Shown: positions 1 through 64,000 of the stretch, one piece after another | Layout: each line of letters starts with the position of its first letter | Position numbering within the stretch: position 1 is the first letter of the stretch | Assembly (NCBI GenBank): GCA_029261065.1 | Contig: JAJDCB010000028.1 | Location: forward strand, 447 to 64,446 | Direction: 5' to 3' | Source: Candidatus Omnitrophota bacterium | Lineage (GTDB): Bacteria > Omnitrophota > Gorgyraeia > Zapsychrales > Zapsychraceae | Length of the DNA: 64,000 nucleotides | The notes under the pieces: generated by a model | Database searches by the model: none | Told to the model about the DNA's origin: nothing | The model's input: only the letters and a program-made list of their open reading frames with translations | Translations under genes and position numbers: made by a program

Positions 1-3000
1 CATCACATTGTTCTCCAGATTCTAAAATGTTGTTTCCGCAAACAGGTGTGGGTGGAGGAGTTGTCGTGACTGTAAAATCACTACTCATCGCTAAACGGTT
101 ATTTGCAGTACCATCTCCGAAATATCTAATGTTATAATTTCCAGCTGTTGTTGGTGCTGTAAACGTCAACGTAACGGGATAATTTGCAGGGCTGGATAAT
201 GTTGTTTGAGTTCCATCTATATATTGCCATGTATTAACGATTGACCAATTGGAATCTGAATCTGATGTGTTGAGTAAAGCGATCCATTCTTCTAAACCAC
301 TAGCGCCACCGTCAAGAGTAACGCTGATTGTTTCTCCAGCTACGTAGCTAGACTTATTAAGTGAGACGCTTGGGTTGTTAGTCAGATTATTTGCGCTTAT
401 TTCAGCCATGACATTGTGTTCGGCCGCATAACAATAGCCATCAAGATAACGAATTTTTAAGAAAGAGGCTGTTGTACTTGTAAAAGTTACTTCTTTTTCA
501 GCGCTGCTGGCAGACCAAGTACCTGTTGTTATTGGACTTCCCCAGTTTCCATTTGTTGAAGATAAAAATACTTCGTACTGCGTACATTTTGTCCACATAT
601 AGGGAAGATATTTAAAACCCCTAACGTCATAGCTTCCACCTAAGTCGATGATCATCTCATGAGGGTTAGTTCCAGATCCCAACCAAAAGGTATTGCTGTC
701 TGCGTCGAGAACATTATCTTTACCTTCATCACCGGAAGTAACCGAAACGATCCTCATTTGTTCCTGAGGAATAAGACCGCCAGGAAAAGGAGTTGTGATT
801 GTTTCTAGATTACAAGTGTTATCGCATCCATCACCGTTAACAGTATTACCATCATCACATTGTTCACCGGATTCTGGCAATCCATTACCACAGACAGGTG
901 AAGAAGGAGGTGTTCCGCCAAATTCATAAGCTCCGATATCGATGTTAGCGCCTACTGGGCGGGTGTTACCTGCATAATCCAAAGCCGGTGCACCGGCGCC
1001 TGTTCCGATATCAATACTTAAGGCGCCAGCTTTTAACCTAAAATCTTTATTCGCAAAATCTACAAACTCATTGGTCAGGTCTGCGTTTAAAATATTGTTG
1101 GATAATGTTGGACCGGCGCAGCCATTATTGCAAAGACCTGACTGATTGGTGATGTTGTTTTCGATGATGGCATCATATGTATATCCAGAGTCTCTTATGG
1201 CATGGGTCTGGCCTGGTGCATCTACAATCGTATACATGATGTTGTTGCGCACAGTATGGTTGCGCCCGTAAAGAACCAGACCACCGTCGTTGTGGGGGCT
1301 CTCATCTATCAGCGTATTGTTGATGACAGTGTGGTTGGTTGCCGGGCCAGTGCCGTGGCCGTCATAAATATGAACCGGCCAGCCTTCCGCCATACCGTAA
1401 ACAATATTGTTTTTAACAACGATATTGTCTGTGTTATCGGACAAATAAATACCGTGGGTTTGGTTACGAGTCGGAGTTACTGCTGTGAGATTAAAAACCA
1501 GGTTATTTTTAACCACAGAATCATCCATTGCTTCCAAGCTCATTCCCACAACGCCGTAGGTATTGGAGGAGCTACCGATCTTATGGAGTTTGACTCCTGA
1601 TATTTCAATGTCCTTACAGCGTGTATAGGGCGCGCCATCAGCGTCCCTCGCAGCAATCCCACCGAATATAAAGTCGGTAATTTCAAAATCCTGGATCTTT
1701 ATGTGAGAGGCCGGTGGATTTTGGGCGCAATTAAAGAAGATGCCACTATCCATAGATTGATTGTTACCGTTCATAACGGCGCCCCATTTGTTTTCTGATT
1801 TAAATGTGATTGGACTCTCGGCGGTGCCACTTTTATTTATGTATAAAACTCTGGCTGGCGATTCGGCTGAGCGTGTCATATAAATTCCGTCCCCGACAAT
1901 CACCGTGTCGCCTGGGATGACATTTTCTTCGGCGTGGTCGATGCTTTTCCAGGGGGTTGCCTTGTTTAACGCTTGTGTTTTTGAGTGGCTGTCACTACCT
2001 GTTGCCCAACCGTTTCCAGCTCCTGCATTACATTCAACTGCAGTGTTACAGACATAATATGTGTTGCCTGAACCAGAGGGAGGTGTTTCTCTAAATTCAT
2101 AGGCACCTATATCATAGGCGTTGCCTTGTGGTCGGTTTTGACCATCAAAATCTTTTGTTACCATCGGAATCGTGATCCCAGTGTCAATCGCAGGACTGCC
2201 TGATTTTACATGGAAATCTGGTATGGTCTCACTAACAAAAAGTGGATCGGTGTTGAGGAGGTTTGTCACAACCGTTCCACGACCGACATCCGAAACGTCA
2301 TCAAGCCCATTTTGCCAACATATGTTATTTGAAATGATTGTATTATCTGCATAATCTCTGACCCTAATACATGCATGGTTATTGCCGAAGATGGTGTTGT
2401 TATAGACCAAGCTGTCATTCGGACTTGAAAACCCTACATATATGCCATACCCAGGTAAGGTGTCTTCACGTCCGTTGTTATAAATAACATTATTGTACGC
2501 AACATTATTATGACCACTTCCAATCAAGAGACCATTTGAGCCATTATCATAGAGGATGTTGTCATGAATCGAATTATTGGAATTGTAAGACTGTCCTTCG
2601 GAATATTGTTGAATCCCGATGCCTTTATTGTTGTAGATCTCAGAATTATAGACCTCATGATGGTGTCCTGTTAAATACAGTCCATGAAATGCTGGATTGA
2701 GTGGTCCATCGTTGCCATTGTTATGGATCTTTAAATTTTTGAACGTACAATAACTACTAATAGGTGTTTGGAGTACTCCAATACCATTACCGTTTCCAGC
2801 ATTTTTGACCTCAGTGCCGTCAATTGTGATATAGGTGCTAGCATTATTCACGCGTATACCAATATTTGTAACATTTGTGGCATCGACGACAAATCCTTTA
2901 AATGTGATATACGACTTTCCATAAAACCACACAACATCGCCACCAGCGCCGCCTGATGTCAGTGGTAATAGTGTGACCACATCATTTTCAAAAGAAGAGA

Positions 3001-6000
3001 TAACCGTTGGGTTGCCCGCGCTTCCACTCACCATCTGGTCGTGATCAATAAATTCATTATAGGTACCAGCTTTGACGTAGAGCGTATCACCGCCAACCAT
3101 ACACCCGAGTCCGCCTGCGATTGTGAGTTTAGGTGTTGATTGTGAGTGTGCTTGTGAACATGAATGGCTATCACTTCCATTTTTTGCTACATAATAGACT
3201 GTGTCGTCAGAAGGAGTTGGTGTTTCGTTTTGACAACTATTTGAACATCCGTCGCCTGAAGTTGTATTGCCATCATCGCATTGTTCACTAGATTCTAAAA
3301 TATTATTTCCGCAAACAGGTGTTGGTTGAGGTGGTGTCGTGACGGTAAAGTCGCTACTTATTGCTAAACGATTAGTTAATCCATTTTCTTGGAAATATCG
3401 AAAGTTATATGTGCCAGCGGTTGACGGTGCTGTAAAAGTCAACGTTATTGGATAAGTAGGAGAAGAGGATGGTAGTGTTTTTGTGCCACTGAGATATTGC
3501 CATGTCGATTCAAATGACCAGGTTGAATCTGGATTGGAGGCAATATACAGAGGAATCCATTCTTGAAGTCCGCCAGGTCCGCCATCAACAGTGACGGTGA
3601 TTGTTTCGCCAGTTTCGTAAGAAGATTTATTCGTGCTAACAGTTGGGTTTCCTTGAATTGGAACAGCAATGATATTAACATCAAAAGTTTTTTCAGTCGT
3701 ATGCGTTCCATCACTGACACGCAAAATCCAACGATACGCTGTACCTGCTGATCCAGCAAGATAATCAAAGTCAGCATTGGCTACAGGACCTGTTCCATTA
3801 AGATAAGAAATTTCAGACCCACCATTTAACGTGTAGAGCCATTCCCAAGAGAGAGGATCGTTGTCAGGATCAGTGGCTGTTGCAGAATAAGAAACTGTTG
3901 AATCTTCATAAAATTGAATGCCTGAGGCGGAAGTATCTACATCAGAAACATCTGTTGAAATAGTTGAAACGTTAGGAGCAGGAGATGTTGAACCATCACC
4001 ATATCCATCTGGAAATTCACAACCATTCCTATTGACATTCAATCGATGATGAACATTTATACATGACTCCTCTGATGCATCATTAATGCCAGGAATAATG
4101 GCTCCACATCCGGTAAAACGTCCATTATCTTCGTTTGCAAGCCACATTGGATTATTTGTTAAAGTACCATTCTCGTAGGTATAAAGAATATTAGCTCCGA
4201 TGTCTTCGTTGTTTTCTCCAGAGCCTTTCAGCAGAGAGGTTTTTGGAATCCAAACCTTACAGGAACCAAGTGATGGATCGTCTGTGTTTTCATGAGTTAT
4301 TTTAGAATTAGGAGGCTTAGGAGAATAATTAATGAGAGCACCCGTAGAATTGGAAAAATCTAATCCCCAGATATTTTGATCGACAAACTTAAATCCATAA
4401 TTCCCGCCAATGGAAAGAGAATTTAGAATAAATGCGGAATTTTGTCCGGTATTGATATATCGCTCATCACTAGTTTCTTGATCAGCCAAGAATCCCGAAC
4501 TATCGACGCCATTAAAAACAGAGCAATTCTTACATTGGATGTTTTGCGAACCACGGATGAACATCCCATAGCTTTTTGGATTGACTACTACCAAATTCTC
4601 AGCAGTATTATCTTTCGGCGGGGTATATACGTTTTCAAGTCGTTGTCGGAAACTTATACCGTAAAATTCGTTGAGTGAGATATTACCAAAGAATTGATTA
4701 TTAATGGAAGAAGCTTTAGACTGAACACCCGCTAGTTGTACATTGCCTTCCGAAATATTGTTTTCTAATAAGGTATTCGCTGCAGGATACATTTCCACAC
4801 ACGAGTCGCCACGACCTTCGAGTCCATCAATAACATCGTTCCCGAACCCGTCAGGAAGCTCTTCATATCCGCGGGAATTGCAGTAATTTCTTCGAAAAGT
4901 ATTGTTATTGGTGTTTCCACTACCCGAATTGAATGGCATCATGGCATGACGGTGAAAATAATAAAATTCGTTTTCTTCAATGAGCGAATCATCAACTTCT
5001 TTTAGTTCTAAAAGATGGGAGTTTTTATATCGGTTATTATGCGTTAGGAGCATTCTTCGGATTGTAAGATGATGTGAGCCTTCAACACTCATGGGGCCGC
5101 CGAAAACACTTCCGTTGAAATCGTCACCTTTGATTCGCAAGCCTTCAATGGTCCAGTATGAACAGTTGGAGATGGTAAAAGGATCGTAGCTTCCATCTCC
5201 TTCTAAAAACGCTTTGCGTTCATTTTCAGCTTTTATGGTGATGCGTTGAAGATCTGTTCCGTTTTTCGTATTGGATTCGGCGCAGTTAGCGACGAACGTG
5301 CCTGAGTTAGATTTTTTATAAATTCCATCCTTGAGTATTAAAGTGTCCCCGGGAGAAAGCTTTGGAAGTGCAAAAGCAAAAGTCTGCCAAGGGGTGTCAT
5401 AGGACCCATCATCAAGATCGTTTCCGTTTGGCGAAATGTAAACAGCATCAGAAGGTTGTGGAATGCTTTGATTGTCAACATTGATCGAATGCAAAGAGGA
5501 GGTCGTTGTATTTCCCGCCGCATCACGTGCACGCGCACTTAAGGTGTGGTTGCCATTGGTAATAGTTGTTGTATCTAAAGAAATAGAGTAAGGCACTGAA
5601 GTGTCTTCGCCGCCGAGGTTAGTTCCATCAAGAATAAATTGAACGCCAAGCACTCCAACATCATCTGACGCAGTTGCGGAAACAGAAATTGTATTGTAAG
5701 CCGTTGAACCGTCAGATGGAGAAGTTAATGACACACTCGGTGGTGTCGTATCAATCGGAACTGTTACTGTGAAGTTGCTACTAACGCTTAAGCGGCTACT
5801 TATCGAATTATCCGCAAAATATCTAATATTATATGTTCCAGCGATTGTTGGTGCTGTAAATGTTAATGTATGTGGATAGCTGACAGGTGATGTAGGTTGA
5901 GATTGTGTTTCATTTAAATACTGCCATAAGTTTAAATTCGCCCAGGCTGAGTCTGGATCAGTATCAACTACCAATGTGATCCATTCTTGCAGGCCACTTA

Positions 6001-9000
6001 ATCCGTCATCAACAGTAACCGTAATCGTGTCTCCGGTTTCATAGGTTGATTGATCTACTGATACACTCGCATTAATTATTGGTGGAACAGCAATGATATT
6101 AACATCAAGAGTTTTTTCAGTCGTATGTGTTCCATCACTGACACGTAAAATCCAACGATACGCTGTACCTGCTGATCCAGCAAGATAATCAAAGTCAGCA
6201 TTGGCTACAGGACCTGTTCCATTAAGATAAGAAATTTCAGACCCAGCATTTAAAGTGTAAAGCCATTCCCAAGAGAGAGGGTCGTTGTCAGGATCAGTGG
6301 CTGTTGCAGAATAAGAAACAGTTGAATCTTCATAAAACTGAATGCCTGATGCGGAAAGATCTACATCAGAAACATCTGTTGAAATACTTGAGACAATAGG
6401 AAAAGGAGATGTTGAGCCATCACCATATCCATCAGGAAATGAACATCCATTCGTATTCACATTCAAACGTTCATGCACATCCATACAGGATATGCCGGGT
6501 TTGTCATTGACGCCGGGAACAACAACCCCACAAGGGAATTCACCTGTTGAAGTATTCCAAAGCGGTTCGTTTGTTAGTACACCATCTTTATAACGGTATA
6601 ATACATTAGCTCCAATGTCCTCACCATTTTTTCCAGCTCCTTTTAAGGAACTTGAATCAGGAACAAAGACTCGACAACTTCCCATATCTGATGTGGCACT
6701 GACTGATGATGGTGGAGTGGTCGCTGTATCACGAGTCTCAGTACCAGTGCTCCATACATTATCGGAAGCATTCCATCCAACGGAATTTTCCAATATCCTG
6801 GTTTTGAATTGACTACCATTGGCGATATAGTAACTTAAACTGACATCTTGCACCAAAGTATTTTGGAGTGTAAGACCAGGATCCTGCTGAATTTTACAAG
6901 TTTCATTCGAAGGATAATAATGGCCGCATTTTCCTGGACCCTGACGCGGATCATATTTATTATTTGCAGTAACGCCAAAGGTCTTTCCTCCAAAAATTGA
7001 GAAATTTTTAGCTACGGTATTAAATGTGCTTTGAGATATGAAACCAACTCCCGTTTCACGCAGTGCGTTTCCTTCTAGATATCCGATAGACACATTGTGT
7101 TCGTATCGTGGATTAGCAGTTGCCATAAATTCTTGTGGATGTTTTGTTGTTGTATAGTTTGTTACACAATTCATCGCAACATTTCCAATAAATTCATTGT
7201 TAGGACCAGAATTGTTAAAACAACTATCTCGAGTATCTTGTGCAATATTGTTTTCAAAAAGCATATCATCTGCATAATACGCTACAAAACATTCCTGCTG
7301 CAATGTAGTTCCAGGAACACCACCCCGGCAAAAATTTCGGCGGAATGTGACCCTTTTACCGCCAAGTGCATAGATAACATTTCCTGTAATATTGTATGCT
7401 TCGTTTTCTTCAACTAACATATCAAAAGACTGATAAGCTATTATAGCGTTGCTGGGTACCAATTTATTTAGGTCATGGATCAAGGTACGTTTAACTTCAA
7501 CATGAGATGACTGATAAACTTGAATACCTATTGCTTCAGTAAGGTTAGCGTTAGGAGTTCCACTGATATGAAGGCCTTCAATGTTATACCAATCGCATTG
7601 ATTCAGACTGATAGAAACTGAATCGCCGTCATTAATAAGATGGGCTTGGCGTTCATTAAGCGCTTTGATAGTAATGGGATTACCTTGTGTTCCCTTAGGG
7701 GCGTTGCCTCCAGCCTCACAAGTAAGCGTAATATTCTCGGTATATGTTCCATCAACCAAACAAAGTGTGTCGCCTGGAACAGCCACCGGCCAGAAGTCGG
7801 CCACTTGAAATGGTGATGACGTTGACAAACCATTGCCTTCACCATTGGGTGAAGCATAATAATCGCAACTGGCTATTGGTTGTGGATCATCTTGATTATT
7901 TACCGTCACATTTATAGTTGTGGCTGTTGTCGTATTACCCGCAGCATCACGCGCACGTGCACTTAAGGTATGGTTGCCATTGGCAATCGTTGTAGTATCT
8001 AAAGAAATAGAGTAAGGCTCCGATGTGTCTTCGCCCCCGAGGTTAGTTCCATTTAGAATAAATTGAACGCCAAGCACCCCAACATCATCCGACGCAGAAG
8101 CCGAAACAGAAATTGTATTGGAAACCGTTACGCCATTGGATGGGGATGTCATCGAAACACTTGGTGGCGTTGTATCTGTTGTTGGATTTGGATCAACAAT
8201 GAGTTGAGCATCTAAAACAAGATCGCCCCATTGTGAAGGGTTTTTAAACACTCCTGTTGAATCAATAAGACCCATCCAATCAAATTGAGTGCCAATGCTA
8301 TTGTCACGATCATTATTCACGAGGAGTAATCCCATCACTTTATTAGCGACAGCAGATGTATTAAGAGAAGACCAAGGAATTTTTATCTCCATGATATATC
8401 CATTTGGATGTGTCATTGTTTGTGAAGACATGCCGGCAATATTAAAATCATTAATATTGATGATTTCATGAATGTCATTAGGATCCATTGATGAGGATTC
8501 ATCGTGATCCACATCAATATAAAATTCAGCGCCATCATCGGCCCAAAGGCTGGTGTCTTGGGCTTCTAAATTCGAGTCTGTAACGTCATAAGCTAAATAA
8601 AGATTTTGATCATCCCAAAGAGTAGACACGGTTACCTGGTTGTCGCTTCGTCCAGGATTGTTAAAGGCCACAGAGTTGGCTTGACTCCAGGCGTATTCAG
8701 ACATATCGCCATTAAGGGTGATCGGTGTATCTGTCTTTTTGGCAGAAATAGATTGGGAAATAATTTGAATCTGACAGCTGTTATTACATTCATCATCGTT
8801 GACCGTATTGCCGTCATCACATTCTTCACCAGGTTCTAAGGCACCATTACCGCAGACAGGTGCAGGTAGCGTGACGGTAAAATCGCTGCTTATAGCTAAA
8901 CGATTAGTTAATCCATTTTCTTGGAAATATCGAAAGTTATATGTACCAGCGGTTGACGGTGCTGTAAAAGTCAACGTTTTCGGATAAGTAGGAGAAGAGG

Positions 9001-12000
9001 TTGGCAGTGTTTGTGTGCCACTAAGATATTGCCATGTCGTTTCAAATGACCACGTTGAATCTGGATTGGAGGCAATATATAGAGGAACCCATTCTTGAAG
9101 CCCACCAGGTCCGCCATCAACAGTGACGGTGATTGTTTCGCCAGTTTCGTAAGAAGATTTATTCGTGCTAACAGAAGGGTTTCCTTGAATTGGAACAGCA
9201 ATGATATTAACATCAAGAGTTTTTTCAGTTGTATGCGTTCCATCGCTGACACGTAAAATCAAATGATACGCTGTGCCCGCTGATCCAGCAAGATAATCAA
9301 AGTCAGCATTCGCAACAGGACCGGTTCCGTTAAGATAAGAAATTTCAGACCCACCGTTTAACGTGTAAAGCCATTCCCAAGAGAGAGGATCGTTGTCAGG
9401 ATCAGTAGCTGTAGCAGAATAGGAGACGGTTGTATCTTCATAAAATTGAATACCAGAGCTTGAAGTATCCACATCGGAAACATCCGTTGAAATAGTTGAA
9501 ACGTTAGGAGCAGGTGATGATTGGCCACTACCATACTCAGCAGGAAATGAACAGCCGTTGGTATTGACATTCAAACGTTCGTGAACATCAAAACAGGAAT
9601 TGCCAGCAATGTCGTTAACGCCAGGGATAATCGCCCCACAGGTAAATTGTCCTGTTGATGTATTCCAAAGCGGTTCATTAGTTAGAACTCCATCTTGATA
9701 GCGGTACAATACATTCGCTCCGATATCTTTGCCATCTTTTCCGATTCCTTTCATCGGAGAACCATCAGGAATAAAGACCTTACATGTCCCAAGTCCGGGA
9801 TCATCAATTGACGTTTTTGTATAACGAGAATCATTCGCCGGACTATAGTTGTTTGACTGCCCAAAGGAGTTGCTCGAGTCAATACCAAAATCGGATAGAG
9901 TAAGCATAGAGAATCCAAAGCTATTATTATTCGCCGCTAAGCTGTTCTCATAGAAGATAGTCGGATGTCCATCGCCTATAAACTGTGTGGTAGCCGCAAA
10001 TCCACCGTCTTGATTATCGAGTACCATACAGTTATGACATTGAGTATTTTTGTTTGCAACGAAGTCCATTCCACTATAAATTGAATTAATGGCGACAAAG
10101 TTTTCCACCAAAGTATTTTGAGGCATATTCCTAAGTGTATTGCCTCGTGCGACAAATGTTGCACCACGTGTATTATTAAGGGCGATGTTCCCAAAGAGCT
10201 TATTATTCATCGCTCCAACTCCATCTGCCTCAATGTCGAAACCGCCTCCGACCTTCTCTGCTATATTGTTTTCCACAATATTATTACTACCAGGATAAAG
10301 CGCAATTCCAGCAGCCCCTCGATCAGGGTAATATGAGTCGTAACCGTCAGGAATATCAGGATTAAGACGAGAATTCACGTAATTGCGCCGAAATGTATTA
10401 TACTCACCTCCAGCGGCGTTAAGTATTCCGTGACGGTGATAATCGTACAATTCATTTTCTTCAACAAGACTGTAATCCGTATTATATAATAATAATGCTG
10501 AGGAGTTAACATACCGATTATTATGACCCACCAACATTCGTCGAAACGTTAAGTTATTTGAGTTACCAGCGTAAATAGGATCACCAAGTTGTGAACCAGG
10601 GGCATCATCACTTTCAACCCGTAAACCTTCAAACGTCCAATACGCACAATTCACAATGGAGAGAGTCTCTTCGTGTCCAGTTCCTTTTAAAAAGGCCCTG
10701 CGTTCATTCTCAGCTTTAACGGTAATAGGTAATTCTGCTGTTCCATTGGTATAACCACTACCACAAACAATATTTGGATAGCCGCTTCCGGTCGTATTAT
10801 TGTAGTCACCGTCTTTGACTATTAGAGTATCACCTGGTTGCAATTGCTTTAACGCATGTGCCCAGGTTTTAAAAGGAGAGCCAATCGTTCCTGGAAATGT
10901 ATCATCACCAGTAGGGGAGATGTAAAAGACGTCACCCGTTGGTGGTGTGACTTGATGATCAACCGTAAAATTGATTACGGATGATGTTGTCGTGTTGCCC
11001 GCAGCATCACGCGCTTGCGCACTTAAGGTATGATTGCCATCTGAAATAACTGTGGTATCTAAAGAAATAGAGTAAGGATAAGAAGTATCTTCAGAAACAA
11101 GATTGGAGCCATCTAAAATAAATTGAACACCGGCAACACCGACATCATCAGAGGCCGAGGCTGAAACAGTTATTGTATTAGAAATAATCGAACCGTTAGA
11201 AGGAGATATCACTGAAACAGAAGGTAGTGTTGTATCTAGAGGTGCTGTTACCGTAAAGTTATTACTCATCGCTAAACGGCTACTTATACTGTTATCCGCA
11301 AGATATCTTATGTTATAACTGCCTACTGTTGTTGGAGCTGCAAACGTTAGAGTAACCGGATAGTTCACCGGTGAAGACGGTTGTGTCGTCGTTCCATTTA
11401 AATATTGCCATTTATTAACAACGGACCAATCCGAATCAGGATCTGATGTATTGTAAACCGCGATCCATTCTTGAAGGTCGCTTGCTCCGCCGTCAATAAT
11501 GACGGTGATTGTCTCGCCAGATTCATATGTTGATTGATCCATTGATACAGTAGGATTGAGGGTTTGTTCAATCTGACAAGTCGCGCTACAGCCGTCGCCA
11601 TTATCCGTATTCCCATCCTCGCACTCTTCTTCAGGTTCATGAATGCCGTTACCGCAAATGGAAGGACAATCGCTGGCACAGTTAAGGGTGTCTTCTGGAA
11701 GATTTGTACAAATACCATCTCCGCAGAATAAAGATGTCACACAAGAATCATAAGCCGTACATGTTTCGTTGCAGTCCTCTGTACCAGGATAACCGTTTAA
11801 GTCCGTACAGTTTTGTGAATTAGAATCACAGATTTCATTTAAAAGGGGATGAAGGATGCCATCTCCACAAAATTCATTTTGACAGGAATCATTACAGTCA
11901 TCGCCATTAGTATTGTTGCCATCGTCACATTCTTCACCTAAACCAGTTTGAACGATGCTATCACCACAAGTTTCTAAAACGCACAGAGAAGAGCAACCAT

Positions 12001-15000
12001 CTTCATCTATAGTATTACCGTCATCACAAGATTCATTCCCATTAACAAGATCATCCCCACAAAATTCTGTAGGAGTACACGAATTATAAGAGCAATCCGA
12101 TTGGCACGATTGAATACCTTGATAGCCGTTAACGCTACAACTAAGAGAAGAGTTGCCTTCACATTCTTCGCCTAAACCAGGTTGAACAATGTTGTCACCG
12201 CAAGCTTCAAGAACACAAGTTGCGGAGCAACCGTCTTCATCCAAGTTATTACCGTCATCGCAAGCTTCACCCGTTTCAAGAACGTTGTTGCCGCAAGACC
12301 CTTGAGTGATACCAGTACAGAGGGCATTACAATTGTTAGGTGTGCCGTTGTTGACACCGTCATCACAAATTTCGCCACTTTCAAGAACATTGTTGCCACA
12401 AGAGCTTAGAGTGATTCCGCTACAGAGAGCATTACAATTGTTAGGCGTACCATTGTTAGCGCCATCATCACAAGATTCATTTCCATTAACAATATCGTCC
12501 CCACAAGATTCTGTAGGGGTACAAGAATTATAAGAGCAATCCAATTGGCAAGATTGAATACCTTGATAACCATTGAGGACACAATTAAGAGAAGAGTTGC
12601 CTTCGCATTCTTCACCTAAACCAGATTGAACAATGTTGTCCCCACAAGATTCAAGAACACAAGTCGCGGAGCAACCGTCTTCATTTGAGTTATTACCGTC
12701 ATCACAAGCTTCACCTGTTTCAAGAACGTTGTTGCCACAAGTCCCTTGAGTTGTACCAGTACAAAGGGCATTACAATTGTTAGGCGTGCCGTTGTTAGCG
12801 CCATCATCACAAGATTCATTACCATTAACAATATCGTCCCCACACGATTCGGTAGGAATACAAGAATTATAAGAGCAATCCAATTGGCAAGATTGAATAC
12901 CTTGATAACCATTGAGGACACAATTAAGAGAAGAGTTGCCTTCGCATTCTTCACCTAACCCAGATTGAACGATGTTGTCACCACAAGATTCAAGAACACA
13001 AGTCGAGGAGCAGCCATCTTCATCCGCATTATTACCGTCATCGCAAGCTTCACCCGTTTCAAGAACGTTGTTGCCGCAAGAGCCTTGAGTTGTACCAGAA
13101 CAGAGAGCATTACAATTGTTAGGCGTGCCGTTGTTAGCGCCATCATCACAAGATTCATTACCATTGACAATATCGTCCCCACAAGATTCGGTAGGGGTGC
13201 AAGAGTTGTAAGAGCAATCGGATTGGCAAGATTGGATGCCTTGATAACCATTAAGGACGCAATTAAGAGAAGAGTTGCCTTCACATTCTTCACCTAAACC
13301 AGATTGAACAATGTTGTCACCACAGGATTCGATAGTACAAATGGAAGAGCAGCCGTCTTGATCGACATTGTTACCATCGTCGCAAGCTTCAGCGCCTTCA
13401 AGGGTATTGTTGCCGCAAGATGCTAAAGTGATTCCGCTACATTCGGCGTTACAATGATTAGGGGTTCCGTTGTTCGTGCCGTCATCACATGCTTCAACTC
13501 CGTTTACAATGTTGTCCCCACAAAATTCTGTAGGGGCGCAAGAATTATAGGAACAATCATTTTTACAGGATTGTGTTCCGTTATAATTATCGATCACACA
13601 ATTAAGAGAAGAGTTGCCATCACATGCCTCGCCTAACCCAGGTTGAACAATGTTATCGCCACAAGATTCAAGAACACAGACAGAAGAGCAACCGTCTTCA
13701 TCCACGTTATTACCATCATCACAAGTTTCATTATCTTCAAGAATACTGTTGCCACAAGAGGCAGGAGTGGTTCCGCTACATTCGGCGTTACAAGAATTTG
13801 GCGTATTGTTGTTAGCGCCATCATCACACGATTCGTTTCCGTTTAAAATACCATCACCACAAGATTCGCTAGCGATACAGTTATTAAAGGTGCAGTTATT
13901 AAGACAGGATTGTGTTCCTACATATCCATTAATACTACAGCTTATGCTTTCGTTTCCTTCGCACTGTTCACCAAGTTCGTTTTGAACGATGTCATCGCCA
14001 CAAGATTCGATGTTACAAGTTGAAGAGCAGCCATCTTCATCCGTGTTGTTACCGTCATCACAAGCTTCATTGTTTTCTAGAATATTGTTACCACAAACAG
14101 CTTCAGTTATTGCAGTACAAGTATCATTACAATGATTAGCGCCTCCATTGTTAGCGCCATCATCACAGGTTTCGTTACCATTTAAAGTGCCATCGCCACA
14201 AAATTCGGTAGGTGAGCAAGTATCAAAAGAACAGGTATCTTGACATGATTGAATTCCGTTATAACCATTTATGATACAGCCAATCGTTGTGTTTCCTTCG
14301 CATTGTTCGGAAAGGCCATCTTGAACGATGCCGTCGCCGCAGAATTCATTTTGACATGTAGACGAGCAACCATCATTGGAGGAGAGGTTATGATCATCAC
14401 ATTCTTCACCAAGACCGGGTTGAATAACGTTATCCCCGCAAATTTCAAGTTTACATTCAGGAGAGCAGCCATCATTAGCATCATTGTTGCCATCATCACA
14501 AAGTTCGCCTAGTTCGAGTTGTCGGATGCCATCCCCACAAAGTTCAGCGGCACAATCTGGTGTACAACCATCATTGAAATCATTGTTACCATCATCACAC
14601 ACTTCACCTAATCCAGCTTGAATGATATTATCGCCACAAAATTCAGCGACACATAGATCGTTACATCCATCACCGGAATTGGAATTTCCGTCATCGCAAT
14701 TTTCACCTAAATTTGGCTGAATTGTTCCATCGCCACAAAATTCATTGACACAAATATTGTTACAGCCATCGCCATCAATGTTATTTCCGTCATCACAGGA
14801 TTCACCCGCTTCAATGATAGTGTTGCCGCAGACAGGTAATGTTGTGCCATTACATTGAGCGTTACAATGATTGGAGGTTCCGTTATTGTTACCATCATCA
14901 CACGTTTCATCGCCGTTTCGAATATCATCTCCACAGAACTCAGCAGTCGTACACGAATCAAATGAGCAGTTGCTTTGGCAAGTTTGAAGACCTTGGTAGC

Positions 15001-17977
15001 CGTTAAGGATACAATTAAGAGAAGAGTCGCCTTCACATTCTTCGCCTAAACCAGATTGAACAATGTTATCGCCACAAGATTCAAGAACACAGAGAGCTGA
15101 ACAGCCGTCTTGATCTGTATTATTACCGTCGTCACAATCCTCACCATCTTCAAGAACATTGTTTCCACAAGAAGCCGGAGTGGCTCCGTTACATTGGGAG
15201 TTACAATGAGTGGCTGTCCCGTTTTGGGCGCCATCATCACAGGTTTCACTCCCGTTTAAAATATTGTCCCCGCAAAATTCAGTAGCTGTACAAGAATCAT
15301 ATGAACAGCTATCCTGACAGGACTGTGTGCCGTTGTAGCCGTTAATCACACAGTTGATTGTGCCGTTACCTTCACATTGTTCTCCAATGCCAGATTGAAC
15401 AATGCCATCCCCACAAAATTCATTTTTACATTTGGAAGTACAGCCATCGTTTGAAGAAATATTGTGGTCGTCACATTCTTCTCCAAGACTTGGTTGCACA
15501 ACATTGTCCCCGCAGATTTCAAGTTTACATTCAGGGGAGCAGCCATCATCAAAGTCATTGTTACCATCATCACAAATTTCTCCTAATTCTAATTGTCGAA
15601 TGCCATCCCCACATAACTCCGCTTGACATTCAGAAGAACAACCATCATTTGAGTTGTTGTTACCATCATCACAAGCTTCACCTATGCCGGCTTGAGTTAC
15701 GTTATCGCCACAAAATTCAATAATACAAAGATCGTTACAACCATCGCCCGCGTTAATGTTGCCATCATCGCAAGTTTCGTTTAAGACGGCTTGAATGCTT
15801 CCATCGCCACAAAATTCAGCAACACAAAGATCACTACAGCCATCGTCAGAAATATTGTTACCATCATCACAGGCTTCACCAGATTCAAGGATCGCGTTTC
15901 CGCAGGTGCCTAACGTTGTTCCGGTACATAAGGCATTACAGTGATTAGCAGAACCGTTGCTGCTGCCATCATCACAGGTTTCATTGCCGTTTAGTATGCC
16001 ATCTCCGCAGGACTCAGTGGGTGAACAGGAATCATACGCGCAATTGGATTGGCAAGTTTGGATGCCTTGGTAACCATTAACGGTACAATTAAGAGAAGAG
16101 GAGCCTTCACATTCTTCGTTAAGGTCAACTTGAACGATGCCATCGCCACAAAATTCACTTAAACATTGATCGTCACATCCATCGCCTGTGATGGTGTTGC
16201 CATCATCACAATTTTCATTTAAATTTTCTTGAATAACGTTATCCCCACAAAATTCAACAACACAAAGGTCACTACAGCCATCGCCGGCAATAGTATTTCC
16301 GTCATCACAGGCTTCACCAGACTCAACAACGGTGTTGCCGCAACTGGGTAAAGTGTTACTCGTACAAAGGGTATTACACTGGTTAGGTGTTCCGTTTTGG
16401 GGGCCATCATCACAAATTTCATTGCCGTTTAGAGCGCCATCGCCACAAAATTCGTTTGTTGTACAAGAGTTATAAGAACAAGTATCCTGGCAGGTCTGGG
16501 TGCCCGCATAGCCGTTAATGTTACAATCGATTGTCGCGTCATCATCACATTCTTCACCCTGTTCATCTTGAACGATACCATCCCCACAGCTTTCACTAAC
16601 ACATAGTTCACTACAACCGTCTCCTCCGGTTGTATTGTTATCATCACATTGTTCGTTGGGTTCAACAGTCCCGTTACCGCAGGTGGATGGGCAATCTTGG
16701 TTACAAGTGAAGGGTGTTTCATTTGGAGTGCTACAAATTCGATCGCCACAAACTTCAGGGGTTGTGGATACTTGTACAGGTTGAGAAAGGCCAGATTCAT
16801 TGCTTTCATCATCGTAAGCGCTGACGGCATAAGTGTAGGAGCTATCAGCACTTAATACGTTATCATTGTACTTTTCGATAAATGCCGATGCGATATGGTT
16901 TGAATCACGGAAAATTTTGTAACCCATAGTTTTAACGTTATCACTTGCTGGATCCCAAGATAATTCAATCTCGGAGCCACTTATGAGATTGGCTGTAAGA
17001 TTTTGTGGAGTGGTAGGAGCTTCAGTATCAGCATCGTCAGGTACGGGATTGCTGGGAGGTGTAGGTGGCGGCGGTGTTGGTTCTGTAGGGCTAGTAGGGC
17101 TTGTTGTTGGTGTTGTAGGTACTGATGAATCGTTATTGCTTTCTGGTTGGACAAGTGCGGGAGTGCCCGCATAAACAGGTCCAGTGATTTGCGAGGTGCC
17201 TGTATCTGATGTCGTGCTGGTGCTTGGAGTATTGCTTGACTCTGAGCTATTCGTTGAATCATTATTCTGAATTGATTTTTGAGTTTGCTGAAAATTTTGT
17301 GGGGTGCTCGTATTTTCAACGGCAGCAAATTGTGTAGCTTCTTCTCTATAAGCATTGTTGGGTTGAGCTGGATTCGATTGATTAAAGTTTGTCGTTACGG
17401 ATGGATAGTTGCTAGAGTTGGATTCAAGTGAACTGAGCGTGTTAAGGATGATTTCTTTTGATAGGTCAGAATGATTACCAGCTTCGTCTAAGGCAACAAC
17501 ATGATAAGAGAATATCTTGTCAGAGCGTAAATCTGTGTCTACATAAAAAAGTTCTGTGACTTGTGCCACGGGGATGCTATCTCGCAAAATCGCATATCCA
17601 GTAACACCAACATTATCACTTGAGGCATCCCACCCAATGCTTGTTTCTGTCATGTTGACAAAACGAGCATGAATATTCGTTATCGGAGTGGGTTTTTCTT
17701 GGTCCAAGCTTAAGGGTAATTCCGGCTCATTTGTGTCTTCTTGAGAGGGTTCTTCGAAAGTAATAGGTTCTATAGATTCAGGCGTTTCAACCTCAGGTGT
17801 TTCAACTTCAGGTATTTCGGGAATGATGGGTATTTCGGTAAGAATATCAGTTTGAGCCTCAGATTCAACCTTAGGTTCGGTATCCGATTTTTTCAAGACT
17901 TCCATGGCCCAGCCTTGCTGGTTAGGAAGAAAAATAGAGTAGGTAAGAACGACGATTATAGCAAATCTTTTTAGCAT
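1..17977 (-). CDS. Giant secreted mosaic adhesin/glycan-binding-like protein. Partial: the C-terminus lies beyond the window start; >=5,992 aa in window. Signal peptide, 2x FN3-like, Ser/Thr/Pro linker, ~45 Myxococcus-type Cys-rich repeats, 4 super-repeat cassettes (beta-sandwich / Ig-like / parallel beta-helix / PKD-like), CBM9-like and F5/8 type C-like modules
   Basis: Reading the reverse complement codon by codon from the ATG at 17977 (MLKRFAIIVVLTYSIFLPNQQGWA, a signal peptide; a TAA lies just upstream of the alternative ATG at 17992), the frame stays open to position 1. The ORF track lists no complete ORF >=60 aa in this Met-rich frame and only <=140-aa shadow ORFs in the other minus frames, consistent with one uninterrupted partial ORF. 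Translated motifs: FN3-like (..TSIGWDASSDNVGVTGYAILRD..); CGDGxVQxxxGEECDDGNxxxGDGCSxxC repeats; Ig-like (..SASASDDVGVxGVQFILDGxNLGGEDTSxPYSISLDTTTIxNGNHTLSARARDAAGNTT..); beta-helix blocks ending ..YDIGAYEF / ..IDIGAYEF; PKD-like (..ATATDPDNDPLSWEWLYTLNGGSEISYLNGTGPVANADFDYLAGSAGTAYRWILRVSDGTHTTEKT..); CBM9-like (..WDDQNLYLAYDVTDSNLEAQDTSLWADDGAEFYIDVDHDES..); discoidin-like (..NVLDADSNTFWLGSGTNPHEMIIDLGGSYDVRGFKYLP..). Domain coordinates are approximate. Confidence 0.8.
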   Translation of the reverse strand, partial: MLKRFAIIVVLTYSIFLPNQQGWAMEVLKKSDTEPKVESEAQTDILTEIPIIPEIPEVETPEVETPESIEPITFEEPSQEDTNEPELPLSLDQEKPTPITNIHARFVNMTETSIGWDASSDNVGVTGYAILRDSIPVAQVTELFYVDTDLRSDKIFSYHVVALDEAGNHSDLSKEIILNTLSSLESNSSNYPSVTTNFNQSNPAQPNNAYREEATQFAAVENTSTPQNFQQTQKSIQNNDSTNSSESSNTPSTSTTSDTGTSQITGPVYAGTPALVQPESNNDSSVPTTPTTSPTSPTEPTPPPPTPPSNPVPDDADTEAPTTPQNLTANLISGSEIELSWDPASDNVKTMGYKIFRDSNHIASAFIEKYNDNVLSADSSYTYAVSAYDDESNESGLSQPVQVSTTPEVCGDRICSTPNETPFTCNQDCPSTCGNGTVEPNEQCDDNNTTGGDGCSELCVSESCGDGIVQDEQGEECDDDATIDCNINGYAGTQTCQDTCSYNSCTTNEFCGDGALNGNEICDDGPQNGTPNQCNTLCTSNTLPSCGNTVVESGEACDDGNTIAGDGCSDLCVVEFCGDNVIQENLNENCDDGNTITGDGCDDQCLSEFCGDGIVQVDLNEECEGSSSLNCTVNGYQGIQTCQSNCAYDSCSPTESCGDGILNGNETCDDGSSNGSANHCNALCTGTTLGTCGNAILESGEACDDGNNISDDGCSDLCVAEFCGDGSIQAVLNETCDDGNINAGDGCNDLCIIEFCGDNVTQAGIGEACDDGNNNSNDGCSSECQAELCGDGIRQLELGEICDDGNNDFDDGCSPECKLEICGDNVVQPSLGEECDDHNISSNDGCTSKCKNEFCGDGIVQSGIGEQCEGNGTINCVINGYNGTQSCQDSCSYDSCTATEFCGDNILNGSETCDDGAQNGTATHCNSQCNGATPASCGNNVLEDGEDCDDGNNTDQDGCSALCVLESCGDNIVQSGLGEECEGDSSLNCILNGYQGLQTCQSNCSFDSCTTAEFCGDDIRNGDETCDDGNNNGTSNHCNAQCNGTTLPVCGNTIIEAGESCDDGNNIDGDGCNNICVNEFCGDGTIQPNLGENCDDGNSNSGDGCNDLCVAEFCGDNIIQAGLGEVCDDGNNDFNDGCTPDCAAELCGDGIRQLELGELCDDGNNDANDGCSPECKLEICGDNVIQPGLGEECDDHNLSSNDGCSSTCQNEFCGDGIVQDGLSEQCEGNTTIGCIINGYNGIQSCQDTCSFDTCSPTEFCGDGTLNGNETCDDGANNGGANHCNDTCTAITEAVCGNNILENNEACDDGNNTDEDGCSSTCNIESCGDDIVQNELGEQCEGNESISCSINGYVGTQSCLNNCTFNNCIASESCGDGILNGNESCDDGANNNTPNSCNAECSGTTPASCGNSILEDNETCDDGNNVDEDGCSSVCVLESCGDNIVQPGLGEACDGNSSLNCVIDNYNGTQSCKNDCSYNSCAPTEFCGDNIVNGVEACDDGTNNGTPNHCNAECSGITLASCGNNTLEGAEACDDGNNVDQDGCSSICTIESCGDNIVQSGLGEECEGNSSLNCVLNGYQGIQSCQSDCSYNSCTPTESCGDDIVNGNESCDDGANNGTPNNCNALCSGTTQGSCGNNVLETGEACDDGNNADEDGCSSTCVLESCGDNIVQSGLGEECEGNSSLNCVLNGYQGIQSCQLDCSYNSCIPTESCGDDIVNGNESCDDGANNGTPNNCNALCTGTTQGTCGNNVLETGEACDDGNNSNEDGCSATCVLESCGDNIVQSGLGEECEGNSSLNCVLNGYQGIQSCQLDCSYNSCTPTESCGDDIVNGNESCDDGANNGTPNNCNALCSGITLSSCGNNVLESGEICDDGVNNGTPNNCNALCTGITQGSCGNNVLETGEACDDGNNLDEDGCSATCVLEACGDNIVQPGLGEECEGNSSLSCSVNGYQGIQSCQSDCSYNSCTPTEFCGDDLVNGNESCDDGNTIDEDGCSSLCVLETCGDSIVQTGLGEECDDGNNTNGDDCNDSCQNEFCGDGILHPLLNEICDSNSQNCTDLNGYPGTEDCNETCTAYDSCVTSLFCGDGICTNLPEDTLNCASDCPSICGNGIHEPEEECEDGNTDNGDGCSATCQIEQTLNPTVSMDQSTYESGETITVIIDGGASDLQEWIAVYNTSDPDSDWSVVNKWQYLNGTTTQPSSPVNYPVTLTFAAPTTVGSYNIRYLADNSISSRLAMSNNFTVTAPLDTTLPSVSVISPSNGSIISNTITVSASASDDVGVAGVQFILDGSNLVSEDTSYPYSISLDTTVISDGNHTLSAQARDAAGNTTTSSVINFTVDHQVTPPTGDVFYISPTGDDTFPGTIGSPFKTWAHALKQLQPGDTLIVKDGDYNNTTGSGYPNIVCGSGYTNGTAELPITVKAENERRAFLKGTGHEETLSIVNCAYWTFEGLRVESDDAPGSQLGDPIYAGNSNNLTFRRMLVGHNNRYVNSSALLLYNTDYSLVEENELYDYHRHGILNAAGGEYNTFRRNYVNSRLNPDIPDGYDSYYPDRGAAGIALYPGSNNIVENNIAEKVGGGFDIEADGVGAMNNKLFGNIALNNTRGATFVARGNTLRNMPQNTLVENFVAINSIYSGMDFVANKNTQCHNCMVLDNQDGGFAATTQFIGDGHPTIFYENSLAANNNSFGFSMLTLSDFGIDSSNSFGQSNNYSPANDSRYTKTSIDDPGLGTCKVFIPDGSPMKGIGKDGKDIGANVLYRYQDGVLTNEPLWNTSTGQFTCGAIIPGVNDIAGNSCFDVHERLNVNTNGCSFPAEYGSGQSSPAPNVSTISTDVSDVDTSSSGIQFYEDTTVSYSATATDPDNDPLSWEWLYTLNGGSEISYLNGTGPVANADFDYLAGSAGTAYHLILRVSDGTHTTEKTLDVNIIAVPIQGNPSVSTNKSSYETGETITVTVDGGPGGLQEWVPLYIASNPDSTWSFETTWQYLSGTQTLPTSSPTYPKTLTFTAPSTAGTYNFRYFQENGLTNRLAISSDFTVTLPAPVCGNGALEPGEECDDGNTVNDDECNNSCQIQIISQSISAKKTDTPITLNGDMSEYAWSQANSVAFNNPGRSDNQVTVSTLWDDQNLYLAYDVTDSNLEAQDTSLWADDGAEFYIDVDHDESSSMDPNDIHEIININDFNIAGMSSQTMTHPNGYIMEIKIPWSSLNTSAVANKVMGLLLVNNDRDNSIGTQFDWMGLIDSTGVFKNPSQWGDLVLDAQLIVDPNPTTDTTPPSVSMTSPSNGVTVSNTISVSASASDDVGVLGVQFILNGTNLGGEDTSEPYSISLDTTTIANGNHTLSARARDAAGNTTTATTINVTVNNQDDPQPIASCDYYASPNGEGNGLSTSSPFQVADFWPVAVPGDTLCLVDGTYTENITLTCEAGGNAPKGTQGNPITIKALNERQAHLINDGDSVSISLNQCDWYNIEGLHISGTPNANLTEAIGIQVYQSSHVEVKRTLIHDLNKLVPSNAIIAYQSFDMLVEENEAYNITGNVIYALGGKRVTFRRNFCRGGVPGTTLQQECFVAYYADDMLFENNIAQDTRDSCFNNSGPNNEFIGNVAMNCVTNYTTTKHPQEFMATANPRYEHNVSIGYLEGNALRETGVGFISQSTFNTVAKNFSIFGGKTFGVTANNKYDPRQGPGKCGHYYPSNETCKIQQDPGLTLQNTLVQDVSLSYYIANGSQFKTRILENSVGWNASDNVWSTGTETRDTATTPPSSVSATSDMGSCRVFVPDSSSLKGAGKNGEDIGANVLYRYKDGVLTNEPLWNTSTGEFPCGVVVPGVNDKPGISCMDVHERLNVNTNGCSFPDGYGDGSTSPFPIVSSISTDVSDVDLSASGIQFYEDSTVSYSATATDPDNDPLSWEWLYTLNAGSEISYLNGTGPVANADFDYLAGSAGTAYRWILRVSDGTHTTEKTLDVNIIAVPPIINASVSVDQSTYETGDTITVTVDDGLSGLQEWITLVVDTDPDSAWANLNLWQYLNETQSQPTSPVSYPHTLTFTAPTIAGTYNIRYFADNSISSRLSVSSNFTVTVPIDTTPPSVSLTSPSDGSTAYNTISVSATASDDVGVLGVQFILDGTNLGGEDTSVPYSISLDTTTITNGNHTLSARARDAAGNTTTSSLHSINVDNQSIPQPSDAVYISPNGNDLDDGSYDTPWQTFAFALPKLSPGDTLILKDGIYKKSNSGTFVANCAESNTKNGTDLQRITIKAENERKAFLEGDGSYDPFTISNCSYWTIEGLRIKGDDFNGSVFGGPMSVEGSHHLTIRRMLLTHNNRYKNSHLLELKEVDDSLIEENEFYYFHRHAMMPFNSGSGNTNNNTFRRNYCNSRGYEELPDGFGNDVIDGLEGRGDSCVEMYPAANTLLENNISEGNVQLAGVQSKASSINNQFFGNISLNEFYGISFRQRLENVYTPPKDNTAENLVVVNPKSYGMFIRGSQNIQCKNCSVFNGVDSSGFLADQETSDERYINTGQNSAFILNSLSIGGNYGFKFVDQNIWGLDFSNSTGALINYSPKPPNSKITHENTDDPSLGSCKVWIPKTSLLKGSGENNEDIGANILYTYENGTLTNNPMWLANEDNGRFTGCGAIIPGINDASEESCINVHHRLNVNRNGCEFPDGYGDGSTSPAPNVSTISTDVSDVDTSASGIQFYEDSTVSYSATATDPDNDPLSWEWLYTLNGGSEISYLNGTGPVANADFDYLAGSAGTAYRWILRVSDGTHTTEKTFDVNIIAVPIQGNPTVSTNKSSYETGETITVTVDGGPGGLQEWIPLYIASNPDSTWSFESTWQYLSGTKTLPSSSPTYPITLTFTAPSTAGTYNFRYFQENGLTNRLAISSDFTVTTPPQPTPVCGNNILESSEQCDDGNTTSGDGCSNSCQNETPTPSDDTVYYVAKNGSDSHSCSQAHSQSTPKLTIAGGLGCMVGGDTLYVKAGTYNEFIDHDQMVSGSAGNPTVISSFENDVVTLLPLTSGGAGGDVVWFYGKSYITFKGFVVDATNVTNIGIRVNNASTYITIDGTEVKNAGNGNGIGVLQTPISSYCTFKNLKIHNNGNDGPLNPAFHGLYLTGHHHEVYNSEIYNNKGIGIQQYSEGQSYNSNNSIHDNILYDNGSNGLLIGSGHNNVAYNNVIYNNGREDTLPGYGIYVGFSSPNDSLVYNNTIFGNNHACIRVRDYADNTIISNNICWQNGLDDVSDVGRGTVVTNLLNTDPLFVSETIPDFHVKSGSPAIDTGITIPMVTKDFDGQNRPQGNAYDIGAYEFRETPPSGSGNTYYVCNTAVECNAGAGNGWATGSDSHSKTQALNKATPWKSIDHAEENVIPGDTVIVGDGIYMTRSAESPARVLYINKSGTAESPITFKSENKWGAVMNGNNQSMDSGIFFNCAQNPPASHIKIQDFEITDFIFGGIAARDADGAPYTRCKDIEISGVKLHKIGSSSNTYGVVGMSLEAMDDSVVKNNLVFNLTAVTPTRNQTHGIYLSDNTDNIVVKNNIVYGMAEGWPVHIYDGHGTGPATNHTVINNTLIDESPHNDGGLVLYGRNHTVRNNIMYTIVDAPGQTHAIRDSGYTYDAIIENNITNQSGLCNNGCAGPTLSNNILNADLTNEFVDFANKDFRLKAGALSIDIGTGAGAPALDYAGNTRPVGANIDIGAYEFGGTPPSSPVCGNGLPESGEQCDDGNTVNGDGCDNTCNLETITTPFPGGLIPQEQMRIVSVTSGDEGKDNVLDADSNTFWLGSGTNPHEMIIDLGGSYDVRGFKYLPYMWTKCTQYEVFLSSTNGNWGSPITTGTWSASSAEKEVTFTSTTASFLKIRYLDGYCYAAEHNVMAEISANNLTNNPSVSLNKSSYVAGETISVTLDGGASGLEEWIALLNTSDSDSNWSIVNTWQYIDGTQTTLSSPANYPVTLTFTAPTTAGNYNIRYFGDGTANNRLAMSSDFTVTTTPPPTPVCGNNILESGEQCD
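100..11575 (-). repeat. Four-fold intragenic cassette super-repeat (spacing ~2.4-3.3 kb); a ~100-aa beta-sandwich module recurs at ~100-420, 3380-3700, 5790-6100, 8900-9230 and 11290-11575
   Basis: Nucleotide-level similarity between cassettes is visible directly, e.g. 3445..3777 vs 8971..9252 (ORF-track shadow proteins nearly identical) and 11398..11718. The protein motif ..GETITVTVDGGxxGLQEWIxLYxxSxPDSxWSxxxxWQYLxGTxTxPSSPxxYPxTLTFTAPxTAGTYNxRYFxxNGxxNRLAxSSDFTVT recurs five times. Boundaries are approximate. Confidence 0.7.
11575..16810 (-). repeat. Intragenic array of ~45 tandem Myxococcus-type cysteine-rich repeats (~37-38 aa / ~113 bp each) organised in a 339-bp (113-aa, three-module) supra-repeat
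   Basis: Every unit translates as C-G-D/N-x-I/V-x-Q/E-x-G-E-x-C-D-D-G-N-x3-G/D-D-G-C-S-x2-C-x2-E. The other-frame shadow ORFs 12616..12954 and 12955..13293 (both exactly 339 bp) are near-identical, marking the supra-repeat period. Confidence 0.8.
12616..13293 (-). repeat. Two adjacent near-identical 339-bp copies of the Cys-repeat supra-unit (recent tandem duplication)
   Basis: ORF-track shadows 12616..12954 and 12955..13293 differ at only a handful of residues. The pattern continues with lower identity at 12280..12615 and 13294..13650. Confidence 0.75.
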
Positions 17978-18290
17978 GTTAGCCACATCCATGACTTACT
18001 TGTTTTTTATATTTACTTAGTAAAAGTATAGAATCTAAGATATTAATAACAATGTGTAGGAGGGGATCTTAAGAAAGCGGTTTCTTGTAGAGAGTTATTA
18101 AGATATTTTGTTAACATAAGTTGTTTATTATCAATACTTTATGTATATTCGCATCGAGGAGGTGATAATGATAATTTAGAAATTAATAAAATATTGTGGG
18201 TTTTTAAGTAAGATTAATAGGAATCAACATTAATCATATTAGTAATAAGAAAAGAGATCGCTTAAGACTGATGCTATTGATTATAAATTG

Positions 18291-18325
18291 ACAAGTAAAT
18301 ATATGCTTGGTACACTAAGTTAATT
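18291..18325 (+). promoter_or_regulatory. Candidate sigma-70 promoter (TTGACA-17 nt-TACACT) upstream of the DUF3015-like gene, in the divergent AT-rich intergenic region
   Basis: aaTTGACAagtaaatatatgcttggTACACTaag ~40 nt upstream of the RBS AGGGAGGG and the TTG start at 18363. Confidence 0.3.
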
Positions 18326-18362
18326 ATTTTTAAGAAAACAATATCAACATAGGGAGGGCGCC

Positions 18363-18839
18363 TTGGTAAAGAATGTAAAAACTGTACTATTGGTTGTGGT
18401 AACTTTGGCTGTATTTGCACAGCCTGCGTTGGCTCGAAGTTTCGGTGAAATTTATAAAGAATGTGGTTTGGGAGGTATGATTTTCACGGATAACGGAGAT
18501 GCAGCAGCTGTAAGTAATATTGTTTGGGATTCAGGAACTACAGCTATTAGCTCTAACATCACAACGCCTGATTCGTGTAAAGGTGGTCAAGCAAGAATGG
18601 CAGCTTTTATTAATGAATCCTATGAGGCCATTGAAGAAGATTTAGCTAGTGGAGAAGGAACTTATCTTGACACATTAATGGTATTAGCGGGCGTTGATGA
18701 AGTTAATAAAGATCAATTAGCTGCAGCTATTCGCGTAAACTTTGCTGGCATTGTGGCTGATGCTGGATATACGGACCAAAGCAGGGTAGAGAAGTCTGAA
18801 GCTTTGTATGGTTTGGTTTATAAGCTCATCGAAGTTTAA
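18363..18839 (+). CDS. Small secreted protein, DUF3015-like
   Basis: TTG start 6 nt after the strong RBS AGGGAGGG. Signal peptide MVKNVKTVLLVVVTLAVFAQPALA then ..KECGLGGMIF..DSC.., ~135-aa mature protein. Family assignment is from memory of the DUF3015 CGLG motif and is uncertain. Confidence 0.45.
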   Translation: MVKNVKTVLLVVVTLAVFAQPALARSFGEIYKECGLGGMIFTDNGDAAAVSNIVWDSGTTAISSNITTPDSCKGGQARMAAFINESYEAIEEDLASGEGTYLDTLMVLAGVDEVNKDQLAAAIRVNFAGIVADAGYTDQSRVEKSEALYGLVYKLIEV

Positions 18840-18865
18840 GCATTATTAGAAGGGGTTTAAGAAGA

Positions 18866-20824
18866 ATGGGGAATACGAACGGTTTATTCGGGAGTATTCC
18901 CCATTTTTTATTTATTGTCTCCTCAGTGTTATCAAAACGTTCTTCCTTTTATATTCTATTTCTTTTACAAATCTTTGTTTTATTGATAACTACTCCTAGC
19001 GCTGCAACACCCTCTCAAGAAATCTTCAAGCAGGTTTCTCACCAAAATCTTCAACACCATCGAACTTGGCTTAAGCTTCTACATTTTCAGAAAGGTTTAT
19101 TACAAAGTGATATATTAGACGACAATTTTTTTCTAGTATCTGAAGGTAGGGTTGATCCAGCAAAAGAATTAAAGGCTACTGTTGATGCTTATTTTGCACC
19201 ATGGGAGTTAGATGCCAATGAGCATCCACGGTGTAAGTATCCTGCGCGTTATTTTTGGCTTTCAAAACAGGTGTCTTTACCAGGTTATCGTCTAAGAGAT
19301 GAGCGTTGTGAGTCTCTTGAGAAGTGGGCGTTATTTGATAATGTGGAATCCGTGAGCTTACTTTTGGTCAGTGGTTTTTTAGGAAATCCAGCCTCAACAT
19401 TTGGGCATTCCATTCTTAAATTTAATATAGACTCACCTGATGATCAATTAGGTTTATTTGATTTGACACTTAGCTATGGTGCGATGGTTCCTCCTAAAGA
19501 AAATGCACTTCGGTATGTGATCCGAGGTCTTTTTGGTGGTTATCAGGCTGGGTTTTCCGATAAATATTTTTACACGCAAGATATGGTGTATACGCGTCGA
19601 GAGTTTCGTGATATATGGGATTATAGATTGAATTTATCAGACAATGAACGCACTCTTCTCATCTTGCATATTTGGGAAATAATAGGTAAGAAGTTTGATT
19701 ATTACTTTTTGGAAAAGAATTGTGCTTACAAACTGGCTGAACTCTTGGAGATGGTGACGGAGGAAACGTTTCTTGATCAAAAGCGATTTTGGTATCTTCC
19801 TGAGGATATGTTTCATCGTCTTAAAGATATCGATCAACATAAGAGTGGTCCTTCCAAAAGACTTATTAAATCCGTCACATATCTGCCTTCCAGTCAGAGG
19901 AAGCTTTTTAATCAGTTAAAGTTGTTAGGAGAAGATGAATTAAAACTTTTTAATAGGATCGTCAAGGAAGGTCTTAATGTGGCCACTTTAGATTTTAAAG
20001 ATATGGAAGTTGATAGGAAGATATTGATTCTCGATAGCTTGTTGGCCTATTTGCATTATCGCTTGATAGCTCAAGGAGAGGAGGCTTCTCGTCATTTGAA
20101 GGAAAAAAAGAATCAGGTTTTACGGGCGCGATTGAAGTTGCCCGCTCAGAAAAGGATGGTGCCTCCTGTTGAAGAGCTAAGTTCCCCCGCCGATGGATCT
20201 CGTCCTATGGAGATACAAATGGCTGTTGGTGTTGACACCGAGGATGATGCATTTATGCGTTTAAGTTGGTCGCCGTTTAAAAAAGAAATAATTGGACGCA
20301 ATAGCCTTCTAGGCGATGAGCTTGTAGTTTTTGATTTATCTGTTGGTTTGCTTGAATCTGGACGCACCGTTTTTATTGATGAGTTCGACTTAATCAAAAT
20401 AAGTCATCTAAGTACATGGGGGCTTAAGATGCCGGATGAACGCTTGTGGTCGTGGCAAATGCGAATTGGTATGGACCGTGTAGAAAGTGGAGAAAAATAT
20501 CGTTATGATGGTATTATGAGTTACGCACCTGGGTATGCTTGGCAATTAAGGAAAGACACTTATATTTATGCTTTTCTAGAAGGATCATTGCACACCCTTG
20601 ATCCTTTTGTTCGTTTAAAACCACATTTAGGATTTAAATTTGATGTGGGATCATTAAAAAGTTTGATTACCTTTGGAGTTGAGACTGAAAGTTATGACGG
20701 AGAATTTTCTGAAGTGTGGGGTGCCAAGTTACAATATCCATTGGCAGATCGAACATCTTTAGATATTGAAGTGACGAATGAAAAAGCAACTAAGGCTGTG
20801 TTGGGCTTAAATTGGTGTTTTTAG
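18866..20824 (+). CDS. DUF4105 (Lnb N-terminal periplasmic domain)-family envelope protein
   Basis: 652-aa ORF with an N-terminal hydrophobic segment and motifs ..GNPASTFGHSILKF.. and ..FLEKNCAYKLAELLE.. typical of DUF4105. Frequently paired with DUF3015 proteins. The exact start is uncertain. Confidence 0.45.
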   Translation: MGNTNGLFGSIPHFLFIVSSVLSKRSSFYILFLLQIFVLLITTPSAATPSQEIFKQVSHQNLQHHRTWLKLLHFQKGLLQSDILDDNFFLVSEGRVDPAKELKATVDAYFAPWELDANEHPRCKYPARYFWLSKQVSLPGYRLRDERCESLEKWALFDNVESVSLLLVSGFLGNPASTFGHSILKFNIDSPDDQLGLFDLTLSYGAMVPPKENALRYVIRGLFGGYQAGFSDKYFYTQDMVYTRREFRDIWDYRLNLSDNERTLLILHIWEIIGKKFDYYFLEKNCAYKLAELLEMVTEETFLDQKRFWYLPEDMFHRLKDIDQHKSGPSKRLIKSVTYLPSSQRKLFNQLKLLGEDELKLFNRIVKEGLNVATLDFKDMEVDRKILILDSLLAYLHYRLIAQGEEASRHLKEKKNQVLRARLKLPAQKRMVPPVEELSSPADGSRPMEIQMAVGVDTEDDAFMRLSWSPFKKEIIGRNSLLGDELVVFDLSVGLLESGRTVFIDEFDLIKISHLSTWGLKMPDERLWSWQMRIGMDRVESGEKYRYDGIMSYAPGYAWQLRKDTYIYAFLEGSLHTLDPFVRLKPHLGFKFDVGSLKSLITFGVETESYDGEFSEVWGAKLQYPLADRTSLDIEVTNEKATKAVLGLNWCF

Positions 20825-20827
20825 AAA

Positions 20828-22144
20828 ATGGATGGTGAAATGAATTTAGATGCGAATGCACGTTATAAATCTCAGGCTATATCATATACTCAGGCTGTTG
20901 CGGAGATATTTTATGCCGTTTTGGAAAAAAAGTATCCATTGGATAAGGAGCTTAAGTCCTACTTCCGTCAGCATGGGGAATGTGGTTCGCGCGATCGGTA
21001 TGCAATTAGTGAAAGTTGTTTTAGTTTGTTTCGTTGGTTTGGGTGGCTTGATTCCCGTTTGCCCAAGGGGATGCCGGCAAAGCCGTTTGAATCACAAAAA
21101 TTTTGTCATGCGCTTGCGGCTGCTTTGTGGTTAGAAGGTCATAATGATCTTCCATTTTTTTCTTCTCTTATAGATCAGACCCGTATCGATGTATCTTTTA
21201 TGTCGTCGACTCCAAACGACATTCAAGGAAAGATAAAGGGGTTGGGCCATTTTTTTAAATTAAGAAAATTAGATGCTGCACAATTGATTCCAGAATGGTT
21301 CGTTCCAATTCTTCCAGACGGAACAGATGTAAATGCTTTAATTGACTCTTTGCAAAGACGTCCTCCTGTATGGATTCGTATTCAAAATAAATCGCATATA
21401 CGTGTGAAAAAAGAATTGGAAAAAAGAGAGGTGGTTTTTTTTGAACATCCTCATTGTTTAAATGCGATTCGAATTCAAGATACGAAATTTAGAGCGAATG
21501 AATTTCTGGGTTATCAATCAGGTGATTTTGAGATTCAAGATTTGGCTAGCCAATGTATTGGCTTGGTGTGCCAAGCAAAAACGGATCACGTTTGGTGGGA
21601 TGTTTGTGCTGGTGCGGGGGGAAAAAGTTTGATGTTAGCTGATGAGATGCAAGGTAAGGGGAGGTGTGTTGCAACGGATATTCGTGAAGATCTCCTAGAT
21701 AAACTTAAACCACGTGCTCGGCGTGGCAAATTTAAAAATATTAGTGTAAGCCCGATTGGGGATGTCTGTGCGAGTACGAATATGTTTGACGGAGTCCTAG
21801 TAGATGCCCCGTGTTCGTGTACGGGTATCTGGCGTCGAAATCCTGATCTTAAATGGACAACGAAGGTCGATGCTTGCATGAAAGCTACTCAAGCGCAATT
21901 AGATATTTGTGAGATGGCGTCGAAAAAGGTTAAAAAAGGTGGTGTGTTGGTATATGCCACGTGTAGTCTTAGTGTTGAGGAAAATGAAAATTGTGTGAGA
22001 GCTTTCTTAAAGAAGGAAAAAGATTTTCAATTAGAAGGCTTTGCCAATCCTCTGAATGGAAAACCTTGTGATGGACAGTGCCGAATTTCTTTTCAACCCT
22101 TTGATAATGATGGTATGTTTGTTGCGAGACTTAGAAAATCATGA
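20828..22144 (+). CDS. RsmB/RsmF (NOL1/NOP2/Sun)-family rRNA cytosine-C5 methyltransferase
   Basis: SAM-MTase motifs ..DVCAGAGGKSLMLADEM.., ..VLVDAPCSCTGIWRRNPDLKW.., ..LVYATCSLSVEENE... Its stop overlaps the next start (ATGA at 22141). Confidence 0.85.
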   Translation: MDGEMNLDANARYKSQAISYTQAVAEIFYAVLEKKYPLDKELKSYFRQHGECGSRDRYAISESCFSLFRWFGWLDSRLPKGMPAKPFESQKFCHALAAALWLEGHNDLPFFSSLIDQTRIDVSFMSSTPNDIQGKIKGLGHFFKLRKLDAAQLIPEWFVPILPDGTDVNALIDSLQRRPPVWIRIQNKSHIRVKKELEKREVVFFEHPHCLNAIRIQDTKFRANEFLGYQSGDFEIQDLASQCIGLVCQAKTDHVWWDVCAGAGGKSLMLADEMQGKGRCVATDIREDLLDKLKPRARRGKFKNISVSPIGDVCASTNMFDGVLVDAPCSCTGIWRRNPDLKWTTKVDACMKATQAQLDICEMASKKVKKGGVLVYATCSLSVEENENCVRAFLKKEKDFQLEGFANPLNGKPCDGQCRISFQPFDNDGMFVARLRKS

Positions 22145-23187
22145 GTCATTTAAGCACGCCTAAAGTTTCTATCCTTTTACCAAATTACAATACTCGCCCC
22201 TTTCTTCAATCAAGGATGGATTCTATTGTTAATCAAACTTATAAAAACTGGGAACTTATTATTGTTGATTGTCATTCGAATGATGGGGCATGGGAATTTT
22301 TTAAAAGTTTTGAAGGATCATCGTATGATATACAAATGAAGCAAATACCGAGGGAAGGCATTTATAAAACGATTAATGCGTGTTTGGCTTCAGCTTCGGG
22401 AGAATATATCTATATTGCAACAAGTGACGATACGATGCGAGAAGATTGTTTAGAGAAGATGGTTCTCGCCCTTGAAGATCATCAAGAGTGTGGACTTGCT
22501 CATTGCTGTTTGACGATTATTGACGAAGAGGGGCGCCCAAGTCGTATTGTTTGGGATAATTTTCTTCCCCAAAAGTTTCATAAAGAAACAATTTCAAAAA
22601 TGCATGTTCGTCAAGCGCCATGGGATGGTTTGTTGTATTTTGGGTTGGGTTCTATATATACCTCTTTAACACAACTTTTAATAAGACGGGATGTTTTTAA
22701 GAAAGTGGGTGAATTTAAGAGCGATTGGGGTTCGATCGGTGATGTGGAATGGTGTATGCGTGTAGCATTAAATTATAATACGCTTCATGTGCCTGAATAT
22801 TTAGCAACTTGGCGTAAGCACGACAAACAAGCCACACCAAAAAAGGTAGACACTTTAAAAAATTGCCAATTACGAGTCTCGATAGTTCAATCAGTTTTTG
22901 AAGATTGTAGAGATAATAATGTTGATTTATACAAAATGATCAAATCAGCTAATTTATTAGATTTTTACTTGTATGAATTATTCACAAAGCTTCTTGCTCA
23001 AAATTCATCAATTTTTAATAAGAGTTCTATTATCTTAAAATACGCCTTTTCTTATCCTCGGTTGCTTATAAGAAAAATAGTGGAAAAAATTAGATTTTTT
23101 ATGGGCGATAAAAACTACATGGGCCCGGATGATGTTTATAGAATAGAAGGGCTTGTGCAGAAACTTGGTTTCATAGCGAGTGATTAA
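22141..23187 (+). CDS. Glycosyltransferase family 2 (GT-A fold), paralog 1
   Basis: ..KVSILLPNYNTRPFLQSRMDSIVNQTYKNWELIIVDCHSNDGAWEFF.. is the GT2 N-terminal signature. About 70% identical to the 26231..27256 product. Confidence 0.8.
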   Translation: MSHLSTPKVSILLPNYNTRPFLQSRMDSIVNQTYKNWELIIVDCHSNDGAWEFFKSFEGSSYDIQMKQIPREGIYKTINACLASASGEYIYIATSDDTMREDCLEKMVLALEDHQECGLAHCCLTIIDEEGRPSRIVWDNFLPQKFHKETISKMHVRQAPWDGLLYFGLGSIYTSLTQLLIRRDVFKKVGEFKSDWGSIGDVEWCMRVALNYNTLHVPEYLATWRKHDKQATPKKVDTLKNCQLRVSIVQSVFEDCRDNNVDLYKMIKSANLLDFYLYELFTKLLAQNSSIFNKSSIILKYAFSYPRLLIRKIVEKIRFFMGDKNYMGPDDVYRIEGLVQKLGFIASD

Positions 23188-23353
23188 TTCTTCGGTAACC
23201 TCCTTGGACTCCCCTTAGCAATTGCGGGATATCATTAGTAAAACTTTTGCTTTTTTCCTTCCTAAATAAGTTAGTGTTTTGTCTTGTTTATATCAAAGAA
23301 GTGGTTAGTTTCTCAAGCCTTGTTTAATCATTGATAAATGTTATGCTTTTTAT

Positions 23354-23803
23354 ATGAAACGGTGTCTATTTTTCACATGTTTGTTTTTTATTATATCTGT
23401 AAGTGTTTGCAACGCAGATATATATAGATATAAGGATGACAAGGGGACTGATTGGTTTGTTGATAATATTGATGCTGTGCCCCAACAGTATAGAGGCCAA
23501 CTCAAAGGGGTGATTAAGTCTGCAGCCTATGTTCCTCCTCAAAAATCAACAAGACGAAAGAACGCTGTTGGTCCAAGAAAAGTCGAGATTTTTGTTACAG
23601 AATCATGTCCTTACTGCACACAGCTTGAGGAGCATCTTAAGGCTGCCAAAGTTAAGTATAAGAAGTTAGACATTATAAAGAGTAAAGAAGCTGGTAAGGA
23701 GTACAAAAAGATTAAAGGACGCGGCGTTCCTATTTTACGATATGGTAAGAAAATTATTCGCGGTTATAACAAAGCCGAAATTGATAAGGTGTTAAAGATT
23801 TAG
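23354..23803 (+). CDS. Secreted DUF4124-like / glutaredoxin-domain fusion protein
   Basis: Signal peptide MKRCLFFTCLFFIISVSVCNA. ..DIYRYKDDKGTDWFVDNIDAVP.. is a DUF4124-like motif. ..VTESCPYCTQLEEHLKAAKVKYKKLDI..GRGVPIL.. is a CPYC glutaredoxin/thioredoxin fold. Confidence 0.6.
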   Translation: MKRCLFFTCLFFIISVSVCNADIYRYKDDKGTDWFVDNIDAVPQQYRGQLKGVIKSAAYVPPQKSTRRKNAVGPRKVEIFVTESCPYCTQLEEHLKAAKVKYKKLDIIKSKEAGKEYKKIKGRGVPILRYGKKIIRGYNKAEIDKVLKI

Positions 23804-24127
23804 ATAAAGGAGCTGATTGGGTTACTACGTGTCCTAATAGGATTTATAGTGCGATAATTTGCTTCTTTTACATTTTTTGAACCTACCCTTTGTGAAATAA
23901 TTTCTAAACAAATAGTACAGATATTGCAAATGTTTAAGTAGAATAAAAAGGATCTATTAAAATAAGGGTTAAGATATGAAGCGTTTTAAAAAAATATTTA
24001 CAAAGAAACCGGTATCAAGTAGGTATGGATTTCTGGGGCTTTGCTCTAGGGATGCATTGCACGTAAGTGCATATCCATTTATTACAAAAAGGAAAATTGC
24101 TTAAATATTTAAAAAGGGAATGATGGT

Positions 24128-25060
24128 ATGAGTTTAGCTCCAATAGTATTTTTGGTTTACAATCGTCTTTCGCATACGCAAAAGACATTTGAAGCGATTT
24201 TAAAAAATGAGCTGGCCCAAGACACAGAAGTTTTTATCTTTTGTGATGGTGCCAAGAATGAGGTAGATCAGCCTCGTGTTTTAGAGGTTAGAAATTTTGT
24301 GCGGGGGATTAAAGGATTTAAAAGTATCACAATTATTGATAGCGAAAAGAATAAGGGCTTGGCTAATTCTGTTATAAACGGTGTTTCTCAAGTGGTGAAA
24401 AAATTTGGAAAAGTGATTGTACTGGAAGATGATTTAGAAACTTCACAATATTTTTTGAAATATATGAATGATGCTTTAAATAAATATGAAACTGAGGAGC
24501 GAGTGATGCAAATCAGTGGCTACAATTATCCTATTGAAACAAAGGGTCTCAATGAAACGTTTTTTTACAGGCATGGCAGTTCTTGGGGGTGGGCGACGTG
24601 GGCTCGGGCGTGGCAACATTTTGAGCCGAATATTGATGTTTTGATCTCTAAATTCGATAAAAAAAGAAAGTTTAGATTCTGTATGGATGGGAGTAATCCT
24701 GAGTTTTGGAAATTAATGATACAACAGCAGCAAGTTAAGGTTGATTCCTGGGCGATCCGTTGGTGTGCAAGTTTTTTTATTGAAAATGGTTTGGTGTTAA
24801 GACCGCGGCAATCACTTGTTAGAAATATAGGTATGGATGGAACGGGAGTGCATTGCGGGGCGAGTACGATTTATGATGTTGAGCTGGCAAAAGGAGAGGT
24901 AGTCGAGTTTGAAGAGGTGATTGAAGAGTCAAAACTTGCTCATCAACACAACAAAAATTATTTTATTAAAATTTCATCATCTGGCCTTGTTAATCGAATG
25001 ATTAATCGCACTAAAAGAATGTTAGGCATTGTTGATGAGTTAAAAATATTTTCTAAATAG
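24128..25060 (+). CDS. GT-A fold glycosyltransferase, GnT-I (GT13)-like with EDD motif
   Basis: ..PIVFLVYNRLSHTQKTFEAI.. then ..VIVLEDDLETSQYFLKYM.. resembles the EDDLE catalytic motif region of GnT-I-family transferases. 310 aa. Confidence 0.45.
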   Translation: MSLAPIVFLVYNRLSHTQKTFEAILKNELAQDTEVFIFCDGAKNEVDQPRVLEVRNFVRGIKGFKSITIIDSEKNKGLANSVINGVSQVVKKFGKVIVLEDDLETSQYFLKYMNDALNKYETEERVMQISGYNYPIETKGLNETFFYRHGSSWGWATWARAWQHFEPNIDVLISKFDKKRKFRFCMDGSNPEFWKLMIQQQQVKVDSWAIRWCASFFIENGLVLRPRQSLVRNIGMDGTGVHCGASTIYDVELAKGEVVEFEEVIEESKLAHQHNKNYFIKISSSGLVNRMINRTKRMLGIVDELKIFSK

Positions 25061-25073
25061 GAATAAATAGGGT

Positions 25074-26234
25074 ATGAAAGTCCTTTACGATTATCAAACA
25101 TTTCAATTTCAGACCTTTGGCGGCATCTCACGCTATTTTGTGGAGTTGATGCGGTTATTAGAGTCGAATCATAAGTTGGACATTAATCTTCCACGTATTT
25201 ATTCAAAGAATAGTTACATCAAACAGCTTCATTTGCCTAAAGGTAATGTGTTAAGGGCTGTTGAGTATAAAGATTTTTTTCCCAATTCTGAATTTAAAGG
25301 GAAATGGAGTTTATTTTGTTTGCTTGAAAAGTGGGGGGTGCTTACTGATGGGAAATCTTATAATCAAGTGAGTTCGGCTGAGCGGATCAAGCTGCAGGAT
25401 TTTGATATCTTTCATCCTACCTATTATGAAACTTATTTCTTAGAACATATCGGATCAAAGCCTTTTGTTTTAACGGTGCATGACATGATTCATGAAGCGT
25501 TATGTGAGAGTGTTCCTACCTTTAATGTTCCTTTGATTCAACAAAAGAAAGAACTCATTGAGAGATGTTCTAAGATTATTGCTGTTTCGGAGTCAACCAA
25601 ACAAGCAATTATTAAAATGTATAATACCGAGGCTGATAAAATTAGGGTGGTGCATCATGGTAATTCGATGAATCCCGCTGATGGGTTGACTGTGACAATG
25701 AAGTTGCCACAAAAATATGTGCTTTACGTTGGTAGGCGAGATTTCTATAAAAATTTTGACTGCTTGATCCGTTCCTTGGCGCCTTTGTTGAAAAAAGATA
25801 AAGACTTTTATCTTATATGTGCGGGAGGTGCGCCCTTAAAGGACAATGAAGTTAAACAATTAAAAACATTCGATGTTGAAAATAAGGTTTTGTATTATGA
25901 TATTGATGATAACCGTTTAGTTCAATTGTATAGTCATGCACAAGCTTTTATTTTTCCCTCACTTTATGAAGGTTTTGGAATTCCGATTCTTGAAGCTTTT
26001 GCTTGTGGTTGCCCTGTTCTTCTTAATGATATAGCTGTTTTTCATGAGGTGGCGGAGGATGCTGCTATTTATTTTAAGGCTGATAACGAGGAGAGTACGC
26101 GTGAGGCTGTGTTAAATATCATAAATGATGATCAACTAAAATGCCGTCTTAAGAAAGATGGGGGTCGTCGTTTGGCATGTTTTTCTTGGGAGAAAACGGC
26201 AGAATCAACTTATGAGGTTTATAAAGAGTTATGA
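25074..26234 (+). CDS. Glycosyltransferase family 4 (GT-B fold)
   Basis: C-terminal GT4 signature ..LYVGRRDFYKNFDCLIRSL..FPSLYEGFGIPILEAFACGCPVLLNDIAVFHEVAEDAAIYF... Its stop overlaps the next start (ATGA at 26231). Confidence 0.8.
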   Translation: MKVLYDYQTFQFQTFGGISRYFVELMRLLESNHKLDINLPRIYSKNSYIKQLHLPKGNVLRAVEYKDFFPNSEFKGKWSLFCLLEKWGVLTDGKSYNQVSSAERIKLQDFDIFHPTYYETYFLEHIGSKPFVLTVHDMIHEALCESVPTFNVPLIQQKKELIERCSKIIAVSESTKQAIIKMYNTEADKIRVVHHGNSMNPADGLTVTMKLPQKYVLYVGRRDFYKNFDCLIRSLAPLLKKDKDFYLICAGGAPLKDNEVKQLKTFDVENKVLYYDIDDNRLVQLYSHAQAFIFPSLYEGFGIPILEAFACGCPVLLNDIAVFHEVAEDAAIYFKADNEESTREAVLNIINDDQLKCRLKKDGGRRLACFSWEKTAESTYEVYKEL

Positions 26235-27256
26235 GTTTATCCCCTTCACCAAAGGTTTCAATTCTATTACCAAATCTAAACGCACGTCCATTTCTAGAAG
26301 ATAGAATGGATTCTATTGTTAATCAAACTTACAAAAATTGGGAACTTATTATTGTTGATGGGTATTCGGATGATGGCTCTTGGAAATTTTTTCAAGAATT
26401 TAAAACTAAAAATTATGTAACTCACATGCAACAAAGCCCACGTGAAGGAATTTATAAGGCAATTAATAAATGCTTATCCTTATCTTCAGGAGAATACATT
26501 TATATTGCTACCAGTGATGATACGATGAGTGTTGATTGTTTGGAGAAGATGGTTGCAGCTCTTAAAGATCATAAAGAATGTGGTTTAGCACATTGTTGCC
26601 TAACGATAATAGATGAGCAGGGAAAGCCAAGTCCGATTGTGTGGGATTATTTTCCTACTCAGCAGTTTTATGGTGAGAAATTTCATACGAGCTATGTTCG
26701 AGAAGCTCCTATAGATGGTCTATTATATTTTGGGTTGGGATCCGTGTATACGTCTTTAACGCAACTTCTTATTAGAAAAAGTGTTTTTGATAATGTTGGT
26801 GTGTTTAAAAATGATTGGGGAGCGATAGGTGATGTTGAATGGTGTATGCGAGTATCATTAACTTGTGATGCGATTCATGTTCCCGAATATTTGGCGACTT
26901 GGCGTAAGCATGAGAAACAGGCGACTCCGCAGAAAGCAGATACTTTAAAAAGCTGCCAAGATCGCATTGCCATGGCTCATTCCGTGCTTGAGTTTATCAA
27001 ACAAAATAATAAAGAGGTTTATCGATTGATTCAAGCGAAGAAGTTGTTTGATTTCTATGAGTATGAAGAGTTTACTAAGCTTCTTGCTGAGGTGTCCTCG
27101 CCATTTCAAAAATTTTTACTGACTGCTAAAAATTGTTTTTTAAATCCTCGTTTGGTATTAAGGAAAATAGTAGAGAAGATTAGATTTGTTTTTGGTGATC
27201 AGAATTATATGGGGTTAGATAATGTCAGTAGGATGAAAAAGTTGATTTATAAGTAA
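26231..27256 (+). CDS. Glycosyltransferase family 2, paralog 2
   Basis: ..KVSILLPNLNARPFLEDRMDSIVNQTYKNWELIIVDGYSDDGSWKFF... Collinear ~70% identity with the 22141..23187 product across the full length. Confidence 0.8.
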   Translation: MSLSPSPKVSILLPNLNARPFLEDRMDSIVNQTYKNWELIIVDGYSDDGSWKFFQEFKTKNYVTHMQQSPREGIYKAINKCLSLSSGEYIYIATSDDTMSVDCLEKMVAALKDHKECGLAHCCLTIIDEQGKPSPIVWDYFPTQQFYGEKFHTSYVREAPIDGLLYFGLGSVYTSLTQLLIRKSVFDNVGVFKNDWGAIGDVEWCMRVSLTCDAIHVPEYLATWRKHEKQATPQKADTLKSCQDRIAMAHSVLEFIKQNNKEVYRLIQAKKLFDFYEYEEFTKLLAEVSSPFQKFLLTAKNCFLNPRLVLRKIVEKIRFVFGDQNYMGLDNVSRMKKLIYK

Positions 27257-27260
27257 TATT

Positions 27261-27704
27261 ATGAAATTAACAAAAAAAATATTATTTTTAAAAATTATTT
27301 TTATTTGTACAGGGGCTATTGCTTCGATGTTGAGTTTTCAATATTTACTTTCTTCAGTCTCTTCATTATTTGACGTCTCGTCAGGTGCTAGATCTTCGAA
27401 TGAAGAAGCTCTTGCAAATGCAATTTCTAAGGGAATAGTAACAGCTGTCCCATCTCTTTGCTTTTTGATGTGTTCTATTTGGCTTGGGAGTGGACATAAG
27501 TTTACCTTTTGGGGGATTAGAGCTCAATATAATCCGTTGATTTTATCTGTGAGTGTAGCTATTATTGGAACATATCTTTATTTTTCTAATCCATCCCTTA
27601 CAGATGTTGCTATAGCTGCTATTGGAGGTGGAATTCTTGGGAGTATGGTTTGTAGTTTTTTTGTTTTAATCGATCTTACGTTATATCGAAAGGAAAATGG
27701 ATAG
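27261..27704 (+). CDS. Small integral membrane protein (hypothetical, ~4 TM)
   Basis: Hydrophobic segments IIFICTGAIASMLSF, VPSLCFLMCSIWLG, LILSVSVAIIGTYLYF, IAAIGGGILGSMVCSFFVLIDL. Confidence 0.5.
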   Translation: MKLTKKILFLKIIFICTGAIASMLSFQYLLSSVSSLFDVSSGARSSNEEALANAISKGIVTAVPSLCFLMCSIWLGSGHKFTFWGIRAQYNPLILSVSVAIIGTYLYFSNPSLTDVAIAAIGGGILGSMVCSFFVLIDLTLYRKENG

Positions 27705-27737
27705 AAATGTATTTTTTGTTCATAATGATTGTAGCGT

Positions 27738-29081
27738 ATGCCAACGAATGAATACAATTTTGACGGTCTTATAGGCCCAACGCATAATTTTGCAGGTCTT
27801 GGTGTAGGGAATGTTGCCTCGCAGAGTAATAAACATGCGACATCTAATCCTCGAGAGGCAGCATTGCAAGGCTTAAGAAAGATGCGCCTTCTTTATGATA
27901 TGGGGATTAAACAAGCGATTATCCCGCCGCATGAACGACCCCTTATGGAAGCCCTTTGGGCGCATGATTATAGAGGTAGTGAGAAATCGATATTAGAGAA
28001 AGTCAGTCGTGATAACTATAATTTGTTGTTATCTATCTCAAGCGCCTCAGCCATGTGGAGTGCGAATGCTGCTACCATATCTCCTTCCATGGATTGTCAT
28101 AATCATCGCCTTAACTTTACACCTGCCAATCTTTTATCACAGTCTCACCGTGCTATGGAAACCAAACAAACCACCATTTTTTTACAAACAATTTTTTCGG
28201 AATTAGGCTGTTTTACCTTTCATCCAGCCCTTCCGGATGATGGTCGTCTTTTTGATGAAGGCGCTGCTAATCATATGAGGTTGGCTTCCAGTCATGCCGA
28301 TAAGGGGATTGAAATCTTTGTTTATGGACGGTCTATCAAGGAAGAGGCTCCTCAACCTTCTGTGTATCCCGCTCGTCAAAGTTTTGAAGCCAGTGACATT
28401 ATAGCGAAAACACATCTTCTTGATGCTGAGTTAACGATAACCGTTCAACAAAATCCTAAAGCCATTGATAAAGGCGTTTTTCACAATGATGTTATTGCCG
28501 TTAGCAATGAAAATGTTTTGTTTTATCATGAGTTGGCGTTTGTTGATACTAAAGCCTTTATAGAGGAGTTAAAGAAGAAGTATAAGTTGGTGTCTGATCA
28601 GCCGTTACATCTTATCGAAATAAAGAGTTCGGATTTATCGCTTGATGAGGTGGTGGCGTCTTATATTTTTAATAGTCAGATTGTGACTTACGCGAAAGGG
28701 GAAATGGCGATTGTAGCACCCGAACGTTGTCAGGAGAAAAAGATCAAAAATATATTACATGACATTTTGCAAGCTGATAATCCAATTAAAAAAATATATT
28801 ATGTGCCCTTGAATGAAAGTATGCGCAACGGAGGGGGACCTGCGTGTTTGCGTTTGCGTGCCGTTTTAACAGAGAATGAATCCGGTTTTTTGCATAAAGG
28901 TTTTCTATTAGATAAGAAAAAGTTCGGTCTTATTGAAAGCTGGATTAATAAACGTTACCGAGATCATCTGCATGTGGATGATTTAAAAGATTATGAGCTT
29001 TTTAAAGAATCTCGACAAGCCTTAGATGAATTAACACAGATTTTAAACATAGGGAGTGTGTATGCGTTTCAGAAAACTTAG
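27738..29081 (+). CDS. astB: N-succinylarginine dihydrolase (AstB family)
   Basis: N-terminus [28 protein letters not shown].., ..IIPPHERP.., ..[22 protein letters not shown].., ..[16 protein letters not shown].., ..[10 protein letters not shown]. Collinear with E. coli AstB along its whole length. Confidence 0.85.
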   Translation: [447 protein letters not shown]

Positions 29082-29604
29082 AAGATGTTTTTTCTGTGTG
29101 ATTTTGAGTGTTTTGATTATCAATATTTCAATGGTTCAAGCCAATGAAGAAAAAGCCCAGGGATTGGTTGAGGAGAATACGTTTGTTCCCTGTCAGGTTA
29201 AGAAATTTGGTATGAAGTTCTCTTGCAATCCATATTGGCCTATGCAGGAGCAACAAGGTGGTGTTGCCTTTGTGATGGATATTGATCCATATGCCGTGTT
29301 AACATTCTCACGCATAAGATCGGATCTTCGTTTTGTTAGTCAGATCACAAAAGAATATTTAGCTAAACAAAATCTCTACAAAGATGGTTTCCGCATGCGT
29401 CATACCACTTTTGCCGGCATAAAAGCCATTGAAGTCAAAGGCTTCTCCAAAGTCGATAAGGGCGCCCAAATGCTTGATTATTACATCATAAAAAACAACC
29501 AGCTTATCGGTGTTTTTTTCTCTGTCGCTGATCAAACAAAATGGGGGGATTACCGGTTTTTGTTTAAGAAGGTGGGGGAGAGTTTTGAGTTGATCGAAAT
29601 TTAA
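29062..29604 (+). CDS. Secreted hypothetical protein
   Basis: ATG at 29062 after the RBS AGGGAG (the ORF track starts at an upstream GTG). Signal peptide MRFRKLRRCFFCVILSVLIINISMVQA. Overlaps the astB end by 20 nt. Confidence 0.5.
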   Translation: MRFRKLRRCFFCVILSVLIINISMVQANEEKAQGLVEENTFVPCQVKKFGMKFSCNPYWPMQEQQGGVAFVMDIDPYAVLTFSRIRSDLRFVSQITKEYLAKQNLYKDGFRMRHTTFAGIKAIEVKGFSKVDKGAQMLDYYIIKNNQLIGVFFSVADQTKWGDYRFLFKKVGESFELIEI

Positions 29605-29612
29605 CACTATTT

Positions 29613-29637
29613 TGGTAAGTTAGTATTTGATGGTATA
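29613..29637 (+). promoter_or_regulatory. Candidate extended -10 promoter (TTGGTA ... TGgTATAAT) upstream of the nucleotidyltransferase-fold gene
   Basis: tTTGGTAagttagtatttgaTGGTATAATtg, ~40 nt upstream of the RBS/ATG at 29678. Confidence 0.3.
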
Positions 29638-29677
29638 ATTGATTTAATTTAGTAGAGGTCTTTAGGAGTATGAGATT

Positions 29678-30217
29678 ATGAATAAACAATCTGTTTTTCA
29701 TTTGATATCAGATATAACAAAAAAAGAAGGCGTTTCTTGTGTCCTCATTGGTGGTTTTGCTGTTAATTATCATAAAGTGACAAGACAAACGGCAGATGTA
29801 GATTTTTTAATGACGAAGGGTGATTTTGATAAAGTTTTTGAGTCTTTAAAAGAGGCTGGGTATAAAAACATCTCTAATCAGGAAAATTTTGAACAACTTG
29901 AAAGTTCTCAAATTTCATTGATGAATGTGGATTTTGTTCTTGTTGAAGATGAAACTTTAAGAGAAATTCTTGAAAGCAGTCATAAAATGAAGATTGTGAA
30001 ACAGGAATTTTTTGTTCCGTGCTTAGAACATTTAATCGCGTTAAAGTTACATGCTATTAAGTCGAATCCGAAGGTTCGATTAACGAGAGACTTGCCAGAC
30101 ATCATTAATTTGGTCAAAATAAACAAAGTTGCCTTTAAAGATAATGAATTTAAAGCATTATGTTTAAAATATTCAAGCAAAGAAATTTACGACAAAATAT
30201 TGGAGGCGTTGGTATGA
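29678..30217 (+). CDS. Minimal nucleotidyltransferase-fold protein (AbiEii/MNT-like)
   Basis: ..CVLIGGFAVNYHKVTRQTADVDFLM.. matches the hG[GS]-x(9-13)-DxD NTase signature. 179 aa. Its stop overlaps the start of a 57-aa ORF (ATGA). Confidence 0.45.
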   Translation: MNKQSVFHLISDITKKEGVSCVLIGGFAVNYHKVTRQTADVDFLMTKGDFDKVFESLKEAGYKNISNQENFEQLESSQISLMNVDFVLVEDETLREILESSHKMKIVKQEFFVPCLEHLIALKLHAIKSNPKVRLTRDLPDIINLVKINKVAFKDNEFKALCLKYSSKEIYDKILEALV

Positions 30218-30387
30218 AAAAACTTAAACTTCCCATTATTAAAGGTGAACCCGCAGCAAAAAAAATCCTCACTATGGATGAATATTTAACCTTCGTTGAA
30301 TTTAATCTCAAACATAATTTTAATAAGAAAGCCTATTTAGAATGGAAGAAGATGTCCATTGTGGATGTGCCGTTTGTGATTAAATGA
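30214..30387 (+). CDS. Small protein (57 aa) translationally coupled to the NTase-fold gene
   Basis: RBS GGAGG 7 nt before the ATG at 30214; MKKLKLPIIKGEPAAKKILTMDEYLTFVEFNLKHNFNKKAYLEWKKMSIVDVPFVIK. Confidence 0.4.
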   Translation: MKKLKLPIIKGEPAAKKILTMDEYLTFVEFNLKHNFNKKAYLEWKKMSIVDVPFVIK

Positions 30388-30414
30388 TAGTTTCTTTAGT
30401 ATTAAGGAGTGAAA

Positions 30415-30993
30415 ATGAGTCAAATATCGCATAAAAAATGGTTTATTAGTTTTTTCTTGTTTGGCAACATATTTTTTATTGCCGTATCTTTCTTTTCACC
30501 GGAAGCTTCAATAATAACAGCTACTAATGCTTTTTATATCTCGATAATAATACTTATTGCTTTAGTAATTATTGCAATTGTAAATAAAGTATTGAAACGT
30601 CAAAATAATAATACTGTTTTAATTCGATATTCCCTTATGTTGATACTTTGTGTAACATTTCTTTTTACATCATTTTTTATTAGTCCATACACGAAATCTA
30701 TGGATATTAGGAAAAAGAAGAATCAGTTGCCGCAGCTTATAGAAAATTTAAACCATGAAAATGTTAGAGTGCGTTGGAAAGCGGCTTTTAATTTAGAAAA
30801 GCTTGGTCCTGAGGCGAAAGATGCTGTGCCCGCTCTTATCAATGCCTTAAGAGATAAAGAATTAACGGTTCGTAGTCGAGCTGAAAAAGCTCTTATTAGA
30901 GTAGGAGAGAGTGCTAGGCCTGAACTAATGAAGGTTCTCAAAAGTCAAGATGACTCTATTAAGCACGAAGTGAATTATGTGCTAAAAAATTGA
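30415..30993 (+). CDS. Membrane-anchored HEAT-repeat (PBS lyase HEAT-like) protein
   Basis: RBS AAGGAG then ATG. Two TM helices, then ..NVRVRWKAAFNLEKLGPEAKDAVPALINALRDKELTVRSRAEKALIRVGESA.. HEAT-like repeats. Confidence 0.55.
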   Translation: MSQISHKKWFISFFLFGNIFFIAVSFFSPEASIITATNAFYISIIILIALVIIAIVNKVLKRQNNNTVLIRYSLMLILCVTFLFTSFFISPYTKSMDIRKKKNQLPQLIENLNHENVRVRWKAAFNLEKLGPEAKDAVPALINALRDKELTVRSRAEKALIRVGESARPELMKVLKSQDDSIKHEVNYVLKN

Positions 30994-31009
30994 AGAAAAG
31001 TTAGAATGA

Positions 31010-33175
31010 TTAAAATTTTGCTAGTTGTTGAACGATATCTTTAGCTAATGCACTGCCAATTTGCTTGATTTGAGAGATTTGTTCGGCGGGAACGCCTTTA
31101 AGGTCTTTAAATTTGGTGAAGTTGCTGGCAAACAAGACACGCGCACGAACACGTCCAACACCTTTAAGTTGTGTTAATTCGAGAAGCTCTTCTTTGATAC
31201 CATAACGCACGCGATTACGCAGGCGTTCAAGCTCGAAGGTGAGTTTCTTTTTTTGGAGCAGATGGGCGATGCGGCAGGTGGCATGTAGCAACCATTGCGT
31301 GGCCTCCACATGACGGTAAACATCTCCGGGTCCCGTTGAGAATTGATCACAGATTTTATCCTCGCGTTCTTCCTCGATCCAATGCATCAATAACCATGTT
31401 GTTTTAAGGGTTGCTAAATACGCATAAAGATCTTCGATGGCATGGCAATTTTCAGGTGTTAACAAAAAATCTTCGTTAAAGTGCGAAGCAAACTCTTCTA
31501 AATCCTGCATGTCTTTTTTCCCAATATTCATCCGTGGTCCATCGGGTGTGCAACAAACAAGGTGAAGGATTCCACAAGCGCTAGCTGGTTTATCATTGGG
31601 TAGAAGGTTTAACCCATCTCGAATTGTCATGGTTGTGATGGGATCAAGATACAGTCGACTCGTTAATTGACCGATGGGTGTGGGAAAAAAACGATAACCG
31701 CTTTTTTCGACAAATTTCTCACGATGCAAAAAATCAAAAATGTCTCCTACGACATCCATGAGATTGGCTTCAAGTCTTTGATGGTGGAGAAAGGTGTGGG
31801 ATAAAAATTCGAACATGCTGTTAACATCATGAACGTAGCCCGCCGAGATGGATGAGAGGATGTGAATACGTAATGATGCTTCATTGGCAAGTTTAGACAT
31901 GACAGGCTCAGGCTCGGCATTAATGTATTTATCAAAAAGGGTTGAGCTTTGAGAGTTAGTTTTAGCAACGAGCACAGCCTCACCGTAATCATCATATTGA
32001 GGGCGTCCGGCACGTCCTGCGCATTGTTTGTATTCGCTTGTTGGAATGTAGACTTGGCCGACTCCATTTGCAAAGCGTTTGCAATCACGGATAATAGCTC
32101 GACGGGCAGGAAGATTAACGCCAGCCGCTAATGTGGGTGTGCAGCCTATGACTTTGATCAAATTCTTTTTAAAATTTTCTTCAATCAATTCTCGTTGGGT
32201 TGGTTTTAATCCGGCATGATGAAAGGCGGCGCCTGAAGCTACGACATCGGCGAGTTGTTGACAAATTTTTGTAGAGTTAGCCTCCGTTCCGGCTATTTTT
32301 TTGGCGAGTTTTGTGAGATTAGCTTTTTCTTCTACAGTCAATGTCTGCGCGACACTTTTACTGACTTGACGACTTACTGCCTGCGCCGAACGTCTAGAAT
32401 TGACAAAGATCAAAACTTGTCCCTGACCTTTTAGAGTATCCAGAGATAGTTTGCTGACATCATCTGGAGCATCTTCTCTAATAAGCTTGGTGCCATGCTC
32501 GTTAAAGACAATTTCTTCATTAAAATACACGCCTTCTTTTAAGGGGATAGGACGGAAATCACTTTTAACCAATTCGGCATCAAGCCAGTCCGCCATTTCT
32601 TGAGCGTTACGTATCGTCGCACTAAGAGCCAAAAGTTGCGCATTCGGACTTAATTGCTTAATGCGTGCTGTCAAAATTTCCATGGTGGGCCCGCGCAATT
32701 CATCATTGATAAAATGAATTTCATCCAAGACGACAACGGAGAGTCCATCAATAAGCCATTGTGCTTTGGAACGTAGAAGCGAGTCTACTTTCTCAGCGGT
32801 AGCAATAATAATATCGTAACGATTTAAATTTTTTGAAGGGCTATCCATATCCCCAATCGCTAATCCAACTTTGATACCTAACGCTTCATATTTATCTTTA
32901 AAATCTTTAAATTTTTCACCGGCCAGTGCTTTTAAAGGGGCTATGTAAAGACATCTTCCTTTATTAAAAAGAATAGCGCGCAACATACATAATTCTGCCA
33001 TCAGTGTTTTTCCAGCAGCCGTTGGAACAGACATCAAAACACTGTTGCCTTTAAGTAATCCTTTTTCAATAGCTTCTGCCTGAGGGGGGTAAAGATCTTC
33101 AATTCCAGATGATGTTATAATGTTAATCGCTTGAGGTGGGAAATTATAGTCTTCGAGGGATTTTTTAAGTTTCAT
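31010..33175 (-). CDS. hel308: Hel308/Hjm-type (Ski2-like) SF2 DNA helicase
   Basis: ..LYPPQAEAIEKGLLKGNSVLMSVPTAAGKTLMAE.. (motif I), ..VVLDEIHFINDELRGPTMEIL.. (DEIH box), ..LLALSATIRNAQEMADWLDAELVKSDFRPIPL.. Collinear with archaeal Hel308 including the C-terminal HhH domain ..LKGVGRVRARVLF... 721 aa. Confidence 0.8.
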   Translation of the reverse strand: MKLKKSLEDYNFPPQAINIITSSGIEDLYPPQAEAIEKGLLKGNSVLMSVPTAAGKTLMAELCMLRAILFNKGRCLYIAPLKALAGEKFKDFKDKYEALGIKVGLAIGDMDSPSKNLNRYDIIIATAEKVDSLLRSKAQWLIDGLSVVVLDEIHFINDELRGPTMEILTARIKQLSPNAQLLALSATIRNAQEMADWLDAELVKSDFRPIPLKEGVYFNEEIVFNEHGTKLIREDAPDDVSKLSLDTLKGQGQVLIFVNSRRSAQAVSRQVSKSVAQTLTVEEKANLTKLAKKIAGTEANSTKICQQLADVVASGAAFHHAGLKPTQRELIEENFKKNLIKVIGCTPTLAAGVNLPARRAIIRDCKRFANGVGQVYIPTSEYKQCAGRAGRPQYDDYGEAVLVAKTNSQSSTLFDKYINAEPEPVMSKLANEASLRIHILSSISAGYVHDVNSMFEFLSHTFLHHQRLEANLMDVVGDIFDFLHREKFVEKSGYRFFPTPIGQLTSRLYLDPITTMTIRDGLNLLPNDKPASACGILHLVCCTPDGPRMNIGKKDMQDLEEFASHFNEDFLLTPENCHAIEDLYAYLATLKTTWLLMHWIEEEREDKICDQFSTGPGDVYRHVEATQWLLHATCRIAHLLQKKKLTFELERLRNRVRYGIKEELLELTQLKGVGRVRARVLFASNFTKFKDLKGVPAEQISQIKQIGSALAKDIVQQLAKF

Positions 33176-33342
33176 ATGTGCATTGTTGTATCATATTTAA
33201 ATTGGGGAATCAAGGATGTTAAGCGAGTCTGTAGGACACAATTGTATATAGTTCTTTTAAATTTAAAGCCTTATCTATATAATGCCTTCAAAGATGAATA
33301 AAGAGATAAAGGGTTCTTGTTTTTAAGAACGATTTAGCGGAT

Positions 33343-34314
33343 ATGAACAATTATTTTAAAGATATTATTTTAGACGTCATGAAGGCAAGTGATCTTGTTG
33401 AAATCGATAAGATTCAAGAGTTATGGAGTGGGTATGGTTCGATTTTGCGTTTTGGGCTTAAAGGTTCGGACGTTTCTTCAATTGTGGTTAAGCATGTGTG
33501 TTTGGAAGGTGAAGATTCTCATCCTCGCGGTTGGAATACGGATTTATCTCATCAGAGAAAATTAAAATCATATAGAGTTGAAACAGCTTGGTATCAGCGT
33601 TGGAGTCGTTCTTGTGATGAGGCTTGTCATGTGCCTGAATGTTTTGTTTGTGAATCTAATGATAATGAGATGTTGATTGTTTTGGAGGATTTAGATAGGA
33701 CTGGTTATGAAGATCGAAAGACTTCTGTGTCGATCCATGAAATGAAGGTGTGTTTAAAGTGGTTAGCTTTCTTTCACGCCACATTTATGGGGAAGTCACC
33801 AGATGATTTGTGGGAAGTGGGGACATATTGGCATTTGGATACACGTCCTGATGAGTTTAAGGTTTTAGAGGATAAGGCTTTAAAAGATGCTGCGGGGATT
33901 ATTGATCAAAAGTTAAAAGATTCGCATTTTCAGACTTTTGTCCATGGTGATGCCAAGTTAGCCAACTTTTGTTTTTCTCAGGATGGCAAACGCGTGGCTG
34001 CTGTTGATTTTCAGTATGTGGGCGGTGGTTGTGGAATGAAAGATGTTGCGTATTTTATTGGCAGCTGTTTGCATGAGGTTGATTGTGAAAGGTATGAAGC
34101 GCAGTTATTAGATTATTATTTTCAGATGTTAAAAGAGGCTTTAGAGGCAAAACTAAAAACGATTGATGTTCAAGCGCTCGAGTGTGACTGGCGGTCTTTG
34201 TATGCAGTCGCATGGACAGACTTTCATCGTTTTATGAAAGGTTGGAGTCCGGGCCATTGGAAGATTAACGATTACAGCGAGCGGATGGCTCGCAAAGTAT
34301 TGGAGAATTTATGA
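33343..34314 (+). CDS. Protein-kinase-like fold phosphotransferase (aminoglycoside/choline kinase / DUF1679-like family)
   Basis: ..[41 protein letters not shown].. is the catalytic-loop and DFG-equivalent region of the APH/ChoK fold. Confidence 0.55.
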
Positions 34315-35090
34315 ATTTAAGTTTAGATGATTTAGATGTGCTTGGCAAAGTGGCTATTAAAGCGGCGAAGCAGGCAGGCAGCCTTATTGAAGAGAGGGCG
34401 GGATCTGAAGTTTCTTTTGAGAAAAAAGAGACGGGGGCGAGTTTGGCCTCGCAAGTTGTTACAGAAGTTGATCGCATGAGTCAGGAGATTATTTTGGAGC
34501 ATGTTAAGCCAACATGTCCTAAATATGATCTTGGTTTGTTGGCCGAAGAAAGCGAGGATGATTGTAGTCGTTTTAAAAAAGATTTTTTTTGGAGTATTGA
34601 TCCAGTGGATGGGACGTTGCCATTTATTGAGTCGCGAGAAGGTTATGCGGTGTCGATTGGTTTGGTCTCAAAGGGCGGTGTTCCCTATATCGGTGTCATC
34701 TATGATCCTTTTCATAAGGTGTTGTACCATGCTATAAAAGGGATTGGTGCTTGTCGCAATGAAGAACAATGGCATCCAGATTTAAGCAGCTATGAATCCT
34801 ATCAGGAGCTTGATCGCGGGGGAGCGGTGATGAATGCGTGTTGGGTTTTAGAGAGTGCGCCTTCCTGTTTTTACAAAAATCCGAAATCTCAAAATGGAGG
34901 CGGGTGTGTATGGGATTATGCTGCAAGCGCATGCCTCTTTGAAACTCTTGGTGCGTGGGTCAGCGATATTTATGGTCATCCTCTTGAACTCAATCGTAAA
35001 GAGGCTCCATACATGAATCATAAGGGTGTTTTATTTGCGAGTAATGAAAATGTTGCCAAAAATTTTATGAAGAAAGAGGGAAGGTCATAA
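34311..35090 (+). CDS. Inositol monophosphatase / CysQ-family phosphatase
   Basis: ..[26 protein letters not shown].. matches the IMPase motif WxxDPxDGT. Its start overlaps the upstream stop (ATGA). Confidence 0.7.
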
Positions 35091-35242
35091 AAACGCCTCT
35101 AAAATCGCAACCATACGATGAAAGAGGCTAACTGATGGGAAATCAGCTGTTGAAAGTATACGTTACTTTCAGGAGATGTCAATTAAAATAAGACGAGCTG
35201 TTTGTAATCTTATTTTAGCGAAATTTTAAGTTAGGAGTTGAA

Positions 35243-36253
35243 GTGAAGAAGGCCTTTAATAAGGTATTAACATCTACATTGTATTTTTTTGGGATTTCTG
35301 GCTCTGAGAATTATCAGATTCAACAACGAGAGGCTCTTAATCTTGCTATTGATGGTCATTTCAAAAAGGCTAAATCTAGGTTCGTTAAGCTTTTTGAGAT
35401 CAATATTTTTCATGATATGATTGGTGACTGCATCACGGTTATTGATCAAGTTCAAGATAAGAAAATTTCCAAAGAATTGGCGCAGAGATTATTTGAAGGG
35501 TATTTGTTGGGATGTGATAATAATTGGAAGAAGGCCATAGACATTTTTAATGAGGTTATTAAATCTTCGGTTGATATTCAATCAGTCTTTTTGTATTATT
35601 CCAGAGGGTATGCCTTTTATTTAGATCAAAATTATGAGGCGGCGATAGCTGATTTGGGCAAGGTTATTGAGTTAGATGATCGTTACTATCGCGCTTATTC
35701 CATTAGAGGTCATATTTATGCTGAGCAGCAAAGGTTTGATGATGCGATAGCTGATTTTAATCGTATAGAAAAAATTACAGGCGGAACGGCGGATATGTTT
35801 TTATCGCGAGGTTATTGCTATGAGCAGGTGAAGCAGTATCAGCAAGCTGTGAAAGATTACACAGAAATCATTCGGCTTGAACCTGAATCAGAGGTTGGTT
35901 ACAGTTACAGAGGGGCTGTGAATTGTACTATTTTAAAAGAGTATGAAAAGGCTATCAAAGATCTTAATCAAGCTATTGCGATAAAATCTAATTGCAAAGA
36001 TTATACGCTGCGAGCAACAGCACTTTTTAATCTTGAAAAATGGGAAGAGTCGAGTGCTGACTTTGATCAAGTCTTGGATATTTACCCAAATGACGCTTAT
36101 GCCACTTATCATCAAGCCGAAATATATGAGAAGCAAGGAAAGAGCAAAGAGGCCTTGGCGATGTATAAAAGGTGTTTAGCTGCTGATCATGAAGTTAAAG
36201 AGAATGTAATATTTGTAAAAGAGGCTATTAAAAGATTGGAGAGGGTTAATTGA
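35243..36253 (+). CDS. Tetratricopeptide-repeat protein
   Basis: Repeated ..AxxDxxKAIELDxxYxxAYxxRGxxY.. TPR units throughout. GTG start after an AGGAG RBS. Confidence 0.65.
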   Translation: MKKAFNKVLTSTLYFFGISGSENYQIQQREALNLAIDGHFKKAKSRFVKLFEINIFHDMIGDCITVIDQVQDKKISKELAQRLFEGYLLGCDNNWKKAIDIFNEVIKSSVDIQSVFLYYSRGYAFYLDQNYEAAIADLGKVIELDDRYYRAYSIRGHIYAEQQRFDDAIADFNRIEKITGGTADMFLSRGYCYEQVKQYQQAVKDYTEIIRLEPESEVGYSYRGAVNCTILKEYEKAIKDLNQAIAIKSNCKDYTLRATALFNLEKWEESSADFDQVLDIYPNDAYATYHQAEIYEKQGKSKEALAMYKRCLAADHEVKENVIFVKEAIKRLERVN

Positions 36254-36338
36254 GTAAGGTGTTGTTTATTGCGATTGACATCAGAGAAAATTTATTTTAA
36301 TGTTGAGAGGATTTTAATAAACACTGAGAGGTTTTATA

Positions 36339-36776
36339 ATGCGCATAATCATTCAACGAGTTACCCAAGCCAAAGTTGAGGTCGATTCTCAAGTAACAGG
36401 GGTAATTGCTGCGGGGATGTTGGTGTTTTTAGGAGTTGGGCAGGGGGATGATGAGGCTGCTGCTGATACCTTAATTGAAAAAATGGTGTTATTACGTATT
36501 TTTGATGATGATCAAGGTAAAATGAATCTTTCCGCCCTTGATACTAAGGCTGAATTTCTTATTGTTTCTCAATTTACTCTTTACGGCGATTGTTCTAAGG
36601 GTCGTCGTCCTTCCTTTGATAAAGCTGCGGATCCCAAATCTGCGAATCAGCTTTACGAATATTTCATTGAACAACTTAAAAAGAAGGGCTTAAAGGTAGA
36701 AACCGGACGATTTGGTGCTATGATGGACGTGTCGTTGGTTAACGATGGGCCGGTTACGTTTTTTTTAGAGAGTTAA
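36339..36776 (+). CDS. dtd: D-aminoacyl-tRNA deacylase
   Basis: MRIIIQRV..VEVD.., ..SQFTLYGD.., ..NDGPVTF... 145 aa, collinear with Dtd. Confidence 0.9.
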   Translation: MRIIIQRVTQAKVEVDSQVTGVIAAGMLVFLGVGQGDDEAAADTLIEKMVLLRIFDDDQGKMNLSALDTKAEFLIVSQFTLYGDCSKGRRPSFDKAADPKSANQLYEYFIEQLKKKGLKVETGRFGAMMDVSLVNDGPVTFFLES

Positions 36777-36822
36777 ACGCGAAAGGAACGCGAAAAAGTA
36801 CGCGAAAGGATGCGAAAATTGT
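36776..36822 (+). repeat. Tandem 4x (A)CGCGAAAGG-like repeat spanning the dtd stop and the start of the next gene
   Basis: aacgcgaaagg aacgcgaaaaagt acgcgaaagg atgcgaaaatt. The last copy contains the ATG of the 36810 gene. Confidence 0.5.
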
Positions 36823-37109
36823 TATTTAAGTTTATAAGATATTTGATTGCTGGGTTGGTGATTATTTTTACTGTAATTGCAGCATTTTTTTCATATCACC
36901 ATATTTTTTATTTTTTGCCCTCAATGAAAAATAATTGTTTGAGTGAAGACTTTAACCCTGAGTCTTATGGAAGTTCCGCTATGTATTGCGATCCTGTTAC
37001 AGTGGGCTTATCAATAAAATTGATTCTATTTGGGTTGGCGATATTGTGTGCGGTCATTTATTTACTTCTTCGGAAAAAGAAGGTGAAAGTATTTGGTAAG
37101 GAAGTATGA
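36810..37109 (+). CDS. Small membrane protein (hypothetical, 2 TM)
   Basis: ..YLIAGLVIIFTVIAAFF.. and ..LILFGLAILCAVIYLLL... Its stop overlaps the tatD start. Confidence 0.45.
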   Translation: MRKLLFKFIRYLIAGLVIIFTVIAAFFSYHHIFYFLPSMKNNCLSEDFNPESYGSSAMYCDPVTVGLSIKLILFGLAILCAVIYLLLRKKKVKVFGKEV

Positions 37110-37894
37110 AGATTATTGATACGCATGCGCATTTAGATCAAATCAAGGATCTCGATCAAGCCTTGGACAATGCTCGAGAAGCGGGTGTTGTGGGTATTGT
37201 TTTGATTAGTATGGATTTTGAGTCTTCTAAGAGATGTTTGGAAATAAAAAAGCGTGTGACAGATCCAAAGATTTATTTAGGGATGGGGATGCATCCTTCT
37301 GAAGCGAATTTAGATGATTTAGAAGATTGTGTAAAATTAATTTATGATAATGTTGAGAGCTTGCATGCGATTGGTGAGATTGGATTGGACTTTTGGTACA
37401 AGGATGTTCGTAAAAGTGACGAGAAAAAAGAGATCCAAGTTAAAGTCTTTCGACGATTTTTAGAGGTTGCGCGTGATGTGAATCTTCCCGCCGTGATTCA
37501 TTCGCGGGGAGCTGAGCAAGAATGTTTGGATATTGTTCTGGAGTTAGGTATCACTCAGGCTGAGTTTCATTGGTACAGTGGATCGGTTCCTATTTTAGAG
37601 AAGATCATTGAGCATGGCTATTATGTGTCCACGTCTCCGAGTGTTGTGCATTCCGCGCCGACTAAAGAAGTCATGGCTGCGGCTCCTGTTGAAAGAATTT
37701 TGTTAGAAACAGATTCGCCTGTATATTTTAAAAATAGAAAGACAGGAGAGGGGTTTGAAGCCGAACCAAAAGATGTTATTCGTACATTAAAGGGGGTATG
37801 CCAGCTTAAAGGCTTAGACCCAGATCAAGCACACCATTTATTTAATAAAAATGCCAAAGATTTTTTCCATATGGATGATATGGATTGTGGTTAA
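37106..37894 (+). CDS. tatD: TatD-family metal-dependent DNase/hydrolase
   Basis: MKIIDTHAHLD.., ..GEIGLDF.., ..HSR.., ..ETDSP... 262 aa. Confidence 0.85.
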   Translation: MKIIDTHAHLDQIKDLDQALDNAREAGVVGIVLISMDFESSKRCLEIKKRVTDPKIYLGMGMHPSEANLDDLEDCVKLIYDNVESLHAIGEIGLDFWYKDVRKSDEKKEIQVKVFRRFLEVARDVNLPAVIHSRGAEQECLDIVLELGITQAEFHWYSGSVPILEKIIEHGYYVSTSPSVVHSAPTKEVMAAAPVERILLETDSPVYFKNRKTGEGFEAEPKDVIRTLKGVCQLKGLDPDQAHHLFNKNAKDFFHMDDMDCG

Positions 37895-37909
37895 GCTTAG
37901 GGAGATTTT

Positions 37910-39970
37910 ATGAAAAAGACTTTAATTATAGTTTTAACTTTTTTGATTTTGGCTTCAGTGGGTTTTGCGGGCTATTTATTTTTACAAAAGACGGATGACC
38001 GGCTTAATACTGTTTTACCTGAAGGCGCTGTAGCTACGTTTGAAGTTCATGATTTTAAAAAAACATTAGGACAGTTAAGTCAATCTCCCCTTTGGAAAGA
38101 TTTTGCTCAGTTAGATATCGATACCTTAGCTAAGAAAAGAGTTGTGGATGATAGGTTAAAGTCTTTTTATGACATTATTGTAGATTTTGTTGAAAACCCT
38201 TCTTCTCAAACGTATGCCAATATGTTGTTGGGACATGAATTCGCCATTGGACTGTATCCTTTAAAAGCAGATCCAAATAGTTCGGCTCCATTGGTTGCTG
38301 ATCCTTTAGCAGGAGCAGTTTTGGTGACACGTGTTGAGCCTGATGCGCAGTTTATCGAATTGATCGCTAGACTCTTGCAGCAACCGGCTAAAGATGTGCG
38401 TATTAAAAAAATAAAATATGGTGAGCATCTATTGCGCGTTGTGAATGTGAACACCATGGGGGTGCAAGTCGTTTATGTGCGCGTAAAAGATTTAGTTTTA
38501 GCGGGTTTAAGTACGCGTGTCGTAAAAAATGTTCTTGATGTTTTAGATGAAGACGCCCTAAGTTTAAGCCAAGATATTCATTACACAGAAGCTTCCCAAT
38601 CTCATATGAAGGATTCTGATTTTGCCTTTTATTGGCATATTTACGAGACATTTGATCTTATAAAACTAGGTGTTCAGAAATACTTAATGGCAACGGATAT
38701 GGATTCTCCTGCGGCACAAGAGCGCTTAGATGAATTCTTGCAACAGTTTTCAGGTTTTAACTATTTTGCGTTTTCTGTTGTGTGGGACATGTTAACAGAG
38801 ATGAATGCTGTTATGCATTTTGATCAGGAAGAATTACATCCAGGTGTCGCTTCTAATTATGTAACCTGTCAATCGGGAGAAAATAAGACGCTTGAGTTTC
38901 CTCCACAGGAGAGTTTAGTTTATTATTGGAATCGATGTCTCGATCTTGGCAAAAAATGGGATGAGATGATTGATACGTTAAAAAAAGCAGGTCCTAAGGC
39001 CTCCGGCGTTGATCCTACCCAACAGGTAAAAGTTATTGAACAGACATTAGGATTAAGCATGCGTGATCAAGTGATTCCAGCTTTTGGGAATGAAATTGGA
39101 GGTTACGTCACAGATGTTAACATGGAGGGCATGTTTCCTATTCCTAAATTTTTGTTTTTTATCCAGGTGCTGGATCAAGAAATAGTACAAGCGATTTTAG
39201 ATAAGTTAAAGACATTGCCTTTTTTTGTTTTACAAACCGAGGATTACGATCAGACGACTATAAATTATTTATCATTGCCTTTAGGGAGTGATGTTGAGCC
39301 TAGTTTTGGTTTTTACAAAGATTTTCTAATGATTGCCATGAATCGTCAATTGATGAAATCATCAATTGATGCGGCTAAGAATGGTTCCTCCTCATTAGCT
39401 CGTCAAGATTCTTTTCGTGCTCTGAAGTTAAATTCGAAAGAGGAGAGTACAGATATATTGTTTATTGATATGGATCAAGTCACAAGCGTTGTTCGTGATG
39501 TGGTTGATTACACCTTACAATGGCAAGAAAAAGAGAACTTAAAGAAGAATGCCTTTCAAAAGGGAAGTGAGAATCGCTTAAAAGATGCACAAGATTCTGT
39601 TCGCAAAATGATGTCGGGCAAAAAAGAACTAAATGACAAAGTTCTGTCTCTAAATAAACAAATTAAGGATTTAGAAGGTACAAACCAAGATGCCACACAA
39701 GCTAAGGCCGATTTAGCTGATGTTTACAAAGCTATAACTGCACTAGATGTGGAGTTGACGGGGGCTCGTGAACAATTAATCGAAATAGATGGCATTGTAA
39801 AAGAATTCAAAAAGAATTCTCGTGCCATTAATCAAAAACAGATGGCGTTAGAGATGTTTATGTATCCATTATTAGAAAGCTTGCAAGCTATTGATTCTTT
39901 AGGTACGCGTTCTTTTTCGCAAGAAGGTAATATTGAATCAAAAATATTTTTTAAATTAAAGGAACAGTAG
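37910..39970 (+). CDS. Membrane-anchored hypothetical protein with C-terminal coiled-coil region
   Basis: N-terminal signal anchor KKTLIIVLTFLILASVGFAGYLFL. 686 aa. The C-terminal ~120 aa are heptad-like (..LNDKVLSLNKQIKDLEGTNQDATQAKADLADVYKAITALDVELTGAREQLIEIDGIVKEF..). Confidence 0.4.
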   Translation: MKKTLIIVLTFLILASVGFAGYLFLQKTDDRLNTVLPEGAVATFEVHDFKKTLGQLSQSPLWKDFAQLDIDTLAKKRVVDDRLKSFYDIIVDFVENPSSQTYANMLLGHEFAIGLYPLKADPNSSAPLVADPLAGAVLVTRVEPDAQFIELIARLLQQPAKDVRIKKIKYGEHLLRVVNVNTMGVQVVYVRVKDLVLAGLSTRVVKNVLDVLDEDALSLSQDIHYTEASQSHMKDSDFAFYWHIYETFDLIKLGVQKYLMATDMDSPAAQERLDEFLQQFSGFNYFAFSVVWDMLTEMNAVMHFDQEELHPGVASNYVTCQSGENKTLEFPPQESLVYYWNRCLDLGKKWDEMIDTLKKAGPKASGVDPTQQVKVIEQTLGLSMRDQVIPAFGNEIGGYVTDVNMEGMFPIPKFLFFIQVLDQEIVQAILDKLKTLPFFVLQTEDYDQTTINYLSLPLGSDVEPSFGFYKDFLMIAMNRQLMKSSIDAAKNGSSSLARQDSFRALKLNSKEESTDILFIDMDQVTSVVRDVVDYTLQWQEKENLKKNAFQKGSENRLKDAQDSVRKMMSGKKELNDKVLSLNKQIKDLEGTNQDATQAKADLADVYKAITALDVELTGAREQLIEIDGIVKEFKKNSRAINQKQMALEMFMYPLLESLQAIDSLGTRSFSQEGNIESKIFFKLKEQ

Positions 39971-39973
39971 TCG

Positions 39974-40381
39974 ATGTCAAATGAGTCTAGGTATGAGAGA
40001 GGCTGGGAGACATTAGAGAAAATCAATAGTCAGGCTGGTGAGCGGATTCTTGATTTACTTAAAGACATTAGTCCAGAGATGGCTAAACTTGTTATTGAGT
40101 TTCCTTATGGCGATATTTATTCTCGTCCAGGATTGAATATGAAGACGCGTGAGTTAATCACTATAGCGTCTTTAACAACGTTAGGTTTTGCCAAAGATCA
40201 ATTAAAGGCGCATGTTTTTAATGCCTTAAACTGCGGATGCACAAAGGAAGAGATTGTTGAGGTGATGATGCAGATGTCGATTTACGCTGGTTTTCCAGCG
40301 GCATTAAATGCTTTGTTTGTGGCTGGAGAGGTTTTTTTGGGGGAAGATAAAGAGGGTGTTAGTGGTAGAGTGGTAAAGTGA
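39974..40381 (+). CDS. Carboxymuconolactone decarboxylase (AhpD-like) family protein
   Basis: ..MAKLVIEFPYGDIYSRPGLNMKTRELITIASLTTLG..HVFNALNCGCTKEEIVEVMMQMSIYAGFPAALNAL.. matches the CMD/AhpD family. Confidence 0.75.
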   Translation: MSNESRYERGWETLEKINSQAGERILDLLKDISPEMAKLVIEFPYGDIYSRPGLNMKTRELITIASLTTLGFAKDQLKAHVFNALNCGCTKEEIVEVMMQMSIYAGFPAALNALFVAGEVFLGEDKEGVSGRVVK

Positions 40382-40495
40382 TAGAGTGGTAGGTTTGATG
40401 GATGAAAAAAAAGATATGCAAATAGATAAAAACCTACCACTAACTTCCCTTTCAATATCCATTACCACTCTACCACTTTACCACTAAATCTGCTT
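40355..40495. repeat. GTGGTA-rich composite inverted repeat overlapping the 3' end of the CMD gene
   Basis: gagtggtaggttt (40385-40397) pairs with aaacctaccac (40431-40441). The outer arms agtggtagagtggtaaagtg (40361-40380) and cactctaccactttaccact (40464-40483) are near reverse complements. Confidence 0.5.
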
Positions 40496-40513
40496 ATCAA
40501 ATTAATAAAAACT

Positions 40514-40837
40514 ATGCTTTTTACTTACGGTCAAGGAACATATTTAGAAGAGAGTAAGCGCGTCGATGGCGAGGTTGTTTTAAGTGAGCTTAAGCTTTAT
40601 TTAAAAGGACCAGAAGGTGATTACGCGCAGACTTACGTTCCTCTAGATAGGGTTGAGAAAATAAGAAAAGGGTCTGGCGGATTAGAAGTTTTTATTCGTC
40701 AGACGACATTTCATCAGTATGTTGCGGTTATTCAATTGGATAAGAAAAATTTAGAAGAATTGATTAAAGATATTGTGCAGTTTCGCGGATTTAAAAAACA
40801 ATTTCTTAAATCAGAATGGACGGAAGACTTATCTTAA
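40514..40837 (+). CDS. Hypothetical protein (107 aa)
   Basis: Complete ORF with codon usage consistent with its neighbours. No motif recognised. Confidence 0.35.
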   Translation: MLFTYGQGTYLEESKRVDGEVVLSELKLYLKGPEGDYAQTYVPLDRVEKIRKGSGGLEVFIRQTTFHQYVAVIQLDKKNLEELIKDIVQFRGFKKQFLKSEWTEDLS

Positions 40838-41019
40838 AGAAACATCCACCTATTTTATTACTGTTACTGCTTTTATTTCTTGTAACGCTCACATCTGGCT
40901 GTTCGACTTTGCTTCAGCTTCCAGTTGCCCTGGTAGAGGGAACATTTTCGTTGTTAGGGCAAATTATTAAGCTGGTTGGAAAGTTGCCTAAACCTCCGCC
41001 GGGAGTGTTTGGTATTTAG
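40816..41019 (+). CDS. Small lipoprotein-like peptide (hypothetical)
   Basis: MDGRLILKKHPPILLLLLLLFLVTLTSGCSTLL.. has an n-region, a hydrophobic core and an LTSGC lipobox-like site. The overlap with the upstream ORF makes the call uncertain. Confidence 0.3.
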   Translation: MDGRLILKKHPPILLLLLLLFLVTLTSGCSTLLQLPVALVEGTFSLLGQIIKLVGKLPKPPPGVFGI

Positions 41020-41097
41020 GGAAATAATATTGTCATCCTCGCGAAAGCGGGGAGCCAGTAATAGTATGACTTGTTGGAGATCCCCGCTTTCGAGGGG
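41018..41097. repeat. MITE/REP-like palindromic element, copy 1 (two inverted arms each carrying a CCCGCGAAAGCGGG hairpin)
   Basis: tgtcatcctcgcgaaagcggggagcc ..23 nt.. gatccccgctttcgaggggatgacaatg. The arms are reverse complements and each arm is itself a GAAA-loop hairpin. Confidence 0.7.
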
Positions 41098-41126
41098 ATG
41101 ACAATGTTTTTATTGATTGTATTTTT

Positions 41127-42875
41127 TTGTTGGTAGCACGAATGAAAAACAAAGACATTTCCAACCTATTTACCCGCATGGGCACCCTCCTTCAAATAAA
41201 AGGTGAAAACGTATTTAAAGTTCGCGCGTACTTCAAAGCCGCTGATAACATCAACAGTTTATCAGAAGATATTGCTATCTTTAGAGATGAAAAGCGATTA
41301 GGTGACATTCCTGGTGTGGGTAAAACGTTGCAAGAGAAGATTGGTGAGTATTTGGACACAGGAAAATTAACGGCTTATGATAAGTTGACTAAAGAAATTC
41401 CTGAGACAGTTTTAGATGTTATTTCCATTCCTTCGGTTGGACCTAAAAAGGCGAAATTATTTTTTGATGAATTAAAAGTTAAAGATATAGATATGCTTGA
41501 GAAATTGGCAAAGAACGGCAAGTTATTATCATTAGAAGGTATTAAGAGTAAGACGATCGAAAATGTTTTAAAGGGTATCAGAATTGTTCGTGAGGGCAAT
41601 AATCGGATGAATTTGGGTGCTGCGACAATGTGTGCTGAGGAGATTCTTGAACAGTTAAAGGTTTTAAAAGAAGTTAAACAGATATCTGTGGCCGGTTCTC
41701 TTCGTCGAGGACGAGAGACGATTGGTGATATTGATATTTTGGTGGCTTCTTCTGATGCTCAAAAAGTAATGGATGTCTTTGTCAGCTTACCAGAAGTTCG
41801 TTCGATTAATGCTCATGGAGAAACGAAGTCTTCTGTTATGACAAATAAAAATATCCAAGTGGATTTACGTGTGGTTGATTCTAACAATTTTGGAGCCGCA
41901 CTCCTTTATTTTACAGGAAGTAAAAATTTCAATATCAAATTGCGACAATTAGCGATCAAATCAAAAATGAAAGTCAGTGAGTATGGAATTTTTGATACCT
42001 CTTTAAAAAAGGAAAAATGTTTGGCGAGTAAGACTGAGAAAGAATGTTTTAAGGTTCTAGGGCTAGCTAACATTCCACCTGAATTAAGAGAAGACATTGG
42101 GATGGAAACTCTTTTTGATGAAAAAAAGAAAGTTAAGTTGCCTGCATTGATTGAACAAAAGGATATTCAAGGTGAGATTCATGTTCATTCGACATGGTCT
42201 GATGGGCGGCATTCGATTAAAGAAATGGCTGAAGCCGCTAGGAAACGTGGATACAGCTATTTAGCGATTAGTGATCATTCTTATAAACTGCGCATAGCTC
42301 GAGGTGTTTCGCCTGCTGATTTGATCAAAAAGAAAAAAGAGATTGATTCGCTTAATAAAACCTTTAAAAATTTTCGTATTTTATTTGGTAGTGAAGTAGA
42401 AATAGACAGTGAAGGAAATTTGGATTACAATGATAAAATCTTAAGCGAATTTGATATTGTCATTGGAGCGATTCATACAGGATTTGAACAAAGCTCTAAA
42501 CAACTGACACAACGGCTGATTAAGGCTTGTCAAAACAAACATGTGAATATGATTGCGCATCCCACTGGCGTTCATTTAGGAAAAAGAGATCCTTACGATT
42601 TTGATTTTAAAGCTGTTTGTCAGGCAGCCGTTGACAATAATGTCTGTTTAGAGATTAATTCATTTCCGATTCGCTTGGATCTTAATTCATCTAATATTTA
42701 TTTTGCTCGTGAGATGGGTGTTAAATTTGTTATTAACACAGATTCCCATCACATCAATCATCTAAACCATATGCGTTATGGAGTGACGCTTGCGCGGCGG
42801 GGGTGGTTGACGAAGAAGGATGTTGTGAATACGAAGGATGTGGGTGGGTTGCTTAAATCTTTTAAGAAAAGTTAA
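41127..42875 (+). CDS. polX: Family X DNA polymerase (Pol beta-like core) with C-terminal PHP phosphoesterase domain
   Basis: N-terminal HhH/Pol-beta motifs (..LGDIPGVGKTLQEKI.., ..GSLRRGRETIGDIDILV..) and C-terminal PHP (..IHVHSTWSDGRHSIKEMAEAARKRGYSYLAISDHS.., ..NTDSHH..). Confidence 0.85.
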   Translation: MLVARMKNKDISNLFTRMGTLLQIKGENVFKVRAYFKAADNINSLSEDIAIFRDEKRLGDIPGVGKTLQEKIGEYLDTGKLTAYDKLTKEIPETVLDVISIPSVGPKKAKLFFDELKVKDIDMLEKLAKNGKLLSLEGIKSKTIENVLKGIRIVREGNNRMNLGAATMCAEEILEQLKVLKEVKQISVAGSLRRGRETIGDIDILVASSDAQKVMDVFVSLPEVRSINAHGETKSSVMTNKNIQVDLRVVDSNNFGAALLYFTGSKNFNIKLRQLAIKSKMKVSEYGIFDTSLKKEKCLASKTEKECFKVLGLANIPPELREDIGMETLFDEKKKVKLPALIEQKDIQGEIHVHSTWSDGRHSIKEMAEAARKRGYSYLAISDHSYKLRIARGVSPADLIKKKKEIDSLNKTFKNFRILFGSEVEIDSEGNLDYNDKILSEFDIVIGAIHTGFEQSSKQLTQRLIKACQNKHVNMIAHPTGVHLGKRDPYDFDFKAVCQAAVDNNVCLEINSFPIRLDLNSSNIYFAREMGVKFVINTDSHHINHLNHMRYGVTLARRGWLTKKDVVNTKDVGGLLKSFKKS

Positions 42876-42881
42876 AGAAAT

Positions 42882-42960
42882 CATGTTATCCCCGCGAAAG
42901 TGGGGACCTCTTGAAGCTTATAATTATAAATGGATCCCCGCTTTCGCGGGAATGACAATG
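42882..42960. repeat. MITE/REP-like palindromic element, copy 2
   Basis: catgttatccccgcgaaagtggggacc ..24 nt.. ggatccccgctttcgcgggaatgacaatg. Confidence 0.7.
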
Positions 42961-42976
42961 TTGTATTTCATTCATC

Positions 42977-43858
42977 ATGAACTTTAAAGTTACCAATAAA
43001 CTCACACTAGCAAACAACACGAAACGCCTAGATATTTTGGCTCCTGCCATTGCCAAAAAAGTTAAGCCAGGGCAGTTTGTTAGCATTGTTATTGGCGAAG
43101 GGGATGAGCGTATTCCTCTAACAGTTATCGATCAAGATCTTAAAAAAGGCACTATTACTATTATCTTTAAAGAAGCTGGTGACTCGACAAAAAAGTTGGG
43201 CGAACTTTCTATTAATGATGACATTCAAACAATCTTAGGTCCTCTAGGGCGACCTTCTACAATAGAAAAAGTTGGGCGAATTGTTTGTATCACATCTGGA
43301 ATAGGGACGGCTCAGATTCTACCTATATGCCGAGCTTTAAAAAATGTAGGGAATAAGGTCGTTGGTATTGTGGGAGCGCGTACAAGACGTTCGATGATGG
43401 TTGAAGCGCAGATGAGATTGACGTGTGACAAATTATTTTGTACGACGGAAGATGGGAGTTATGAACGAAAAGGTGTTGTGACAGATGTTTTAACGGAGGT
43501 GTTAGAACGCAATGAAGTAAACCTGATCTATTGTATTGGTTCCGCTGAGATGATGGAGGCTGTGTCTCAGATGTCACGAGATAAAAAAATTAAAACGATT
43601 GTTCATTTAAATCCCATCATGGTTGATTGTATGGGGATGTGCGGATCGTGTCGTGTTAAAGTAGATGGAAAGTATGTATTAGGATGTATTGATGGTCCAG
43701 AGTTTGATGGACATCTAGTTGATTTTAAAGATTACAAAATTAGGCTTAATGCCTTTGAGGAAACAGAAGAATGGCGCAAGCACAGGTTGCAACCCAAGAC
43801 AAAGACAAACGAAACAAAAACTTTCAAGAGGTTTCTTTCGGGTATTCTAAGAAATTAG
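42977..43858 (+). CDS. NfnA/SudB-like FAD/NAD(P)-binding oxidoreductase subunit with C-terminal PyrK-type 2Fe-2S cluster
   Basis: ..LDILAPAIAKKVKPGQFVSIVIGEGDERIPLTVID.. (FNR-like beta-barrel) and ..CMGMCGSCRVKVDGKYVLGCIDGPEFDGH.. (PyrK-type cysteines). The 3' end overlaps the next gene by 88 nt in another frame. Confidence 0.7.
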   Translation: MNFKVTNKLTLANNTKRLDILAPAIAKKVKPGQFVSIVIGEGDERIPLTVIDQDLKKGTITIIFKEAGDSTKKLGELSINDDIQTILGPLGRPSTIEKVGRIVCITSGIGTAQILPICRALKNVGNKVVGIVGARTRRSMMVEAQMRLTCDKLFCTTEDGSYERKGVVTDVLTEVLERNEVNLIYCIGSAEMMEAVSQMSRDKKIKTIVHLNPIMVDCMGMCGSCRVKVDGKYVLGCIDGPEFDGHLVDFKDYKIRLNAFEETEEWRKHRLQPKTKTNETKTFKRFLSGILRN

Positions 43859-45132
43859 CCTCTGAGGAAGCCAGGCGTTGCCCGCAGTGTACGGATCCCG
43901 TGTGCATGCAGGGCTGTCCTTTGGGAATAAATATTCCAGGTTTTATTCGTAATTTACGTGAAGGCGATGTGGGGCGAGCTTATGAAGTGATTCGTGAGCA
44001 AAATCTCTTTCCTTCCATTTGTGGAAGGGTGTGTTCAGCCCCTTGTGAAGTATCATGTATTCTTACAGATGAAGGCTCTCCTATCGGGATTCGGGCTCTT
44101 GAACGTTATTGCTCAGACAATGGTCGCTCGCGTTCATCACGTAAAGATAAAATTTATCGAAAGGGTAAGAAGATCGCCGTTGTTGGTTCAGGTCCTTCGG
44201 GGATGTCTGCAGCTGCCCAACTGGCACAAAAGGGATATCAGGTTACAATATTTGAATCGCTCGATGCCCCTGGCGGTGTCTTACGTTATGGGATTCCAGA
44301 GTTTCGTATTCCTAAAAAGATTTTAGATTTTGAAATAAATGAAATCAGAAATTTAGGCGTTGATATTCAAACCAATTTTTTCATTGGTCAAAATGCATCG
44401 TTAGAAGATTTATTCGAGCAAGGTTTTGTTGCGGTATTGTTAGCAACGGGAGCAGGGACTCCTAAGTTTGTTGATTTGCCGGGTTCCAATTTGGGTGGGG
44501 TCTATTACGGAGAGGAATTTTTGATGCGTGTGAATCTAATCAAATCAACTCTGTTTAGTCGTACGACACCTAATTTTGTTTTGGGTCAAAGAATTGCCGT
44601 TATTGGTTCGGGTAATACGGCTCTTGATTGCGCGCGTGCTGCTAAACGCTTTGGTCGTGATGTCACCCTTATTTTTCGACGTACCGAAGATGATATGCGT
44701 ACACGACGAGATGAAAGAGATTTTGCAAAAGAAGAGGGGGTTGAGTTTGAACCTTTGGTTAAGCCGATCGAAATTTTAGCGGATCAAAATAATTTTGTTG
44801 ATGGATTAAAATGTGTGCGAATGGATTTTGCTGAATCTTCCAAAGATCAATGGGAACTTGCGCGGGTTCCTGATTCCGAATTTGTTTTAGAGGCTGATAC
44901 CGTCATAATCGCGGTTGGTCACATTCCTAATTTCTTAAAGTCTATGGATGCAAATAATCAATTAAATTTAAGTTCAGATGGAACAATCGAGGTTGACCCC
45001 AAGACTTCTCAAACAAGTATTCCTAAGGTGTTTGCTTCCGGTAATGTCGTAACAAATGCTGGTCCCATTGTCGAAGCAATTGCGGGAGGCAAGCAGGTGG
45101 CTGAGCGTATGGATCGGTATTTAAAGAGGTAG
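43771..45132 (+). CDS. NfnB / glutamate synthase small-subunit (GltD/SudA)-like NAD(P)H oxidoreductase
   Basis: N-terminal 4Fe-4S region ..ARRCPQCTDPVCMQGCPLGINIPGFI.., dinucleotide fold ..KIAVVGSGPSGMSAAAQLAQKGYQVTIFE.., second ..IAVIGSGNTALDCAR... Confidence 0.8.
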   Translation: MAQAQVATQDKDKRNKNFQEVSFGYSKKLASEEARRCPQCTDPVCMQGCPLGINIPGFIRNLREGDVGRAYEVIREQNLFPSICGRVCSAPCEVSCILTDEGSPIGIRALERYCSDNGRSRSSRKDKIYRKGKKIAVVGSGPSGMSAAAQLAQKGYQVTIFESLDAPGGVLRYGIPEFRIPKKILDFEINEIRNLGVDIQTNFFIGQNASLEDLFEQGFVAVLLATGAGTPKFVDLPGSNLGGVYYGEEFLMRVNLIKSTLFSRTTPNFVLGQRIAVIGSGNTALDCARAAKRFGRDVTLIFRRTEDDMRTRRDERDFAKEEGVEFEPLVKPIEILADQNNFVDGLKCVRMDFAESSKDQWELARVPDSEFVLEADTVIIAVGHIPNFLKSMDANNQLNLSSDGTIEVDPKTSQTSIPKVFASGNVVTNAGPIVEAIAGGKQVAERMDRYLKR

Positions 45133-45136
45133 TAAT

Positions 45137-45276
45137 GTTGTCATCCACGCGCCCAATGTCATCCCCGCCCCTTATGTCATTCCCGCGAAAGCGGGAATCC
45201 TACGGGGTAAACTCAAGCGGGAATCTCAAGATAAAAATACTATTACTGGATCCCCGCTTTCGCGGGGACGACACGA
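45137..45276. repeat. MITE/REP-like palindromic element, copy 3 (expanded, with internally duplicated arm fragments)
   Basis: gtcatccacgcgccc, gtcatccccgcccc, gtcattcccgcgaaagcgggaatcc, gcgggaatc ... ggatccccgctttcgcggggacgacacg. Confidence 0.65.
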
Positions 45277-45296
45277 TTATTATATCGATTAATTAA

Positions 45297-46124
45297 ATGA
45301 TGCAAAACTTCCAGACAAAAAAACAAAACGGCGAGAAGATTACGATGCTCACCGCCTATGATTATCCTATGGGCCGGTTGTTAGATGAAGCTGGTGTAGA
45401 TATTGTGTTAGTAGGCGACTCAGTTGCCAATGTGGTTTTAGGGTTGGAGTCAACGACTGATGTGGGGATGACGGAGATGTTGCATCATGCTAAAGCTGTG
45501 CGTCGTGGTGTTAAGCGCGCACTGTTGGTAGGAGATATGCCTTTTGATTCGTATCAAACGCATACAGAAGATGCTCTTATGAATGCGAAACGTTTTATAG
45601 ATGAGGCGGGATGTGATGCGGTTAAGTTAGAATGGTTTGATCAGTGTTTGGATGTGGCAGAAAATATTGTTAAGGCGGGTATTGCCGTTATGGGACATGT
45701 GGGTTTGACTCCCCAGACTGCTGAGAAGTTAGGCGGTTTTAAAGTTCAAGGAAAAGAGGCTGCTGATGCCCAGCTTATATTGAAACATGCGCAAGCTTTA
45801 GAAGAAGCGGGATGTTTTAGTATTGTTTTGGAGTGCATGCCAAGTGAGTTAGCTCAACTGATTACCAAGAAACTTTCTATTCCAACCATTGGCATTGGAG
45901 CGGGCGTTCATTGTGATGGTCAAGTTTTAGTCACGCATGATGCTCTTGGTTTAATAAGCCGTCATCATCCTAAGTTTGTGAAAACCTTTTTTGACCTTAA
46001 TAAGGGTGTTCTTGACGGTGTTAAGGTCTATTGTGATGAAGTGCGTAATGGTCAGTTTCCCGATGAGGAGCATTCGTTTGGGATGAATGCAGCTGAGTTG
46101 GAGAAGTTGGAGGGTGAAAAATAA
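45297..46124 (+). CDS. panB: 3-methyl-2-oxobutanoate hydroxymethyltransferase
   Basis: ..ITMLTAYDYPMGRLLDEAGVDIVLVGDSVANVVLGLESTTDVGMTEMLHHAKAVRRG.. collinear with PanB. Confidence 0.9.
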   Translation: MMQNFQTKKQNGEKITMLTAYDYPMGRLLDEAGVDIVLVGDSVANVVLGLESTTDVGMTEMLHHAKAVRRGVKRALLVGDMPFDSYQTHTEDALMNAKRFIDEAGCDAVKLEWFDQCLDVAENIVKAGIAVMGHVGLTPQTAEKLGGFKVQGKEAADAQLILKHAQALEEAGCFSIVLECMPSELAQLITKKLSIPTIGIGAGVHCDGQVLVTHDALGLISRHHPKFVKTFFDLNKGVLDGVKVYCDEVRNGQFPDEEHSFGMNAAELEKLEGEK

Positions 46125-46180
46125 AAGAAATGTGCAACTAGAACATGGTTTATTACTGTTGATGCACATAGAGGAATGTC

Positions 46181-46387
46181 ATGGATAAAAAACAAAATGT
46201 TGTATGGTATTTTCAAACGCCCGTACTCATTGTAAGCTTTTTTGTGATGGGTGTTTTTATGCTCCCACTATTGTGGTACGCACCACAGTGCTCGCAATCC
46301 AAGAAAATTTCCTACACGGTTTTCGCTATGGTTACGACGTTGGGCGTGTGTTTGGTGTTAACAAGTGTGTGTGTAGGGCGTCGGTAA
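46181..46387 (+). CDS. Small membrane protein (hypothetical, 68 aa)
   Basis: Two hydrophobic helices (VLIVSFFVMGVFMLPLLWY, VFAMVTTLGVCLVLTSVCV). Confidence 0.3.
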   Translation: MDKKQNVVWYFQTPVLIVSFFVMGVFMLPLLWYAPQCSQSKKISYTVFAMVTTLGVCLVLTSVCVGRR

Positions 46388-46389
46388 TA

Positions 46390-46654
46390 GTGCTCGGGAA
46401 GTAAATGAGGAAAAACGGTGGTCGAACGGCGTTCGCCGGGTTTGGTGGTCGGGGCAAGTAAAGGGATGTGGTGGTCAAGGTACCACCAAATATTACCTTT
46501 GTTAAAGAGCACCAATAGTTGTTCACTCCTATGACCACCGATTAGTATTTTCTTGCAAGACCACTAATCAGTGATCGCCTGCATGACCACTTTTATAATC
46601 TTTCTTTCATTAAATATTTGCATTCTTCATCGATTTTGTTAGAATACCCACCTT
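46390..46654 (+). promoter_or_regulatory. Structured ~260-nt leader upstream of the glycyl-tRNA synthetase gene with repeated GGTGGTC / GACCACC motifs and the hairpin GGTGGT-caaggt-ACCACC (possible T-box-like or other cis-regulatory RNA)
   Basis: ggtggtcGAACGgcGTTCGccgggtttggtggtcgggg ... gtggtggtcaaggtaccacc ... atgaccaccgattag ... agaccactaatcag ... catgaccact. No CDS >=60 aa fits. Confidence 0.3.
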
Positions 46655-47959
46655 ATGGAAAATAAAGAAGTTATGGAAAAGATTGTTTCATTGTGTAAAC
46701 GTCGCGGTTTCATCTTTCAGTCTTCGGAAATTTATGGTGGGCTTGCAAGTGCTTGGGATTACGGGCCGTTAGGAGTGGAGTTAAAACGGAATGTTAAAGA
46801 AGCCTGGTGGAAGTCGGTAGTTCATACTAGAGAAGACGTTGTTGGGCTTGATGCCAGTATTTTGATGTCGCCAAAGGTTTGGGACGCTTCAGGACACACA
46901 GAAAATTTTCATGATGATAAGGTAGATTGCCGGTATTGCAAAAAGAGATTTCGTTCAGATCAGTTAGAAGAAAGAGATTGTAAAACACGCGAAAAATGTG
47001 ATTTTACCGAAGCTCGTGCGTTTAATTTAATGTTTAAAACTCATCTTGGACCCGTGGAAGATGAGAAAGCCGTCACCTATTTAAGACCTGAAACCGCGCA
47101 AGGTATTTTTGTCAATTTTAAAAATGTATTAGATTCTACGCATCGAAAACTTCCCCTGGGAATCGCCCAGATCGGAAAATCATTTCGTAACGAAATTACA
47201 CCAGGAAATTTTACCTTTCGTACTCGAGAATTTGAACAAATGGAGATAGAATATTTCACCCATCCTGATCAAGCCGAAGCTTGTCATCAACAATGGATTG
47301 ATGAGCGCTTTCAATGGTATTTGGATCTTGGGATGACTAAGGATCGATTACGATTGCGTAAACATCCTGATGATGAACTTGCACATTATGCCAAGGGTTG
47401 TAGTGACATCGAATATGAATTTCCTTTTGGATGGTCTGAGTTAGAAGGGATCGCAAATCGAACAGATTTTGATTTAAAACAACATGCTCAATTTTCAGGA
47501 GAGAAGTTGCAGTATCATGATCAGGTTGCTGGAGAAAAGTATTTTCCTTTCGTTATTGAGCCATCTGGAGGGGTAGATCGAGCTACTTTGGCTTTTTTGG
47601 TGGACGCTTACCATGAAGAGGAAGTTGAGGGTCGCTCTAGGGTCTCTTTAAGGCTAAGTCCTAAATTGGCCCCCATTAAAGTTGCCGTTCTTCCCTTATT
47701 AAAGAAAAATGTAGATTTAGTCGAGCTTGCTCGGCGTATCAAAAAGGATTTGCAAAAAGACATCGTTTGCGTGTATGATGATACCGCAGCGATCGGAAAA
47801 CTTTACCGTCGTCAAGATGAGGTTGGGACATGTTTTTGTGTCACTGTTGATGTTGATTCTTTAGAAGACGGGCAAGTGACTGTGCGAGAACGAGATTCGA
47901 TGAAACAGGAGAGAATTTCGGTTGAGGGTTTAAAAGAATATTTGATGAGTAAGTTGTAG
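46655..47959 (+). CDS. glyQS: Glycine--tRNA ligase, alpha2 (dimeric, archaeal/eukaryote-like) type
   Basis: ..SSEIYGGLASAWDYGPLGVELKRNVKEAWW.., ..FRNEITPGNFTFRTREFEQMEIEYF.. (class II motif 2), ..EPSGGVDRATLAFL.. (motif 3), C-terminal anticodon-binding domain. Confidence 0.9.
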   Translation: MENKEVMEKIVSLCKRRGFIFQSSEIYGGLASAWDYGPLGVELKRNVKEAWWKSVVHTREDVVGLDASILMSPKVWDASGHTENFHDDKVDCRYCKKRFRSDQLEERDCKTREKCDFTEARAFNLMFKTHLGPVEDEKAVTYLRPETAQGIFVNFKNVLDSTHRKLPLGIAQIGKSFRNEITPGNFTFRTREFEQMEIEYFTHPDQAEACHQQWIDERFQWYLDLGMTKDRLRLRKHPDDELAHYAKGCSDIEYEFPFGWSELEGIANRTDFDLKQHAQFSGEKLQYHDQVAGEKYFPFVIEPSGGVDRATLAFLVDAYHEEEVEGRSRVSLRLSPKLAPIKVAVLPLLKKNVDLVELARRIKKDLQKDIVCVYDDTAAIGKLYRRQDEVGTCFCVTVDVDSLEDGQVTVRERDSMKQERISVEGLKEYLMSKL

Positions 47960-47980
47960 GTAGTTGTTAGTAAAAATAAT

Positions 47981-48100
47981 CATGTCGTCTCCGCCCAATC
48001 TGTCATTCCCGTGAAGCGGGAATCAATGGGGGAAACTCCAGTGGGGATCCAGTTTTCATTTCTATTCTTTTGAGGTTCCCGCTTTCGCGGGAACGACACG
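47981..48100. repeat. MITE/REP-like palindromic element, copy 4 (expanded)
   Basis: catgtcgtctccgcccaatctgtcattcccgtgaagcgggaatc ... ggttcccgctttcgcgggaacgacacg. Confidence 0.65.
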
Positions 48101-48168
48101 ATTTCTATTACGGATGACCGCTGATCAGAACCAAGTAATAATTAATAAACACAATAGGAGTGTCACAC

Positions 48169-50967
48169 ATGGCGAAGAAATACGTTTATTCTTTCGGCGG
48201 CGGAAAAGCCGACGGAACAGCAAAATTAAGAAATTTATTAGGGGGAAAAGGAGCTAATTTAGCGGAAATGGCGGGTCACAAAGATTTACGTTTGCCTGTA
48301 CCTCCTGGATTTACAGTCACGACAGAAGTCTGCACACATTACTACGACAATAAAAAGAAGTATCCTACCGGTCTAAAAGAACAAGTCAACACAGCGATTA
48401 AGAAAATAGAAAAATTAATGGGAAAAAAATTTGGCGATCCTAAAAATCCTCTTTTAGTATCCGTTCGTTCGGGAGCGCGTGTTTCTATGCCAGGGATGAT
48501 GGAAACGGTATTAAATGTTGGTTTAACAGAAAAAACAATTCCAGGTTTGGCTGAAAAGTTTGGTAGTGAGCGATTTGCCTACGATGCGTACCGTCGATTA
48601 ATTACGATGTACTCTGATGTTGTTATGGAAAAATCAGCTGGTATTGAACCAAAAGAAAATCAAGGTATTCGTCATCAATTAGATCATTTGCTTGCAGAGA
48701 AAAAGAAAAGTGTTGGAGCTCAAAGCGATGCGGATTTAAGTGTTGAAGATTTAAAAGAGTTGATCGCCGTTTACAAAACACGTATCAAAGAAGTTTTGGG
48801 GAAGTCATTTCCAGATGATGCTGAAAAACAACTTTGGGGTGGAGTTACCGCTGTTTTCCAGTCATGGATGGGAAAAAGAGCGATTTCTTACAGGAGGATT
48901 GAAAGTATTCCAGGGGGGTGGGGAACAGCTGTTAATGTTCAAGCTATGGCTTTTGGAAACACGGGTGACAATTCTTCAACAGGGGTTGCCTTCACACGTA
49001 ATCCAGGTAATGGGGAAAATAGTTTTTATGGGGAATATTTGGTGAATGCTCAAGGGGAAGACGTTGTTGCTGGAACACGGACACCGTCACCTATTAATAG
49101 TTATTCTACGAGTGATCAAAATGACGATCACATAACATTGCAACAATCCGAACCAAAAATCTATAAACAATTAGAAAGCATTCGTAAACGTTTAGAAAAA
49201 CATTACAAAGATATGCAAGATATTGAGTTTACTGTTGAAGAAGGTACTCTATATATGTTGCAATGTCGTAGTGGAAAACGTAATGGGCCAGCGGCTGTTC
49301 GTATGGCGGTTGATATGGTTCGTGAGAAATTAATTAATAAAGAAACAGCTGTTACACGCGTAACACCTTCCCAATTGGATGAACTTCTTCATCCTGTTAT
49401 TGATCCCGCTGAAGAAAAGCAAGCTAAATTTTTAGGAAAAGGTTTGCCAGCAGGTCCTGGTGGGGCATCTGGTCAGATCGTTTTCTCAGCTGATGATGCT
49501 GTAAAATGGCGTGGAGAAAACAAACAAGTTATTTTGGTTCGCGCAGAAACAAATCCAGAGGACGTTGAAGGGATGCGTGCTTCAGAAGCCATTCTAACGG
49601 CACGTGGTGGAATGACATCTCATGCTGCATTAGTTGCGCGCGGTTGGGGGAAATGTTGTATTGTTGGATGTTCCAGTATGGATATCAATTATGAAAGTCG
49701 CACAATGTCTGTGGGTGGTGAAAATCTAAAAGAAGGAGATTGGATTACACTTAATGGAACAAAGGGGACGTTCTATGAAACGCGTCTTCCGATGATTGAT
49801 GCTTCAGATGAAAATACATACTTTAACGATTTTCTAAAAATCTGTGATTCCATTAGAACGCTTAATGTTCGTACTAATGCGGATACTCCAGAAGATGCTG
49901 CAAAAGCAAGAACTTTCGGAGCTGAAGGTATTGGACTGTTTCGTACAGAGCATATGTTTTACGGAAAGCATTCTGAAGAGCCTCTTTTCATATTACGTAA
50001 GATGATTATGTCTAAAGATGTGGAAGAGCGTCGTCGTGCATTAGATGAGTTGTATCCTCATGTAAAGAAAGATATGAAGGGAACAATGGCGGCCATGAAT
50101 GGTTTTCCTGTAACCATTCGATTGTTGGATCCGCCACTTCATGAGTTTGTTCCACATAAGAAAGATGCTTTAAAGGATTTGGCTAATAGTTTGGGGATTA
50201 CCCTTGAGCAATTAAATAAAAGAACATCTGCTCTTGGAGAATCCAATCCGATGATGGGTCATCGTGGTGTTCGTTTAGGGGTGACGTATCCAGAAATTAC
50301 AGAGATGCAAGTCCGTGCTATTTTGGAATCAACGGCAGAGTTATTAAAGGAAGGGAAGAAGATCTTTCCTGAAATTATGGTGCCAGTTGTGTGTGCGGAT
50401 ACCGAATTACAAGATCAAAAAAATATCGTAAATCGTGTTTACGCTGAGGTAAAATCCAAGTACAATGTAAAAAAGATTCCATATATGTTTGGAACGATGA
50501 TTGAAATTCCGCGAGCTGCTCTTACAGCCGATAAAATTGCAGAGGATGCAGAATTTTTCTCATTTGGAACAAACGATTTAACTCAAATGAGTTTTGGGTT
50601 TTCTCGCGACGACATCGGTGGTTTTTTACCTGATTATTTAGAACGTGGTGTTCTTCCGGGTGATCCTTTTGCAAGTATTGATGTTCAAGGTGTCGGACAG
50701 TTGATACAATACGGAGTTGAGCGTGGCCGATCAACGCGAAGCAATTTAAAGATTGGTATTTGCGGGGAGCATGGAGGAGATCCTGAGTCAATCGACTTTT
50801 GTCAAAAGGTTGGTATGGATTATGTTAGTTGCTCACCTTACCGTGTGCCTATTGCAAGGTTAGCGGCAGCACAGTCCGCGTTGGCGAATAAGGGCAGCAA
50901 GAGTGTGAAGAAGGGTAAGAAGAAGGTTGTTGCGAAGAAGAAAGTGACGAAGAAAAAACGAAAGTAA
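48169..50967 (+). CDS. ppdK: Pyruvate, phosphate dikinase with a C-terminal Lys-rich extension
   Basis: ATG at 48169, 8 nt after the AGGAG RBS (the ORF track starts at an upstream GTG). ..KKYVYSFGGGKADG.., ..GGMTSHAALVARGWGKCCIVGC.. (phosphohistidine domain), ..FGTNDLTQMSFGFSRDD.. (PEP-utilising domain). The tail ..KGSKSVKKGKKKVVAKKKVTKKKRK is not part of canonical PPDK. Confidence 0.9.
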   Translation: MAKKYVYSFGGGKADGTAKLRNLLGGKGANLAEMAGHKDLRLPVPPGFTVTTEVCTHYYDNKKKYPTGLKEQVNTAIKKIEKLMGKKFGDPKNPLLVSVRSGARVSMPGMMETVLNVGLTEKTIPGLAEKFGSERFAYDAYRRLITMYSDVVMEKSAGIEPKENQGIRHQLDHLLAEKKKSVGAQSDADLSVEDLKELIAVYKTRIKEVLGKSFPDDAEKQLWGGVTAVFQSWMGKRAISYRRIESIPGGWGTAVNVQAMAFGNTGDNSSTGVAFTRNPGNGENSFYGEYLVNAQGEDVVAGTRTPSPINSYSTSDQNDDHITLQQSEPKIYKQLESIRKRLEKHYKDMQDIEFTVEEGTLYMLQCRSGKRNGPAAVRMAVDMVREKLINKETAVTRVTPSQLDELLHPVIDPAEEKQAKFLGKGLPAGPGGASGQIVFSADDAVKWRGENKQVILVRAETNPEDVEGMRASEAILTARGGMTSHAALVARGWGKCCIVGCSSMDINYESRTMSVGGENLKEGDWITLNGTKGTFYETRLPMIDASDENTYFNDFLKICDSIRTLNVRTNADTPEDAAKARTFGAEGIGLFRTEHMFYGKHSEEPLFILRKMIMSKDVEERRRALDELYPHVKKDMKGTMAAMNGFPVTIRLLDPPLHEFVPHKKDALKDLANSLGITLEQLNKRTSALGESNPMMGHRGVRLGVTYPEITEMQVRAILESTAELLKEGKKIFPEIMVPVVCADTELQDQKNIVNRVYAEVKSKYNVKKIPYMFGTMIEIPRAALTADKIAEDAEFFSFGTNDLTQMSFGFSRDDIGGFLPDYLERGVLPGDPFASIDVQGVGQLIQYGVERGRSTRSNLKIGICGEHGGDPESIDFCQKVGMDYVSCSPYRVPIARLAAAQSALANKGSKSVKKGKKKVVAKKKVTKKKRK

Positions 50968-50998
50968 TCGTGTCGTTCGTTTAAAAAATAAAACTAAT

Positions 50999-51079
50999 CA
51001 TGTTATCCCTGCGAAAGCGGGGATCCATTAATAGTGTTAATATAACTTTTTTGAGGTCCCCGCTTTCGCGGGGATGACA
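50999..51079. repeat. MITE/REP-like palindromic element, copy 5
   Basis: catgttatccctgcgaaagcggggatcc ..24 nt.. gaggtccccgctttcgcggggatgacac. Confidence 0.7.
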
Positions 51080-51106
51080 CTATTTCGTTAACATTAAATA
51101 GCTCCT

Positions 51107-51928
51107 ATGGAAGATTCTATAAAATCCTATCTTAAAGATATCCGCCCAATCCCGTTGTTGACGGCGCAAGAAGAGATCGAACTTTCTACGTTAGTCCTGC
51201 AAGGCGATATGGAAGCGCGGGATAAAATGATTCGTTCGAATCTTCGTTTAGTCATTAGCATTGCCAAACGTTACGTTAATCTGGGTGTTCCTTTAAGTGA
51301 TTTGATTGAAGAGGGGAATATTGGATTGATGAAAAGTGTTGAGAAGTTTGATCCTACTAGGGGGTTTCGTTTCTCAACATATTCGGCATGGTGGATTAAA
51401 CAAGGCATTTCAAGAGCGATTATTGATCAAGGAAAAATGATTCGTGTGCCCGTGTATTTAAATGAAGAAATTCTTAAATACAAAAAAACGGTTGAGAAAT
51501 TAACGCATCAATTAAAACGAACGCCTACGGTGCCGGAGGTGGCTAAGAGGTTAAAGGTTTCTGTTGATAAGATAAGAAGTCTCGTTAATGCCATTGCCAA
51601 GATGTCTAGTTTAGATGCTCCTATAGGAGAAGATGGTGATGGTCAGGTGAAAGATATCATAGAAGATCCCAATGCGGTTGCCCCGGATCAACAATTAGAG
51701 GTGTTTTTTAATAAAGAACGAGCGATTAGTTTTTTAGAGATGCTTACAGATCGCGAACGAAAAATTTTAGAATTACGTTATGGTCTCATTGATGGCGAAG
51801 CGCATACATTAGCTGATATCGCAAAGACACTAGGCGTTTCTCGTGAACGTGTTCGTCAAATAGAAGCAGCAACAATTAAAAAGATTAAACAGGTCATTGA
51901 TCAAAAAGATAAAGAAGAAGGTGAATAA
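51107..51928 (+). CDS. RNA polymerase sigma-70 family factor (RpoD/RpoS-like group, lacking region 1.1)
   Basis: Region 2: ..IRSNLRLVISIAKRYVNLGVPLSDLIEEGNIGLMKSVEKFDPTRGFRFSTYSAWWIKQGISRAI... Region 4.2 HTH: ..TLADIAKTLGVSRERVRQIEAATIKKIK... 273 aa. Confidence 0.9.
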   Translation: MEDSIKSYLKDIRPIPLLTAQEEIELSTLVLQGDMEARDKMIRSNLRLVISIAKRYVNLGVPLSDLIEEGNIGLMKSVEKFDPTRGFRFSTYSAWWIKQGISRAIIDQGKMIRVPVYLNEEILKYKKTVEKLTHQLKRTPTVPEVAKRLKVSVDKIRSLVNAIAKMSSLDAPIGEDGDGQVKDIIEDPNAVAPDQQLEVFFNKERAISFLEMLTDRERKILELRYGLIDGEAHTLADIAKTLGVSRERVRQIEAATIKKIKQVIDQKDKEEGE

Positions 51929-52775
51929 AAAGACCAGTAAACTAACCTTTGTTTTAATTATTCCTCGCTTTGAAGATATTTTCCACTCCTATTACGCGGG
52001 CGAAATCATTCGCGGTGTAACCCTCTCTGTAAGTCGTCTGAATGCTGATTTACTTATTCATATTACTGATCGAGGAGATCACAGTACGTGGTTGACTACA
52101 TCATTTTTTAACAAGCATTCTATCGATGGTATTATCTTTGCAGATATTGACAATGATTTATCCGTTGTCAAACGAGCTATCCGACGCGGTATTCCATGCG
52201 TCATTCTAAATAATTTACTTAAAGAGCCTATTAATTGTGTATGCGTGGATAACAAAAAGGCCGCGTATGAAGTTGTCAAACAAATGATGTCCTTTGGTCA
52301 TAAACAGATTGCTACGATTGCTGGAGATGTATCAACTCAGGCTGGATTTATGCGCTTGGAAGGGTATCGCGAGGCGTTGTTAGAGAATAATATTTCTATT
52401 CCAAGAAGTTACATTACATTTGGTGATTTTTTAAGGACGCCAGCACGATTAGCGGCTCAGAAGTTATTAAAATTAAAAAGACGACCTACAGCCATTTTTG
52501 CTGCTTCTGATGTGATGGCCTTAGAGTTAATGGATGTGGCGAAAAAATTAAAGATAAAAGTGCCTGAAGAGCTTTCGATTATTGGTTTTGATGATAACCC
52601 GCTTAATGCCACAGCTCCAACGGGATTGGCTACTGTTTCGCAGCCCTTGCTTGAAATGGGGCGTGTGGGGATGGAGAATTTGTATAAGGTTAGTCGTGGT
52701 AAAGCTAAGTTGCCGGTCAAAATAGTTTTGCCAACAAAGTTTATTAAACGTAAGTCGATGTCAAAGATTAAATAA
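51897..52775 (+). CDS. LacI-family periplasmic-binding-fold (sugar-binding) domain protein without an N-terminal HTH
   Basis: The whole product aligns to the LacI/GalR C-terminal ligand-binding domain (..IDGIIFAD.., ..IATIAGD..GF.., ..PTAIFAASDVMALELMD.., ..SIIGFDDNP..). There is no DNA-binding HTH. The real start may be the GTG at 51921; the TTG at 51897 overlaps the sigma-factor 3' end. Confidence 0.6.
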   Translation: MIKKIKKKVNKKTSKLTFVLIIPRFEDIFHSYYAGEIIRGVTLSVSRLNADLLIHITDRGDHSTWLTTSFFNKHSIDGIIFADIDNDLSVVKRAIRRGIPCVILNNLLKEPINCVCVDNKKAAYEVVKQMMSFGHKQIATIAGDVSTQAGFMRLEGYREALLENNISIPRSYITFGDFLRTPARLAAQKLLKLKRRPTAIFAASDVMALELMDVAKKLKIKVPEELSIIGFDDNPLNATAPTGLATVSQPLLEMGRVGMENLYKVSRGKAKLPVKIVLPTKFIKRKSMSKIK

Positions 52776-52802
52776 AAGGATTGTTAAAGAAAGGATTTTG
52801 TT

Positions 52803-53336
52803 ATGGCGAGTTCTATTAAGAAAACAGACTTAAAGAAGCATATTCGAGACGTTCAAGATTTTCCGAAAGAGGGGATTGTTTTTAAGGATATTACGACTCT
52901 GTTGCAAAATAAAGAAGCCTTAAAGAAGTCCGTTGATTTATTAGCTAAAAAATTTCGTAAAGAAAATATCGAATTAGTTGTTGGTGTTGAAGCTCGTGGT
53001 TTTATTTTTGGGGCGGCTCTTGCTTATAAGTTAGGGACAGGATTTGTGCCGGTACGTAAGAAGGGCAAGCTTCCTTATAAAACACGAAGTGTTACATACG
53101 AATTAGAATATGGAAAAGATAGTTTAGAAATTCATGAAGATGCTATTCCAGCGAAAACTCGTGTGTTAATCGTTGATGATTTATTGGCCACAGGGGGCAC
53201 TATTAAAGCTGTTACGGAATTGGTTAAAGAGCAAAAGGCTGTTATTGCAGGATTAGCTTTTTTGGTGGAATTAAAGTTTCTTAAGGGTAAAAATAAGTTA
53301 AAAGATTTTGATGTTTATTCTGTTTTAAAATATTAA
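52803..53336 (+). CDS. apt: Adenine phosphoribosyltransferase
   Basis: ..VVGVEARGFIFGAALAYKLGTGFVPVRKKGKLP.. and the PRPP motif ..VLIVDDLLATGGTIKAV... Confidence 0.9.
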   Translation: MASSIKKTDLKKHIRDVQDFPKEGIVFKDITTLLQNKEALKKSVDLLAKKFRKENIELVVGVEARGFIFGAALAYKLGTGFVPVRKKGKLPYKTRSVTYELEYGKDSLEIHEDAIPAKTRVLIVDDLLATGGTIKAVTELVKEQKAVIAGLAFLVELKFLKGKNKLKDFDVYSVLKY

Positions 53337-53364
53337 ATGTTGTTGAAAAAAGATATTTTCGCAA

Positions 53365-53392
53365 GGGACGGAGCTTATGCTTCGTCCCCTCA
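53365..53392 (+). terminator. Candidate intrinsic terminator downstream of apt
   Basis: GGGACG-gagcttatgctt-CGTCCC hairpin followed by a T-rich run (ctcattatttat). Confidence 0.45.
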
Positions 53393-53398
53393 TTATTT

Positions 53399-55852
53399 AT
53401 GATAAAAAACATATTGTCTAAAAATTATTTTCTCATACTTCTTATGTTGTTGGTCACGTTTTTGGCCTTTTATCCAACATTAAAGGCTGATTTTGTCCAT
53501 TGGGATGACGAGGGGCATTTGCTTGAAAATGTTGTTATTCGATCTCTCGATGCTGAGCATATACGAGAAATTTTTAGTCAAAGCGTGCAAAATGTTTATA
53601 TTCCTTTAACGACGCTCAGCTTTGCTTTGGAATATCATTTTTTTGGGTACAATCCATTTGTCTATCATCTAACAAATCTTTTATTGCATTTATTAATAGT
53701 GTTATTAATTTATGGATCCGCGCGTTTATTGGGATTGGGACTTCTAGCTGCTTTTTGTGCGGGAACTCTTTTTGGGATTCATCCCATGCATGTAGAGTCA
53801 GTAGCGTGGATCACGGAACGCAAAGATGTTTTGTATGCTTTTTTTTACATGTTAGCCATATTTAGTTATTTGCTTTTTATGAGAAAGAATGAACAGGCTT
53901 TTCGGTCAAACGCTAAACTCTCTGTAGGGTATCTCGTATTTGTTTTTTTATTTGGAGCTTTAAGTATGTTGGCTAAACCCATGGCCCTTAGTTTGCCGTT
54001 GATCCTTTTGTGGATCGATTGGTATAAGGATAGAAAAATTGATATTAAGGTTCTTTTAGAGAAATTACCATTAGGGATAATGATTGGAGCTGTAACGTGG
54101 ATTACTTACTCTCAACATGTGCGCGTTCCTGGAGATGAAACCGGCTCTGCGGGGCTTATCTGGATTTGGACTTTTATTTTTTATCTTAAACAGTTTTTTA
54201 TCCCATTGTTTAATGTTCCTATATATCGTCTTAGCTATCCCATTAGTATTGTTGAACCTGAATATCTTTTTTCTCTCATCGCATTTTTACTTATCGGTTT
54301 TAGTGTTTTTCGATTAAGAAAATATCGTCTTTACATTTTTGCTCTTGGATATTTTTTGTTCTCCATTTTCTTTTTATTACGGTTCGATGCTGCGAAAGAT
54401 ACAAATGTTGTTGCGGATCGATTTATGTATTTGCCGAGTTTGGGCTTTTGTTTGCTGTTTGGTTTTCTCATGGAAGTTTTTTTAAAGAAAGCAGCCATCG
54501 CGCAACAAAGGTTTCGTCTGTTTGTCGTCGGATTTTTGATTGTTAGTGTTTTTACTTTTTTAGGTGTGCGCACGTATAAACAATGTCAGATTTGGGACAA
54601 TACCATTGCTCTTTGGAAACATGAATTAAAATATTTTCCTAAAGAACATATTGCTTTAAACAATTTGGGTGTTGAATTGCAGGGGCAAGAGTCGTTTAAA
54701 GAGGCTGTAGATCAATATAGTCATGTTCTTCGGGTTAAGGCTGAAGGATTTGAAGTTAAGGTTAATGAGAATATTCTTCAAGATATGAATCAAATCAATG
54801 AAGTGATTGGTTTATATGAGCGTGCGGTTCGTTCTAAACCGGATTATGTGCGAGCCTTTTACAATCTTGGGAATCTTTACAAAGAGATTGGTTTATATGC
54901 TGAGGCGGTAAGATTATTTAATCAAGCGATTGCTACAGATCCCTACTATAAAGATTCTTTTATGAATTTGGGTAATTTATATAGAGATGTGGGAGAGGCG
55001 CAAAAAGCCATTGAATCTTATACAAAATATGTGCAAGGATTGCCAGATGATGAAGATGTTCGTGTTTATGTTGTGTTAGCTTATAATAAAGCCTTAGAAA
55101 TGACGCCCAAGATTGAGAAGGCTTACATCTTATATAAGCAAGCGCGTGAAGAGGCGTTAAATGAATTTACAAGGCTTATTAATACTAAGCCTGCTCGAGC
55201 CACTTCATTTTTCAATTTGGGGTTTTTGTACAGCGAGATTGGAGATTTAGAGCGGGCTATTTCTGCTTATCGAACAGTTCTGGATATCAATCCTCATCAT
55301 GGCCATGCGTTGTATTCTCTGGGGAATATATTCCAATTTCAAGGCCAATATAGTCAAGCCATGCAGATGTATCAAAAATCTTTGAAAGTCCTTAGTAGGC
55401 ATGTGGATACGTACACTGATATGGGTACAATATTAGAGAAGCAGGGAAAGGGCAAGGAGGCTCGAAATCGCTACGAACAAGCTCTTGATGTGGATGTGGA
55501 TAACCATAAGGCTTTATATCGCTTAGCATATTTAGATGCGCAGCAAGGCCTTACACACAAAGCTTTAGAGGCTTATTTACATCTTATTGAGTTAAATTAT
55601 CGTAACGCTAATGCTTACAATGATTTAGGTGTAATTTATGTTAAACTGGAAGATTCAACAAATGCTCAAAAAGCCTTTGAAAGGGCTGTTGAGTTGGATC
55701 AAAATAATGTTGACGCGTGGATTAATTTGTCTAACTTATCCTTCATCCAGAAAGATTACCAAAAAGCGATTGAGTATTTAGATGAGGCTGTATTTATTGG
55801 GTATGAGGCACCGGTGGCGTATTTGAAGGCGCTGGAAGCGTATCGGAATTGA
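53399..55852 (+). CDS. TMTC-like protein: N-terminal multi-pass membrane domain (DUF1736/GT39-like) fused to C-terminal TPR repeats; putative protein O-glycosyltransferase
   Basis: N-terminal ~420 aa with ~10 TM segments and the motif ..KADFVHWDDEGHLLEN.. . C-terminal ~400 aa of canonical TPRs (..AFYNLGNLYKEIGLYAEAVRLFNQAIATDP..). Confidence 0.6.
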   Translation: MIKNILSKNYFLILLMLLVTFLAFYPTLKADFVHWDDEGHLLENVVIRSLDAEHIREIFSQSVQNVYIPLTTLSFALEYHFFGYNPFVYHLTNLLLHLLIVLLIYGSARLLGLGLLAAFCAGTLFGIHPMHVESVAWITERKDVLYAFFYMLAIFSYLLFMRKNEQAFRSNAKLSVGYLVFVFLFGALSMLAKPMALSLPLILLWIDWYKDRKIDIKVLLEKLPLGIMIGAVTWITYSQHVRVPGDETGSAGLIWIWTFIFYLKQFFIPLFNVPIYRLSYPISIVEPEYLFSLIAFLLIGFSVFRLRKYRLYIFALGYFLFSIFFLLRFDAAKDTNVVADRFMYLPSLGFCLLFGFLMEVFLKKAAIAQQRFRLFVVGFLIVSVFTFLGVRTYKQCQIWDNTIALWKHELKYFPKEHIALNNLGVELQGQESFKEAVDQYSHVLRVKAEGFEVKVNENILQDMNQINEVIGLYERAVRSKPDYVRAFYNLGNLYKEIGLYAEAVRLFNQAIATDPYYKDSFMNLGNLYRDVGEAQKAIESYTKYVQGLPDDEDVRVYVVLAYNKALEMTPKIEKAYILYKQAREEALNEFTRLINTKPARATSFFNLGFLYSEIGDLERAISAYRTVLDINPHHGHALYSLGNIFQFQGQYSQAMQMYQKSLKVLSRHVDTYTDMGTILEKQGKGKEARNRYEQALDVDVDNHKALYRLAYLDAQQGLTHKALEAYLHLIELNYRNANAYNDLGVIYVKLEDSTNAQKAFERAVELDQNNVDAWINLSNLSFIQKDYQKAIEYLDEAVFIGYEAPVAYLKALEAYRN

Positions 55853-55868
55853 AGGTTTTCCAGGAATA

Positions 55869-56039
55869 ACCAAGATACAAGGTAGAAGAAATTCCAGCCT
55901 GCGGCTGGAACCTCGCCTTTGGCGGGGCAAAAAATAACCATTTTCCAATATTTCAATAACCAAATGTTTGGTGTTTTTAAGTATTGGTTATTGATTATTT
56001 TTTGTATCTTGTGCCTTGTATCTTGGTTATTCCTGCCAG
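55869..56039. repeat. Second type of MITE-like element: 23-bp terminal inverted repeats CCAGGAATAACCAAGATACAAGG flanking ~125 bp with internal hairpins, inserted between the TMTC-like gene and tRNA-Arg
   Basis: 55869-55891 ccaggaataaccaagatacaagg vs 56017-56039 ccttgtatcttggttattcctgg are exact reverse complements. Internal hairpins: ccagcctgcggctgg, and aataaccaaa..ttggttatt. Confidence 0.6.
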
Positions 56040-56055
56040 GTTTTTTTGTAAATTT

Positions 56056-56129
56056 GCGCCTGTAGCTCAGATGGATAGAGCGCGGCCCTCCTAAGGCCGG
56101 CGTCGGAGGTTCGACTCCCCCCAGGCGCA
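56056..56129 (+). tRNA. tRNA-Arg (anticodon CCU)
   Basis: GCGCCTG acceptor stem, D-arm TAGCTCAGATGGATAGAGC, anticodon stem-loop CGGCC-CTCCTAA-GGCCG (CCT), T-arm GGAGGTTCGACTCCCCC, 3' CAGGCGC + A. 74 nt; CCA not encoded. Confidence 0.9.
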
Positions 56130-56157
56130 TAATTTTGAATCCACCGTATAATAAGAG

Positions 56158-56194
56158 AACATCTCATCCCCGCAGAAGCGGGGATCTAGAGATA
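56158..56194. repeat. Solo half-copy of the MITE/REP-like hairpin element just downstream of tRNA-Arg
   Basis: aacatctcatccccgcagaagcggggatctagag has a single arm with the CCCGC-agaa-GCGGG hairpin. Confidence 0.6.
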
Positions 56195-56372
56195 TAAGGA
56201 CTTACGACAAAACTTTATAATGATGCATTTGAAGAACTTTCTCTTTTTTATGTTGTAATTTCTGAACATCAAGAAAAAATATTTTTAATGATAATTTTTG
56301 CAGACATCAAATCTTATTGAAAACAAACAAGTTGCAACAAAAAATGTTGTTAAAAATAAATTCAAAATATAT

Positions 56373-56403
56373 TGACATGTGTAAGTACTTGTGTGACAAT
56401 GTC
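56373..56403 (+). promoter_or_regulatory. Candidate promoter (TTGACA-17 nt-GACAAT) giving a ~180-nt 5' UTR for the porin gene
   Basis: atatTTGACAtgtgtaagtacttgtgtGACAATgtcc. Followed by a long AT-rich UTR ending in the strong RBS GGAGGAG. Confidence 0.25.
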
Positions 56404-56583
56404 CACGAATCAAATATTTTTTACCCAGTGATGATTTTAATCTGACCGAAGAAAGGGGGGATGAAAACTAGATTGGTCTGAAGTCATCGAAGAAACTGGT
56501 TCTATGGTCGAAATAATCTAGGCCATTTAGTACCTAGTTATATATATAGATAAAAGTTGTAAAACTTTTTGGAGGAGACACAA

Positions 56584-58020
56584 ATGAGAAAATTAACATT
56601 GTTAGCGACACTATTTGCAGTAGCTATTATGGCTGTGCCAGCGTCAGCTAACGTTCAGACAATTAAAGTAAGTGGTGCTATAAACCAGATGTTCATCTGG
56701 AGAAACAACTTTGACTTTGGTCGAGCATCTTCTGGTGAAGCCAGACAACATCTTTTGGCTGCACAAGCCCATGTTGATGTTGATGCTGATTTAACAGATC
56801 AAATCTCAGCTGGTTTTAGTATCTTTAACGAAAGAGCTTTAGAAGCAGATTCATCTACTTCTACAGATCTTAACTTAAGTCGAGCATTTTTCGTTATTCG
56901 TCAAATGCTTTACACCCCGATGACAGTAACAGCTGGTCGTCATCCTTTCAGTTATGGTAATTCCTTAATAATTGATTCAACTGGTGCTAACAATGTTGCT
57001 CCAGGAGATTCCAATTTAGCTGGATTAGCCAATGACCTTACTGGTCAGACATCGCAAGATGCCGTTCGTATTACATTTGATTATGAACCATTAGTATTAG
57101 AATTGTTATTTTCAAAAATAACACCTAATACTGCTGCAGCTGCTGCAGAAGACAATGATGACCATGATCTTTATGGTATCAATGCCACATGGGAAGCAAA
57201 TGATGATGCGAATTCAGTTGTTGAAGCTTACTTTTTTGCAAGCTACAACAGAGCTACTGAAGGTAATGCGACTGGACCAGCAATTGGTAAAGTGGATACA
57301 ATCTATACTCCAGGGTTTAGATTTAGCACAACACCAATAGAAGGTCTAAACATCCAAGGTGAGCTTGCTCATCAGGGTGGTACAAAAGCTGATTCATCTG
57401 ATGCTGATAACCAACGCAGACGTCACGCGTATGCAGCTCAGCTTATTAGTAACTATGAAGTTCCAGATGGCATTTTGCCTGATGAAGTAGGTGAAATGGA
57501 TCCAGTATTGCAATACATCTTTACATATGCTTCAGGTGACAGCAATACGGCAGGAGCGAATTGTCAAGGGGCTGGATGTTCTCATGAAACGTACACAGCA
57601 TGGGATCCTCTTTATGAAAATCAAGGTGGAGGAACTATTTATAACTCTATTTTTGATCTTTCTAACTTGATCATTCATTCTATTTCTCTTCAATTAAATC
57701 CAATGGAAGACGTGACAACAAAGGTAAGTTGGCATGGTCTTTGGAGAGATAATGAAGTTCCTGGTGTAAGTGGTGTTGGATCAGCTGGATCAACAGAAAC
57801 ATTCAAAAGTCCTAACGTATCTGGCGGTACTCAAACATTGAGTGTTGTTGGTGGTGAGGACTTCTATGGTTACGAAGTTGATTGGGAAACTACTTATGAT
57901 TACACTGAAGATTTTCAAATCGGTGTAAACTTTGGTATTTTCAATCCAGGTCAAGTTTTTAATGGCCGAAACAACCAGGCTGCATCACAAGCTATTGTTA
58001 ATGGAAATGTTGCATTCTAA
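56584..58020 (+). CDS. Outer-membrane beta-barrel porin-like protein
   Basis: ATG at 56584 after the RBS GGAGGAG. Signal peptide MRKLTLLATLFAVAIMAVPASA. Alternating amphipathic beta-strand pattern and C-terminal ..GNVAF (terminal Phe, an OMP signature). Followed by a strong intrinsic terminator. Confidence 0.6.
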   Translation: MRKLTLLATLFAVAIMAVPASANVQTIKVSGAINQMFIWRNNFDFGRASSGEARQHLLAAQAHVDVDADLTDQISAGFSIFNERALEADSSTSTDLNLSRAFFVIRQMLYTPMTVTAGRHPFSYGNSLIIDSTGANNVAPGDSNLAGLANDLTGQTSQDAVRITFDYEPLVLELLFSKITPNTAAAAAEDNDDHDLYGINATWEANDDANSVVEAYFFASYNRATEGNATGPAIGKVDTIYTPGFRFSTTPIEGLNIQGELAHQGGTKADSSDADNQRRRHAYAAQLISNYEVPDGILPDEVGEMDPVLQYIFTYASGDSNTAGANCQGAGCSHETYTAWDPLYENQGGGTIYNSIFDLSNLIIHSISLQLNPMEDVTTKVSWHGLWRDNEVPGVSGVGSAGSTETFKSPNVSGGTQTLSVVGGEDFYGYEVDWETTYDYTEDFQIGVNFGIFNPGQVFNGRNNQAASQAIVNGNVAF

Positions 58021-58051
58021 TTTCTAGTTAACAATTGTTTTACATATAAAA

Positions 58052-58088
58052 CGTCCTTACTGCTAATGCGGTAAGGACGTTTTTTTTA
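58052..58088 (+). terminator. Rho-independent terminator of the porin gene
   Basis: cgtccttac-tgctaatgcg-gtaaggacg (9-bp perfect stem, 10-nt loop) followed by a run of 9 T. Confidence 0.85.
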
Positions 58089-58153
58089 TGCACATTTTAT
58101 GCATAAAAATAACAGACGTTTTTTTATGCACATTTTATGCATAAAAATAACGA
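58077..58153 (+). repeat. 38-bp tandem duplication containing the palindromic motif ATGCA-N7-TGCAT twice
   Basis: gacgtttttttttatgcacattttatgcataaaaataaca / gacgtttttttatgcacattttatgcataaaaataacga. Each copy contains atgcacattttatgcat. Confidence 0.7.
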
Positions 58154-58485
58154 ACAATTTTTATGTTGAAGAACTAATTCAAAAATAGCGAGCATTTTAT
58201 TTAGAAGCCTTGACGTAAAAATCAAAATAAGAAAGTATAATTTTGATCAAAAAAACGTTTTATTTGTAAAAACCTTTTTCTTAACCGAGCTCTCGACGAG
58301 GAGTTATTGAAAATAGTTGTAAAAAAGTTAAAATACTGTTTCTTTTTAAATAATAATTTGTTAATATAAAAACAATCAAAAAGCTTTCCGATGTATTTAA
58401 GAGATATGACTTTACGGAAATATAGCTTTTTATTGAAAGACACACTTCTCGCAAGAAAATTTAGAATAGTTCATTTAGGAAAATT

Positions 58486-59061
58486 ATGACACGCGATGAT
58501 ATCTACGATCACTTAGCTCAAGTATATTTGGGTAAACGTAAAGAAGTCGACGAGCGAAAAACTCGTCAGTTTAATGCATGGTTGGTTATTAATATTGCTA
58601 TTACGTTTATTGTTTTTGCAAGTGCGACATATGGTCTAACGGCCTTTTTAACGAACCGTTCTGACTTTTTGGATAATCGTATTATTTATGCCTTGCATCA
58701 AGGTAAGATCCGTCTAGAGTACAATTTATTCGAACCCTACGCCCCAGTTAAGACATTTGCTTTAAATGTTCCTTCTATTGATGCCAGCAAATACAAAAGC
58801 ATTCAATTTTCTATTCGTGGTAAAGAAGAAGGGACTCCAGGTGTCGTCAAAATTGTGGTTAGAAATTTTAAAAATGAATCATCTTCTTATTACATTCAGG
58901 GAGTCGGCCTTAAATGGCAAGATTTCGATATCTCTTTAAGTGAATTTCAACAAATTACAGATTGGTCTAACATTATTGATGTATCCTTTGTTCTTGAGAC
59001 GTGGAATGTGGATAAGAAAAAAGGAATTATTTTAATTGAAGATGTTAGCTTTTCAAGTTAA
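58486..59061 (+). CDS. Single-pass membrane protein with extracytoplasmic beta-sandwich (CBM-like) domain, hypothetical
   Basis: Cytoplasmic N-terminus, TM helix WLVINIAITFIVFASATYGLTAFL, then a ~130-aa domain with an alternating beta pattern (..KSIQFSIRGKEEGTPGVVKIVVRNF.., ..IDVSFVLE.., ..ILIEDVSF). Confidence 0.4.
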   Translation: MTRDDIYDHLAQVYLGKRKEVDERKTRQFNAWLVINIAITFIVFASATYGLTAFLTNRSDFLDNRIIYALHQGKIRLEYNLFEPYAPVKTFALNVPSIDASKYKSIQFSIRGKEEGTPGVVKIVVRNFKNESSSYYIQGVGLKWQDFDISLSEFQQITDWSNIIDVSFVLETWNVDKKKGIILIEDVSFSS

Positions 59062-59134
59062 CCATTTGTGAGGAATGTTTCACATTTGCTTATCATAAAG
59101 CATTCCGATAAGACTAAAGGAGGGTATTTCTCTT

Positions 59135-60493
59135 ATGAAAATTATTTCAATCGCAAATCAAAAAGGTGGTTGCGGTAAGACGACCACAGCGATTAATTTA
59201 GCAGCGGCGTTAGGCCTAAACGGCAAGAGGGTCATGTTGCTGGATTTGGATCCACAAGCGCACGCTTCTTTAGGTTTGGACATTGAGAGCCAAGACAGTT
59301 TGTATAATGTCATCTCCAATCTCACACCTCGTAAATTAAAGATTGAAAATATTATCAAAAGTGTTGAAGGGATTTTTGATATTGTCCCATCGAACATTCT
59401 TGTCGGAACTTTAGAGCAGGAATTGGCCGATGAGATTGGACGAGAGTTAAAGTTAACAGAAATTTTAAAAGCTGTTGAAGGCCAATATGATTATGTTTTG
59501 ATTGATTGTCCACCTAGTTTAGGAATTTTAACGGTCAATGCATTGCGTGCTAGTAATGAATTGATTATTCCAGTTGAAACAAGCCGTTTTTCCATGCAAG
59601 GGGTAGATCATTTGACAGACATCGTTAATTTAGTTAAAGATCGATTAAATCATACAGTTAAAAGTAATATATTAGTTACGATGTTTGATTCTCGTTTACG
59701 TCATTCTTTTGCAATGTTATCAACATTTAAGGAACGTTTTACAGGGTTGTTGTTTGATACGATTATCCATATTAATGTTAAGCTTAAAGAGTCCGCGGTT
59801 ATGGGAAAGCCTGTGTCAAGTTATGACAAATATTGTCGAGGATCAAAGGATTATTATTCTTTAGCAAAAGAGATGATTTCGATTGAGGCTCAGGAAGAAA
59901 GAAGACTTGAAGAGGCTCAAGAAACCGCTCAAGAAGAAGATGAGCCAAAAGATAGTCGTATTGAAAAGGTTGTCCGCGCTATTCGTGAAGCTCAAGAAGA
60001 GCAAAAGGTCGCTAAAGAACAAAGACAAGAAGTTAAGGCACAAGAAAAAGAAGCTAAAGCAGTAGCTAAGGAAGACGCCGCCAAAGCTGAAGAAAAAAGT
60101 GCCGAGACTAAGAAACCTCGTGTTAAAGTAACCCCGGAGGCAAAAGAAGCTCCAGATTTTAAACCCCTGTCCGATAAAATGAAGGCAGTGGTTAAAAAAG
60201 AAGTTCAAGATTTAATGGAGACAAAATTTTGGATTGATGCCGCTGGTGCAAAATCCGTTTATGTTACAGGAAGTTTTAATGATTGGTCGTTAGATGAAAA
60301 TTGTCGTCTCAAAAATAACAACGGCCGATGGGAAGCATCCATCCCTCTTAAGGGTGGAGTTTACAAATATCAATTTATTGTTGATGGTGTTTGGAGAGAA
60401 GATCCCAATAATCCGAGAAAAGAAAGAAACTCATTTGGCGATATTAACTCTCTTGTTGAGGTAAGCACCGATGGGCAAACGCAAGCCGTCTGA
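59135..60493 (+). CDS. ParA/MinD-family P-loop ATPase fused via a Glu/Lys-rich linker to a C-terminal AMPK-beta-type glycogen-binding domain (CBM48)
   Basis: Deviant Walker A MKIISIANQKGGCGKTTTAINLAAALG.., ..LLDLDPQA.., ..YVLIDCPPSLG.. (ParA). Residues ~255-360 are an E/K/A-rich low-complexity stretch. The C-terminus ..TKFWIDAAGAKSVYVTGSFNDWSLDENCRLKNNNGRWEASIPLKGGVYKYQFIVDGVWREDPNNP.. matches the AMPK beta GBD / CBM48 consensus. Confidence 0.75.
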   Translation: MKIISIANQKGGCGKTTTAINLAAALGLNGKRVMLLDLDPQAHASLGLDIESQDSLYNVISNLTPRKLKIENIIKSVEGIFDIVPSNILVGTLEQELADEIGRELKLTEILKAVEGQYDYVLIDCPPSLGILTVNALRASNELIIPVETSRFSMQGVDHLTDIVNLVKDRLNHTVKSNILVTMFDSRLRHSFAMLSTFKERFTGLLFDTIIHINVKLKESAVMGKPVSSYDKYCRGSKDYYSLAKEMISIEAQEERRLEEAQETAQEEDEPKDSRIEKVVRAIREAQEEQKVAKEQRQEVKAQEKEAKAVAKEDAAKAEEKSAETKKPRVKVTPEAKEAPDFKPLSDKMKAVVKKEVQDLMETKFWIDAAGAKSVYVTGSFNDWSLDENCRLKNNNGRWEASIPLKGGVYKYQFIVDGVWREDPNNPRKERNSFGDINSLVEVSTDGQTQAV

Positions 60494-60797
60494 GAATGAG
60501 CTGATTCTTGAAGGGAAAACGTTTGCCATATTATCCTACCTTTCTATTTGTTGTATCATTCCTCTAGTATTCAAAAAAGACAATGAATTTGTCCTAAGAC
60601 ACAGTAAACAGGGTCTTGTATTGTTTGTAGCCGAGGTAGCTATTTTCGTCTTGCATATTTTATTAGGTGTTTGGATATGGAAGTGGGGAATGTTTATCTT
60701 AGGATCTCTTTCTTTTATTGGTATTATTTTTGTTTTAAGAGGGCAGTATGTTAATCTGCCTATCATTTCAGATATCGCCGAAAAATTAACAATTTAA
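60471..60797 (+). CDS. DUF4870-like small membrane protein
   Basis: ..KTFAILSYLSICCIIPLVFKKDNEFVLRHSKQGLVLFVAEVAIFVLHILLG.. resembles the TM2/DUF4870 pattern. Overlaps the ParA-fusion 3' end by 23 nt. Confidence 0.45.
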   Translation: MGKRKPSENELILEGKTFAILSYLSICCIIPLVFKKDNEFVLRHSKQGLVLFVAEVAIFVLHILLGVWIWKWGMFILGSLSFIGIIFVLRGQYVNLPIISDIAEKLTI

Positions 60798-60823
60798 CTC
60801 CTTTCTTAGAAGAAGACTTTTTT

Positions 60824-61393
60824 ATGTCGCGGCTTGACAATTTTCTAAAATCTTTATCTCAATTTTTTCATCTTCCCAAAAAGACTTCTCGTAAAAAGAA
60901 AGTCACTCCAAAAAAGAAAACAAAAAAAACAACTGCAAAAAAGATAAAGCGTGCTGTTAAGAAAAAATCAGCAGCTAAATCCAAGTCAACAAAGACTAAA
61001 AAGAGTGTTGCCAAAAAGAAGAAAACGGCGACTGTTAAGAAAAAGAAGTCTGTTAAAAAGGTAGCTAAAAAAACCAAGGTTAGTTCAAAGCCTAAAAAGA
61101 AGACTTCTCTAAAAAAAGTTAAAACTCCAGAGTTTGAGGGGGAACACGTGGGAGAAGTGACTCATTTTTTTCCAAAAATTCAGGTGATTGTACTAAAAAT
61201 GGAGAAAGCTAAGCTCAAGCTAGGAGACACAATTCATCTGAAAGGTCCCCAAACAGATTTTAAACAGCGTATTGATTCTCTTCAAATTGAAAGCCGTGAT
61301 GTTAAGTCAGCCAAAAAGGGCCAATTGGTTGGATTAAAAGTGAAAAAAAAGGCAAAAATCGGAGATAAGTGCTTTAAAACAATAAATTTATGA
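60824..61393 (+). CDS. Histone H1-like Lys/Ala-rich DNA-binding protein with C-terminal EF-Tu domain-2-like beta-barrel
   Basis: Residues ~20-100 are KKKTKKTTAKKIKRAVKKKSAAKSKSTKTKKSVAKKKKTATVKKKKSVKKVAKKTKVSSKPKKKTSLKKVKT. The C-terminal ~85 aa ..GEVTHFFPKIQVIVLKMEKAKLKLGDTIHLKGPQTDFKQRIDSLQIESRDVKSAKKGQLVGLKV.. resembles the small stand-alone EF-Tu-domain-2-like proteins. Confidence 0.55.
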   Translation: MSRLDNFLKSLSQFFHLPKKTSRKKKVTPKKKTKKTTAKKIKRAVKKKSAAKSKSTKTKKSVAKKKKTATVKKKKSVKKVAKKTKVSSKPKKKTSLKKVKTPEFEGEHVGEVTHFFPKIQVIVLKMEKAKLKLGDTIHLKGPQTDFKQRIDSLQIESRDVKSAKKGQLVGLKVKKKAKIGDKCFKTINL

Positions 61394-61412
61394 ATTCTGA
61401 CAATTTTTGACA

Positions 61413-61447
61413 TTTCTTGGTCTTTTTAGTAATAATATGTTATATTT
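61413..61447 (+). promoter_or_regulatory. Candidate sigma-70 promoter (TTGACA-17 nt-TAATAAT) for the pilin-leader giant gene
   Basis: tttTTGACAtttcttggtctttttagTAATAATatg, ~50 nt upstream of the ATG at 61501. Confidence 0.3.
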
Positions 61448-61500
61448 ATATTAAAGTTTAGTTTATGTTCCAAAAATTTTAATTTTGATACCCCCTACAA

Positions 61501-64000
61501 ATGAGTAAGATTAATAAAAAAGGCCAAAATGCTGTTGAATACTTGCTTATGATTGCAAGTATTGTCTTACTGCTCATCATTGTCCTTGGCCCCAATGGAT
61601 TTCTCACCAAAAGTATTAATGATTCTTTAAATCAAGCTGTTGATGGCATTGATAGTCTTTCCAATTCACTGTGTTTTGGTGTTGGAGGAGGAACGTGCGT
61701 TTGTGGAGACGGTGTCATTGATCCTGACGAAGATTGTGATGATAGTAATACTGATGCGACAGATGGATGCCATAATTGTAGAAGAACGGGTGTTTGTGGT
61801 AACGCTTTACTTGAAGCAGGGGAGGATTGCGAGCCATCAGGTCCAGCAGATACGACGTGTACGCAAAGTTGTAAATTTCCAGCAGGTGTTAATTTTTGCG
61901 GAAACAATGCTTGCGATGGAGCTGAGAACTGTAACTCGTGTCCTTTAGATTGTGGGAATTGTTGTGGACAGTTGGGTTGTCAGGCTGGTTTTGGGGAAAC
62001 CTGTGCGACATGTCCTGGAGATTGTCCTGTTCCAGGATCCCCATTTGGACCTTGTTGCGGGGATGCTATTTGTAATTTATCCGAAACATTTCTTACGTGT
62101 CCAGCGGATTGTGTGAATACATGTGGAAATAATATTTGTAATACTGGAGAGACGTGTGCGACGTGTCCTGGAGATTGTGGCGCTTGTCCAGCTAATATTT
62201 GTGGGGATGGGCAATGTGATTCTGGTGAGGATTGTAATGGGTGTCCTGGTGATTGTGGAGCTTGCTGTCCCAATGGAGCATGCGATTTTGGCGAAGATTG
62301 TTCATCTTGTGAAGCAGATTGTGGGGCGTGTTCTCCAGGTGGCTGTGGGACTGATAGTTTTTGTGATGTGGGTGCCGGAGAAACCTGTAGCAGTTGTCCA
62401 GAGTGCTGTTGTGGGGATAACTTTTGTGATGCTTCTCCTACGGGTGGAGAAACATGTTCAAATTGTCCAATCGACTGCGGGGCGTGTTGTGGGGATAATG
62501 TTTGTAATACATCTCAAGGAGAGGATTGTTCAACGTGTTTTGCTGATTGTGGGGGATGTGGTATTTGCGGAGATGGCCCTTGTTTAGCTATTGATGGTGA
62601 AAACTGTTCTACTTGTCCTTTAGATTGTGGCTCTTGTCCATCAATTTGTCCTGATGGAACCTGTTTAGGCGTTACCATAGTCGCTGGCGTACCAATCCCT
62701 GAAGACTGTGCTAGTTGTCCCCAGGATTGTGGATCTTGCCAGCCAGGATGTGGTGATGGTTCGGGATGTGATGCAACAGCAGGTGAAAATTGTTTAAATT
62801 GTTCTCCTGATTGTGGTGGGTGTTGTGGAAATGGTATTTGTGATTTTTTTGAAGATGTTTTTACATGTCAAGTCGATTGCGATGATGTGTGTGGGGATTT
62901 CTTTTGTAGTGATTCAGAAGATTGTTTAGGTTGTCCCCTAGATTGTGGAGCGTGTGAAGTTGCTTGTACGGATTTAGGGAGTACTGGAGATAACATTTGT
63001 TCTCCTCCTATGGAGACGTGTTTAACGTGTCCAAGTGAGTGTGGTGCTTGTTCTGCTGTTGGATGTGGTAACGGTACTTGTGAAATTATTGAGAACTGCT
63101 TTACGTGTTCGTTTGATTGTGGGGTATGTTGTGGAGATGGAACATGTACCATAGGAGTTGAAGATTGTATAAGTTGTTCATCGGACTGTGGAGACTGTTC
63201 TGACTGTGGTAATAATAATTGTGACGCGGGAGAAACCTGTTTTAATTGTTCTGACGATTGTTCACTGTGTTGTGGTGATGGAGACTGTTCTGTTCTTGAG
63301 AATTGTAGTGTTTGTCCAGCAGACTGTGGAAATTGTCAAACACCCTGTGGCAATGGAACGTGCGATATTGGGGAAACTTGTTATACATGCCCACAGGATT
63401 GTTTTTCACCCACGACAGGATGTTGCGGCGATGGCGCTTGTCCTGTCTTTATCGAAAATTGTTCAACGTGTCGTGCCGATTGTGGAGATTGTGATGATTG
63501 TGGAGATGGAGATTGTAACACGTTAGATGGGGAAAGTTGTTTGAGTTGTCAGGATGATTGTGGTCTGTGTTGTGGAGATACAGTTTGTGATACGGACACA
63601 GAAACATGTGAAACATGTCCTACCGATTGCTGTCCAAGTTGTGGGGATAATAATCTCGATGCAGGTGAAGAATGTGATGATGGGAATAACGCTTCCGGAG
63701 ATGGCTGTGCCGGCGATTGTACGAATGAACCTCTAAATTGTGGGGATTGTATCGTGCAAGCCGGGGAAGATTGTGATGATTGTAATAATGTCGATAATGA
63801 TGGATGTACCAATCTGTGTCGGGGGGGCGTGTGTGGAGATAGTGTTGTCAATACAGGAGAACAATGTGATCCTCCGGATGTGGCCACTGGTTGTAATGCT
63901 TTTTGTAATTTTGAATTTTGTGGGGATGGTGATATCCAAACGGGTGAAGATTGTGATCCTCCTAGTGCAGGTACTTGCTCCTCTACTTGTAAATTTATAG
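61501..64000 (+). CDS. Giant Cys-rich repeat protein with N-terminal Flp/TadE-type (class III, prepilin) signal peptide. Partial: continues beyond the window end; >=833 aa in window
   Basis: N-terminus MSKINKKG|QNAVEYLLMIASIVLLLIIVLG: basic n-region, Gly then Glu at +5 and Tyr at +6, followed by ~20 hydrophobic residues (Flp/TadE/archaeal pilin motif G-x-x-A-x-E-Y). Then >20 units of C-P-x-D-C-G-x-C / C-G-D-G-x-C-D type repeats. The last ~130 aa switch to Myxococcus-type repeats (..CGDNNLDAGEECDDGNNASGDGCAGDC.., ..CGDGDIQTGEDCDPP..). No stop before 64000; the frame is not in the ORF track because it is incomplete. Confidence 0.75.
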   Translation, partial: MSKINKKGQNAVEYLLMIASIVLLLIIVLGPNGFLTKSINDSLNQAVDGIDSLSNSLCFGVGGGTCVCGDGVIDPDEDCDDSNTDATDGCHNCRRTGVCGNALLEAGEDCEPSGPADTTCTQSCKFPAGVNFCGNNACDGAENCNSCPLDCGNCCGQLGCQAGFGETCATCPGDCPVPGSPFGPCCGDAICNLSETFLTCPADCVNTCGNNICNTGETCATCPGDCGACPANICGDGQCDSGEDCNGCPGDCGACCPNGACDFGEDCSSCEADCGACSPGGCGTDSFCDVGAGETCSSCPECCCGDNFCDASPTGGETCSNCPIDCGACCGDNVCNTSQGEDCSTCFADCGGCGICGDGPCLAIDGENCSTCPLDCGSCPSICPDGTCLGVTIVAGVPIPEDCASCPQDCGSCQPGCGDGSGCDATAGENCLNCSPDCGGCCGNGICDFFEDVFTCQVDCDDVCGDFFCSDSEDCLGCPLDCGACEVACTDLGSTGDNICSPPMETCLTCPSECGACSAVGCGNGTCEIIENCFTCSFDCGVCCGDGTCTIGVEDCISCSSDCGDCSDCGNNNCDAGETCFNCSDDCSLCCGDGDCSVLENCSVCPADCGNCQTPCGNGTCDIGETCYTCPQDCFSPTTGCCGDGACPVFIENCSTCRADCGDCDDCGDGDCNTLDGESCLSCQDDCGLCCGDTVCDTDTETCETCPTDCCPSCGDNNLDAGEECDDGNNASGDGCAGDCTNEPLNCGDCIVQAGEDCDDCNNVDNDGCTNLCRGGVCGDSVVNTGEQCDPPDVATGCNAFCNFEFCGDGDIQTGEDCDPPSAGTCSSTCKFI

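Follow-up and report, generated by a model that had tools for sequence, protein, structure and literature searches.

Inspection of the window, i.e. the whole 64-kb stretch of DNA analysed, which belongs to an Omnitrophota MAG, showed five inverted-repeat doublets and one solo arm, as the original prediction had claimed, with all the arms described earlier present. Every copy is intergenic, lies just past a stop codon between co-directional genes, and is surrounded by housekeeping genes. Pattern counts in the window were far above expectation: CCCGCGAAAGCGGG with at most one mismatch gave 9 matches (0.00 expected), the 25-mer arm core with up to three mismatches gave 7 (0 expected), and the looser TCCCCGC-N4-GCGGGGA pattern gave 10 (0.61 expected). 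A profile built from the window arms detected 11 arms at E<0.001, namely the 10 from which it was built and the degenerate inner arm in doublet 4, and no further arms elsewhere in the 64 kb. A second, separate assembly of this organism (L121, Logan SRR15505515) contains the same copies. The arms are real, though longer than the 25-28 bp first proposed: TGTCRT has before it a conserved outer flank of 5 nt (AAT-C/A-R), which brings the arms to ~33 nt and shifts the coordinates of the units to those listed here.

41026-41108, doublet 1, simple: arms 41031-41058 (+ strand, A-type) and 41076-41103 (- strand, B-type), 17-nt spacer; stop of a 67-aa ORF at 41019 upstream, polX start at ~41143 downstream
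42879-42962, doublet 2, simple, opposite orientation: arms 42884-42911 (+, B-type, GTT variant) and 42930-42957 (-, A-type); polX stop at 42875 before, start of the next gene at 42977 after
45135-45278, doublet 3, composite: left halves L1 (45139-45151) and L2 (45157-45168) with an 18-nt period
45175-45200 (+), doublet 3, full inner arm: exact dRS3, ATTCCC-N8-GGGAAT at 45179-45198
45203-45214, doublet 3: CGGGG-TAAACTC, followed by a right half (45217-45225) and then the spacer
45248-45273 (-), doublet 3, right arm: A-type
47979-48103, doublet 4, composite: outer left half at 47983-47994
48001-48024 (+), doublet 4, inner arm: degenerate, with a TGAA loop
48028-48039, doublet 4: GGGGGAAACTCC, followed by the outer right half (48040-48052) and then the spacer
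48074-48098 (-), doublet 4, right arm: B-type
50966-50979 (+), arm remnant AATCGTGTCGTTCG: outer flank followed by 9 nt from the beginning of an arm (compared with the right arm of doublet 4), overlapping the ppdK stop codon (50965-50967)
50996-51084, doublet 5, simple: arms 51001-51028 (+, A-type, GTT variant) and 51052-51079 (-, B-type); ppdK stop upstream, sigma-70 gene start at 51107 downstream
56157-56191 (+), solo arm: TCTCATCCCCGC-AGAA-GCGGGGATC, 32 nt downstream of tRNA-Arg(CCT) (56055-56130)

Each doublet is made of one A arm and one B arm separated by a spacer of 17 to ~25 nt, and doublets were found in both orientations. The nested partial duplications predicted for the two expanded copies were confirmed as nested or duplicated half arms in doublets 3 and 4. 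A hexamer ACGACA at 56205-56210 is a possible vestige of the partner end of the solo arm. The elements do not occupy strictly consecutive gaps, as had been thought, since none lies in the 530-bp gap from panB to hisS or in the gaps of the 52.7-56.0 kb region. Among the neighbouring genes, the one following doublet 2 codes for a DHODB-type Fe-S subunit rather than an nfnA-like protein, and that preceding doublet 4 for a class II aaRS. An exact-protein look-up of the window panB found no record. A search of the window against Rfam at the gathering threshold matched tRNA-Arg alone. The end of an arm supplies a -35-like hexamer (ATGACA at 41098); promoter-like counts were not above those of shuffled sequences, and a promoter role was set aside.

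Folding bore out the proposal that a whole unit can form one long hairpin, all five doublets doing so as DNA at -19.7 to -26.4 kcal/mol; for the three simple doublets, z-scores ranged from -5.6 to -8.6. The solo arm folded at -10.4 kcal/mol (z -5.5). Its loop, CAGAAG, differs from the one said to be shared by every arm. Across 427 arms, the stem pairs ATT..AAT and ATC..GAT/GAC occurred 195 and 53 times, respectively, while mixed combinations occurred seven times at most; the compensatory variants CAC/GTG and GT..AC were also seen. This stem covariation shows the arm hairpin to be under selection.

The presence or absence of the elements was checked in five syntenic relatives, whose PPDK is 79-83% identical to that of the window. 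No arm was found in the ~100 kb of these relatives. In relative L122 the first four gaps measure 21, 3, 11 and 58 bp, as opposed to 123, 101, 164 and 200 bp in the window; the fifth (ppdK-sigma) is 169 bp long and arm-free, the window gap being 139 bp. Since these gaps are arm-free in all five relatives, the window copies were taken to be recent insertions, and the doublets are thus polymorphic for insertion between this lineage and its relatives. The intergenic DNA of the relatives is too diverged for empty-site alignment, so that exact insertion points are not defined by alignment. The aligned copies, compared by eye, showed no target-site duplications or other flanking direct repeats, the flanks outside AATCR...YGATT differing at all five doublets. 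The dispersed, mobile behaviour that had been predicted for a REP/MITE-like hairpin repeat was therefore borne out by the empty gaps, while the MITE signature was not found. The two signs by which a mobile element was to be told from a fixed regulatory one diverged, the position being variable, as in a mobile element, yet with no target-site duplication.

The arm sequence is that of a known element. Chenal et al. (Nat Commun 2025, PMC11893778) describe the NTS, or Ssn-related motif (SRM), as a single-stranded DNA hairpin that small GIY-YIG nucleases (Ssn) bind and nick just upstream. The 28-nt NTS, CGTCATTCCCGCGMAVGCGGGAATCYRG, is an extended form of the Neisseria dRS3, and the GTC and the C that follows the palindrome are critical for binding and cleavage (PMC11893778). 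Arms recovered from many phyla with a window-derived 22-mer gave a consensus, YGTCATTCCCGCGAAAGCGGGAATCCAG, identical to the published 28-nt NTS; for 156 of them it reads Y-GTCATTCCCGCGAAAGCGGGAATCCAG, with no conservation at positions outside it. Set against the strict NTS, the window arms show 3-8 mismatches over its 28 positions, beyond the single one tolerated in the published NTS search (PMC11893778). The degenerate SRM pattern of the same source, HGTCWYN(0-2)YYVSBRHN(0-5)WNVSBRGN(0-2)RNCYNB, was matched by three of the 11 window arms, at 41031 (+), 42930 (-) and 51053 (-), as against 0.12 expected from shuffles; the remaining eight each fail at one or two positions. All 11 arms retain a C directly behind the palindrome and eight retain GTC, as expected of the oriented hairpin. 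Two arms, the left ones of doublets 2 and 5, have GTT in place of GTC and may for that reason not be cleavable by Ssn.

The repeats are thus a new example of the known element in an Omnitrophota MAG. They share with the published NTS/SRM the core sequence, the oriented hairpin with a 5' GTC and a 3' C, and the extragenic clustering around genes. They differ from it in forming a diverged subtype with ATCCCCGC stems and an outer AATCR flank, in lying nearly all in asymmetric convergent doublets, in their Omnitrophota host, and in the lack of an ssn gene in the window. Neisserial NIMEs have the structure dRS3-RS-dRS3 and form arrays of many dRS3 with 50-150-bp RS families (Parkhill 2000; Bentley 2007; PMC1797815). 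As in the window, their GC-rich hairpin repeats are intergenic and enclose AT-richer spacers; the window, however, contains isolated doublets with 17 to ~25-nt spacers and no arrays, unlike a NIME, and its arms other than that at 45175-45200 are of the ATCCCC/GGGGAT type.

The distribution, held to be local, is so only inside the window, because the arm is the NTS/SRM found across many phyla. The exact 22-mer was detected in >120 genome stretches from >15 phyla and also in >120 viral contigs. For arm pairs up to 100 bp apart in the arm-bearing loci, 71 were convergent, eight divergent and 15 in the same orientation, with a median spacer of 27 nt. Nested and half-arm duplications recur across phyla, same-orientation duplications of the left half among them; an 18-mer specific to the composites identified just one contig in IMG/VR, already known. 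Literature searches with the arm sequence or its peptide translations returned nothing relevant.

Genes associated with the arms were surveyed in ~2 Mb of arm-bearing loci, picked by the 22-mer alone. Six GIY-YIG genes (~85-112 aa) were found, five of them (~95 aa) tightly bracketed by convergent arms; the sixth, in another Omnitrophota MAG (L069), lies close to variant-loop arms. A seventh adjoins an arm in L263. For convergent arm pairs 200-2500 bp apart, a GIY-YIG gene lay between the arms in three of eight, and frr in one other. Inspection of the arm-bearing loci indicated GIY-YIG to be the recurrent gene between convergent arms, and no Y1-like ORF was noticed. Between distant arm pairs in L016, L018 and L024, the genes are by our own reading ordinary housekeeping ones (holB-like, frr, tgt-like and lpdA-like), and they therefore provide no transposase lead. 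The arm-flanked GIY-YIG proteins matched the Pfam GIY-YIG family only. The Omnitrophota protein hit no specific family among the NCBIfam models, and gave at most a weak UPF0213 match in NCBIfam and PDB searches. The arm-ssn-arm association in other genomes, where single-domain GIY-YIG genes of ~95 aa stand between copies of this arm, was thus reproduced independently of Chenal et al. In the 64-kb window itself, tblastn with two arm-flanked GIY-YIG proteins gave chance matches only (best E=1.9), and a GIY-YIG regex gave none. In the NTS/SRM system the ssn gene, a single-domain GIY-YIG gene of the cd10448 type, is often flanked by the repeat; no Ssn is detectable in 19% of SRM-rich genomes (PMC11893778).

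Taken together, these results make it probable that the six elements are copies of the NTS/SRM repeat, and that the doublets are gene-less derivatives of an arm-ssn-arm unit that spread after the lineage of the window had diverged from those relatives that have been sequenced. Each arm, when single-stranded, would pair into a stem of 8 bp closed by a GAAA loop, with TGTC on its 5' side and a C on its 3' side; single-domain GIY-YIG Ssn nucleases would bind this hairpin and nick the strand a few nt upstream. The window doublets, with an A end and a B end, would have the layout of an IS-like arm-ssn gene-arm unit minus the gene, and they are read as non-autonomous derivatives because they keep the arm-ssn-arm architecture without the gene. 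They would have moved as complete doublets, entering permissive gaps between genes in one orientation or the other and leaving no target-site duplication. Whenever the locus became single-stranded, in incoming DNA or in replication and repair gaps, a cognate Ssn would cut beside each arm, and such cuts would modulate recombination around the flanked genes. We infer all three of these: a cognate Ssn encoded by the host genome, Ssn-driven mobility and an effect on recombination.

Four other explanations were weighed. The repeats might have evolved in these operons as cis-regulatory hairpins of the RNA, serving as terminators, as attenuators or to stabilise mRNA 3' ends, which would agree with their location after stop codons between co-directional genes and with the very stable hairpin expected in the transcript. 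However, the terminator role once suggested for them was not supported: no copy has a T-run or passes a terminator-like scan, the 12 matches in 40.5-57 kb all lying away from the elements and not exceeding the number in shuffles. The sites are empty in all five relatives, where some gaps measure just 3-21 bp, the 22-mer is also found in >15 phyla, where its surroundings are unrelated, as well as in viral contigs, and SsnA is inactive on RNA (PMC11893778). This explanation is therefore quite improbable. The elements may still affect mRNA stability, as 3' hairpins on the upstream mRNAs; any such effect would be secondary.

REPINs in the strict sense, i.e. REP doublets mobilised by a RAYT (a Y1/HUH tyrosine transposase) encoded elsewhere, come close in form. 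REPs linked to a RAYT are specific to a lineage, and most have a GTAG-type tag at the 5' end. REPIN-RAYT systems and the E. coli REP/BIME are reportedly the subject of work by Bertels and Rainey in 2011, Nunvar in 2010 and Ton-Hoang in 2012. Like REPINs, the window elements are intergenic inverted doublets with short spacers that fold into a single long hairpin, and they lack target-site duplications. The resemblance extends to how the two systems would work: in both, the non-autonomous units would be hairpin doublets, the enzyme would come from a single-copy gene lying between the same repeats, and the biology would probably be that of single-stranded DNA. However, the arm is the NTS, and the gene partner documented for that motif, and now reproduced, codes for a GIY-YIG nuclease instead of a Y1/HUH transposase; in the eight convergent pairs mentioned above, the ORFs other than the three GIY-YIG genes did not look transposase-like on inspection. 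The tag here is TGTC, and the repeat, unlike those of REPINs, is common to many phyla. Mobilisation by a RAYT is thus very improbable.

In Neisseria, dRS3 is the integration site of filamentous prophages, by way of a phage-encoded recombinase (PMC1797815), and the arms might by analogy be att-like targets for such a phage or for an IS110/Piv-type recombinase. No recombinase or prophage adjoins any window copy, however, and exact dRS3 occurs in one window arm only. Such targeting would account for the use of the repeats, not for their existence or spread, and is highly improbable as their explanation. A classical MITE, derived from a DDE-transposase IS with the same terminal inverted repeats, would match the small size, the inverted termini, the intergenic location and the presence/absence polymorphism, but is scarcely credible given that no target-site duplication was found, that each 'TIR' is an autonomous hairpin also found alone, and that inspection of ~2.4 Mb of arm-bearing loci detected no DDE gene between arms.

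A further comparison is with IS200/IS605, in which subterminal hairpins recognised as single-stranded DNA are cut a few nt 5' of the hairpin and target-site duplications are lacking; the arm system, in contrast, has neither an HUH transposase nor TnpB. This comparison is also drawn in PMC11893778, where mobilisation of the repeats by Ssn is raised as a hypothesis only. It is possible, if doubtful, that the doublets are non-autonomous transposable elements mobilised in trans by the Ssn GIY-YIG ssDNA nickase, in which case arm-ssn-arm would be a new, GIY-YIG-based class of mobile element. Such a class would have REPIN-like offspring able to pass from one phylum to another, perhaps carried by phages. 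Its mechanism would have left traces in the recurrent left-half duplications and in the nested composite, which joins L-halves to an arm and GGG-TAAACTC-GCGGGAATC. Candidates for that mechanism are strand displacement primed by a nick and stalled by the hairpin, and insertion into the single-stranded loop of an arm already present.

These results extend the Ssn/NTS system, so far known mainly from Neisseria and a few Pseudomonadati, to the uncultivated phylum Omnitrophota. The comparison of filled and empty sites provides direct comparative evidence of recent gain, which in the accessible text of Chenal et al. (PMC11893778) is a hypothesis only. For genome annotation, spotting the arm avoids spurious small ORFs, its translations in ORF lists including the peptides VIPAKAGIQ, SFPRKRES and DSRLRGND. 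If Ssn does mobilise the repeats, they would make up a simple and widespread mobile system based on single-stranded DNA, and ssDNA tools could draw on them for nucleases paired with their matching hairpins.

Each copy of the repeat in the window was read, and the inverted-repeat copies of the original prediction were present: five doublets and a solo arm. They sit after stop codons, as it had stated, and the genes on either side are co-directional.

41026-41108, copy 1, A arm left; gap between a 67-aa ORF and polX
42879-42962, copy 2, A arm right; gap between polX and a DHODB-type Fe-S subunit gene
45135-45278, copy 3, composite, A arm right; gap between an NfnB/GltD-like oxidoreductase gene and panB
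47979-48103, copy 4, composite, A arm left; gap between a class II aaRS gene and ppdK
50996-51084, copy 5, A arm left; gap between ppdK and a sigma-70 gene
56157-56191, solo arm; gap between tRNA-Arg and a porin-like gene

Contrary to the claim, these gaps do not form a strictly consecutive run: the panB-aaRS gap (530 bp) and four small gaps have no copy. The same copies were present in L121, another assembly of this organism (Logan SRR15505515). Pattern searches of the window found CCCGCGAAAGCGGG nine times with up to one mismatch (0.00 expected), the 25-mer arm core seven times with up to three mismatches (0 expected), and the looser TCCCCGC-N4-GCGGGGA, which now included the solo arm, 10 times (0.61 expected). 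A profile HMM built from ten window arms recovered, at E<0.001, all of its input arms, the degenerate inner arm in copy 4 and no further arm in the 64 kb; within the window the family is therefore restricted to 41-56 kb, and the predicted local distribution holds there. Alignment of the arms gave the full form AAT-C/A-R followed by TGTCRTCCCCGCGAAAGCGGGGATCC; on the outside, the arm reaches 5 nt beyond the core originally drawn. As ssDNA, the simple doublets (three copies) folded into long hairpins with near-perfect pairing (-19.7 to -26.4 kcal/mol, z -5.6 to -8.6), and the solo arm into a tetraloop hairpin with a stem of 8 bp (-10.4 kcal/mol, z -5.5). The sole match in an Rfam scan was the tRNA-Arg, with no family for the repeats. 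The arm core TCCCCGCG-AA-AGCGGGGAT (e.g. 51052-51079) equals the enterobacterial type I-E CRISPR repeat core, TCCCCGCG-CC-AGCGGGGAT, at 17 of 19 positions, and the composite piece CGGGG-TAAAC (45203-45214) is similar to the 3′ end of that repeat, GGGGATAAACC. The repeat string occurs in CRISPR papers; as both are GC-rich hairpins, the likeness may be due to chance.

A scan of one genome per species with the arm-derived 22-mer GTCRTYCCCGCGAAAGCGGGRA returned, among the matches listed, more than 120 genome stretches from Alpha-, Beta-, Gamma- and Deltaproteobacteria, Bacteroidota, Dehalococcoidia and other Chloroflexota, Parcubacteria, Saccharibacteria, Omnitrophota, Planctomycetota, Acidobacteriota, Nitrospirota, Verrucomicrobiota, Cloacimonadota, Zixibacteria, Vampirovibrionales and Hydrogenedentota. 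The 156 arms aligned from such loci shared a conserved block of exactly Y-GTCATTCCCGCGAAAGCGGGAATCCAG, with no conservation outside it. Chenal et al. (2025, PMC11893778) describe the 28-nt Neisseria Transformation Sequence (NTS), CGTCATTCCCGCGMAVGCGGGAATCYRG, which extends dRS3; their Ssn-related motif (SRM) is a degenerate form that occurs in many bacteria. Judged by sequence, the cross-phylum consensus is the NTS and the window arms are a diverged NTS subtype. Each has 3-8 mismatches to the strict NTS over its 28 positions, and the published SRM regex matches three of the 11 arms (0.12 expected). The C after the palindrome is kept in all 11 arms and the upstream GTC in eight; both are critical for binding and cleavage by SsnA, a small GIY-YIG ssDNA nuclease (PMC11893778). 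Over 427 arms, the stem pairs ATT..AAT (195 arms) and ATC..GAT/GAC (53) prevailed over mixed combinations (at most seven), and further compensatory pairs were ATTCCCAC/GTGGGAAT (eight) and GTC..GAC or GTT..AAC (16). This covariation indicates that the hairpin itself is under selection. The window repeat is a new member, from Omnitrophota, of the NTS/SRM-Ssn repeat family; this family was described in 2025 and goes back to dRS3/NIME (2000). In one Parcubacteria locus (L018:6519-7439) a doublet is apparently translated in frame inside an ORF (...VIPAKAGIQ...DSRLRGND...) whose N-terminus looks, by eye only, tRNA-guanine transglycosylase-like; the arrangement recalls the Rickettsia palindromic elements that lie within genes.

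SsnA is described as a 94-aa single-domain protein that binds the motif solely as ssDNA, in one orientation only, and nicks a few nucleotides upstream of it; the motif typically flanks ssnA genes, and in Neisseria Ssn action lowers integration of motif-bearing transforming DNA (PMC11893778). The link to ssn was checked in about 2 Mb of genomic and IMG/VR viral loci picked solely by the 22-mer, using as tblastn queries two GIY-YIG proteins first noticed beside arms. Six GIY-YIG genes were found (alignments of 85-96 aa), and in five loci (L067, L178, L184, L213 and L142) convergent arms closely flank the gene on both sides; a seventh adjoins an arm in metagenome contig L263. Pfam PF01541 was the only family that the arm-flanked proteins matched, and an NCBIfam search returned no model. 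Eight convergent arm pairs lie 200-2500 bp apart: three enclose a GIY-YIG gene and one, by chance, frr. A rival explanation makes the repeats REPINs mobilised by a RAYT; by eye, none of the other ORFs between these pairs resembled a transposase. Among pairs up to 100 bp apart, 71 were convergent (GTCAT ends outward), eight divergent and 15 in the same orientation, with a median spacer of 27 nt. Given the gene between arms and this convergent excess, the window doublets correspond to the arm-ssn-arm architecture minus the gene; tblastn found no ssn gene in the 64 kb.

One ssn-bearing locus (L069) belongs to the Omnitrophota MAG nzgw330. Its ssn-like gene (7260-7550, minus strand) has at least five variant arms around it (6680-7620), with a longer loop, GTCATTCCCGC-ATGCCGTTA-GCGGGAATCC, and with another hairpin, GGATCCCCGA...TCGGGGATGACA, as their partner; several arm subtypes thus exist within one phylum. 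The exact 22-mer also occurred in more than 120 IMG/VR viral or prophage contigs among the matches listed (L131-L250; prophage calls may include host flanks), and L142, L178, L184 and L213 carry arm-ssn-arm units. Phages could be a vehicle of cross-phylum arm spread.

In a protein search with the window PPDK, all named relatives were Candidatus Omnitrophota. In five syntenic relatives (L122, L125/126, L127, L128 and L129/130; PPDK 79-83% identical), the gene order is conserved, a variable slot separates panB from the aaRS gene, and about 100 kb contain no arms. In L122, the gap from a 47-aa ORF to polX is 21 bp (123 bp in the window), from polX to the DHODB-type subunit 3 bp (101 bp), from the NfnB-like gene to panB 11 bp (164 bp) and from the aaRS gene to ppdK 58 bp (200 bp). 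The arm-free ppdK-sigma-70 gap of L122 is 169 bp (139 bp in the window), and in L129 these genes are 3 bp apart. According to a second rival explanation, the repeats are regulatory hairpins evolved in situ; the arm-free relatives with mostly shorter gaps indicate that the elements were gained in the window lineage. This presence/absence comparison, proposed with the original prediction, clearly supports a recent insertion. At the ppdK stop codon, and overlapping it, lies a 14-nt remnant of an arm, AATCGTGTCGTTCG, which suggests that the ppdK-sigma-70 gap had received an earlier insertion.

Each doublet combines an A arm (...GGGGATCC-AKTAATAGT; clear in the left arms of copies 1 and 5 and the right arm of copy 3, approximate in the right arm of copy 2 and the outer arm of copy 4) with a B arm (...GGGRACCT-CAAAA; clear in the right arms of copies 4 and 5, approximate in the left arm of copy 2, the right arm of copy 1 and the outer arm of copy 3). 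Since this asymmetry occurs in both orientations, the whole doublet behaves as the inserted unit, either way round. Recombinase att sites are a further rival explanation, and DDE-type MITEs another; the flanking direct repeats or target-site duplications whose search had been proposed were not found by eye around the aligned copies.

No copy resembled an intrinsic terminator in a terminator-like scan, contrary to one suggested role; an mRNA-stabilising side effect is possible. The outward arm end ATGACA resembles a -35 hexamer and in copy 1 is followed 16 nt downstream by TATTTT, just upstream of polX (41098-41125); the remaining copies do not show such pairing consistently, and promoter-like matches were no more numerous than in shuffles. 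The panB-aaRS gap (46125-46654) is 530 bp of non-coding DNA in the window; L122-L124 and L127 hold there an 88-aa ORF and a DUF1016_N/SNase protein, and L125, L128 and L129 other gene sets. It is a variable site inside an otherwise conserved cluster. Elsewhere, an AT-rich 38-bp unit including the palindrome ATGCACATTTTATGCAT is repeated twice (97% matches) at 58076-58162, just downstream of the porin-like gene. On the minus strand (about 1-18000), a giant ORF extends past the window start; as its frame holds a single stop codon in 18 kb and runs off the window, no long ORF is listed there. Its product has Cys-rich repeats (CGDGI...ETCDDGNN; tandem periods 339, 105 and 99 bp) and matches Pfam DUF4215 (E=2.7e-40).

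The nested partial arm duplications reported for the expanded copies 3 and 4 are present. Copy 3 reads L1 (TGTCATCCACGCG), CCCAA, L2 (TGTCATCCCCGC), CCCTTA, full arm, TA, CGGGG-TAAACTC, AA, GCGGGAATC, spacer and right arm, with a tandem period of 18 nt (2.3 copies, TRF). Copy 4 shares the inner arm and the GGGG-K-AAACTC piece, with one left half fewer. A same-orientation left half lay within 40 nt upstream in 34 of 503 arms, from many phyla (6-9 at control positions or orientations). These extra halves, a 6-9 nt flank plus GTCATYCCCGC with a period of 18-21 nt, lie just upstream of a full arm (e.g. L002:1650-1740, L018:7010-7070, L026:130-180, L037:2760-2815). This asymmetry is indicative of a directional mechanism linked with the upstream side, where Ssn nicks.

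The nested composite (left halves, full arm and GGG-TAAACTC(C)A-GCGGGAATC) recurs in three unrelated contigs: the window (45139-45225 and 47983-48052; 39% GC), metagenome contig L268 (about 1480-1600; 43% GC) and viral contig L235 (5930-6070; 63% GC). The segments beside the inner arm co-vary (CCCC-TTA/TA-C-GGGG, CCCC-GTG/CAC-GA-GGG, CCCCCTGG/CCAG-A-GG), and the composite 18-mer TAAACTCCAGCGGGAATC had a single occurrence in IMG/VR. Half-arm duplications and composites are not a local accident. The repeated insertion into a pre-existing copy originally proposed fits the composites, if the loop of a pre-existing arm took up the insertion; a nick-primed duplication stalling at the hairpin fits them too.

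In the working proposed here, the window genome would encode a cognate Ssn whose cut site would be covered by the conserved AATCR flank; the doublets might be mobilised in trans and modulate recombination around polX-ppdK. As an element, the window repeat is real and well defined. Its half-arm duplications and nested composites may help to explain the spread of the family, and demonstrated Ssn-driven transposition would raise the significance of the element.

Follow-up and report, generated by a model that had tools for sequence, protein, structure and literature searches.

ATPases of the ParA/MinD family are a general means by which bacteria place chromosomes, plasmids, carboxysomes, chemoreceptor arrays and division sites. 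For glycogen granules, the usual assumption is passive placement through nucleoid exclusion; their distribution and inheritance in bacteria are, as far as we know, essentially unstudied, and we know of no ParA/MinD positioning system for glycogen, nor is one described in the searchable literature. A related concept is that of PhaM and PhaF, by which a carbon-storage granule is tied to the nucleoid for inheritance by both daughters; however, neither protein is an ATPase, and both attach to polyester granules via phasin/synthase contacts. Here we analyzed a 64-kb stretch of DNA (hereafter the window) from Omnitrophota, a phylum of mostly uncultured nanobacteria. It carries an ORF, ParA-CBM48, composed of three parts: a Soj-like ParA ATPase, a Glu/Lys/Ala-rich spacer and a C-terminal CBM48 of the AMPK-beta type (Table 1). 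Such a fusion had been proposed in a first-pass annotation made from the sequence alone, and Pfam, PDB sequence matches and an AF2 model all bear it out; the motifs cited there occur in the protein, the Walker A KGGCGKTT as part of NQKGGCGKTT and the CBM string as VYVTGSFNDW...YKYQFIVDGVWREDP. A Shine-Dalgarno sequence (AAAGGAGGG) lies a few bases 5' of the ATG. That annotation was aware of no described ParA-CBM48 system, and we likewise found no description of one in the literature.

Table 1. Features of the ParA-CBM48 locus, in positions of the window.
Feature	Position	Strand	Basis or remark
Terminator-like hairpin, 16-bp stem and T run	58048..58083	+	just 3' of the porin gene
Sigma-70 promoter-like sites	58307-58334, 58433-58460	+	weak consensus matches, 5' of tm191
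tm191, 191-aa bitopic membrane protein	58486..59061	+	AF2, Foldseek, conservation
ParA-CBM48 ORF	59135..60493	+	452 aa, ATG start
ParA/Soj-type ATPase domain, aa 1-250	59135..59884	+	Pfam, PDB matches, conservation, Foldseek
Glu/Lys/Ala-rich spacer, aa 250-360	59882..60214	+	composition and AlphaFold
CBM48/AMPK-beta-type glycogen-binding beta-sandwich, aa 361-446	60215..60472	+	Pfam, PDB, AF2
duf108, 108-aa small polytopic membrane protein	60471..60797	+	DUF4870/MamF_MmsF-like by orthology
lys189, 189 aa	60824..61393	+	Lys-rich N-terminus, beta-barrel C-terminus

The fusion of a positioning-type ATPase with a glycogen-binding-type module is genuine and not a product of misassembly or a frameshift, since at least 120 protein clusters, and 82-83 of the 86 loci examined, likewise have it within a single ORF. 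The search for other ParA-CBM48 fusions, recommended by the first-pass annotation, thus found them in quantity and in two phyla. ParA-CBM48 is also present at about 80 species-level loci from Omnitrophota and Phycisphaerae (Planctomycetota), and the family sequences from these two phyla are only 31-77% identical. The window protein is a member of a large, already sequenced and uncharacterised family, and not the invention of one genome. The conservation of particular residues points to selection on ATPase, DNA-binding and sugar-binding functions, all of which are inferred.

The N-terminal domain is a ParA/Soj ATPase, as had been proposed. The Pfam model AAA_31 matches aa 1-176 with an E-value of 6e-54 (183 bits, cut-off 27), CbiA matches with 9e-17 (61.7 bits, cut-off 25.4), and the CBP_BcsQ model covers aa 1-245. 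In the PDB, the top sequence match is 8ray ParA (4e-50, ~38% identity), followed by the Soj proteins of H. pylori and T. thermophilus, whereas the match to McdA (6non/6noo) is weak (~5e-12). The AF2 model aligns in Foldseek with 8ray, 2bek, 1wcv and 6iub at a TMt of 0.75-0.80. Three NCBIfam models are matched below their cut-offs: ParA_partition (NF041546; 106.8 bits, cut-off 180), partition_RepA (105.7 bits, cut-off 348) and cellulose_yhjQ (TIGR03371; 64.5 bits, cut-off 157.85). The key residues are a deviant Walker A (K10GGCGK15T), D37/D39, the Walker B D124 and the Arg for non-specific DNA binding, R187; among these, K10, K15, T16, D37, D39, D124 and R187 are invariant in all 86 family sequences. 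R187 lies within a TMFDSR that aligns to the TMFDSR of 8ray ParA, and we take it to be the equivalent of R189 in B. subtilis Soj, which is needed for non-specific DNA binding. The domain has the complete set of residues for ATP binding, dimerisation and non-specific binding of nucleoid DNA, and these activities are inferred from the residues.

These relationships could also be explained if ParA-CBM48 were an ordinary chromosomal Soj/ParA with its ParB/parS encoded elsewhere and the CBM48 as an accessory, which might either use polar glycogen as a sink or anchor on which ParA docks, or tie chromosome segregation and the control of replication to the status of the carbon store, in the way that AMPK senses glycogen. 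Its closest relatives are indeed chromosomal rather than cargo-specific proteins, the DNA-binding Arg of Soj never varies, and family members are named 'chromosome partitioning protein' in the JGI annotation. Against this stand the only modest identity to 8ray ParA, the score far below the ParA_partition equivalog cut-off, and the conserved neighbours, which are membrane proteins and GH57 instead of gidB/parB. Moreover, soj and spo0J normally form an operon, but a phmmer search with Spo0J as the query found no ParB-like ORF at E ≤ 10, either among the six frames of the window or within 10 kb in any of the 85 related loci, each up to 21 kb long.

The earlier statement that no ParB-like partner is encoded nearby therefore stands for the window and these 85 loci, but has to be qualified for other lineages. 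In about 14 of the 36 non-core loci, from Phycisphaerae and deep-branching Omnitrophota, the gene directly downstream encodes a protein headed by a ParB-like peptide with the pattern [KR]G[IL]xx[IL][SA]H[LF]FLS; these outer-lineage proteins begin with KRLGRGLADVSHVFLS, KKLGKGLEDISYLFLS, RGIGSIAHLFLSQ and similar sequences. The peptides resemble the N-terminal peptide of ParB/Spo0J ('RGLGRGLxALL') in position, length and pattern, a likeness that again favors a chromosomal Soj/ParA. Nevertheless, their carriers are not ParB proteins: they have neither ParB nor HTH domains and are instead degenerate ParA-like or DUF4912 proteins. One locus also has the peptide at the start of a DUF4912 protein whose gene neighbours that of a GH57 branching enzyme; we found no functional work on DUF4912 in the literature. 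The window's own clade is without such a peptide, and the motif is absent from the window. On balance, we consider an ordinary chromosomal Soj/ParA unlikely, although it cannot be set aside.

In Omnitrophota, ParA-CBM48 is the second gene of a four-gene unit. It follows tm191, which encodes a membrane protein with a CBM-like jelly roll, and precedes duf108 (a DUF4870-like membrane protein) and lys189 (a Lys-rich beta-barrel protein); this order is kept across the phylum even where the ParA identity is 41-47%. The unit in the window shows signs of an operon, with a terminator-like hairpin 5' of tm191 and none inside the unit; two of the genes overlap by 23 nt, and the other intergenic distances are 26 and 73 nt. 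The hairpin marks the upstream boundary of the unit; the stop codon of the porin gene before it, which encodes an outer-membrane Alginate_exp porin and is a conserved upstream neighbour, is at 58020. The 23-nt overlap is that of the duf108 start with the ParA-CBM48 stop and suggests translational coupling, as far as can be read from the gene arrangement. The sigma-70-like sites are only suggestive, because their count is not above the shuffled expectation.

The first gene, tm191, adjoins ParA-CBM48 in all 50 Omnitrophota loci and encodes a cytoplasmic N-terminal helix, one TM helix and a C-terminal jelly roll (AF2, pLDDT 86.5). Foldseek relates the jelly roll to CBM11 (1v0a, E 1.6e-7), CBM30 and CBM4, which agrees with the CBM-like beta-sandwich described earlier for this upstream membrane protein; it is predicted to be periplasmic, a topology inferred from the positive-inside rule. 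In the N-terminal helix, R3 and I6-K17 are invariant among close homologues. None of the 470 homologues has a Pfam match, and all those with a named source are hypothetical proteins of Omnitrophica/Omnitrophota. As a candidate, tm191 may serve the ATPase as its membrane partner or anchor. We claim no homology between its N-terminus (DIYDHLAQVYLGKRK) and the outer-lineage ISHLFLS; because these peptides are too short and too different, the N-terminus is left as a candidate only.

The two downstream genes also fit their first-pass descriptions, duf108 only by way of its orthologues. The window copy of duf108 has no Pfam match at E ≤ 0.1, whereas precomputed annotation assigns PF09685 (MamF_MmsF/DUF4870) to the orthologues at loci L001, L004 and L005, which score 92, 131 and 131 bits, respectively, against the window copy; duf108 was found in 34 loci. 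In lys189, found in 45 loci, the N-terminal ~100 aa are 42% Lys with a net charge of +44, and the C-terminal ~85 aa form a beta-barrel like EF-Tu domain 2 or Peptidase_U32_C (the GTP_EFTU_D2 match of 9e-4 is below the Pfam cut-off; homologues carry PF03144 or PF16325). Its histone-H1-like, Lys-rich tail presumably resembles the DNA-binding tails of PhaM/PhaF, to which no sequence relationship was detected, and lys189 is a candidate polyanion (DNA) binding adaptor. In the Planctomycetota loci, searches with profile HMMs detected no counterparts of tm191, duf108 and lys189, and clustering of the neighbours there revealed little conserved synteny beyond the downstream partner gene.

With membrane proteins as two of the four operon products, the locus could be read in terms of the envelope: ParA-CBM48 would position or regulate an envelope or enzyme complex in the manner of BcsQ, recruited by tm191 and the DUF4870 protein, and the CBM48 would hold nascent or imported alpha-glucan (or maltodextrin) for GH57 or for export. 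The invariant cytoplasmic helix of tm191 with a CBM-like domain predicted outside, and the conserved porin upstream, are compatible with this reading. BcsQ itself is a ParA/MinD-fold protein of a polysaccharide system, its Pfam model spans the full ATPase domain, and the AF2 model aligns with BcsRQ structures. However, BcsQ has no CBM, ParA-CBM48 scores far lower with the BcsQ-type model (cellulose_yhjQ, under its cut-off) than with Soj-type ones, and no bcs genes were found in the window. The unit contains no synthase or transporter gene, a strong terminator-like hairpin separates it from the porin, the Phycisphaerae loci keep ParA-CBM48 without the membrane partners, and the Arg for non-specific DNA binding is invariant. 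We therefore judge an envelope role to be improbable.

The spacer has the composition of the charged ~100-aa linker reported earlier (E 22%, K 17% and A 15%), and its length differs between family members, whose whole proteins range from 369 to 474 aa. It is not simply disordered: AlphaFold predicts long helices at aa 240-311, disorder at 311-342 and then a short helix; about 70 residues are a predicted Glu/Lys-rich helix. The beta-sandwich beyond it is confidently predicted (AF2, pLDDT >90). AMPK1_CBM (PF16561) matches aa 370-446 with an E-value of 3e-16 (59.8 bits, cut-off 26.8) and CBM_48 (PF02922) reaches 24.2 bits (cut-off 22.4). The best solved relatives are the glycogen-binding domains of AMPK beta1/beta2 (1z0n, 4e-11), followed by pullulanase, neopullulanase, LSF1 and the CBM48 of GlgB. 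The AMPK-beta/CBM48 assignment of the first-pass annotation is thereby upheld, and the outcome that would have refuted it, a non-glucan Ig-like C-terminus, did not occur, the profile and PDB searches giving the alpha-glucan-binding CBM48 family.

In the alignment to AMPK beta1, W384 corresponds to W100, W420 to W133, N438 to N150 and F434 to L146. In AMPK beta, W100 and W133 are reported from the 1Z0M/1Z0N work to stack on the glucan, and together with N150 and K126 they make up the surface that stacks on, or forms hydrogen bonds with, the sugar. Both Trp are kept in 82 of the 84 sequences with a residue at those columns (82 of 86 overall). The K126 position is occupied by Q413 in the window protein, with K411 two residues before on the same strand; this column is Arg/Lys in most family members and the N150 column Asn/Asp. 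Across two phyla, no positions of the CBM are better conserved than the equivalents of W100, W133, N150 and K126 (as Arg/Lys). A search of 1.84 billion representatives with the CBM alone gave no clean census of ParA fusions, because secreted tandem-CBM proteins dominate the top matches. These nearest relatives outside the family carry 3-18 tandem CBM copies and their ligands are unknown, so homology alone does not settle the ligand specificity of the domain.

A link to alpha-glucan comes from the neighbouring genes. In 26 Omnitrophota loci, a GH57 gene without a signal peptide lies on the same strand and ends 14-293 nt 5' of tm191; its product, directly 5' of the unit, is a cytoplasmic alpha-glucan enzyme. 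Two deeper-branching loci (L075 and L063) have a GH57 branching enzyme (with a BE_C domain) and a DUF4912 protein within 5-10 kb. The other outcome named as refuting in the first-pass annotation, a genome devoid of alpha-glucan metabolism, was therefore not encountered either, a result that rests on the orthologue loci and not on the window's own genome. The window's clade has no adjacent GH57, no glycogen genes were found in the 64 kb by Pfam on 30 further ORFs and by tblastn with GH57 proteins, and none were found near the Phycisphaerae ParA-CBM48 loci. That the beta-sandwich is merely a protein-protein or oligomerisation module, with no sugar binding and a cargo other than glucan, seems very unlikely: the AMPK beta CBM also contacts the kinase domain, CBM48-like domains occur in non-glucan proteins (a type IX secretion plug protein is a weak match), the ligands of the nearest outside relatives are unknown and the window protein has Gln for K126, but it is the sugar-contacting positions that are most conserved, and without some connection to glucan the GH57 adjacency would be difficult to account for.

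Since the fusion is kept in two phyla, often beside glycogen-type enzymes, it may represent an undescribed machine for placing granules and passing them on. ParA-CBM48 would be a positioning ATPase of the ParA/MinD family with the cargo-binding module built in, its ~100-residue, largely helical spacer holding a CBM48 in which, by sequence and model, the two Trp and the Asn are retained. The CBM48 is inferred to bind cytoplasmic alpha-1,4/1,6-glucan, that is, glycogen particles; if so, nucleoid-bound ATP dimers would tether glycogen and thereby spread it across the chromosome, keeping granules dispersed and passing them to both daughters, much like what ParA systems accomplish with plasmids, carboxysomes and chemoreceptor arrays. 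A partner is inferred to trigger ATP turnover. This partner would be the downstream protein with the ParB-like N-terminal peptide in Phycisphaerae and deep-branching Omnitrophota, while the candidates in the window's clade are the co-transcribed tm191, with its invariant cytoplasmic helix, and lys189, which could provide a link to DNA as PhaM/PhaF do for PHB granules.

For a nucleoid-based ParA system with glycogen as its cargo, we find the case about evenly balanced; glucan binding, DNA binding, ATPase activity and localisation are all inferred. The fuller proposal is more tentative, and our confidence in it falls short of even: that the partition and positioning of glycogen granules is the dedicated, ATP-driven task of ParA-CBM48 and its partners, in a system conserved in Omnitrophota and Phycisphaerae, with the receptor fused to the ATPase and activated by ParB-like peptides on glycogen-associated proteins (in Omnitrophota, by a membrane-anchored protein instead). 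The tethering and partitioning of granules remain an inference. The glycogen model is weakened by the lack of glycogen genes in the window and near the Phycisphaerae loci, by the lack of an adjacent GH57 in the window's clade, by the Gln at the K126 position, and by the secreted, tandem nature and unknown ligands of the CBM's nearest outside relatives. Constitutive cargo binding alone gives no diffusion-ratchet gradient. Moreover, a purely nucleoid-and-granule model leaves unexplained the two membrane proteins encoded in the unit and the CBM-like domain of tm191 that is predicted to be periplasmic.

Were the glycogen model true, this would be the first such positioning system for a polysaccharide store and a rare ParA that recognises its cargo without a separate adaptor, which bears on how a diffusion ratchet can work. 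The glucan module fused to the motor offers a testable handle, with two Trp, candidate activator peptides and hundreds of natural variants, and a conserved, hitherto unannotated four-gene module is added to the biology of Omnitrophota.

Compared with known systems, ParA-CBM48 shares with chromosomal Soj/ParA of type Ib (1WCV/2BEK, 6IUB, 8RAY) the fold and size of the ATPase, the signature Lys, the Walker A'/B acids and the Arg for non-specific DNA binding, and differs in a ~200-aa C-terminal extension, the absence of parB adjacency, the sub-equivalog score and the other neighbours. With the AMPK beta CBM (1Z0M/1Z0N) it shares a predicted cytoplasmic beta-sandwich with the equivalents of W100, W133 and N150, whereas the CBM is fused to a ParA ATPase instead of forming part of a kinase scaffold, and the family departs from AMPK at K126 (Gln in the window protein, but Arg/Lys in most other members), at L146 (Phe/Tyr) and at T148 (Asp/Glu). 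The similarity to McdA is far lower than that to Soj; the signature Lys, which classic McdA reportedly lacks, is present in ParA-CBM48, and neither carboxysome genes nor an McdB-like gene were found in the window. The proposed logic is nevertheless that of McdA/McdB, PpfA, ParC, PomZ and MipZ, in which a nucleoid-bound ATPase acts on non-DNA cargo with a small stimulating partner. McdA/McdB and the orphan ParA systems recognise their cargo via a separate adaptor, whereas ParA-CBM48 has its putative cargo-binding domain on the same polypeptide as the ATPase.

The N-terminal part of ParA-CBM48 (a ParA ATPase, a spacer and a glycogen-binding-type CBM48 in one protein) matches AAA_31 at residues 1-176 (Pfam E = 6e-54) and CbiA (9e-17). 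The best PDB-sequence matches of its first 272 residues are chromosomal ParA/Soj proteins, namely 8ray, 'ParA family protein' (4e-50), H. pylori Soj (2e-40) and T. thermophilus Soj (8e-38), with McdA, ParF, MinD and P1 ParA far weaker. Residues 370-446 match AMPK1_CBM (PF16561; E = 3e-16, 59.8 bits against a cut-off of 26.8), and the CBM_48 score barely exceeds its cut-off; the top PDB-sequence matches of the C-terminal 117 residues are the AMPK beta1/beta2 glycogen-binding domains (4e-11), followed by CBM48 domains of pullulanases and GlgB. In an AlphaFold2 model built from 32 family sequences, residues 1-250 form a ParA fold that superposes on Soj/ParA structures (Foldseek, TMt about 0.8), residues 240-311 two long Glu/Lys-rich helices, residues 311-342 a stretch predicted to be disordered, and residues 361-443 a beta-sandwich with pLDDT above 90. 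The linker is 22% E, 17% K and 15% A. These results bear out in every particular the first-pass annotation, which had read the protein as a ParA/Soj ATPase joined by a Glu/Lys/Ala-rich linker to an AMPK-beta/CBM48 domain. By its sequence, the protein is a Soj-like ParA that looks catalytically competent and carries a DNA-binding signature, and the CBM48 beyond the long spacer keeps an intact aromatic platform; ATPase activity, DNA binding and sugar binding are inferred.

ParA-CBM48 is a member of a family and no singleton. All of the best 120 clusters in a full-length search contain the ParA domains together with PF16561 (61-68% identity over the full length), and the named ones are labelled 'Candidatus Omnitrophica/Omnitrophota AAA family ATPase' or, by JGI, 'chromosome partitioning protein', the only names under which such proteins are already deposited. 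Across GTDB species, each represented by one genome, a scan gave at least 80 loci, with more than 560 stretches confirmed. Among the loci listed, about 50 are Omnitrophota (41-77% identity), including MAGs titled 'uncultured Planctomycetales' at NCBI that have the gene order of Omnitrophota; about 30 are Phycisphaerae-type Planctomycetota (31-37%; Sedimentisphaerales, Tepidisphaerales, Phycisphaerales and Anaerohalosphaeraceae included), and a few carrier MAGs bear other labels. In an alignment of 86 sequences, K10, K15, T16, D37, D39, D124 and R187, the last aligned with the DNA-binding Arg of Soj, are invariant. W384 and W420, equivalent to AMPK W100 and W133, are kept in 82 of the 84 sequences with a residue there (82/86 overall); the K126 column is Arg/Lys in most members and Gln in the window's subclade, with a Lys two residues before, and the N150 and L146 columns are Asn/Asp and Phe/Tyr. 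Such conservation indicates purifying selection across two phyla on the predicted ATP hydrolysis, DNA binding and sugar-binding face. The nearest non-ParA relatives of the CBM (P0346-P0495, outside the window) carry the label hypothetical or, wrongly, 'branching enzyme'; many have about 480 aa with the domain in four copies, while a 1,812-aa protein of Candidatus Epulopiscium viviparus has 18.

Features of the window and of related loci (L numbers)
Feature	Position	Strand	Remark
Open frame	~2..17995	-	at least 5,998 codons, running past window start
GT2, GT2-like, GT4, GT2 glycosyltransferase cluster, then full-length AstB	22141..27256, 27738..29081	+	
124-aa ORF	55756..56130	-	rejected as gene; shadow across tRNA-Arg(CCT)
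tRNA-Arg(CCT)	56055..56130	+	between TPR gene and porin
tm191	58486-59061	+	first gene of unit
ParA-CBM48 ORF	59135-60493	+	452 aa, ATG start, AAAGGAGGG just ahead
duf108	60471-60797	+	DUF4870/MamF_MmsF-like by orthology
lys189	60824-61393	+	Lys-rich tail and beta-barrel
Promoter-like site	61407-61436		strong; downstream of lys189, ahead of next frame
Open frame	61489..64000	+	at least 837 codons, running past window end
GH57 gene next to tm191	L016, L019, L020, L022, L025, L027, L029-L037, L040-L044, L046, L047, L051		same strand as tm191
DUF4912 protein / GH57 branching enzyme region	L075:13725-15608, L075:15806-17386, L063:87-2162		few kb from ParA-CBM48
Peptide-bearing genes	L054, L055, L057, L059, L063, L064, L071, L075, L082 and others		directly downstream of ParA-CBM48

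ParA-CBM48 lies 73 nt behind tm191 and overlaps duf108 by 23 nt, and lys189 follows duf108 after 26 nt. A 16-bp terminator-like hairpin follows the porin gene upstream, and no terminator-like site was found within the unit from tm191 to lys189. This order recurs in essentially all Omnitrophota loci listed, even at 41-47% ParA identity (tm191 found in 50, duf108 in 34 and lys189 in 45 of the loci listed). None of the 470 homologues of tm191 has a Pfam match, and all those with a source name are Omnitrophica/Omnitrophota hypothetical proteins. Its model (pLDDT 86.5) runs from an N-terminal helix into a single TM segment and then a jelly roll similar to CBM11, CBM30, CBM4 and CBM28 folds (Foldseek); residues 3-17 are near-invariant, and by the positive-inside rule we infer a cytoplasmic N-terminus and a periplasmic CBM-like domain. 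The tail of lys189 is 42% Lys, and its beta-barrel resembles EF-Tu domain 2 or the Peptidase_U32 C-terminal domain. The neighbours are thus those first described, a membrane protein with a CBM-like fold upstream and a DUF4870-like and a Lys-rich protein downstream.

Otherwise the window has the look of normal Omnitrophota chromosomal DNA, with PPDK, sigma-70, PRTase, TPR protein, porin and tRNA synthetase genes. One surprise for a small-genome bacterium of this phylum is the succinylarginine dihydrolase gene (AstB; E = 4e-177). Few ORFs are listed at the window start because a single long frame fills it; presumably this is a giant gene of the kind reported from Omnitrophota (bioRxiv 10.1101/2023.11.21.568195). 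The frame at the other end opens with a Flp/pilin-like hydrophobic N-terminus (MSKINKKGQNAVEYLLMIASIVLLLIIV) and continues as Cys-rich CGDG...DCDD...DGC-type repeats.

In 26 Omnitrophota loci, a Glyco_hydro_57 gene of about 520 aa (Pfam E 1e-60 to 1e-67) ends 14-293 nt ahead of tm191, and the unit there is therefore GH57 / tm191 / ParA-CBM48 / duf108 / lys189; roughly half of the listed Omnitrophota loci begin the unit with GH57. This GH57 has no signal peptide, begins directly at the catalytic motif FIFHMHQPYY, and belongs to a distinct subfamily of unassigned specificity, without a BE_C domain or NCBIfam equivalog. Neither GH57 nor a remnant was found in the window, whose clade lacks the adjacent gene. 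A second link to alpha-glucan comes from two deeper-branching loci, L075 (Omnitrophota, 40% identity) and L063: each carries, within 5-10 kb of ParA-CBM48, a GH57 branching enzyme that has a BE_C domain and scores 342 bits with the Thermococcales branching-enzyme model. The gene before it encodes a DUF4912 protein, which in L075 also has a Lys-rich stretch and a glucodextranase-B-like (Glucodextran_B) domain.

Neither the window nor any of the 85 related loci yielded a ParB domain protein, which extends the earlier claim that no ParB-like partner is encoded nearby. The ParA-activating peptide at the N-terminus of ParB/Spo0J is RGLGRGLxALL. A peptide alike in position and pattern ([KR]G[IL]xx[IL][SA]H[LF]FLS, in Phycisphaerae and deep-branching lineages) opens the gene immediately downstream of ParA-CBM48, starting -16 to about +300 nt from its stop, in about 14 of 36 non-core loci (KRLGRGLADVSHVFLS, KKLGKGLEDISYLFLS, RGIGSIAHLFLSQ, LSEISHLFLSS, RGIESIAHLFLSQ). 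Unlike ParB, this partner continues in several loci as a degenerate ParA/MinD-like pseudo-ATPase, as directly after ParA-CBM48 in L075 and L063. In L075 the ParB-like peptide also follows the Lys-rich stretch of the DUF4912 protein, an arrangement to be expected were the ATPase activated by a protein associated with glycogen, though this is a single locus. The peptide is absent from the window's clade, which leaves two putative partners only: tm191, through its invariant N-terminus, inferred to be cytoplasmic, and the Lys-rich lys189.

We infer that ATP-dimers of ParA-CBM48 on the nucleoid would use the CBM to hold glycogen particles and that partner-stimulated hydrolysis would free them, so that granules may be dispersed and inherited. 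That the protein positions glycogen is in our judgement the best reading, though an evenly balanced one, and the soj-spo0J content of the same genomes is undetermined. That the protein is a chromosomal Soj whose glycogen module is accessory is unlikely. Membership tests place it in the ParA/MinD superfamily nearest type Ib Soj, but two marks of a Soj are missing: no ParB lies adjacent, and the score stays below the NCBIfam equivalog threshold. Glycogen positioning leaves the membrane proteins of the Omnitrophota unit unexplained; an organiser of a membrane or enzyme complex would accommodate them, a somewhat less likely reading still. A CBM fold without sugar binding is improbable given the retained aromatic platform. 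The C-terminus belongs to the CBM48/AMPK1_CBM family; its closest non-family relatives are in secreted proteins, in 3-18 tandem copies with unknown ligands, which, like the lack of glycogen genes close to the Phycisphaerae copies in the loci compared, is a weak point of the glycogen reading.

The searchable literature describes no ParA-CBM48 protein, as first supposed, no glycogen-positioning ParA and no function for DUF4912. As a positioner of glycogen, ParA-CBM48 would work like the McdAB-type cargo systems and is conceptually similar to granule tethering by PhaM/PhaF, but differs from both: its cargo receptor and motor are one protein, and the proposed cargo is glycogen.

What the first reader, a model, noticed from the sequence alone, without database searches (positions are those of the whole stretch)
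61413..64000. Giant cysteine-rich repeat protein that starts with a Flp/TadE-type prepilin (class III) signal peptide
The N-terminus MSKINKKG|QNAVEYLLMIASIVLLLIIVLG has a basic n-region, the G/+5 Glu/+6 Tyr signature and a ~20-residue hydrophobic helix. These are the hallmark of Flp pilins, TadE/TadF pseudopilins and archaeal pilins processed by a TadV/CpaA/PibD-type prepilin peptidase. Here it is followed by at least 800 aa (still open at the window end) of disulfide-rich C-x-x-C and CGDGxCD repeats. Tad-type pilins are normally 50-150 aa, and a pilin-leader protein of this size and composition is unusual. It could be a pilus-tip or pilus-associated giant adhesin, or a surface protein that borrows the prepilin-peptidase route for membrane anchoring. 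It shares the terminal Myxococcus-type repeats with the minus-strand giant gene.
Basis: partly seen in the sequence, partly recalled or inferred. Interest (0 to 1): 0.7.

Follow-up and report, generated by a model that had tools for sequence, protein, structure and literature searches.

The report
Flp-like pilin fused to cysteine-rich stalk
An Omnitrophota bacterium has taken a tiny, pilus-subunit-like protein that its relatives make as a 57-90 residue peptide and extended it with hundreds of residues of disulfide-rich repeats. The result is probably a surface fibre or adhesin exported by the prepilin route, though no processing or assembly genes lie in this window.

Summary
The ORF starts at ATG 61501, not 61413, and stays open for 833 codons to the window end. 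The N-terminus is MSKINKKG|QNAVEYLL..., and the protein has 162 Cys. Its first 60 residues match Pfam Class_IIIsignal above threshold, but Flp_Fap only below threshold. They align in register (Glu5/Tyr6) with solved Tad pilins. They belong to a family of at least 330 proteins in which G/A(-1), Q(+1), E(+5) and Y(+6) are nearly invariant.

The window is bacterial, from Candidatus Omnitrophota. The gene occupies one conserved chromosomal slot. In 13 other loci the same slot holds a protein of 57, 62, 64, 80, 90, 144, 472, 580, 792, 956 or 1425 aa. So this is a stand-alone mini-pilin module onto which Cys-rich repeats were grafted: Myxococcus-type DUF4215 repeats plus an unannotated ~24-aa six-Cys repeat.

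"Giant" is not shown. No prepilin peptidase or Tad genes occur in the 64 kb window or in the syntenic flanks, so processing and polymerisation are inferred, not shown. In Bacteriovoracia, a protein with the same motif sits inside a canonical Tad locus.

Verdict: a new variant of a known kind (modular pilin), of moderate interest.

The parts
61407..61446 (+). Promoter-like region. Holds TTGACA-18-AATAAT (61407-61436) and an extended -10-like TGTTATATT (61438-61446).
   Evidence: Consensus scan gives 11 of 12 matches. A TGTTATAyTT element recurs 30-60 nt upstream of the start codon in orthologous loci L002, L003, L006, L008, L026 and L027. Function is inferred.
61501..63999 (+). Partial ORF, 833 codons with no stop before the window end. 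It encodes a modular Flp-like/class III pilin-leader protein.
   Evidence: Translation. Open stretch 61489-63999. The identical junction appears in the independent assembly L001.
61501..61524 (+). Predicted leader peptide MSKINKKG (residues 1-8). It is basic and ends in Gly at -1.
   Evidence: Sequence. Position -1 is G in 116 and A in 27 of 150 family members. Register against mature Tad pilins 8u1k/8u2b. Cleavage itself is inferred.
61525..61680 (+). Mini-pilin module (residues 9-60). It reads QNAVEY, then a ~22-residue hydrophobic helix, a GPNG break and an amphipathic second helix.
   Evidence: PF04021 25.6 bits (cut-off 23.7); Flp_Fap 20.1 bits, below threshold. AF2 pLDDT 89.7 with helices 6-29 and 34-56. 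A profile of the module finds 330 proteins, most 56-75 aa long.
61681..61965 (+). Proximal cysteine-rich acidic (Myxococcus-type / DUF4215) repeats, residues 61-155.
   Evidence: PF13948 31.8 bits; TIGR02232 25.1 bits.
61966..63642 (+). Central array of about 20 diverged 21-27 aa six-Cys repeats, residues 156-714. Consensus is CGDGxCDxGExCxxCPxDCGxC.
   Evidence: Motif parse finds 19 copies. No DNA-level tandem repeat. No Pfam or NCBIfam family. AF2 pLDDT 66.7, with one short helical turn per repeat and otherwise coil.
63643..63999 (+). Distal Myxococcus-type / DUF4215 repeats, residues 715-833. Truncated by the window end.
   Evidence: PF13948 34 bits; TIGR02232 62.1 bits in 3 stretches.
56569..61393 (+). 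Conserved upstream neighbourhood (context, not shown to be functionally linked). It holds an Alginate_exp-like OM barrel, a 191-aa hypothetical protein, a ParA/MinD ATPase with a CBM48 domain, a 108-aa membrane protein, and a Lys-rich protein with an EF-Tu-D2-like barrel.
   Evidence: Pfam. tblastn synteny in 13 independent Omnitrophota loci. Gene tables of orthologous contigs.

Best explanation
This is a modular pilin of the Flp/Tad-archaeal (class III signal) type in a Candidatus Omnitrophota bacterium.

Shown:
- Residues 1-60 are the orthologue of a stand-alone 57-90 aa two-helix mini-pilin. Other Omnitrophota encode it at exactly this chromosomal slot.
- In this lineage and several others, the C-terminus of that gene carries a disulfide-rich repeat array. 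Here it consists of DUF4215/Myxococcus repeats flanking about 20 copies of an unannotated 24-aa six-Cys repeat.

Inferred mechanism:
1. The precursor inserts into the inner membrane by its hydrophobic helix.
2. An A24-family (TadV/CpaA-like) prepilin peptidase removes MSKINKKG after Gly8. This leaves Gln1...Glu5-Tyr6.
3. The pilin module is then taken up by a Tad-like type IV filament machine encoded elsewhere in the genome. Given the bulk of the tail, uptake is most likely at the tip or sparsely along the filament.
4. The oxidised, acidic Cys-rich stalk is thereby displayed outside the outer membrane. There it acts as an adhesive or spacer fibre for attachment to surfaces or host cells.
For: Class III signal:
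- PF04021 scores 25.6 bits against a cut-off of 23.7 on the N-terminus.
- 35 of 53 family modules hit PF04021 and 19 of 53 hit Flp_Fap.
- The best solved-structure sequence matches are Tad pilins 8u1k (E = 0.008) and 8u2b, with E5/Y6 in register.
- Motif conservation over 150 members: G/A(-1) in 143, Q(+1) in 141, E(+5) in 144, Y(+6) in 142.

Pilin-sized module:
- 330 relatives at E <= 1e-3. Among the best 150, 76 have 15 or fewer residues beyond the module.
- The AF2 model is two helices at pLDDT 89.7.

Orthology and grafting:
- The same slot lies between the Lys-rich/EF-Tu-D2-like gene and a ~140-aa gene in 13 loci. Products there range from 57 to 1425 aa.
- All long tails have 9-20% Cys.

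Tad substrate by analogy:
- A Bacteriovoracia protein with the same motif lies directly after Peptidase_A24 in a full Tad locus.

Phylum context from papers:
- Tad complexes occur in Omnitrophota (PMC10066038).
- Small class III-signal genes lie near T2SS/T4P-like loci in Omnitrophota (bioRxiv 10.1101/2023.11.21.568195).
- Grafting functional modules onto pilins is a documented strategy (PMC8179133).

Own promoter-like element.
Against: - Flp_Fap is below its gathering score (20 vs 32.2 bits). TadE gave no hit at E <= 10, and NCBIfam returned no pilin-family hit at E <= 1.
- No A24 peptidase, T2SSE/T2SSF, RcpC or secretin gene lies in the 64 kb window.
- None lies in the flanks of the syntenic loci either. 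Those flanks are housekeeping genes: rpsO, pnp, ftsK, rodZ.
- The window's genome could not be found in the collections, so presence of the machinery is untested.
- Near-invariant Gln at +1 is, from general knowledge, more typical of archaeal class III signals than of bacterial Flp.
- A tail of 770 aa or more would hinder packing into a filament body.
- Fold searches of the module gave nothing specific.
- The repeat model is low-confidence.
Confidence: 0.55

Rival explanations
1. Uncleaved signal-anchor. The N-terminal helix is simply a type II membrane anchor inserted by Sec/YidC, and it holds a periplasmic Cys-rich domain. The conserved GQ..EY motif serves some other role, such as helix-helix packing in the membrane.
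For: No prepilin peptidase or pilus machinery lies in the window or in the syntenic flanks. Flp_Fap is below threshold. The locus is a housekeeping neighbourhood.
Against: A charged Glu at a fixed position inside the hydrophobic helix, together with Gly/Ala at -1, is conserved in about 95% of 150 members. That is the class III signature, and it aligns in register with solved Tad pilins. Most family members are only the 60-aa module, a size and two-helix shape typical of Flp pilins. Proteins with the same motif sit inside a canonical Tad locus in Bacteriovoracia.
Confidence: 0.2
2. Processed but not polymerised. The class III signal is used only as an export or anchoring device. The mature protein stays anchored in the inner membrane, or forms a short pseudopilus-like stub in the periplasm rather than an extracellular pilus. 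This would resemble archaeal sugar-binding proteins of the bindosome, or T2SS pseudopilins.
For: Large non-pilin proteins with class III signals are known in archaea (PMC3047682). The bulky tail argues against regular packing. There is one copy per locus, away from pilus genes.
Against: In a diderm, a 770 to >1300 aa acidic repeat stalk confined to the periplasm has no obvious role; the window encodes an OM beta-barrel, and Omnitrophota are treated as Gram-negative. Short orthologues with no cargo would be pointless as mere anchors.
Confidence: 0.18
3. Artefact. The pilin-like start and the Cys-rich frame are joined by misassembly or are a pseudogene. Alternatively, the segment is archaeal contamination.
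For: Repeat-rich genes often break assemblies: the Logan contig and several orthologous contigs end inside the gene. PF04021 is an archaeal family.
Against: An independent assembly is 100% identical across the junction. Complete orthologues with the same architecture exist in at least 5 other genomes. The frame runs 2.5 kb without a stop. Flanking genes are bacterial, including sigma-70 and an OM barrel, and are syntenic with Omnitrophota MAGs.
Confidence: 0.02

Closest known systems
Flp/Tad (type IVc) pilins, e.g. Caulobacter crescentus PilA (PDB 8u1k) and an Flp family type IVb pilin (8u2b)
   Same: Both have a short basic leader ending in Gly, and Glu5-Tyr6 in the mature protein. Both have a ~20-residue hydrophobic helix and no globular beta domain. 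The module is about 50 mature residues with a predicted two-helix shape. These pilins are the best sequence matches among solved structures, and they align in register.
   Different: The Flp_Fap HMM is below its gathering score. Gln at +1 is nearly invariant. The gene is not next to tad genes. Here the module carries at least 770 extra residues.
Archaeal class III signal peptide proteins (Pfam PF04021), including large non-pilin substrates such as Sulfolobus bindosome sugar-binding proteins (PMC3047682)
   Same: The best-scoring HMM family, above threshold on the N-terminal piece. It has a Q-x-[SA]-x-E-type motif. These proteins set a precedent for big cargo behind a class III signal.
   Different: The organism is a bacterium, Omnitrophota. 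The cargo is a Cys-rich repeat array, not a solute-binding domain.
Modular type IV pilins (Streptococcus sanguinis PilB/PilC; survey in PMC8179133)
   Same: The design principle is the same: a small pilin module with a functional or adhesive module grafted onto its C-terminus, probably displayed at the tip.
   Different: Those were defined by the T4a-type N-methylation domain (IPR012902, G|F/M-x-x-x-E) and a globular pilin head. Here the carrier is a headless Flp-like module. The graft is a repeat array whose length varies from 0 to more than 1300 aa among orthologues.
Small class III-signal genes near T2SS/T4P-like loci of Omnitrophota (bioRxiv 10.1101/2023.11.21.568195); Tad complexes in Omnitrophota (PMC10066038)
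   Same: Same phylum and same kind of signal. These papers provide the probable processing and assembly machinery.
   Different: Those genes are described as small and adjacent to the secretion locus that precedes giant genes. This one lies in a conserved housekeeping neighbourhood and is fused to a long tail. Whether they belong to the same family was not tested.
Myxococcus cysteine-rich acidic repeat / DUF4215 proteins (TIGR02232, PF13948)
   Same: Residues 61-155 and 715-833 score above both curated cut-offs. The neighbouring giant ORF shares these repeats.
   Different: The central ~560 residues use a different six-Cys repeat (CxxCPxDCGxC) with no model in Pfam or NCBIfam. Of the 120 listed repeat homologues, only two (P0038 and P0118) start with a class III signal.

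Membership tests
Flp/Fap pilin (PF04964; type IVc/Tad major pilin) | HMM score at or above the Pfam gathering threshold | tested here: not met
   14.0 bits for the whole protein and 20.1-20.4 bits for the N-terminus, against a cut-off of 32.2. 19 of 53 family modules hit at E <= 0.01.
Flp/Fap pilin (PF04964; type IVc/Tad major pilin) | G|XXXXEY processing motif followed by a ~20-residue hydrophobic helix | tested here: met
   KKG|QNAVEY followed by LLMIASIVLLLIIVLG. Conserved across 150 relatives. In register with mature 8u1k/8u2b.
Flp/Fap pilin (PF04964; type IVc/Tad major pilin) | Small mature protein (~40-60 aa) without a globular domain | tested here: not met
   The window protein is at least 833 aa. 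The module alone, and the short orthologues of 57-90 aa, do meet this feature.
Flp/Fap pilin (PF04964; type IVc/Tad major pilin) | Encoded with, or in a genome with, tadV/cpaA, rcpCA and tadZABC | tested here: inconclusive
   None found in the 64 kb window or in the syntenic flanks. The rest of the genome is unavailable. The phylum has Tad systems (PMC10066038).
Flp/Fap pilin (PF04964; type IVc/Tad major pilin) | Cleaved by a prepilin peptidase and polymerised into a filament | not testable with these tools
   Needs biochemistry or imaging.
Class III signal peptide (PF04021, archaeal-type) | HMM score at or above the gathering threshold | tested here: met
   25.6-25.8 bits on the first 60-66 aa against a cut-off of 23.7. 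The score is 20.8 bits when the whole 833 aa is scored. 35 of 53 family modules hit.
Class III signal peptide (PF04021, archaeal-type) | Archaeal host | tested here: not met
   Sigma-70, a LacI-type regulator and an Alginate_exp OM barrel are present. The locus is syntenic with contigs titled Candidatus Omnitrophota bacterium.
Type IVa pilin / T2SS pseudopilin (N_methyl, G|[FM]xxxE) | Phe/Met at +1 and an N_methyl HMM hit | tested here: not met
   +1 is Gln. No N_methyl hit at E <= 10.
TadE/TadF/TadG pseudopilins (PF07811) | TadE-like N-terminal HMM hit | tested here: not met
   No TadE hit at E <= 10.
Modular pilins (sensu Raynaud et al. 2021, PMC8179133) | N-terminal pilin module plus an extra C-terminal module not specific to pilus biology | tested here: met
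   A 60-aa module orthologous to stand-alone proteins, followed by DUF4215 and novel repeats. The survey's formal criterion, IPR012902, is not met.
Myxococcus cysteine-rich acidic repeat / DUF4215 | TIGR02232 / PF13948 above curated cut-offs | tested here: met
   TIGR02232 scores 62.1 and 25.1 bits (cut-off 20.8). PF13948 scores 34 and 31.8 bits (cut-off 27). These hits appear on excised segments only. Whole-protein scans reported nothing.

The most novel reading that the evidence does not exclude
The conserved-slot mini-pilin may be the main subunit of an Omnitrophota-specific filament or surface-display system. In that case, lineages like this one would give every subunit a several-hundred-residue disulfide-rich stalk, producing a 'bottle-brush' fibre. 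The assembly partner might not be a classical Tad locus. It could instead be the co-conserved neighbours: the OM barrel, the ParA/MinD-CBM48 ATPase, the small membrane protein, and the tightly linked ~140-aa protein. Tail length (0 to more than 1300 aa) would then be a rapidly evolving host- or surface-specificity determinant of these ultra-small, host-dependent bacteria.
Probability: 0.12. Interest if true: 0.8.

Novelty: new variant of a known kind. Interest (0 to 1): 0.55.

Why it matters
Omnitrophota are uncultured, mostly ultra-small bacteria thought to live as predators or parasites (PMC10066038). How they attach to partners is unknown.

This locus offers a concrete, phylum-wide candidate. 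A headless Flp-like pilin at a fixed chromosomal position has a C-terminus that repeatedly acquired disulfide-rich repeat arrays. Orthologues range from 57 to more than 1400 residues.

- It extends the 'modular pilin' idea from T4a pilins to the minimal Flp/archaeal-type module.
- It gives a natural series for asking how much cargo a type IV filament subunit can carry.
- It flags an unannotated six-Cys repeat that is widespread in environmental surface proteins.

The hypothesis is directly testable by a cleavage assay, by co-occurrence analysis in the new complete genomes, and by imaging of enrichments.

Tried and rejected
- **Extending the ORF.** Exact-match scans of genome contigs and metagenome contigs found nothing. 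Look-up by the upstream protein gave only a 4.5 kb Logan contig that ends inside the gene. The true length therefore remains unknown.
- **Word-indexed homologue search.** A search with the 3-sequence module alignment returned nothing. The exhaustive HMM search was needed.
- **The search for related loci with the 53-sequence alignment.** A narrower 8-sequence alignment worked.
- **AF2 of the repeat region.** pLDDT was 66.7 and pTM 0.29. That is too weak for a fold search, so none was run.
- **Looking for Tad genes next to a non-syntenic copy (L016).** The neighbours are aconitase, LexA, Ddl-like, PfkB and peptidases, not pilus genes.
- **The ~140-aa downstream protein.** No Pfam, NCBIfam or PDB relative was found.
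- **Rejected readings.** Archaeal origin (the neighbours are bacterial); a Sec signal peptide with an AXA site (none is present, and a Glu sits inside the h-region); T4a pilin or T2SS pseudopilin (no N_methyl hit, Gln at +1); recent DNA-level repeat amplification (no tandem DNA repeats).
Full report
**1. What is in the sequence**

The open stretch starts at 61489, and the first start codon is ATG 61501.

From there the + strand reads MSKINKKGQNAVEYLLMIASIVLLLIIVLGPNGFLTKSINDSLNQAVDGIDSLSNSL.... It stays open for 833 codons to the end of the window.

- The region 61407-61446 holds a near-consensus TTGACA-18-AATAAT site.
- It also holds a TGTTATATT element. Variants of this element (TGTTATAyTT) recur 30-60 nt upstream of the start codon in orthologous loci. 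The gene therefore probably has its own promoter.
- After residue 60 the protein is 20.8% Cys, 14.9% Gly and 12.7% Asp, with almost no Lys or Arg.
- An independent Logan assembly (L001, SRR15505515) is 100% identical over window 58122-62596, which spans the junction between the N-terminal module and the Cys-rich part. The fusion is therefore not an assembly artefact.

**2. Repeat anatomy**

- Residues 61-155 and 715-833 are Myxococcus-type cysteine-rich acidic repeats.
  - PF13948/DUF4215 scores 31.8 and 34 bits, against a cut-off of 27.
  - TIGR02232 scores 25.1 and 62.1 bits, against a cut-off of 20.8.
  - These hits appear only when the segments are excised. Whole-protein scans returned nothing.
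- Residues 156-714 hold 19 recognisable copies of a different 21-27 aa unit, consensus CGDGxCDxGExCxxCPxDCGxC.
  - This unit has no Pfam or NCBIfam model.
  - It has no DNA-level tandem repeat, so the copies are old and diverged.
  - AF2 on residues 230-442 gives only pLDDT 66.7. Each repeat shows one short helical turn at CPxDC and is otherwise coil. This is compatible with a string of small disulfide-locked beads but is not reliable.
- The minus-strand giant ORF (2-17995, at least 5998 aa, running off the window) starts with an ordinary Sec-type signal.
  - It has 17 DUF4215-like motif copies and none of the central type.
The main repeat of this protein is a different one.

**3. The N-terminus is a class III signal**

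- On the first 66 residues, Pfam Class_IIIsignal (PF04021) scores 25.6 bits, above its gathering score of 23.7.
- Flp_Fap (PF04964) scores 20.1 bits, below its cut-off of 32.2. No TadE or N_methyl hit appears at E <= 10.
- A profile of the 61-residue module was searched against all PDB chain sequences.
  - The two best hits are the Caulobacter Tad pilin PilA (8u1k, E = 0.008) and an Flp family type IVb pilin (8u2b).
  - Mature residues 3-6 (AIEY) of those pilins align on A-V-E-Y here. This puts the predicted cleavage exactly between Gly8 and Gln9.
- AF2 with a 53-sequence alignment models the module at pLDDT 89.7: helix 6-29, a GPNG break, then helix 34-56.
- Structure searches with this tiny helical model were uninformative.

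**4. The module is a family of its own**

An exhaustive HMM search of 1.84 billion representative proteins found 330 proteins at E <= 1e-3, and 49 at E <= 1e-10.

Motif conservation over the 148 best hits plus the two alignment seeds (150 sequences in all):

| Position | Residue | Count of 150 |
|---|---|---|
| -1 | Gly | 116 |
| -1 | Ala | 27 |
| +1 | Gln | 141 |
| +5 | Glu | 144 |
| +6 | Tyr | 142 |

Number of residues beyond the module among the same 150:

| Residues beyond module | Members |
|---|---|
| 15 or fewer (whole proteins of 56-75 aa) | 76 |
| 16-60 | 24 |
| 61-200 | 24 |
| 201-500 | 14 |
| more than 500 (largest protein 1425 aa in total, P0261) | 12 |

- Every long tail is 9-20% Cys.
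- Some tails contain CGNGCCEPGE-type, thrombospondin-like (GGWSxWSxWSxC) or Pro/Gly-rich segments.
- Of 53 modules scanned individually, 35 hit PF04021 and 19 hit Flp_Fap.

**5. Organism and locus**

The neighbours are bacterial and of diderm type: sigma-70, a LacI-type regulator, an Alginate_exp-like OM barrel, PPDK, PNPase and others.

Contigs carrying relatives are titled Candidatus Omnitrophota, or 'uncultured Planctomycetales' for some TPA MAGs.

The gene sits in a fixed slot. Its order is:
1. Alginate_exp barrel
2. 191-aa protein
3. ParA/MinD ATPase with a C-terminal CBM48/AMPK glycogen-binding domain
4. 108-aa membrane protein
5. Lys-rich protein with an EF-Tu-domain-2-like barrel
6. 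**this gene**
7. conserved ~140-aa protein
8. ... rpsO-pnp-ftsK-rodZ-miaB-pgsA

tblastn recovers this order in 13 independent loci (gene tables).

The product at the slot varies in length:

| Locus | Length (aa) |
|---|---|
| L006 | 57 |
| L005 | 62 |
| L012 | 64 |
| L015, L018 | 80 |
| L008 | 90 |
| L013 | 144 |
| L011 | 472 |
| L003 | 580 |
| L002 | 792 |
| L027 | 956 |
| L026 | 1425 |
| this window | at least 833 |

The window protein is therefore the orthologue of a bare mini-pilin whose C-terminus has been extended. 'Giant' is not established.

**6. Machinery**

- No Peptidase_A24, T2SSE, T2SSF, RcpC or secretin gene is present in the 64 kb window.
- None is present in the flanks of the syntenic loci either. 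A non-syntenic copy (L016) also lacks them.
- The window's genome could not be located.
- Indirect support comes from a Bacteriovoracia contig (L023).
  - A 105-aa protein with the same NQKGQSAVEYILL motif lies immediately after a Peptidase_A24 gene.
  - That locus also contains Flp, TadE-like, RcpC, secretin, a TadZ-TadA fusion and TadB.
- The literature reports Tad complexes in many Omnitrophota (PMC10066038).
- It also reports small genes with class III signal peptides beside T2SS/T4P-like loci in the phylum (bioRxiv 10.1101/2023.11.21.568195, section 11).

**7. Interpretation**

The best-supported reading is a modular pilin.
- The carrier is a headless Flp/archaeal-type pilin module.
- The cargo is an acidic, disulfide-rich repeat stalk.

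The inferred steps are:
1. Membrane insertion.
2. Cleavage at G8|Q9 by an A24 peptidase.
3. Incorporation into a Tad-like filament, probably at the tip given the bulk of the tail.
4. Display of the stalk for adhesion.

This follows the logic shown experimentally for T4a modular pilins such as S. sanguinis PilB (PMC8179133).

What is shown: the signal type, the family, the orthology and the grafting. What is inferred: cleavage, assembly, location and function.

The main rivals are an uncleaved signal anchor and a processed but non-polymerised protein. They remain open mainly because no machinery is linked to the gene. Misassembly and archaeal contamination are excluded.

**8. Novelty**

Several elements are already known:
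- class III signals in Omnitrophota;
- modular pilins;
- large class III-signal substrates in archaea, and (from general knowledge) large TadG-type pseudopilins;
- DUF4215 repeats.

I did not find the following described in the papers searched:
- a single orthologous, Flp-like, headless pilin gene at a conserved housekeeping locus across a phylum;
- a C-terminal tail on that gene ranging from zero to more than 1300 residues of Cys-rich repeats.

I rate it a new variant of a known kind, with interest 0.55.

Noticed in passing
window 2-17995 (- strand): A giant ORF, at least 5998 aa, running off the window start. It has an ordinary Sec-type signal peptide (MLKRFAIIVVLTYSIFLPNQQGWA), what look like FN3-type segments, and then about 1750 aa of DUF4215/Myxococcus Cys-rich repeats (12% Cys, residues ~400-2150). 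This fits the giant genes reported for Omnitrophota. Unlike the published pattern, no T2SS/T4P-like secretion locus lies directly upstream: 18-31 kb holds Lnb_N, RsmB, glycosyltransferases and AstB.
   Followed up: partly
L002 12384-12815; L003 11809-12192; L006 10159-10611; L026 14288-14713; L027 7995-8438 (downstream of the window end by synteny): A conserved ~140-aa soluble protein (RRYLIWCYKTTKE...DRIDRYYTQ...AIEKAI..FLG.KEL...YE.EMT.RIL.A.EH). It follows the pilin-like gene in the orthologous loci, within 4-65 nt in the four loci with called genes (L002, L003, L026, L027). The pairing holds even on a 562-bp contig (L004). It has no Pfam, NCBIfam or PDB relative. It may be co-transcribed with the pilin-like gene and functionally linked to it.
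   Followed up: partly
window 59135-60493 (+): A ParA/MinD-family ATPase (AAA_31, E = 6e-54) fused to a C-terminal CBM48/AMPK glycogen-binding domain. It is conserved at this locus across Omnitrophota, together with an Alginate_exp-like OM barrel (56569-58020), a 191-aa protein, a 108-aa membrane protein with a weak MamF/MmsF-like hit, and a Lys-rich protein with an EF-Tu-D2-like barrel (60824-61393). Its function is unknown. TadZ/CpaE are also ParA/MinD-type ATPases, but no link was shown.
   Followed up: partly
window 61438-61446 and equivalent positions in L002, L003, L006, L008, L026, L027: A conserved TGTTATAyTT element (extended -10-like) lies 30-60 nt upstream of the pilin-like start codon in distantly related Omnitrophota. 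This suggests a conserved, probably strong, dedicated promoter and a ~50-nt leader.
   Followed up: partly
proteins P0123, P0138, P0143, P0152, P0175, P0220, P0249: Other members of the mini-pilin family carry thrombospondin type-1-like repeats (GGWSxWSxWSxC...TRxC) instead of, or in addition to, Cys-rich CGNGCCEPGE segments. The grafted cargo is therefore diverse.
   Followed up: no
L016 and L019 (both Omnitrophica WOR_2 RIFCSPHIGHO2_02_FULL_50_17): Two near-identical copies of the module occur in one MAG. Both lie at contig ends, so the genes are probably long repeat-bearing versions that break the assembly. L016's neighbours are not the usual syntenic ones.
   Followed up: partly
L023 13764-15866: The Bacteriovoracia Tad locus encodes a 700-aa fusion of a ParA/MinD-like (TadZ-type) domain and a T2SSE (TadA/CpaF-type) ATPase.
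   Followed up: no
window 31010-33175 (- strand) and 41127-42875 (+): A Hel308-like helicase with the 'archaeal helicase domain 4' (PF21280), and a PolX-PHP DNA polymerase. Both are unusual repair genes for a bacterium with a small genome.
   Followed up: no
whole-protein HMM scans of window 61501-64000: Pfam and NCBIfam scans of the full 833-aa protein reported no DUF4215 or TIGR02232 hit. The excised segments scored well above the cut-offs. Routine annotation will therefore under-call these repeats in very Cys-rich proteins.
   Followed up: yes
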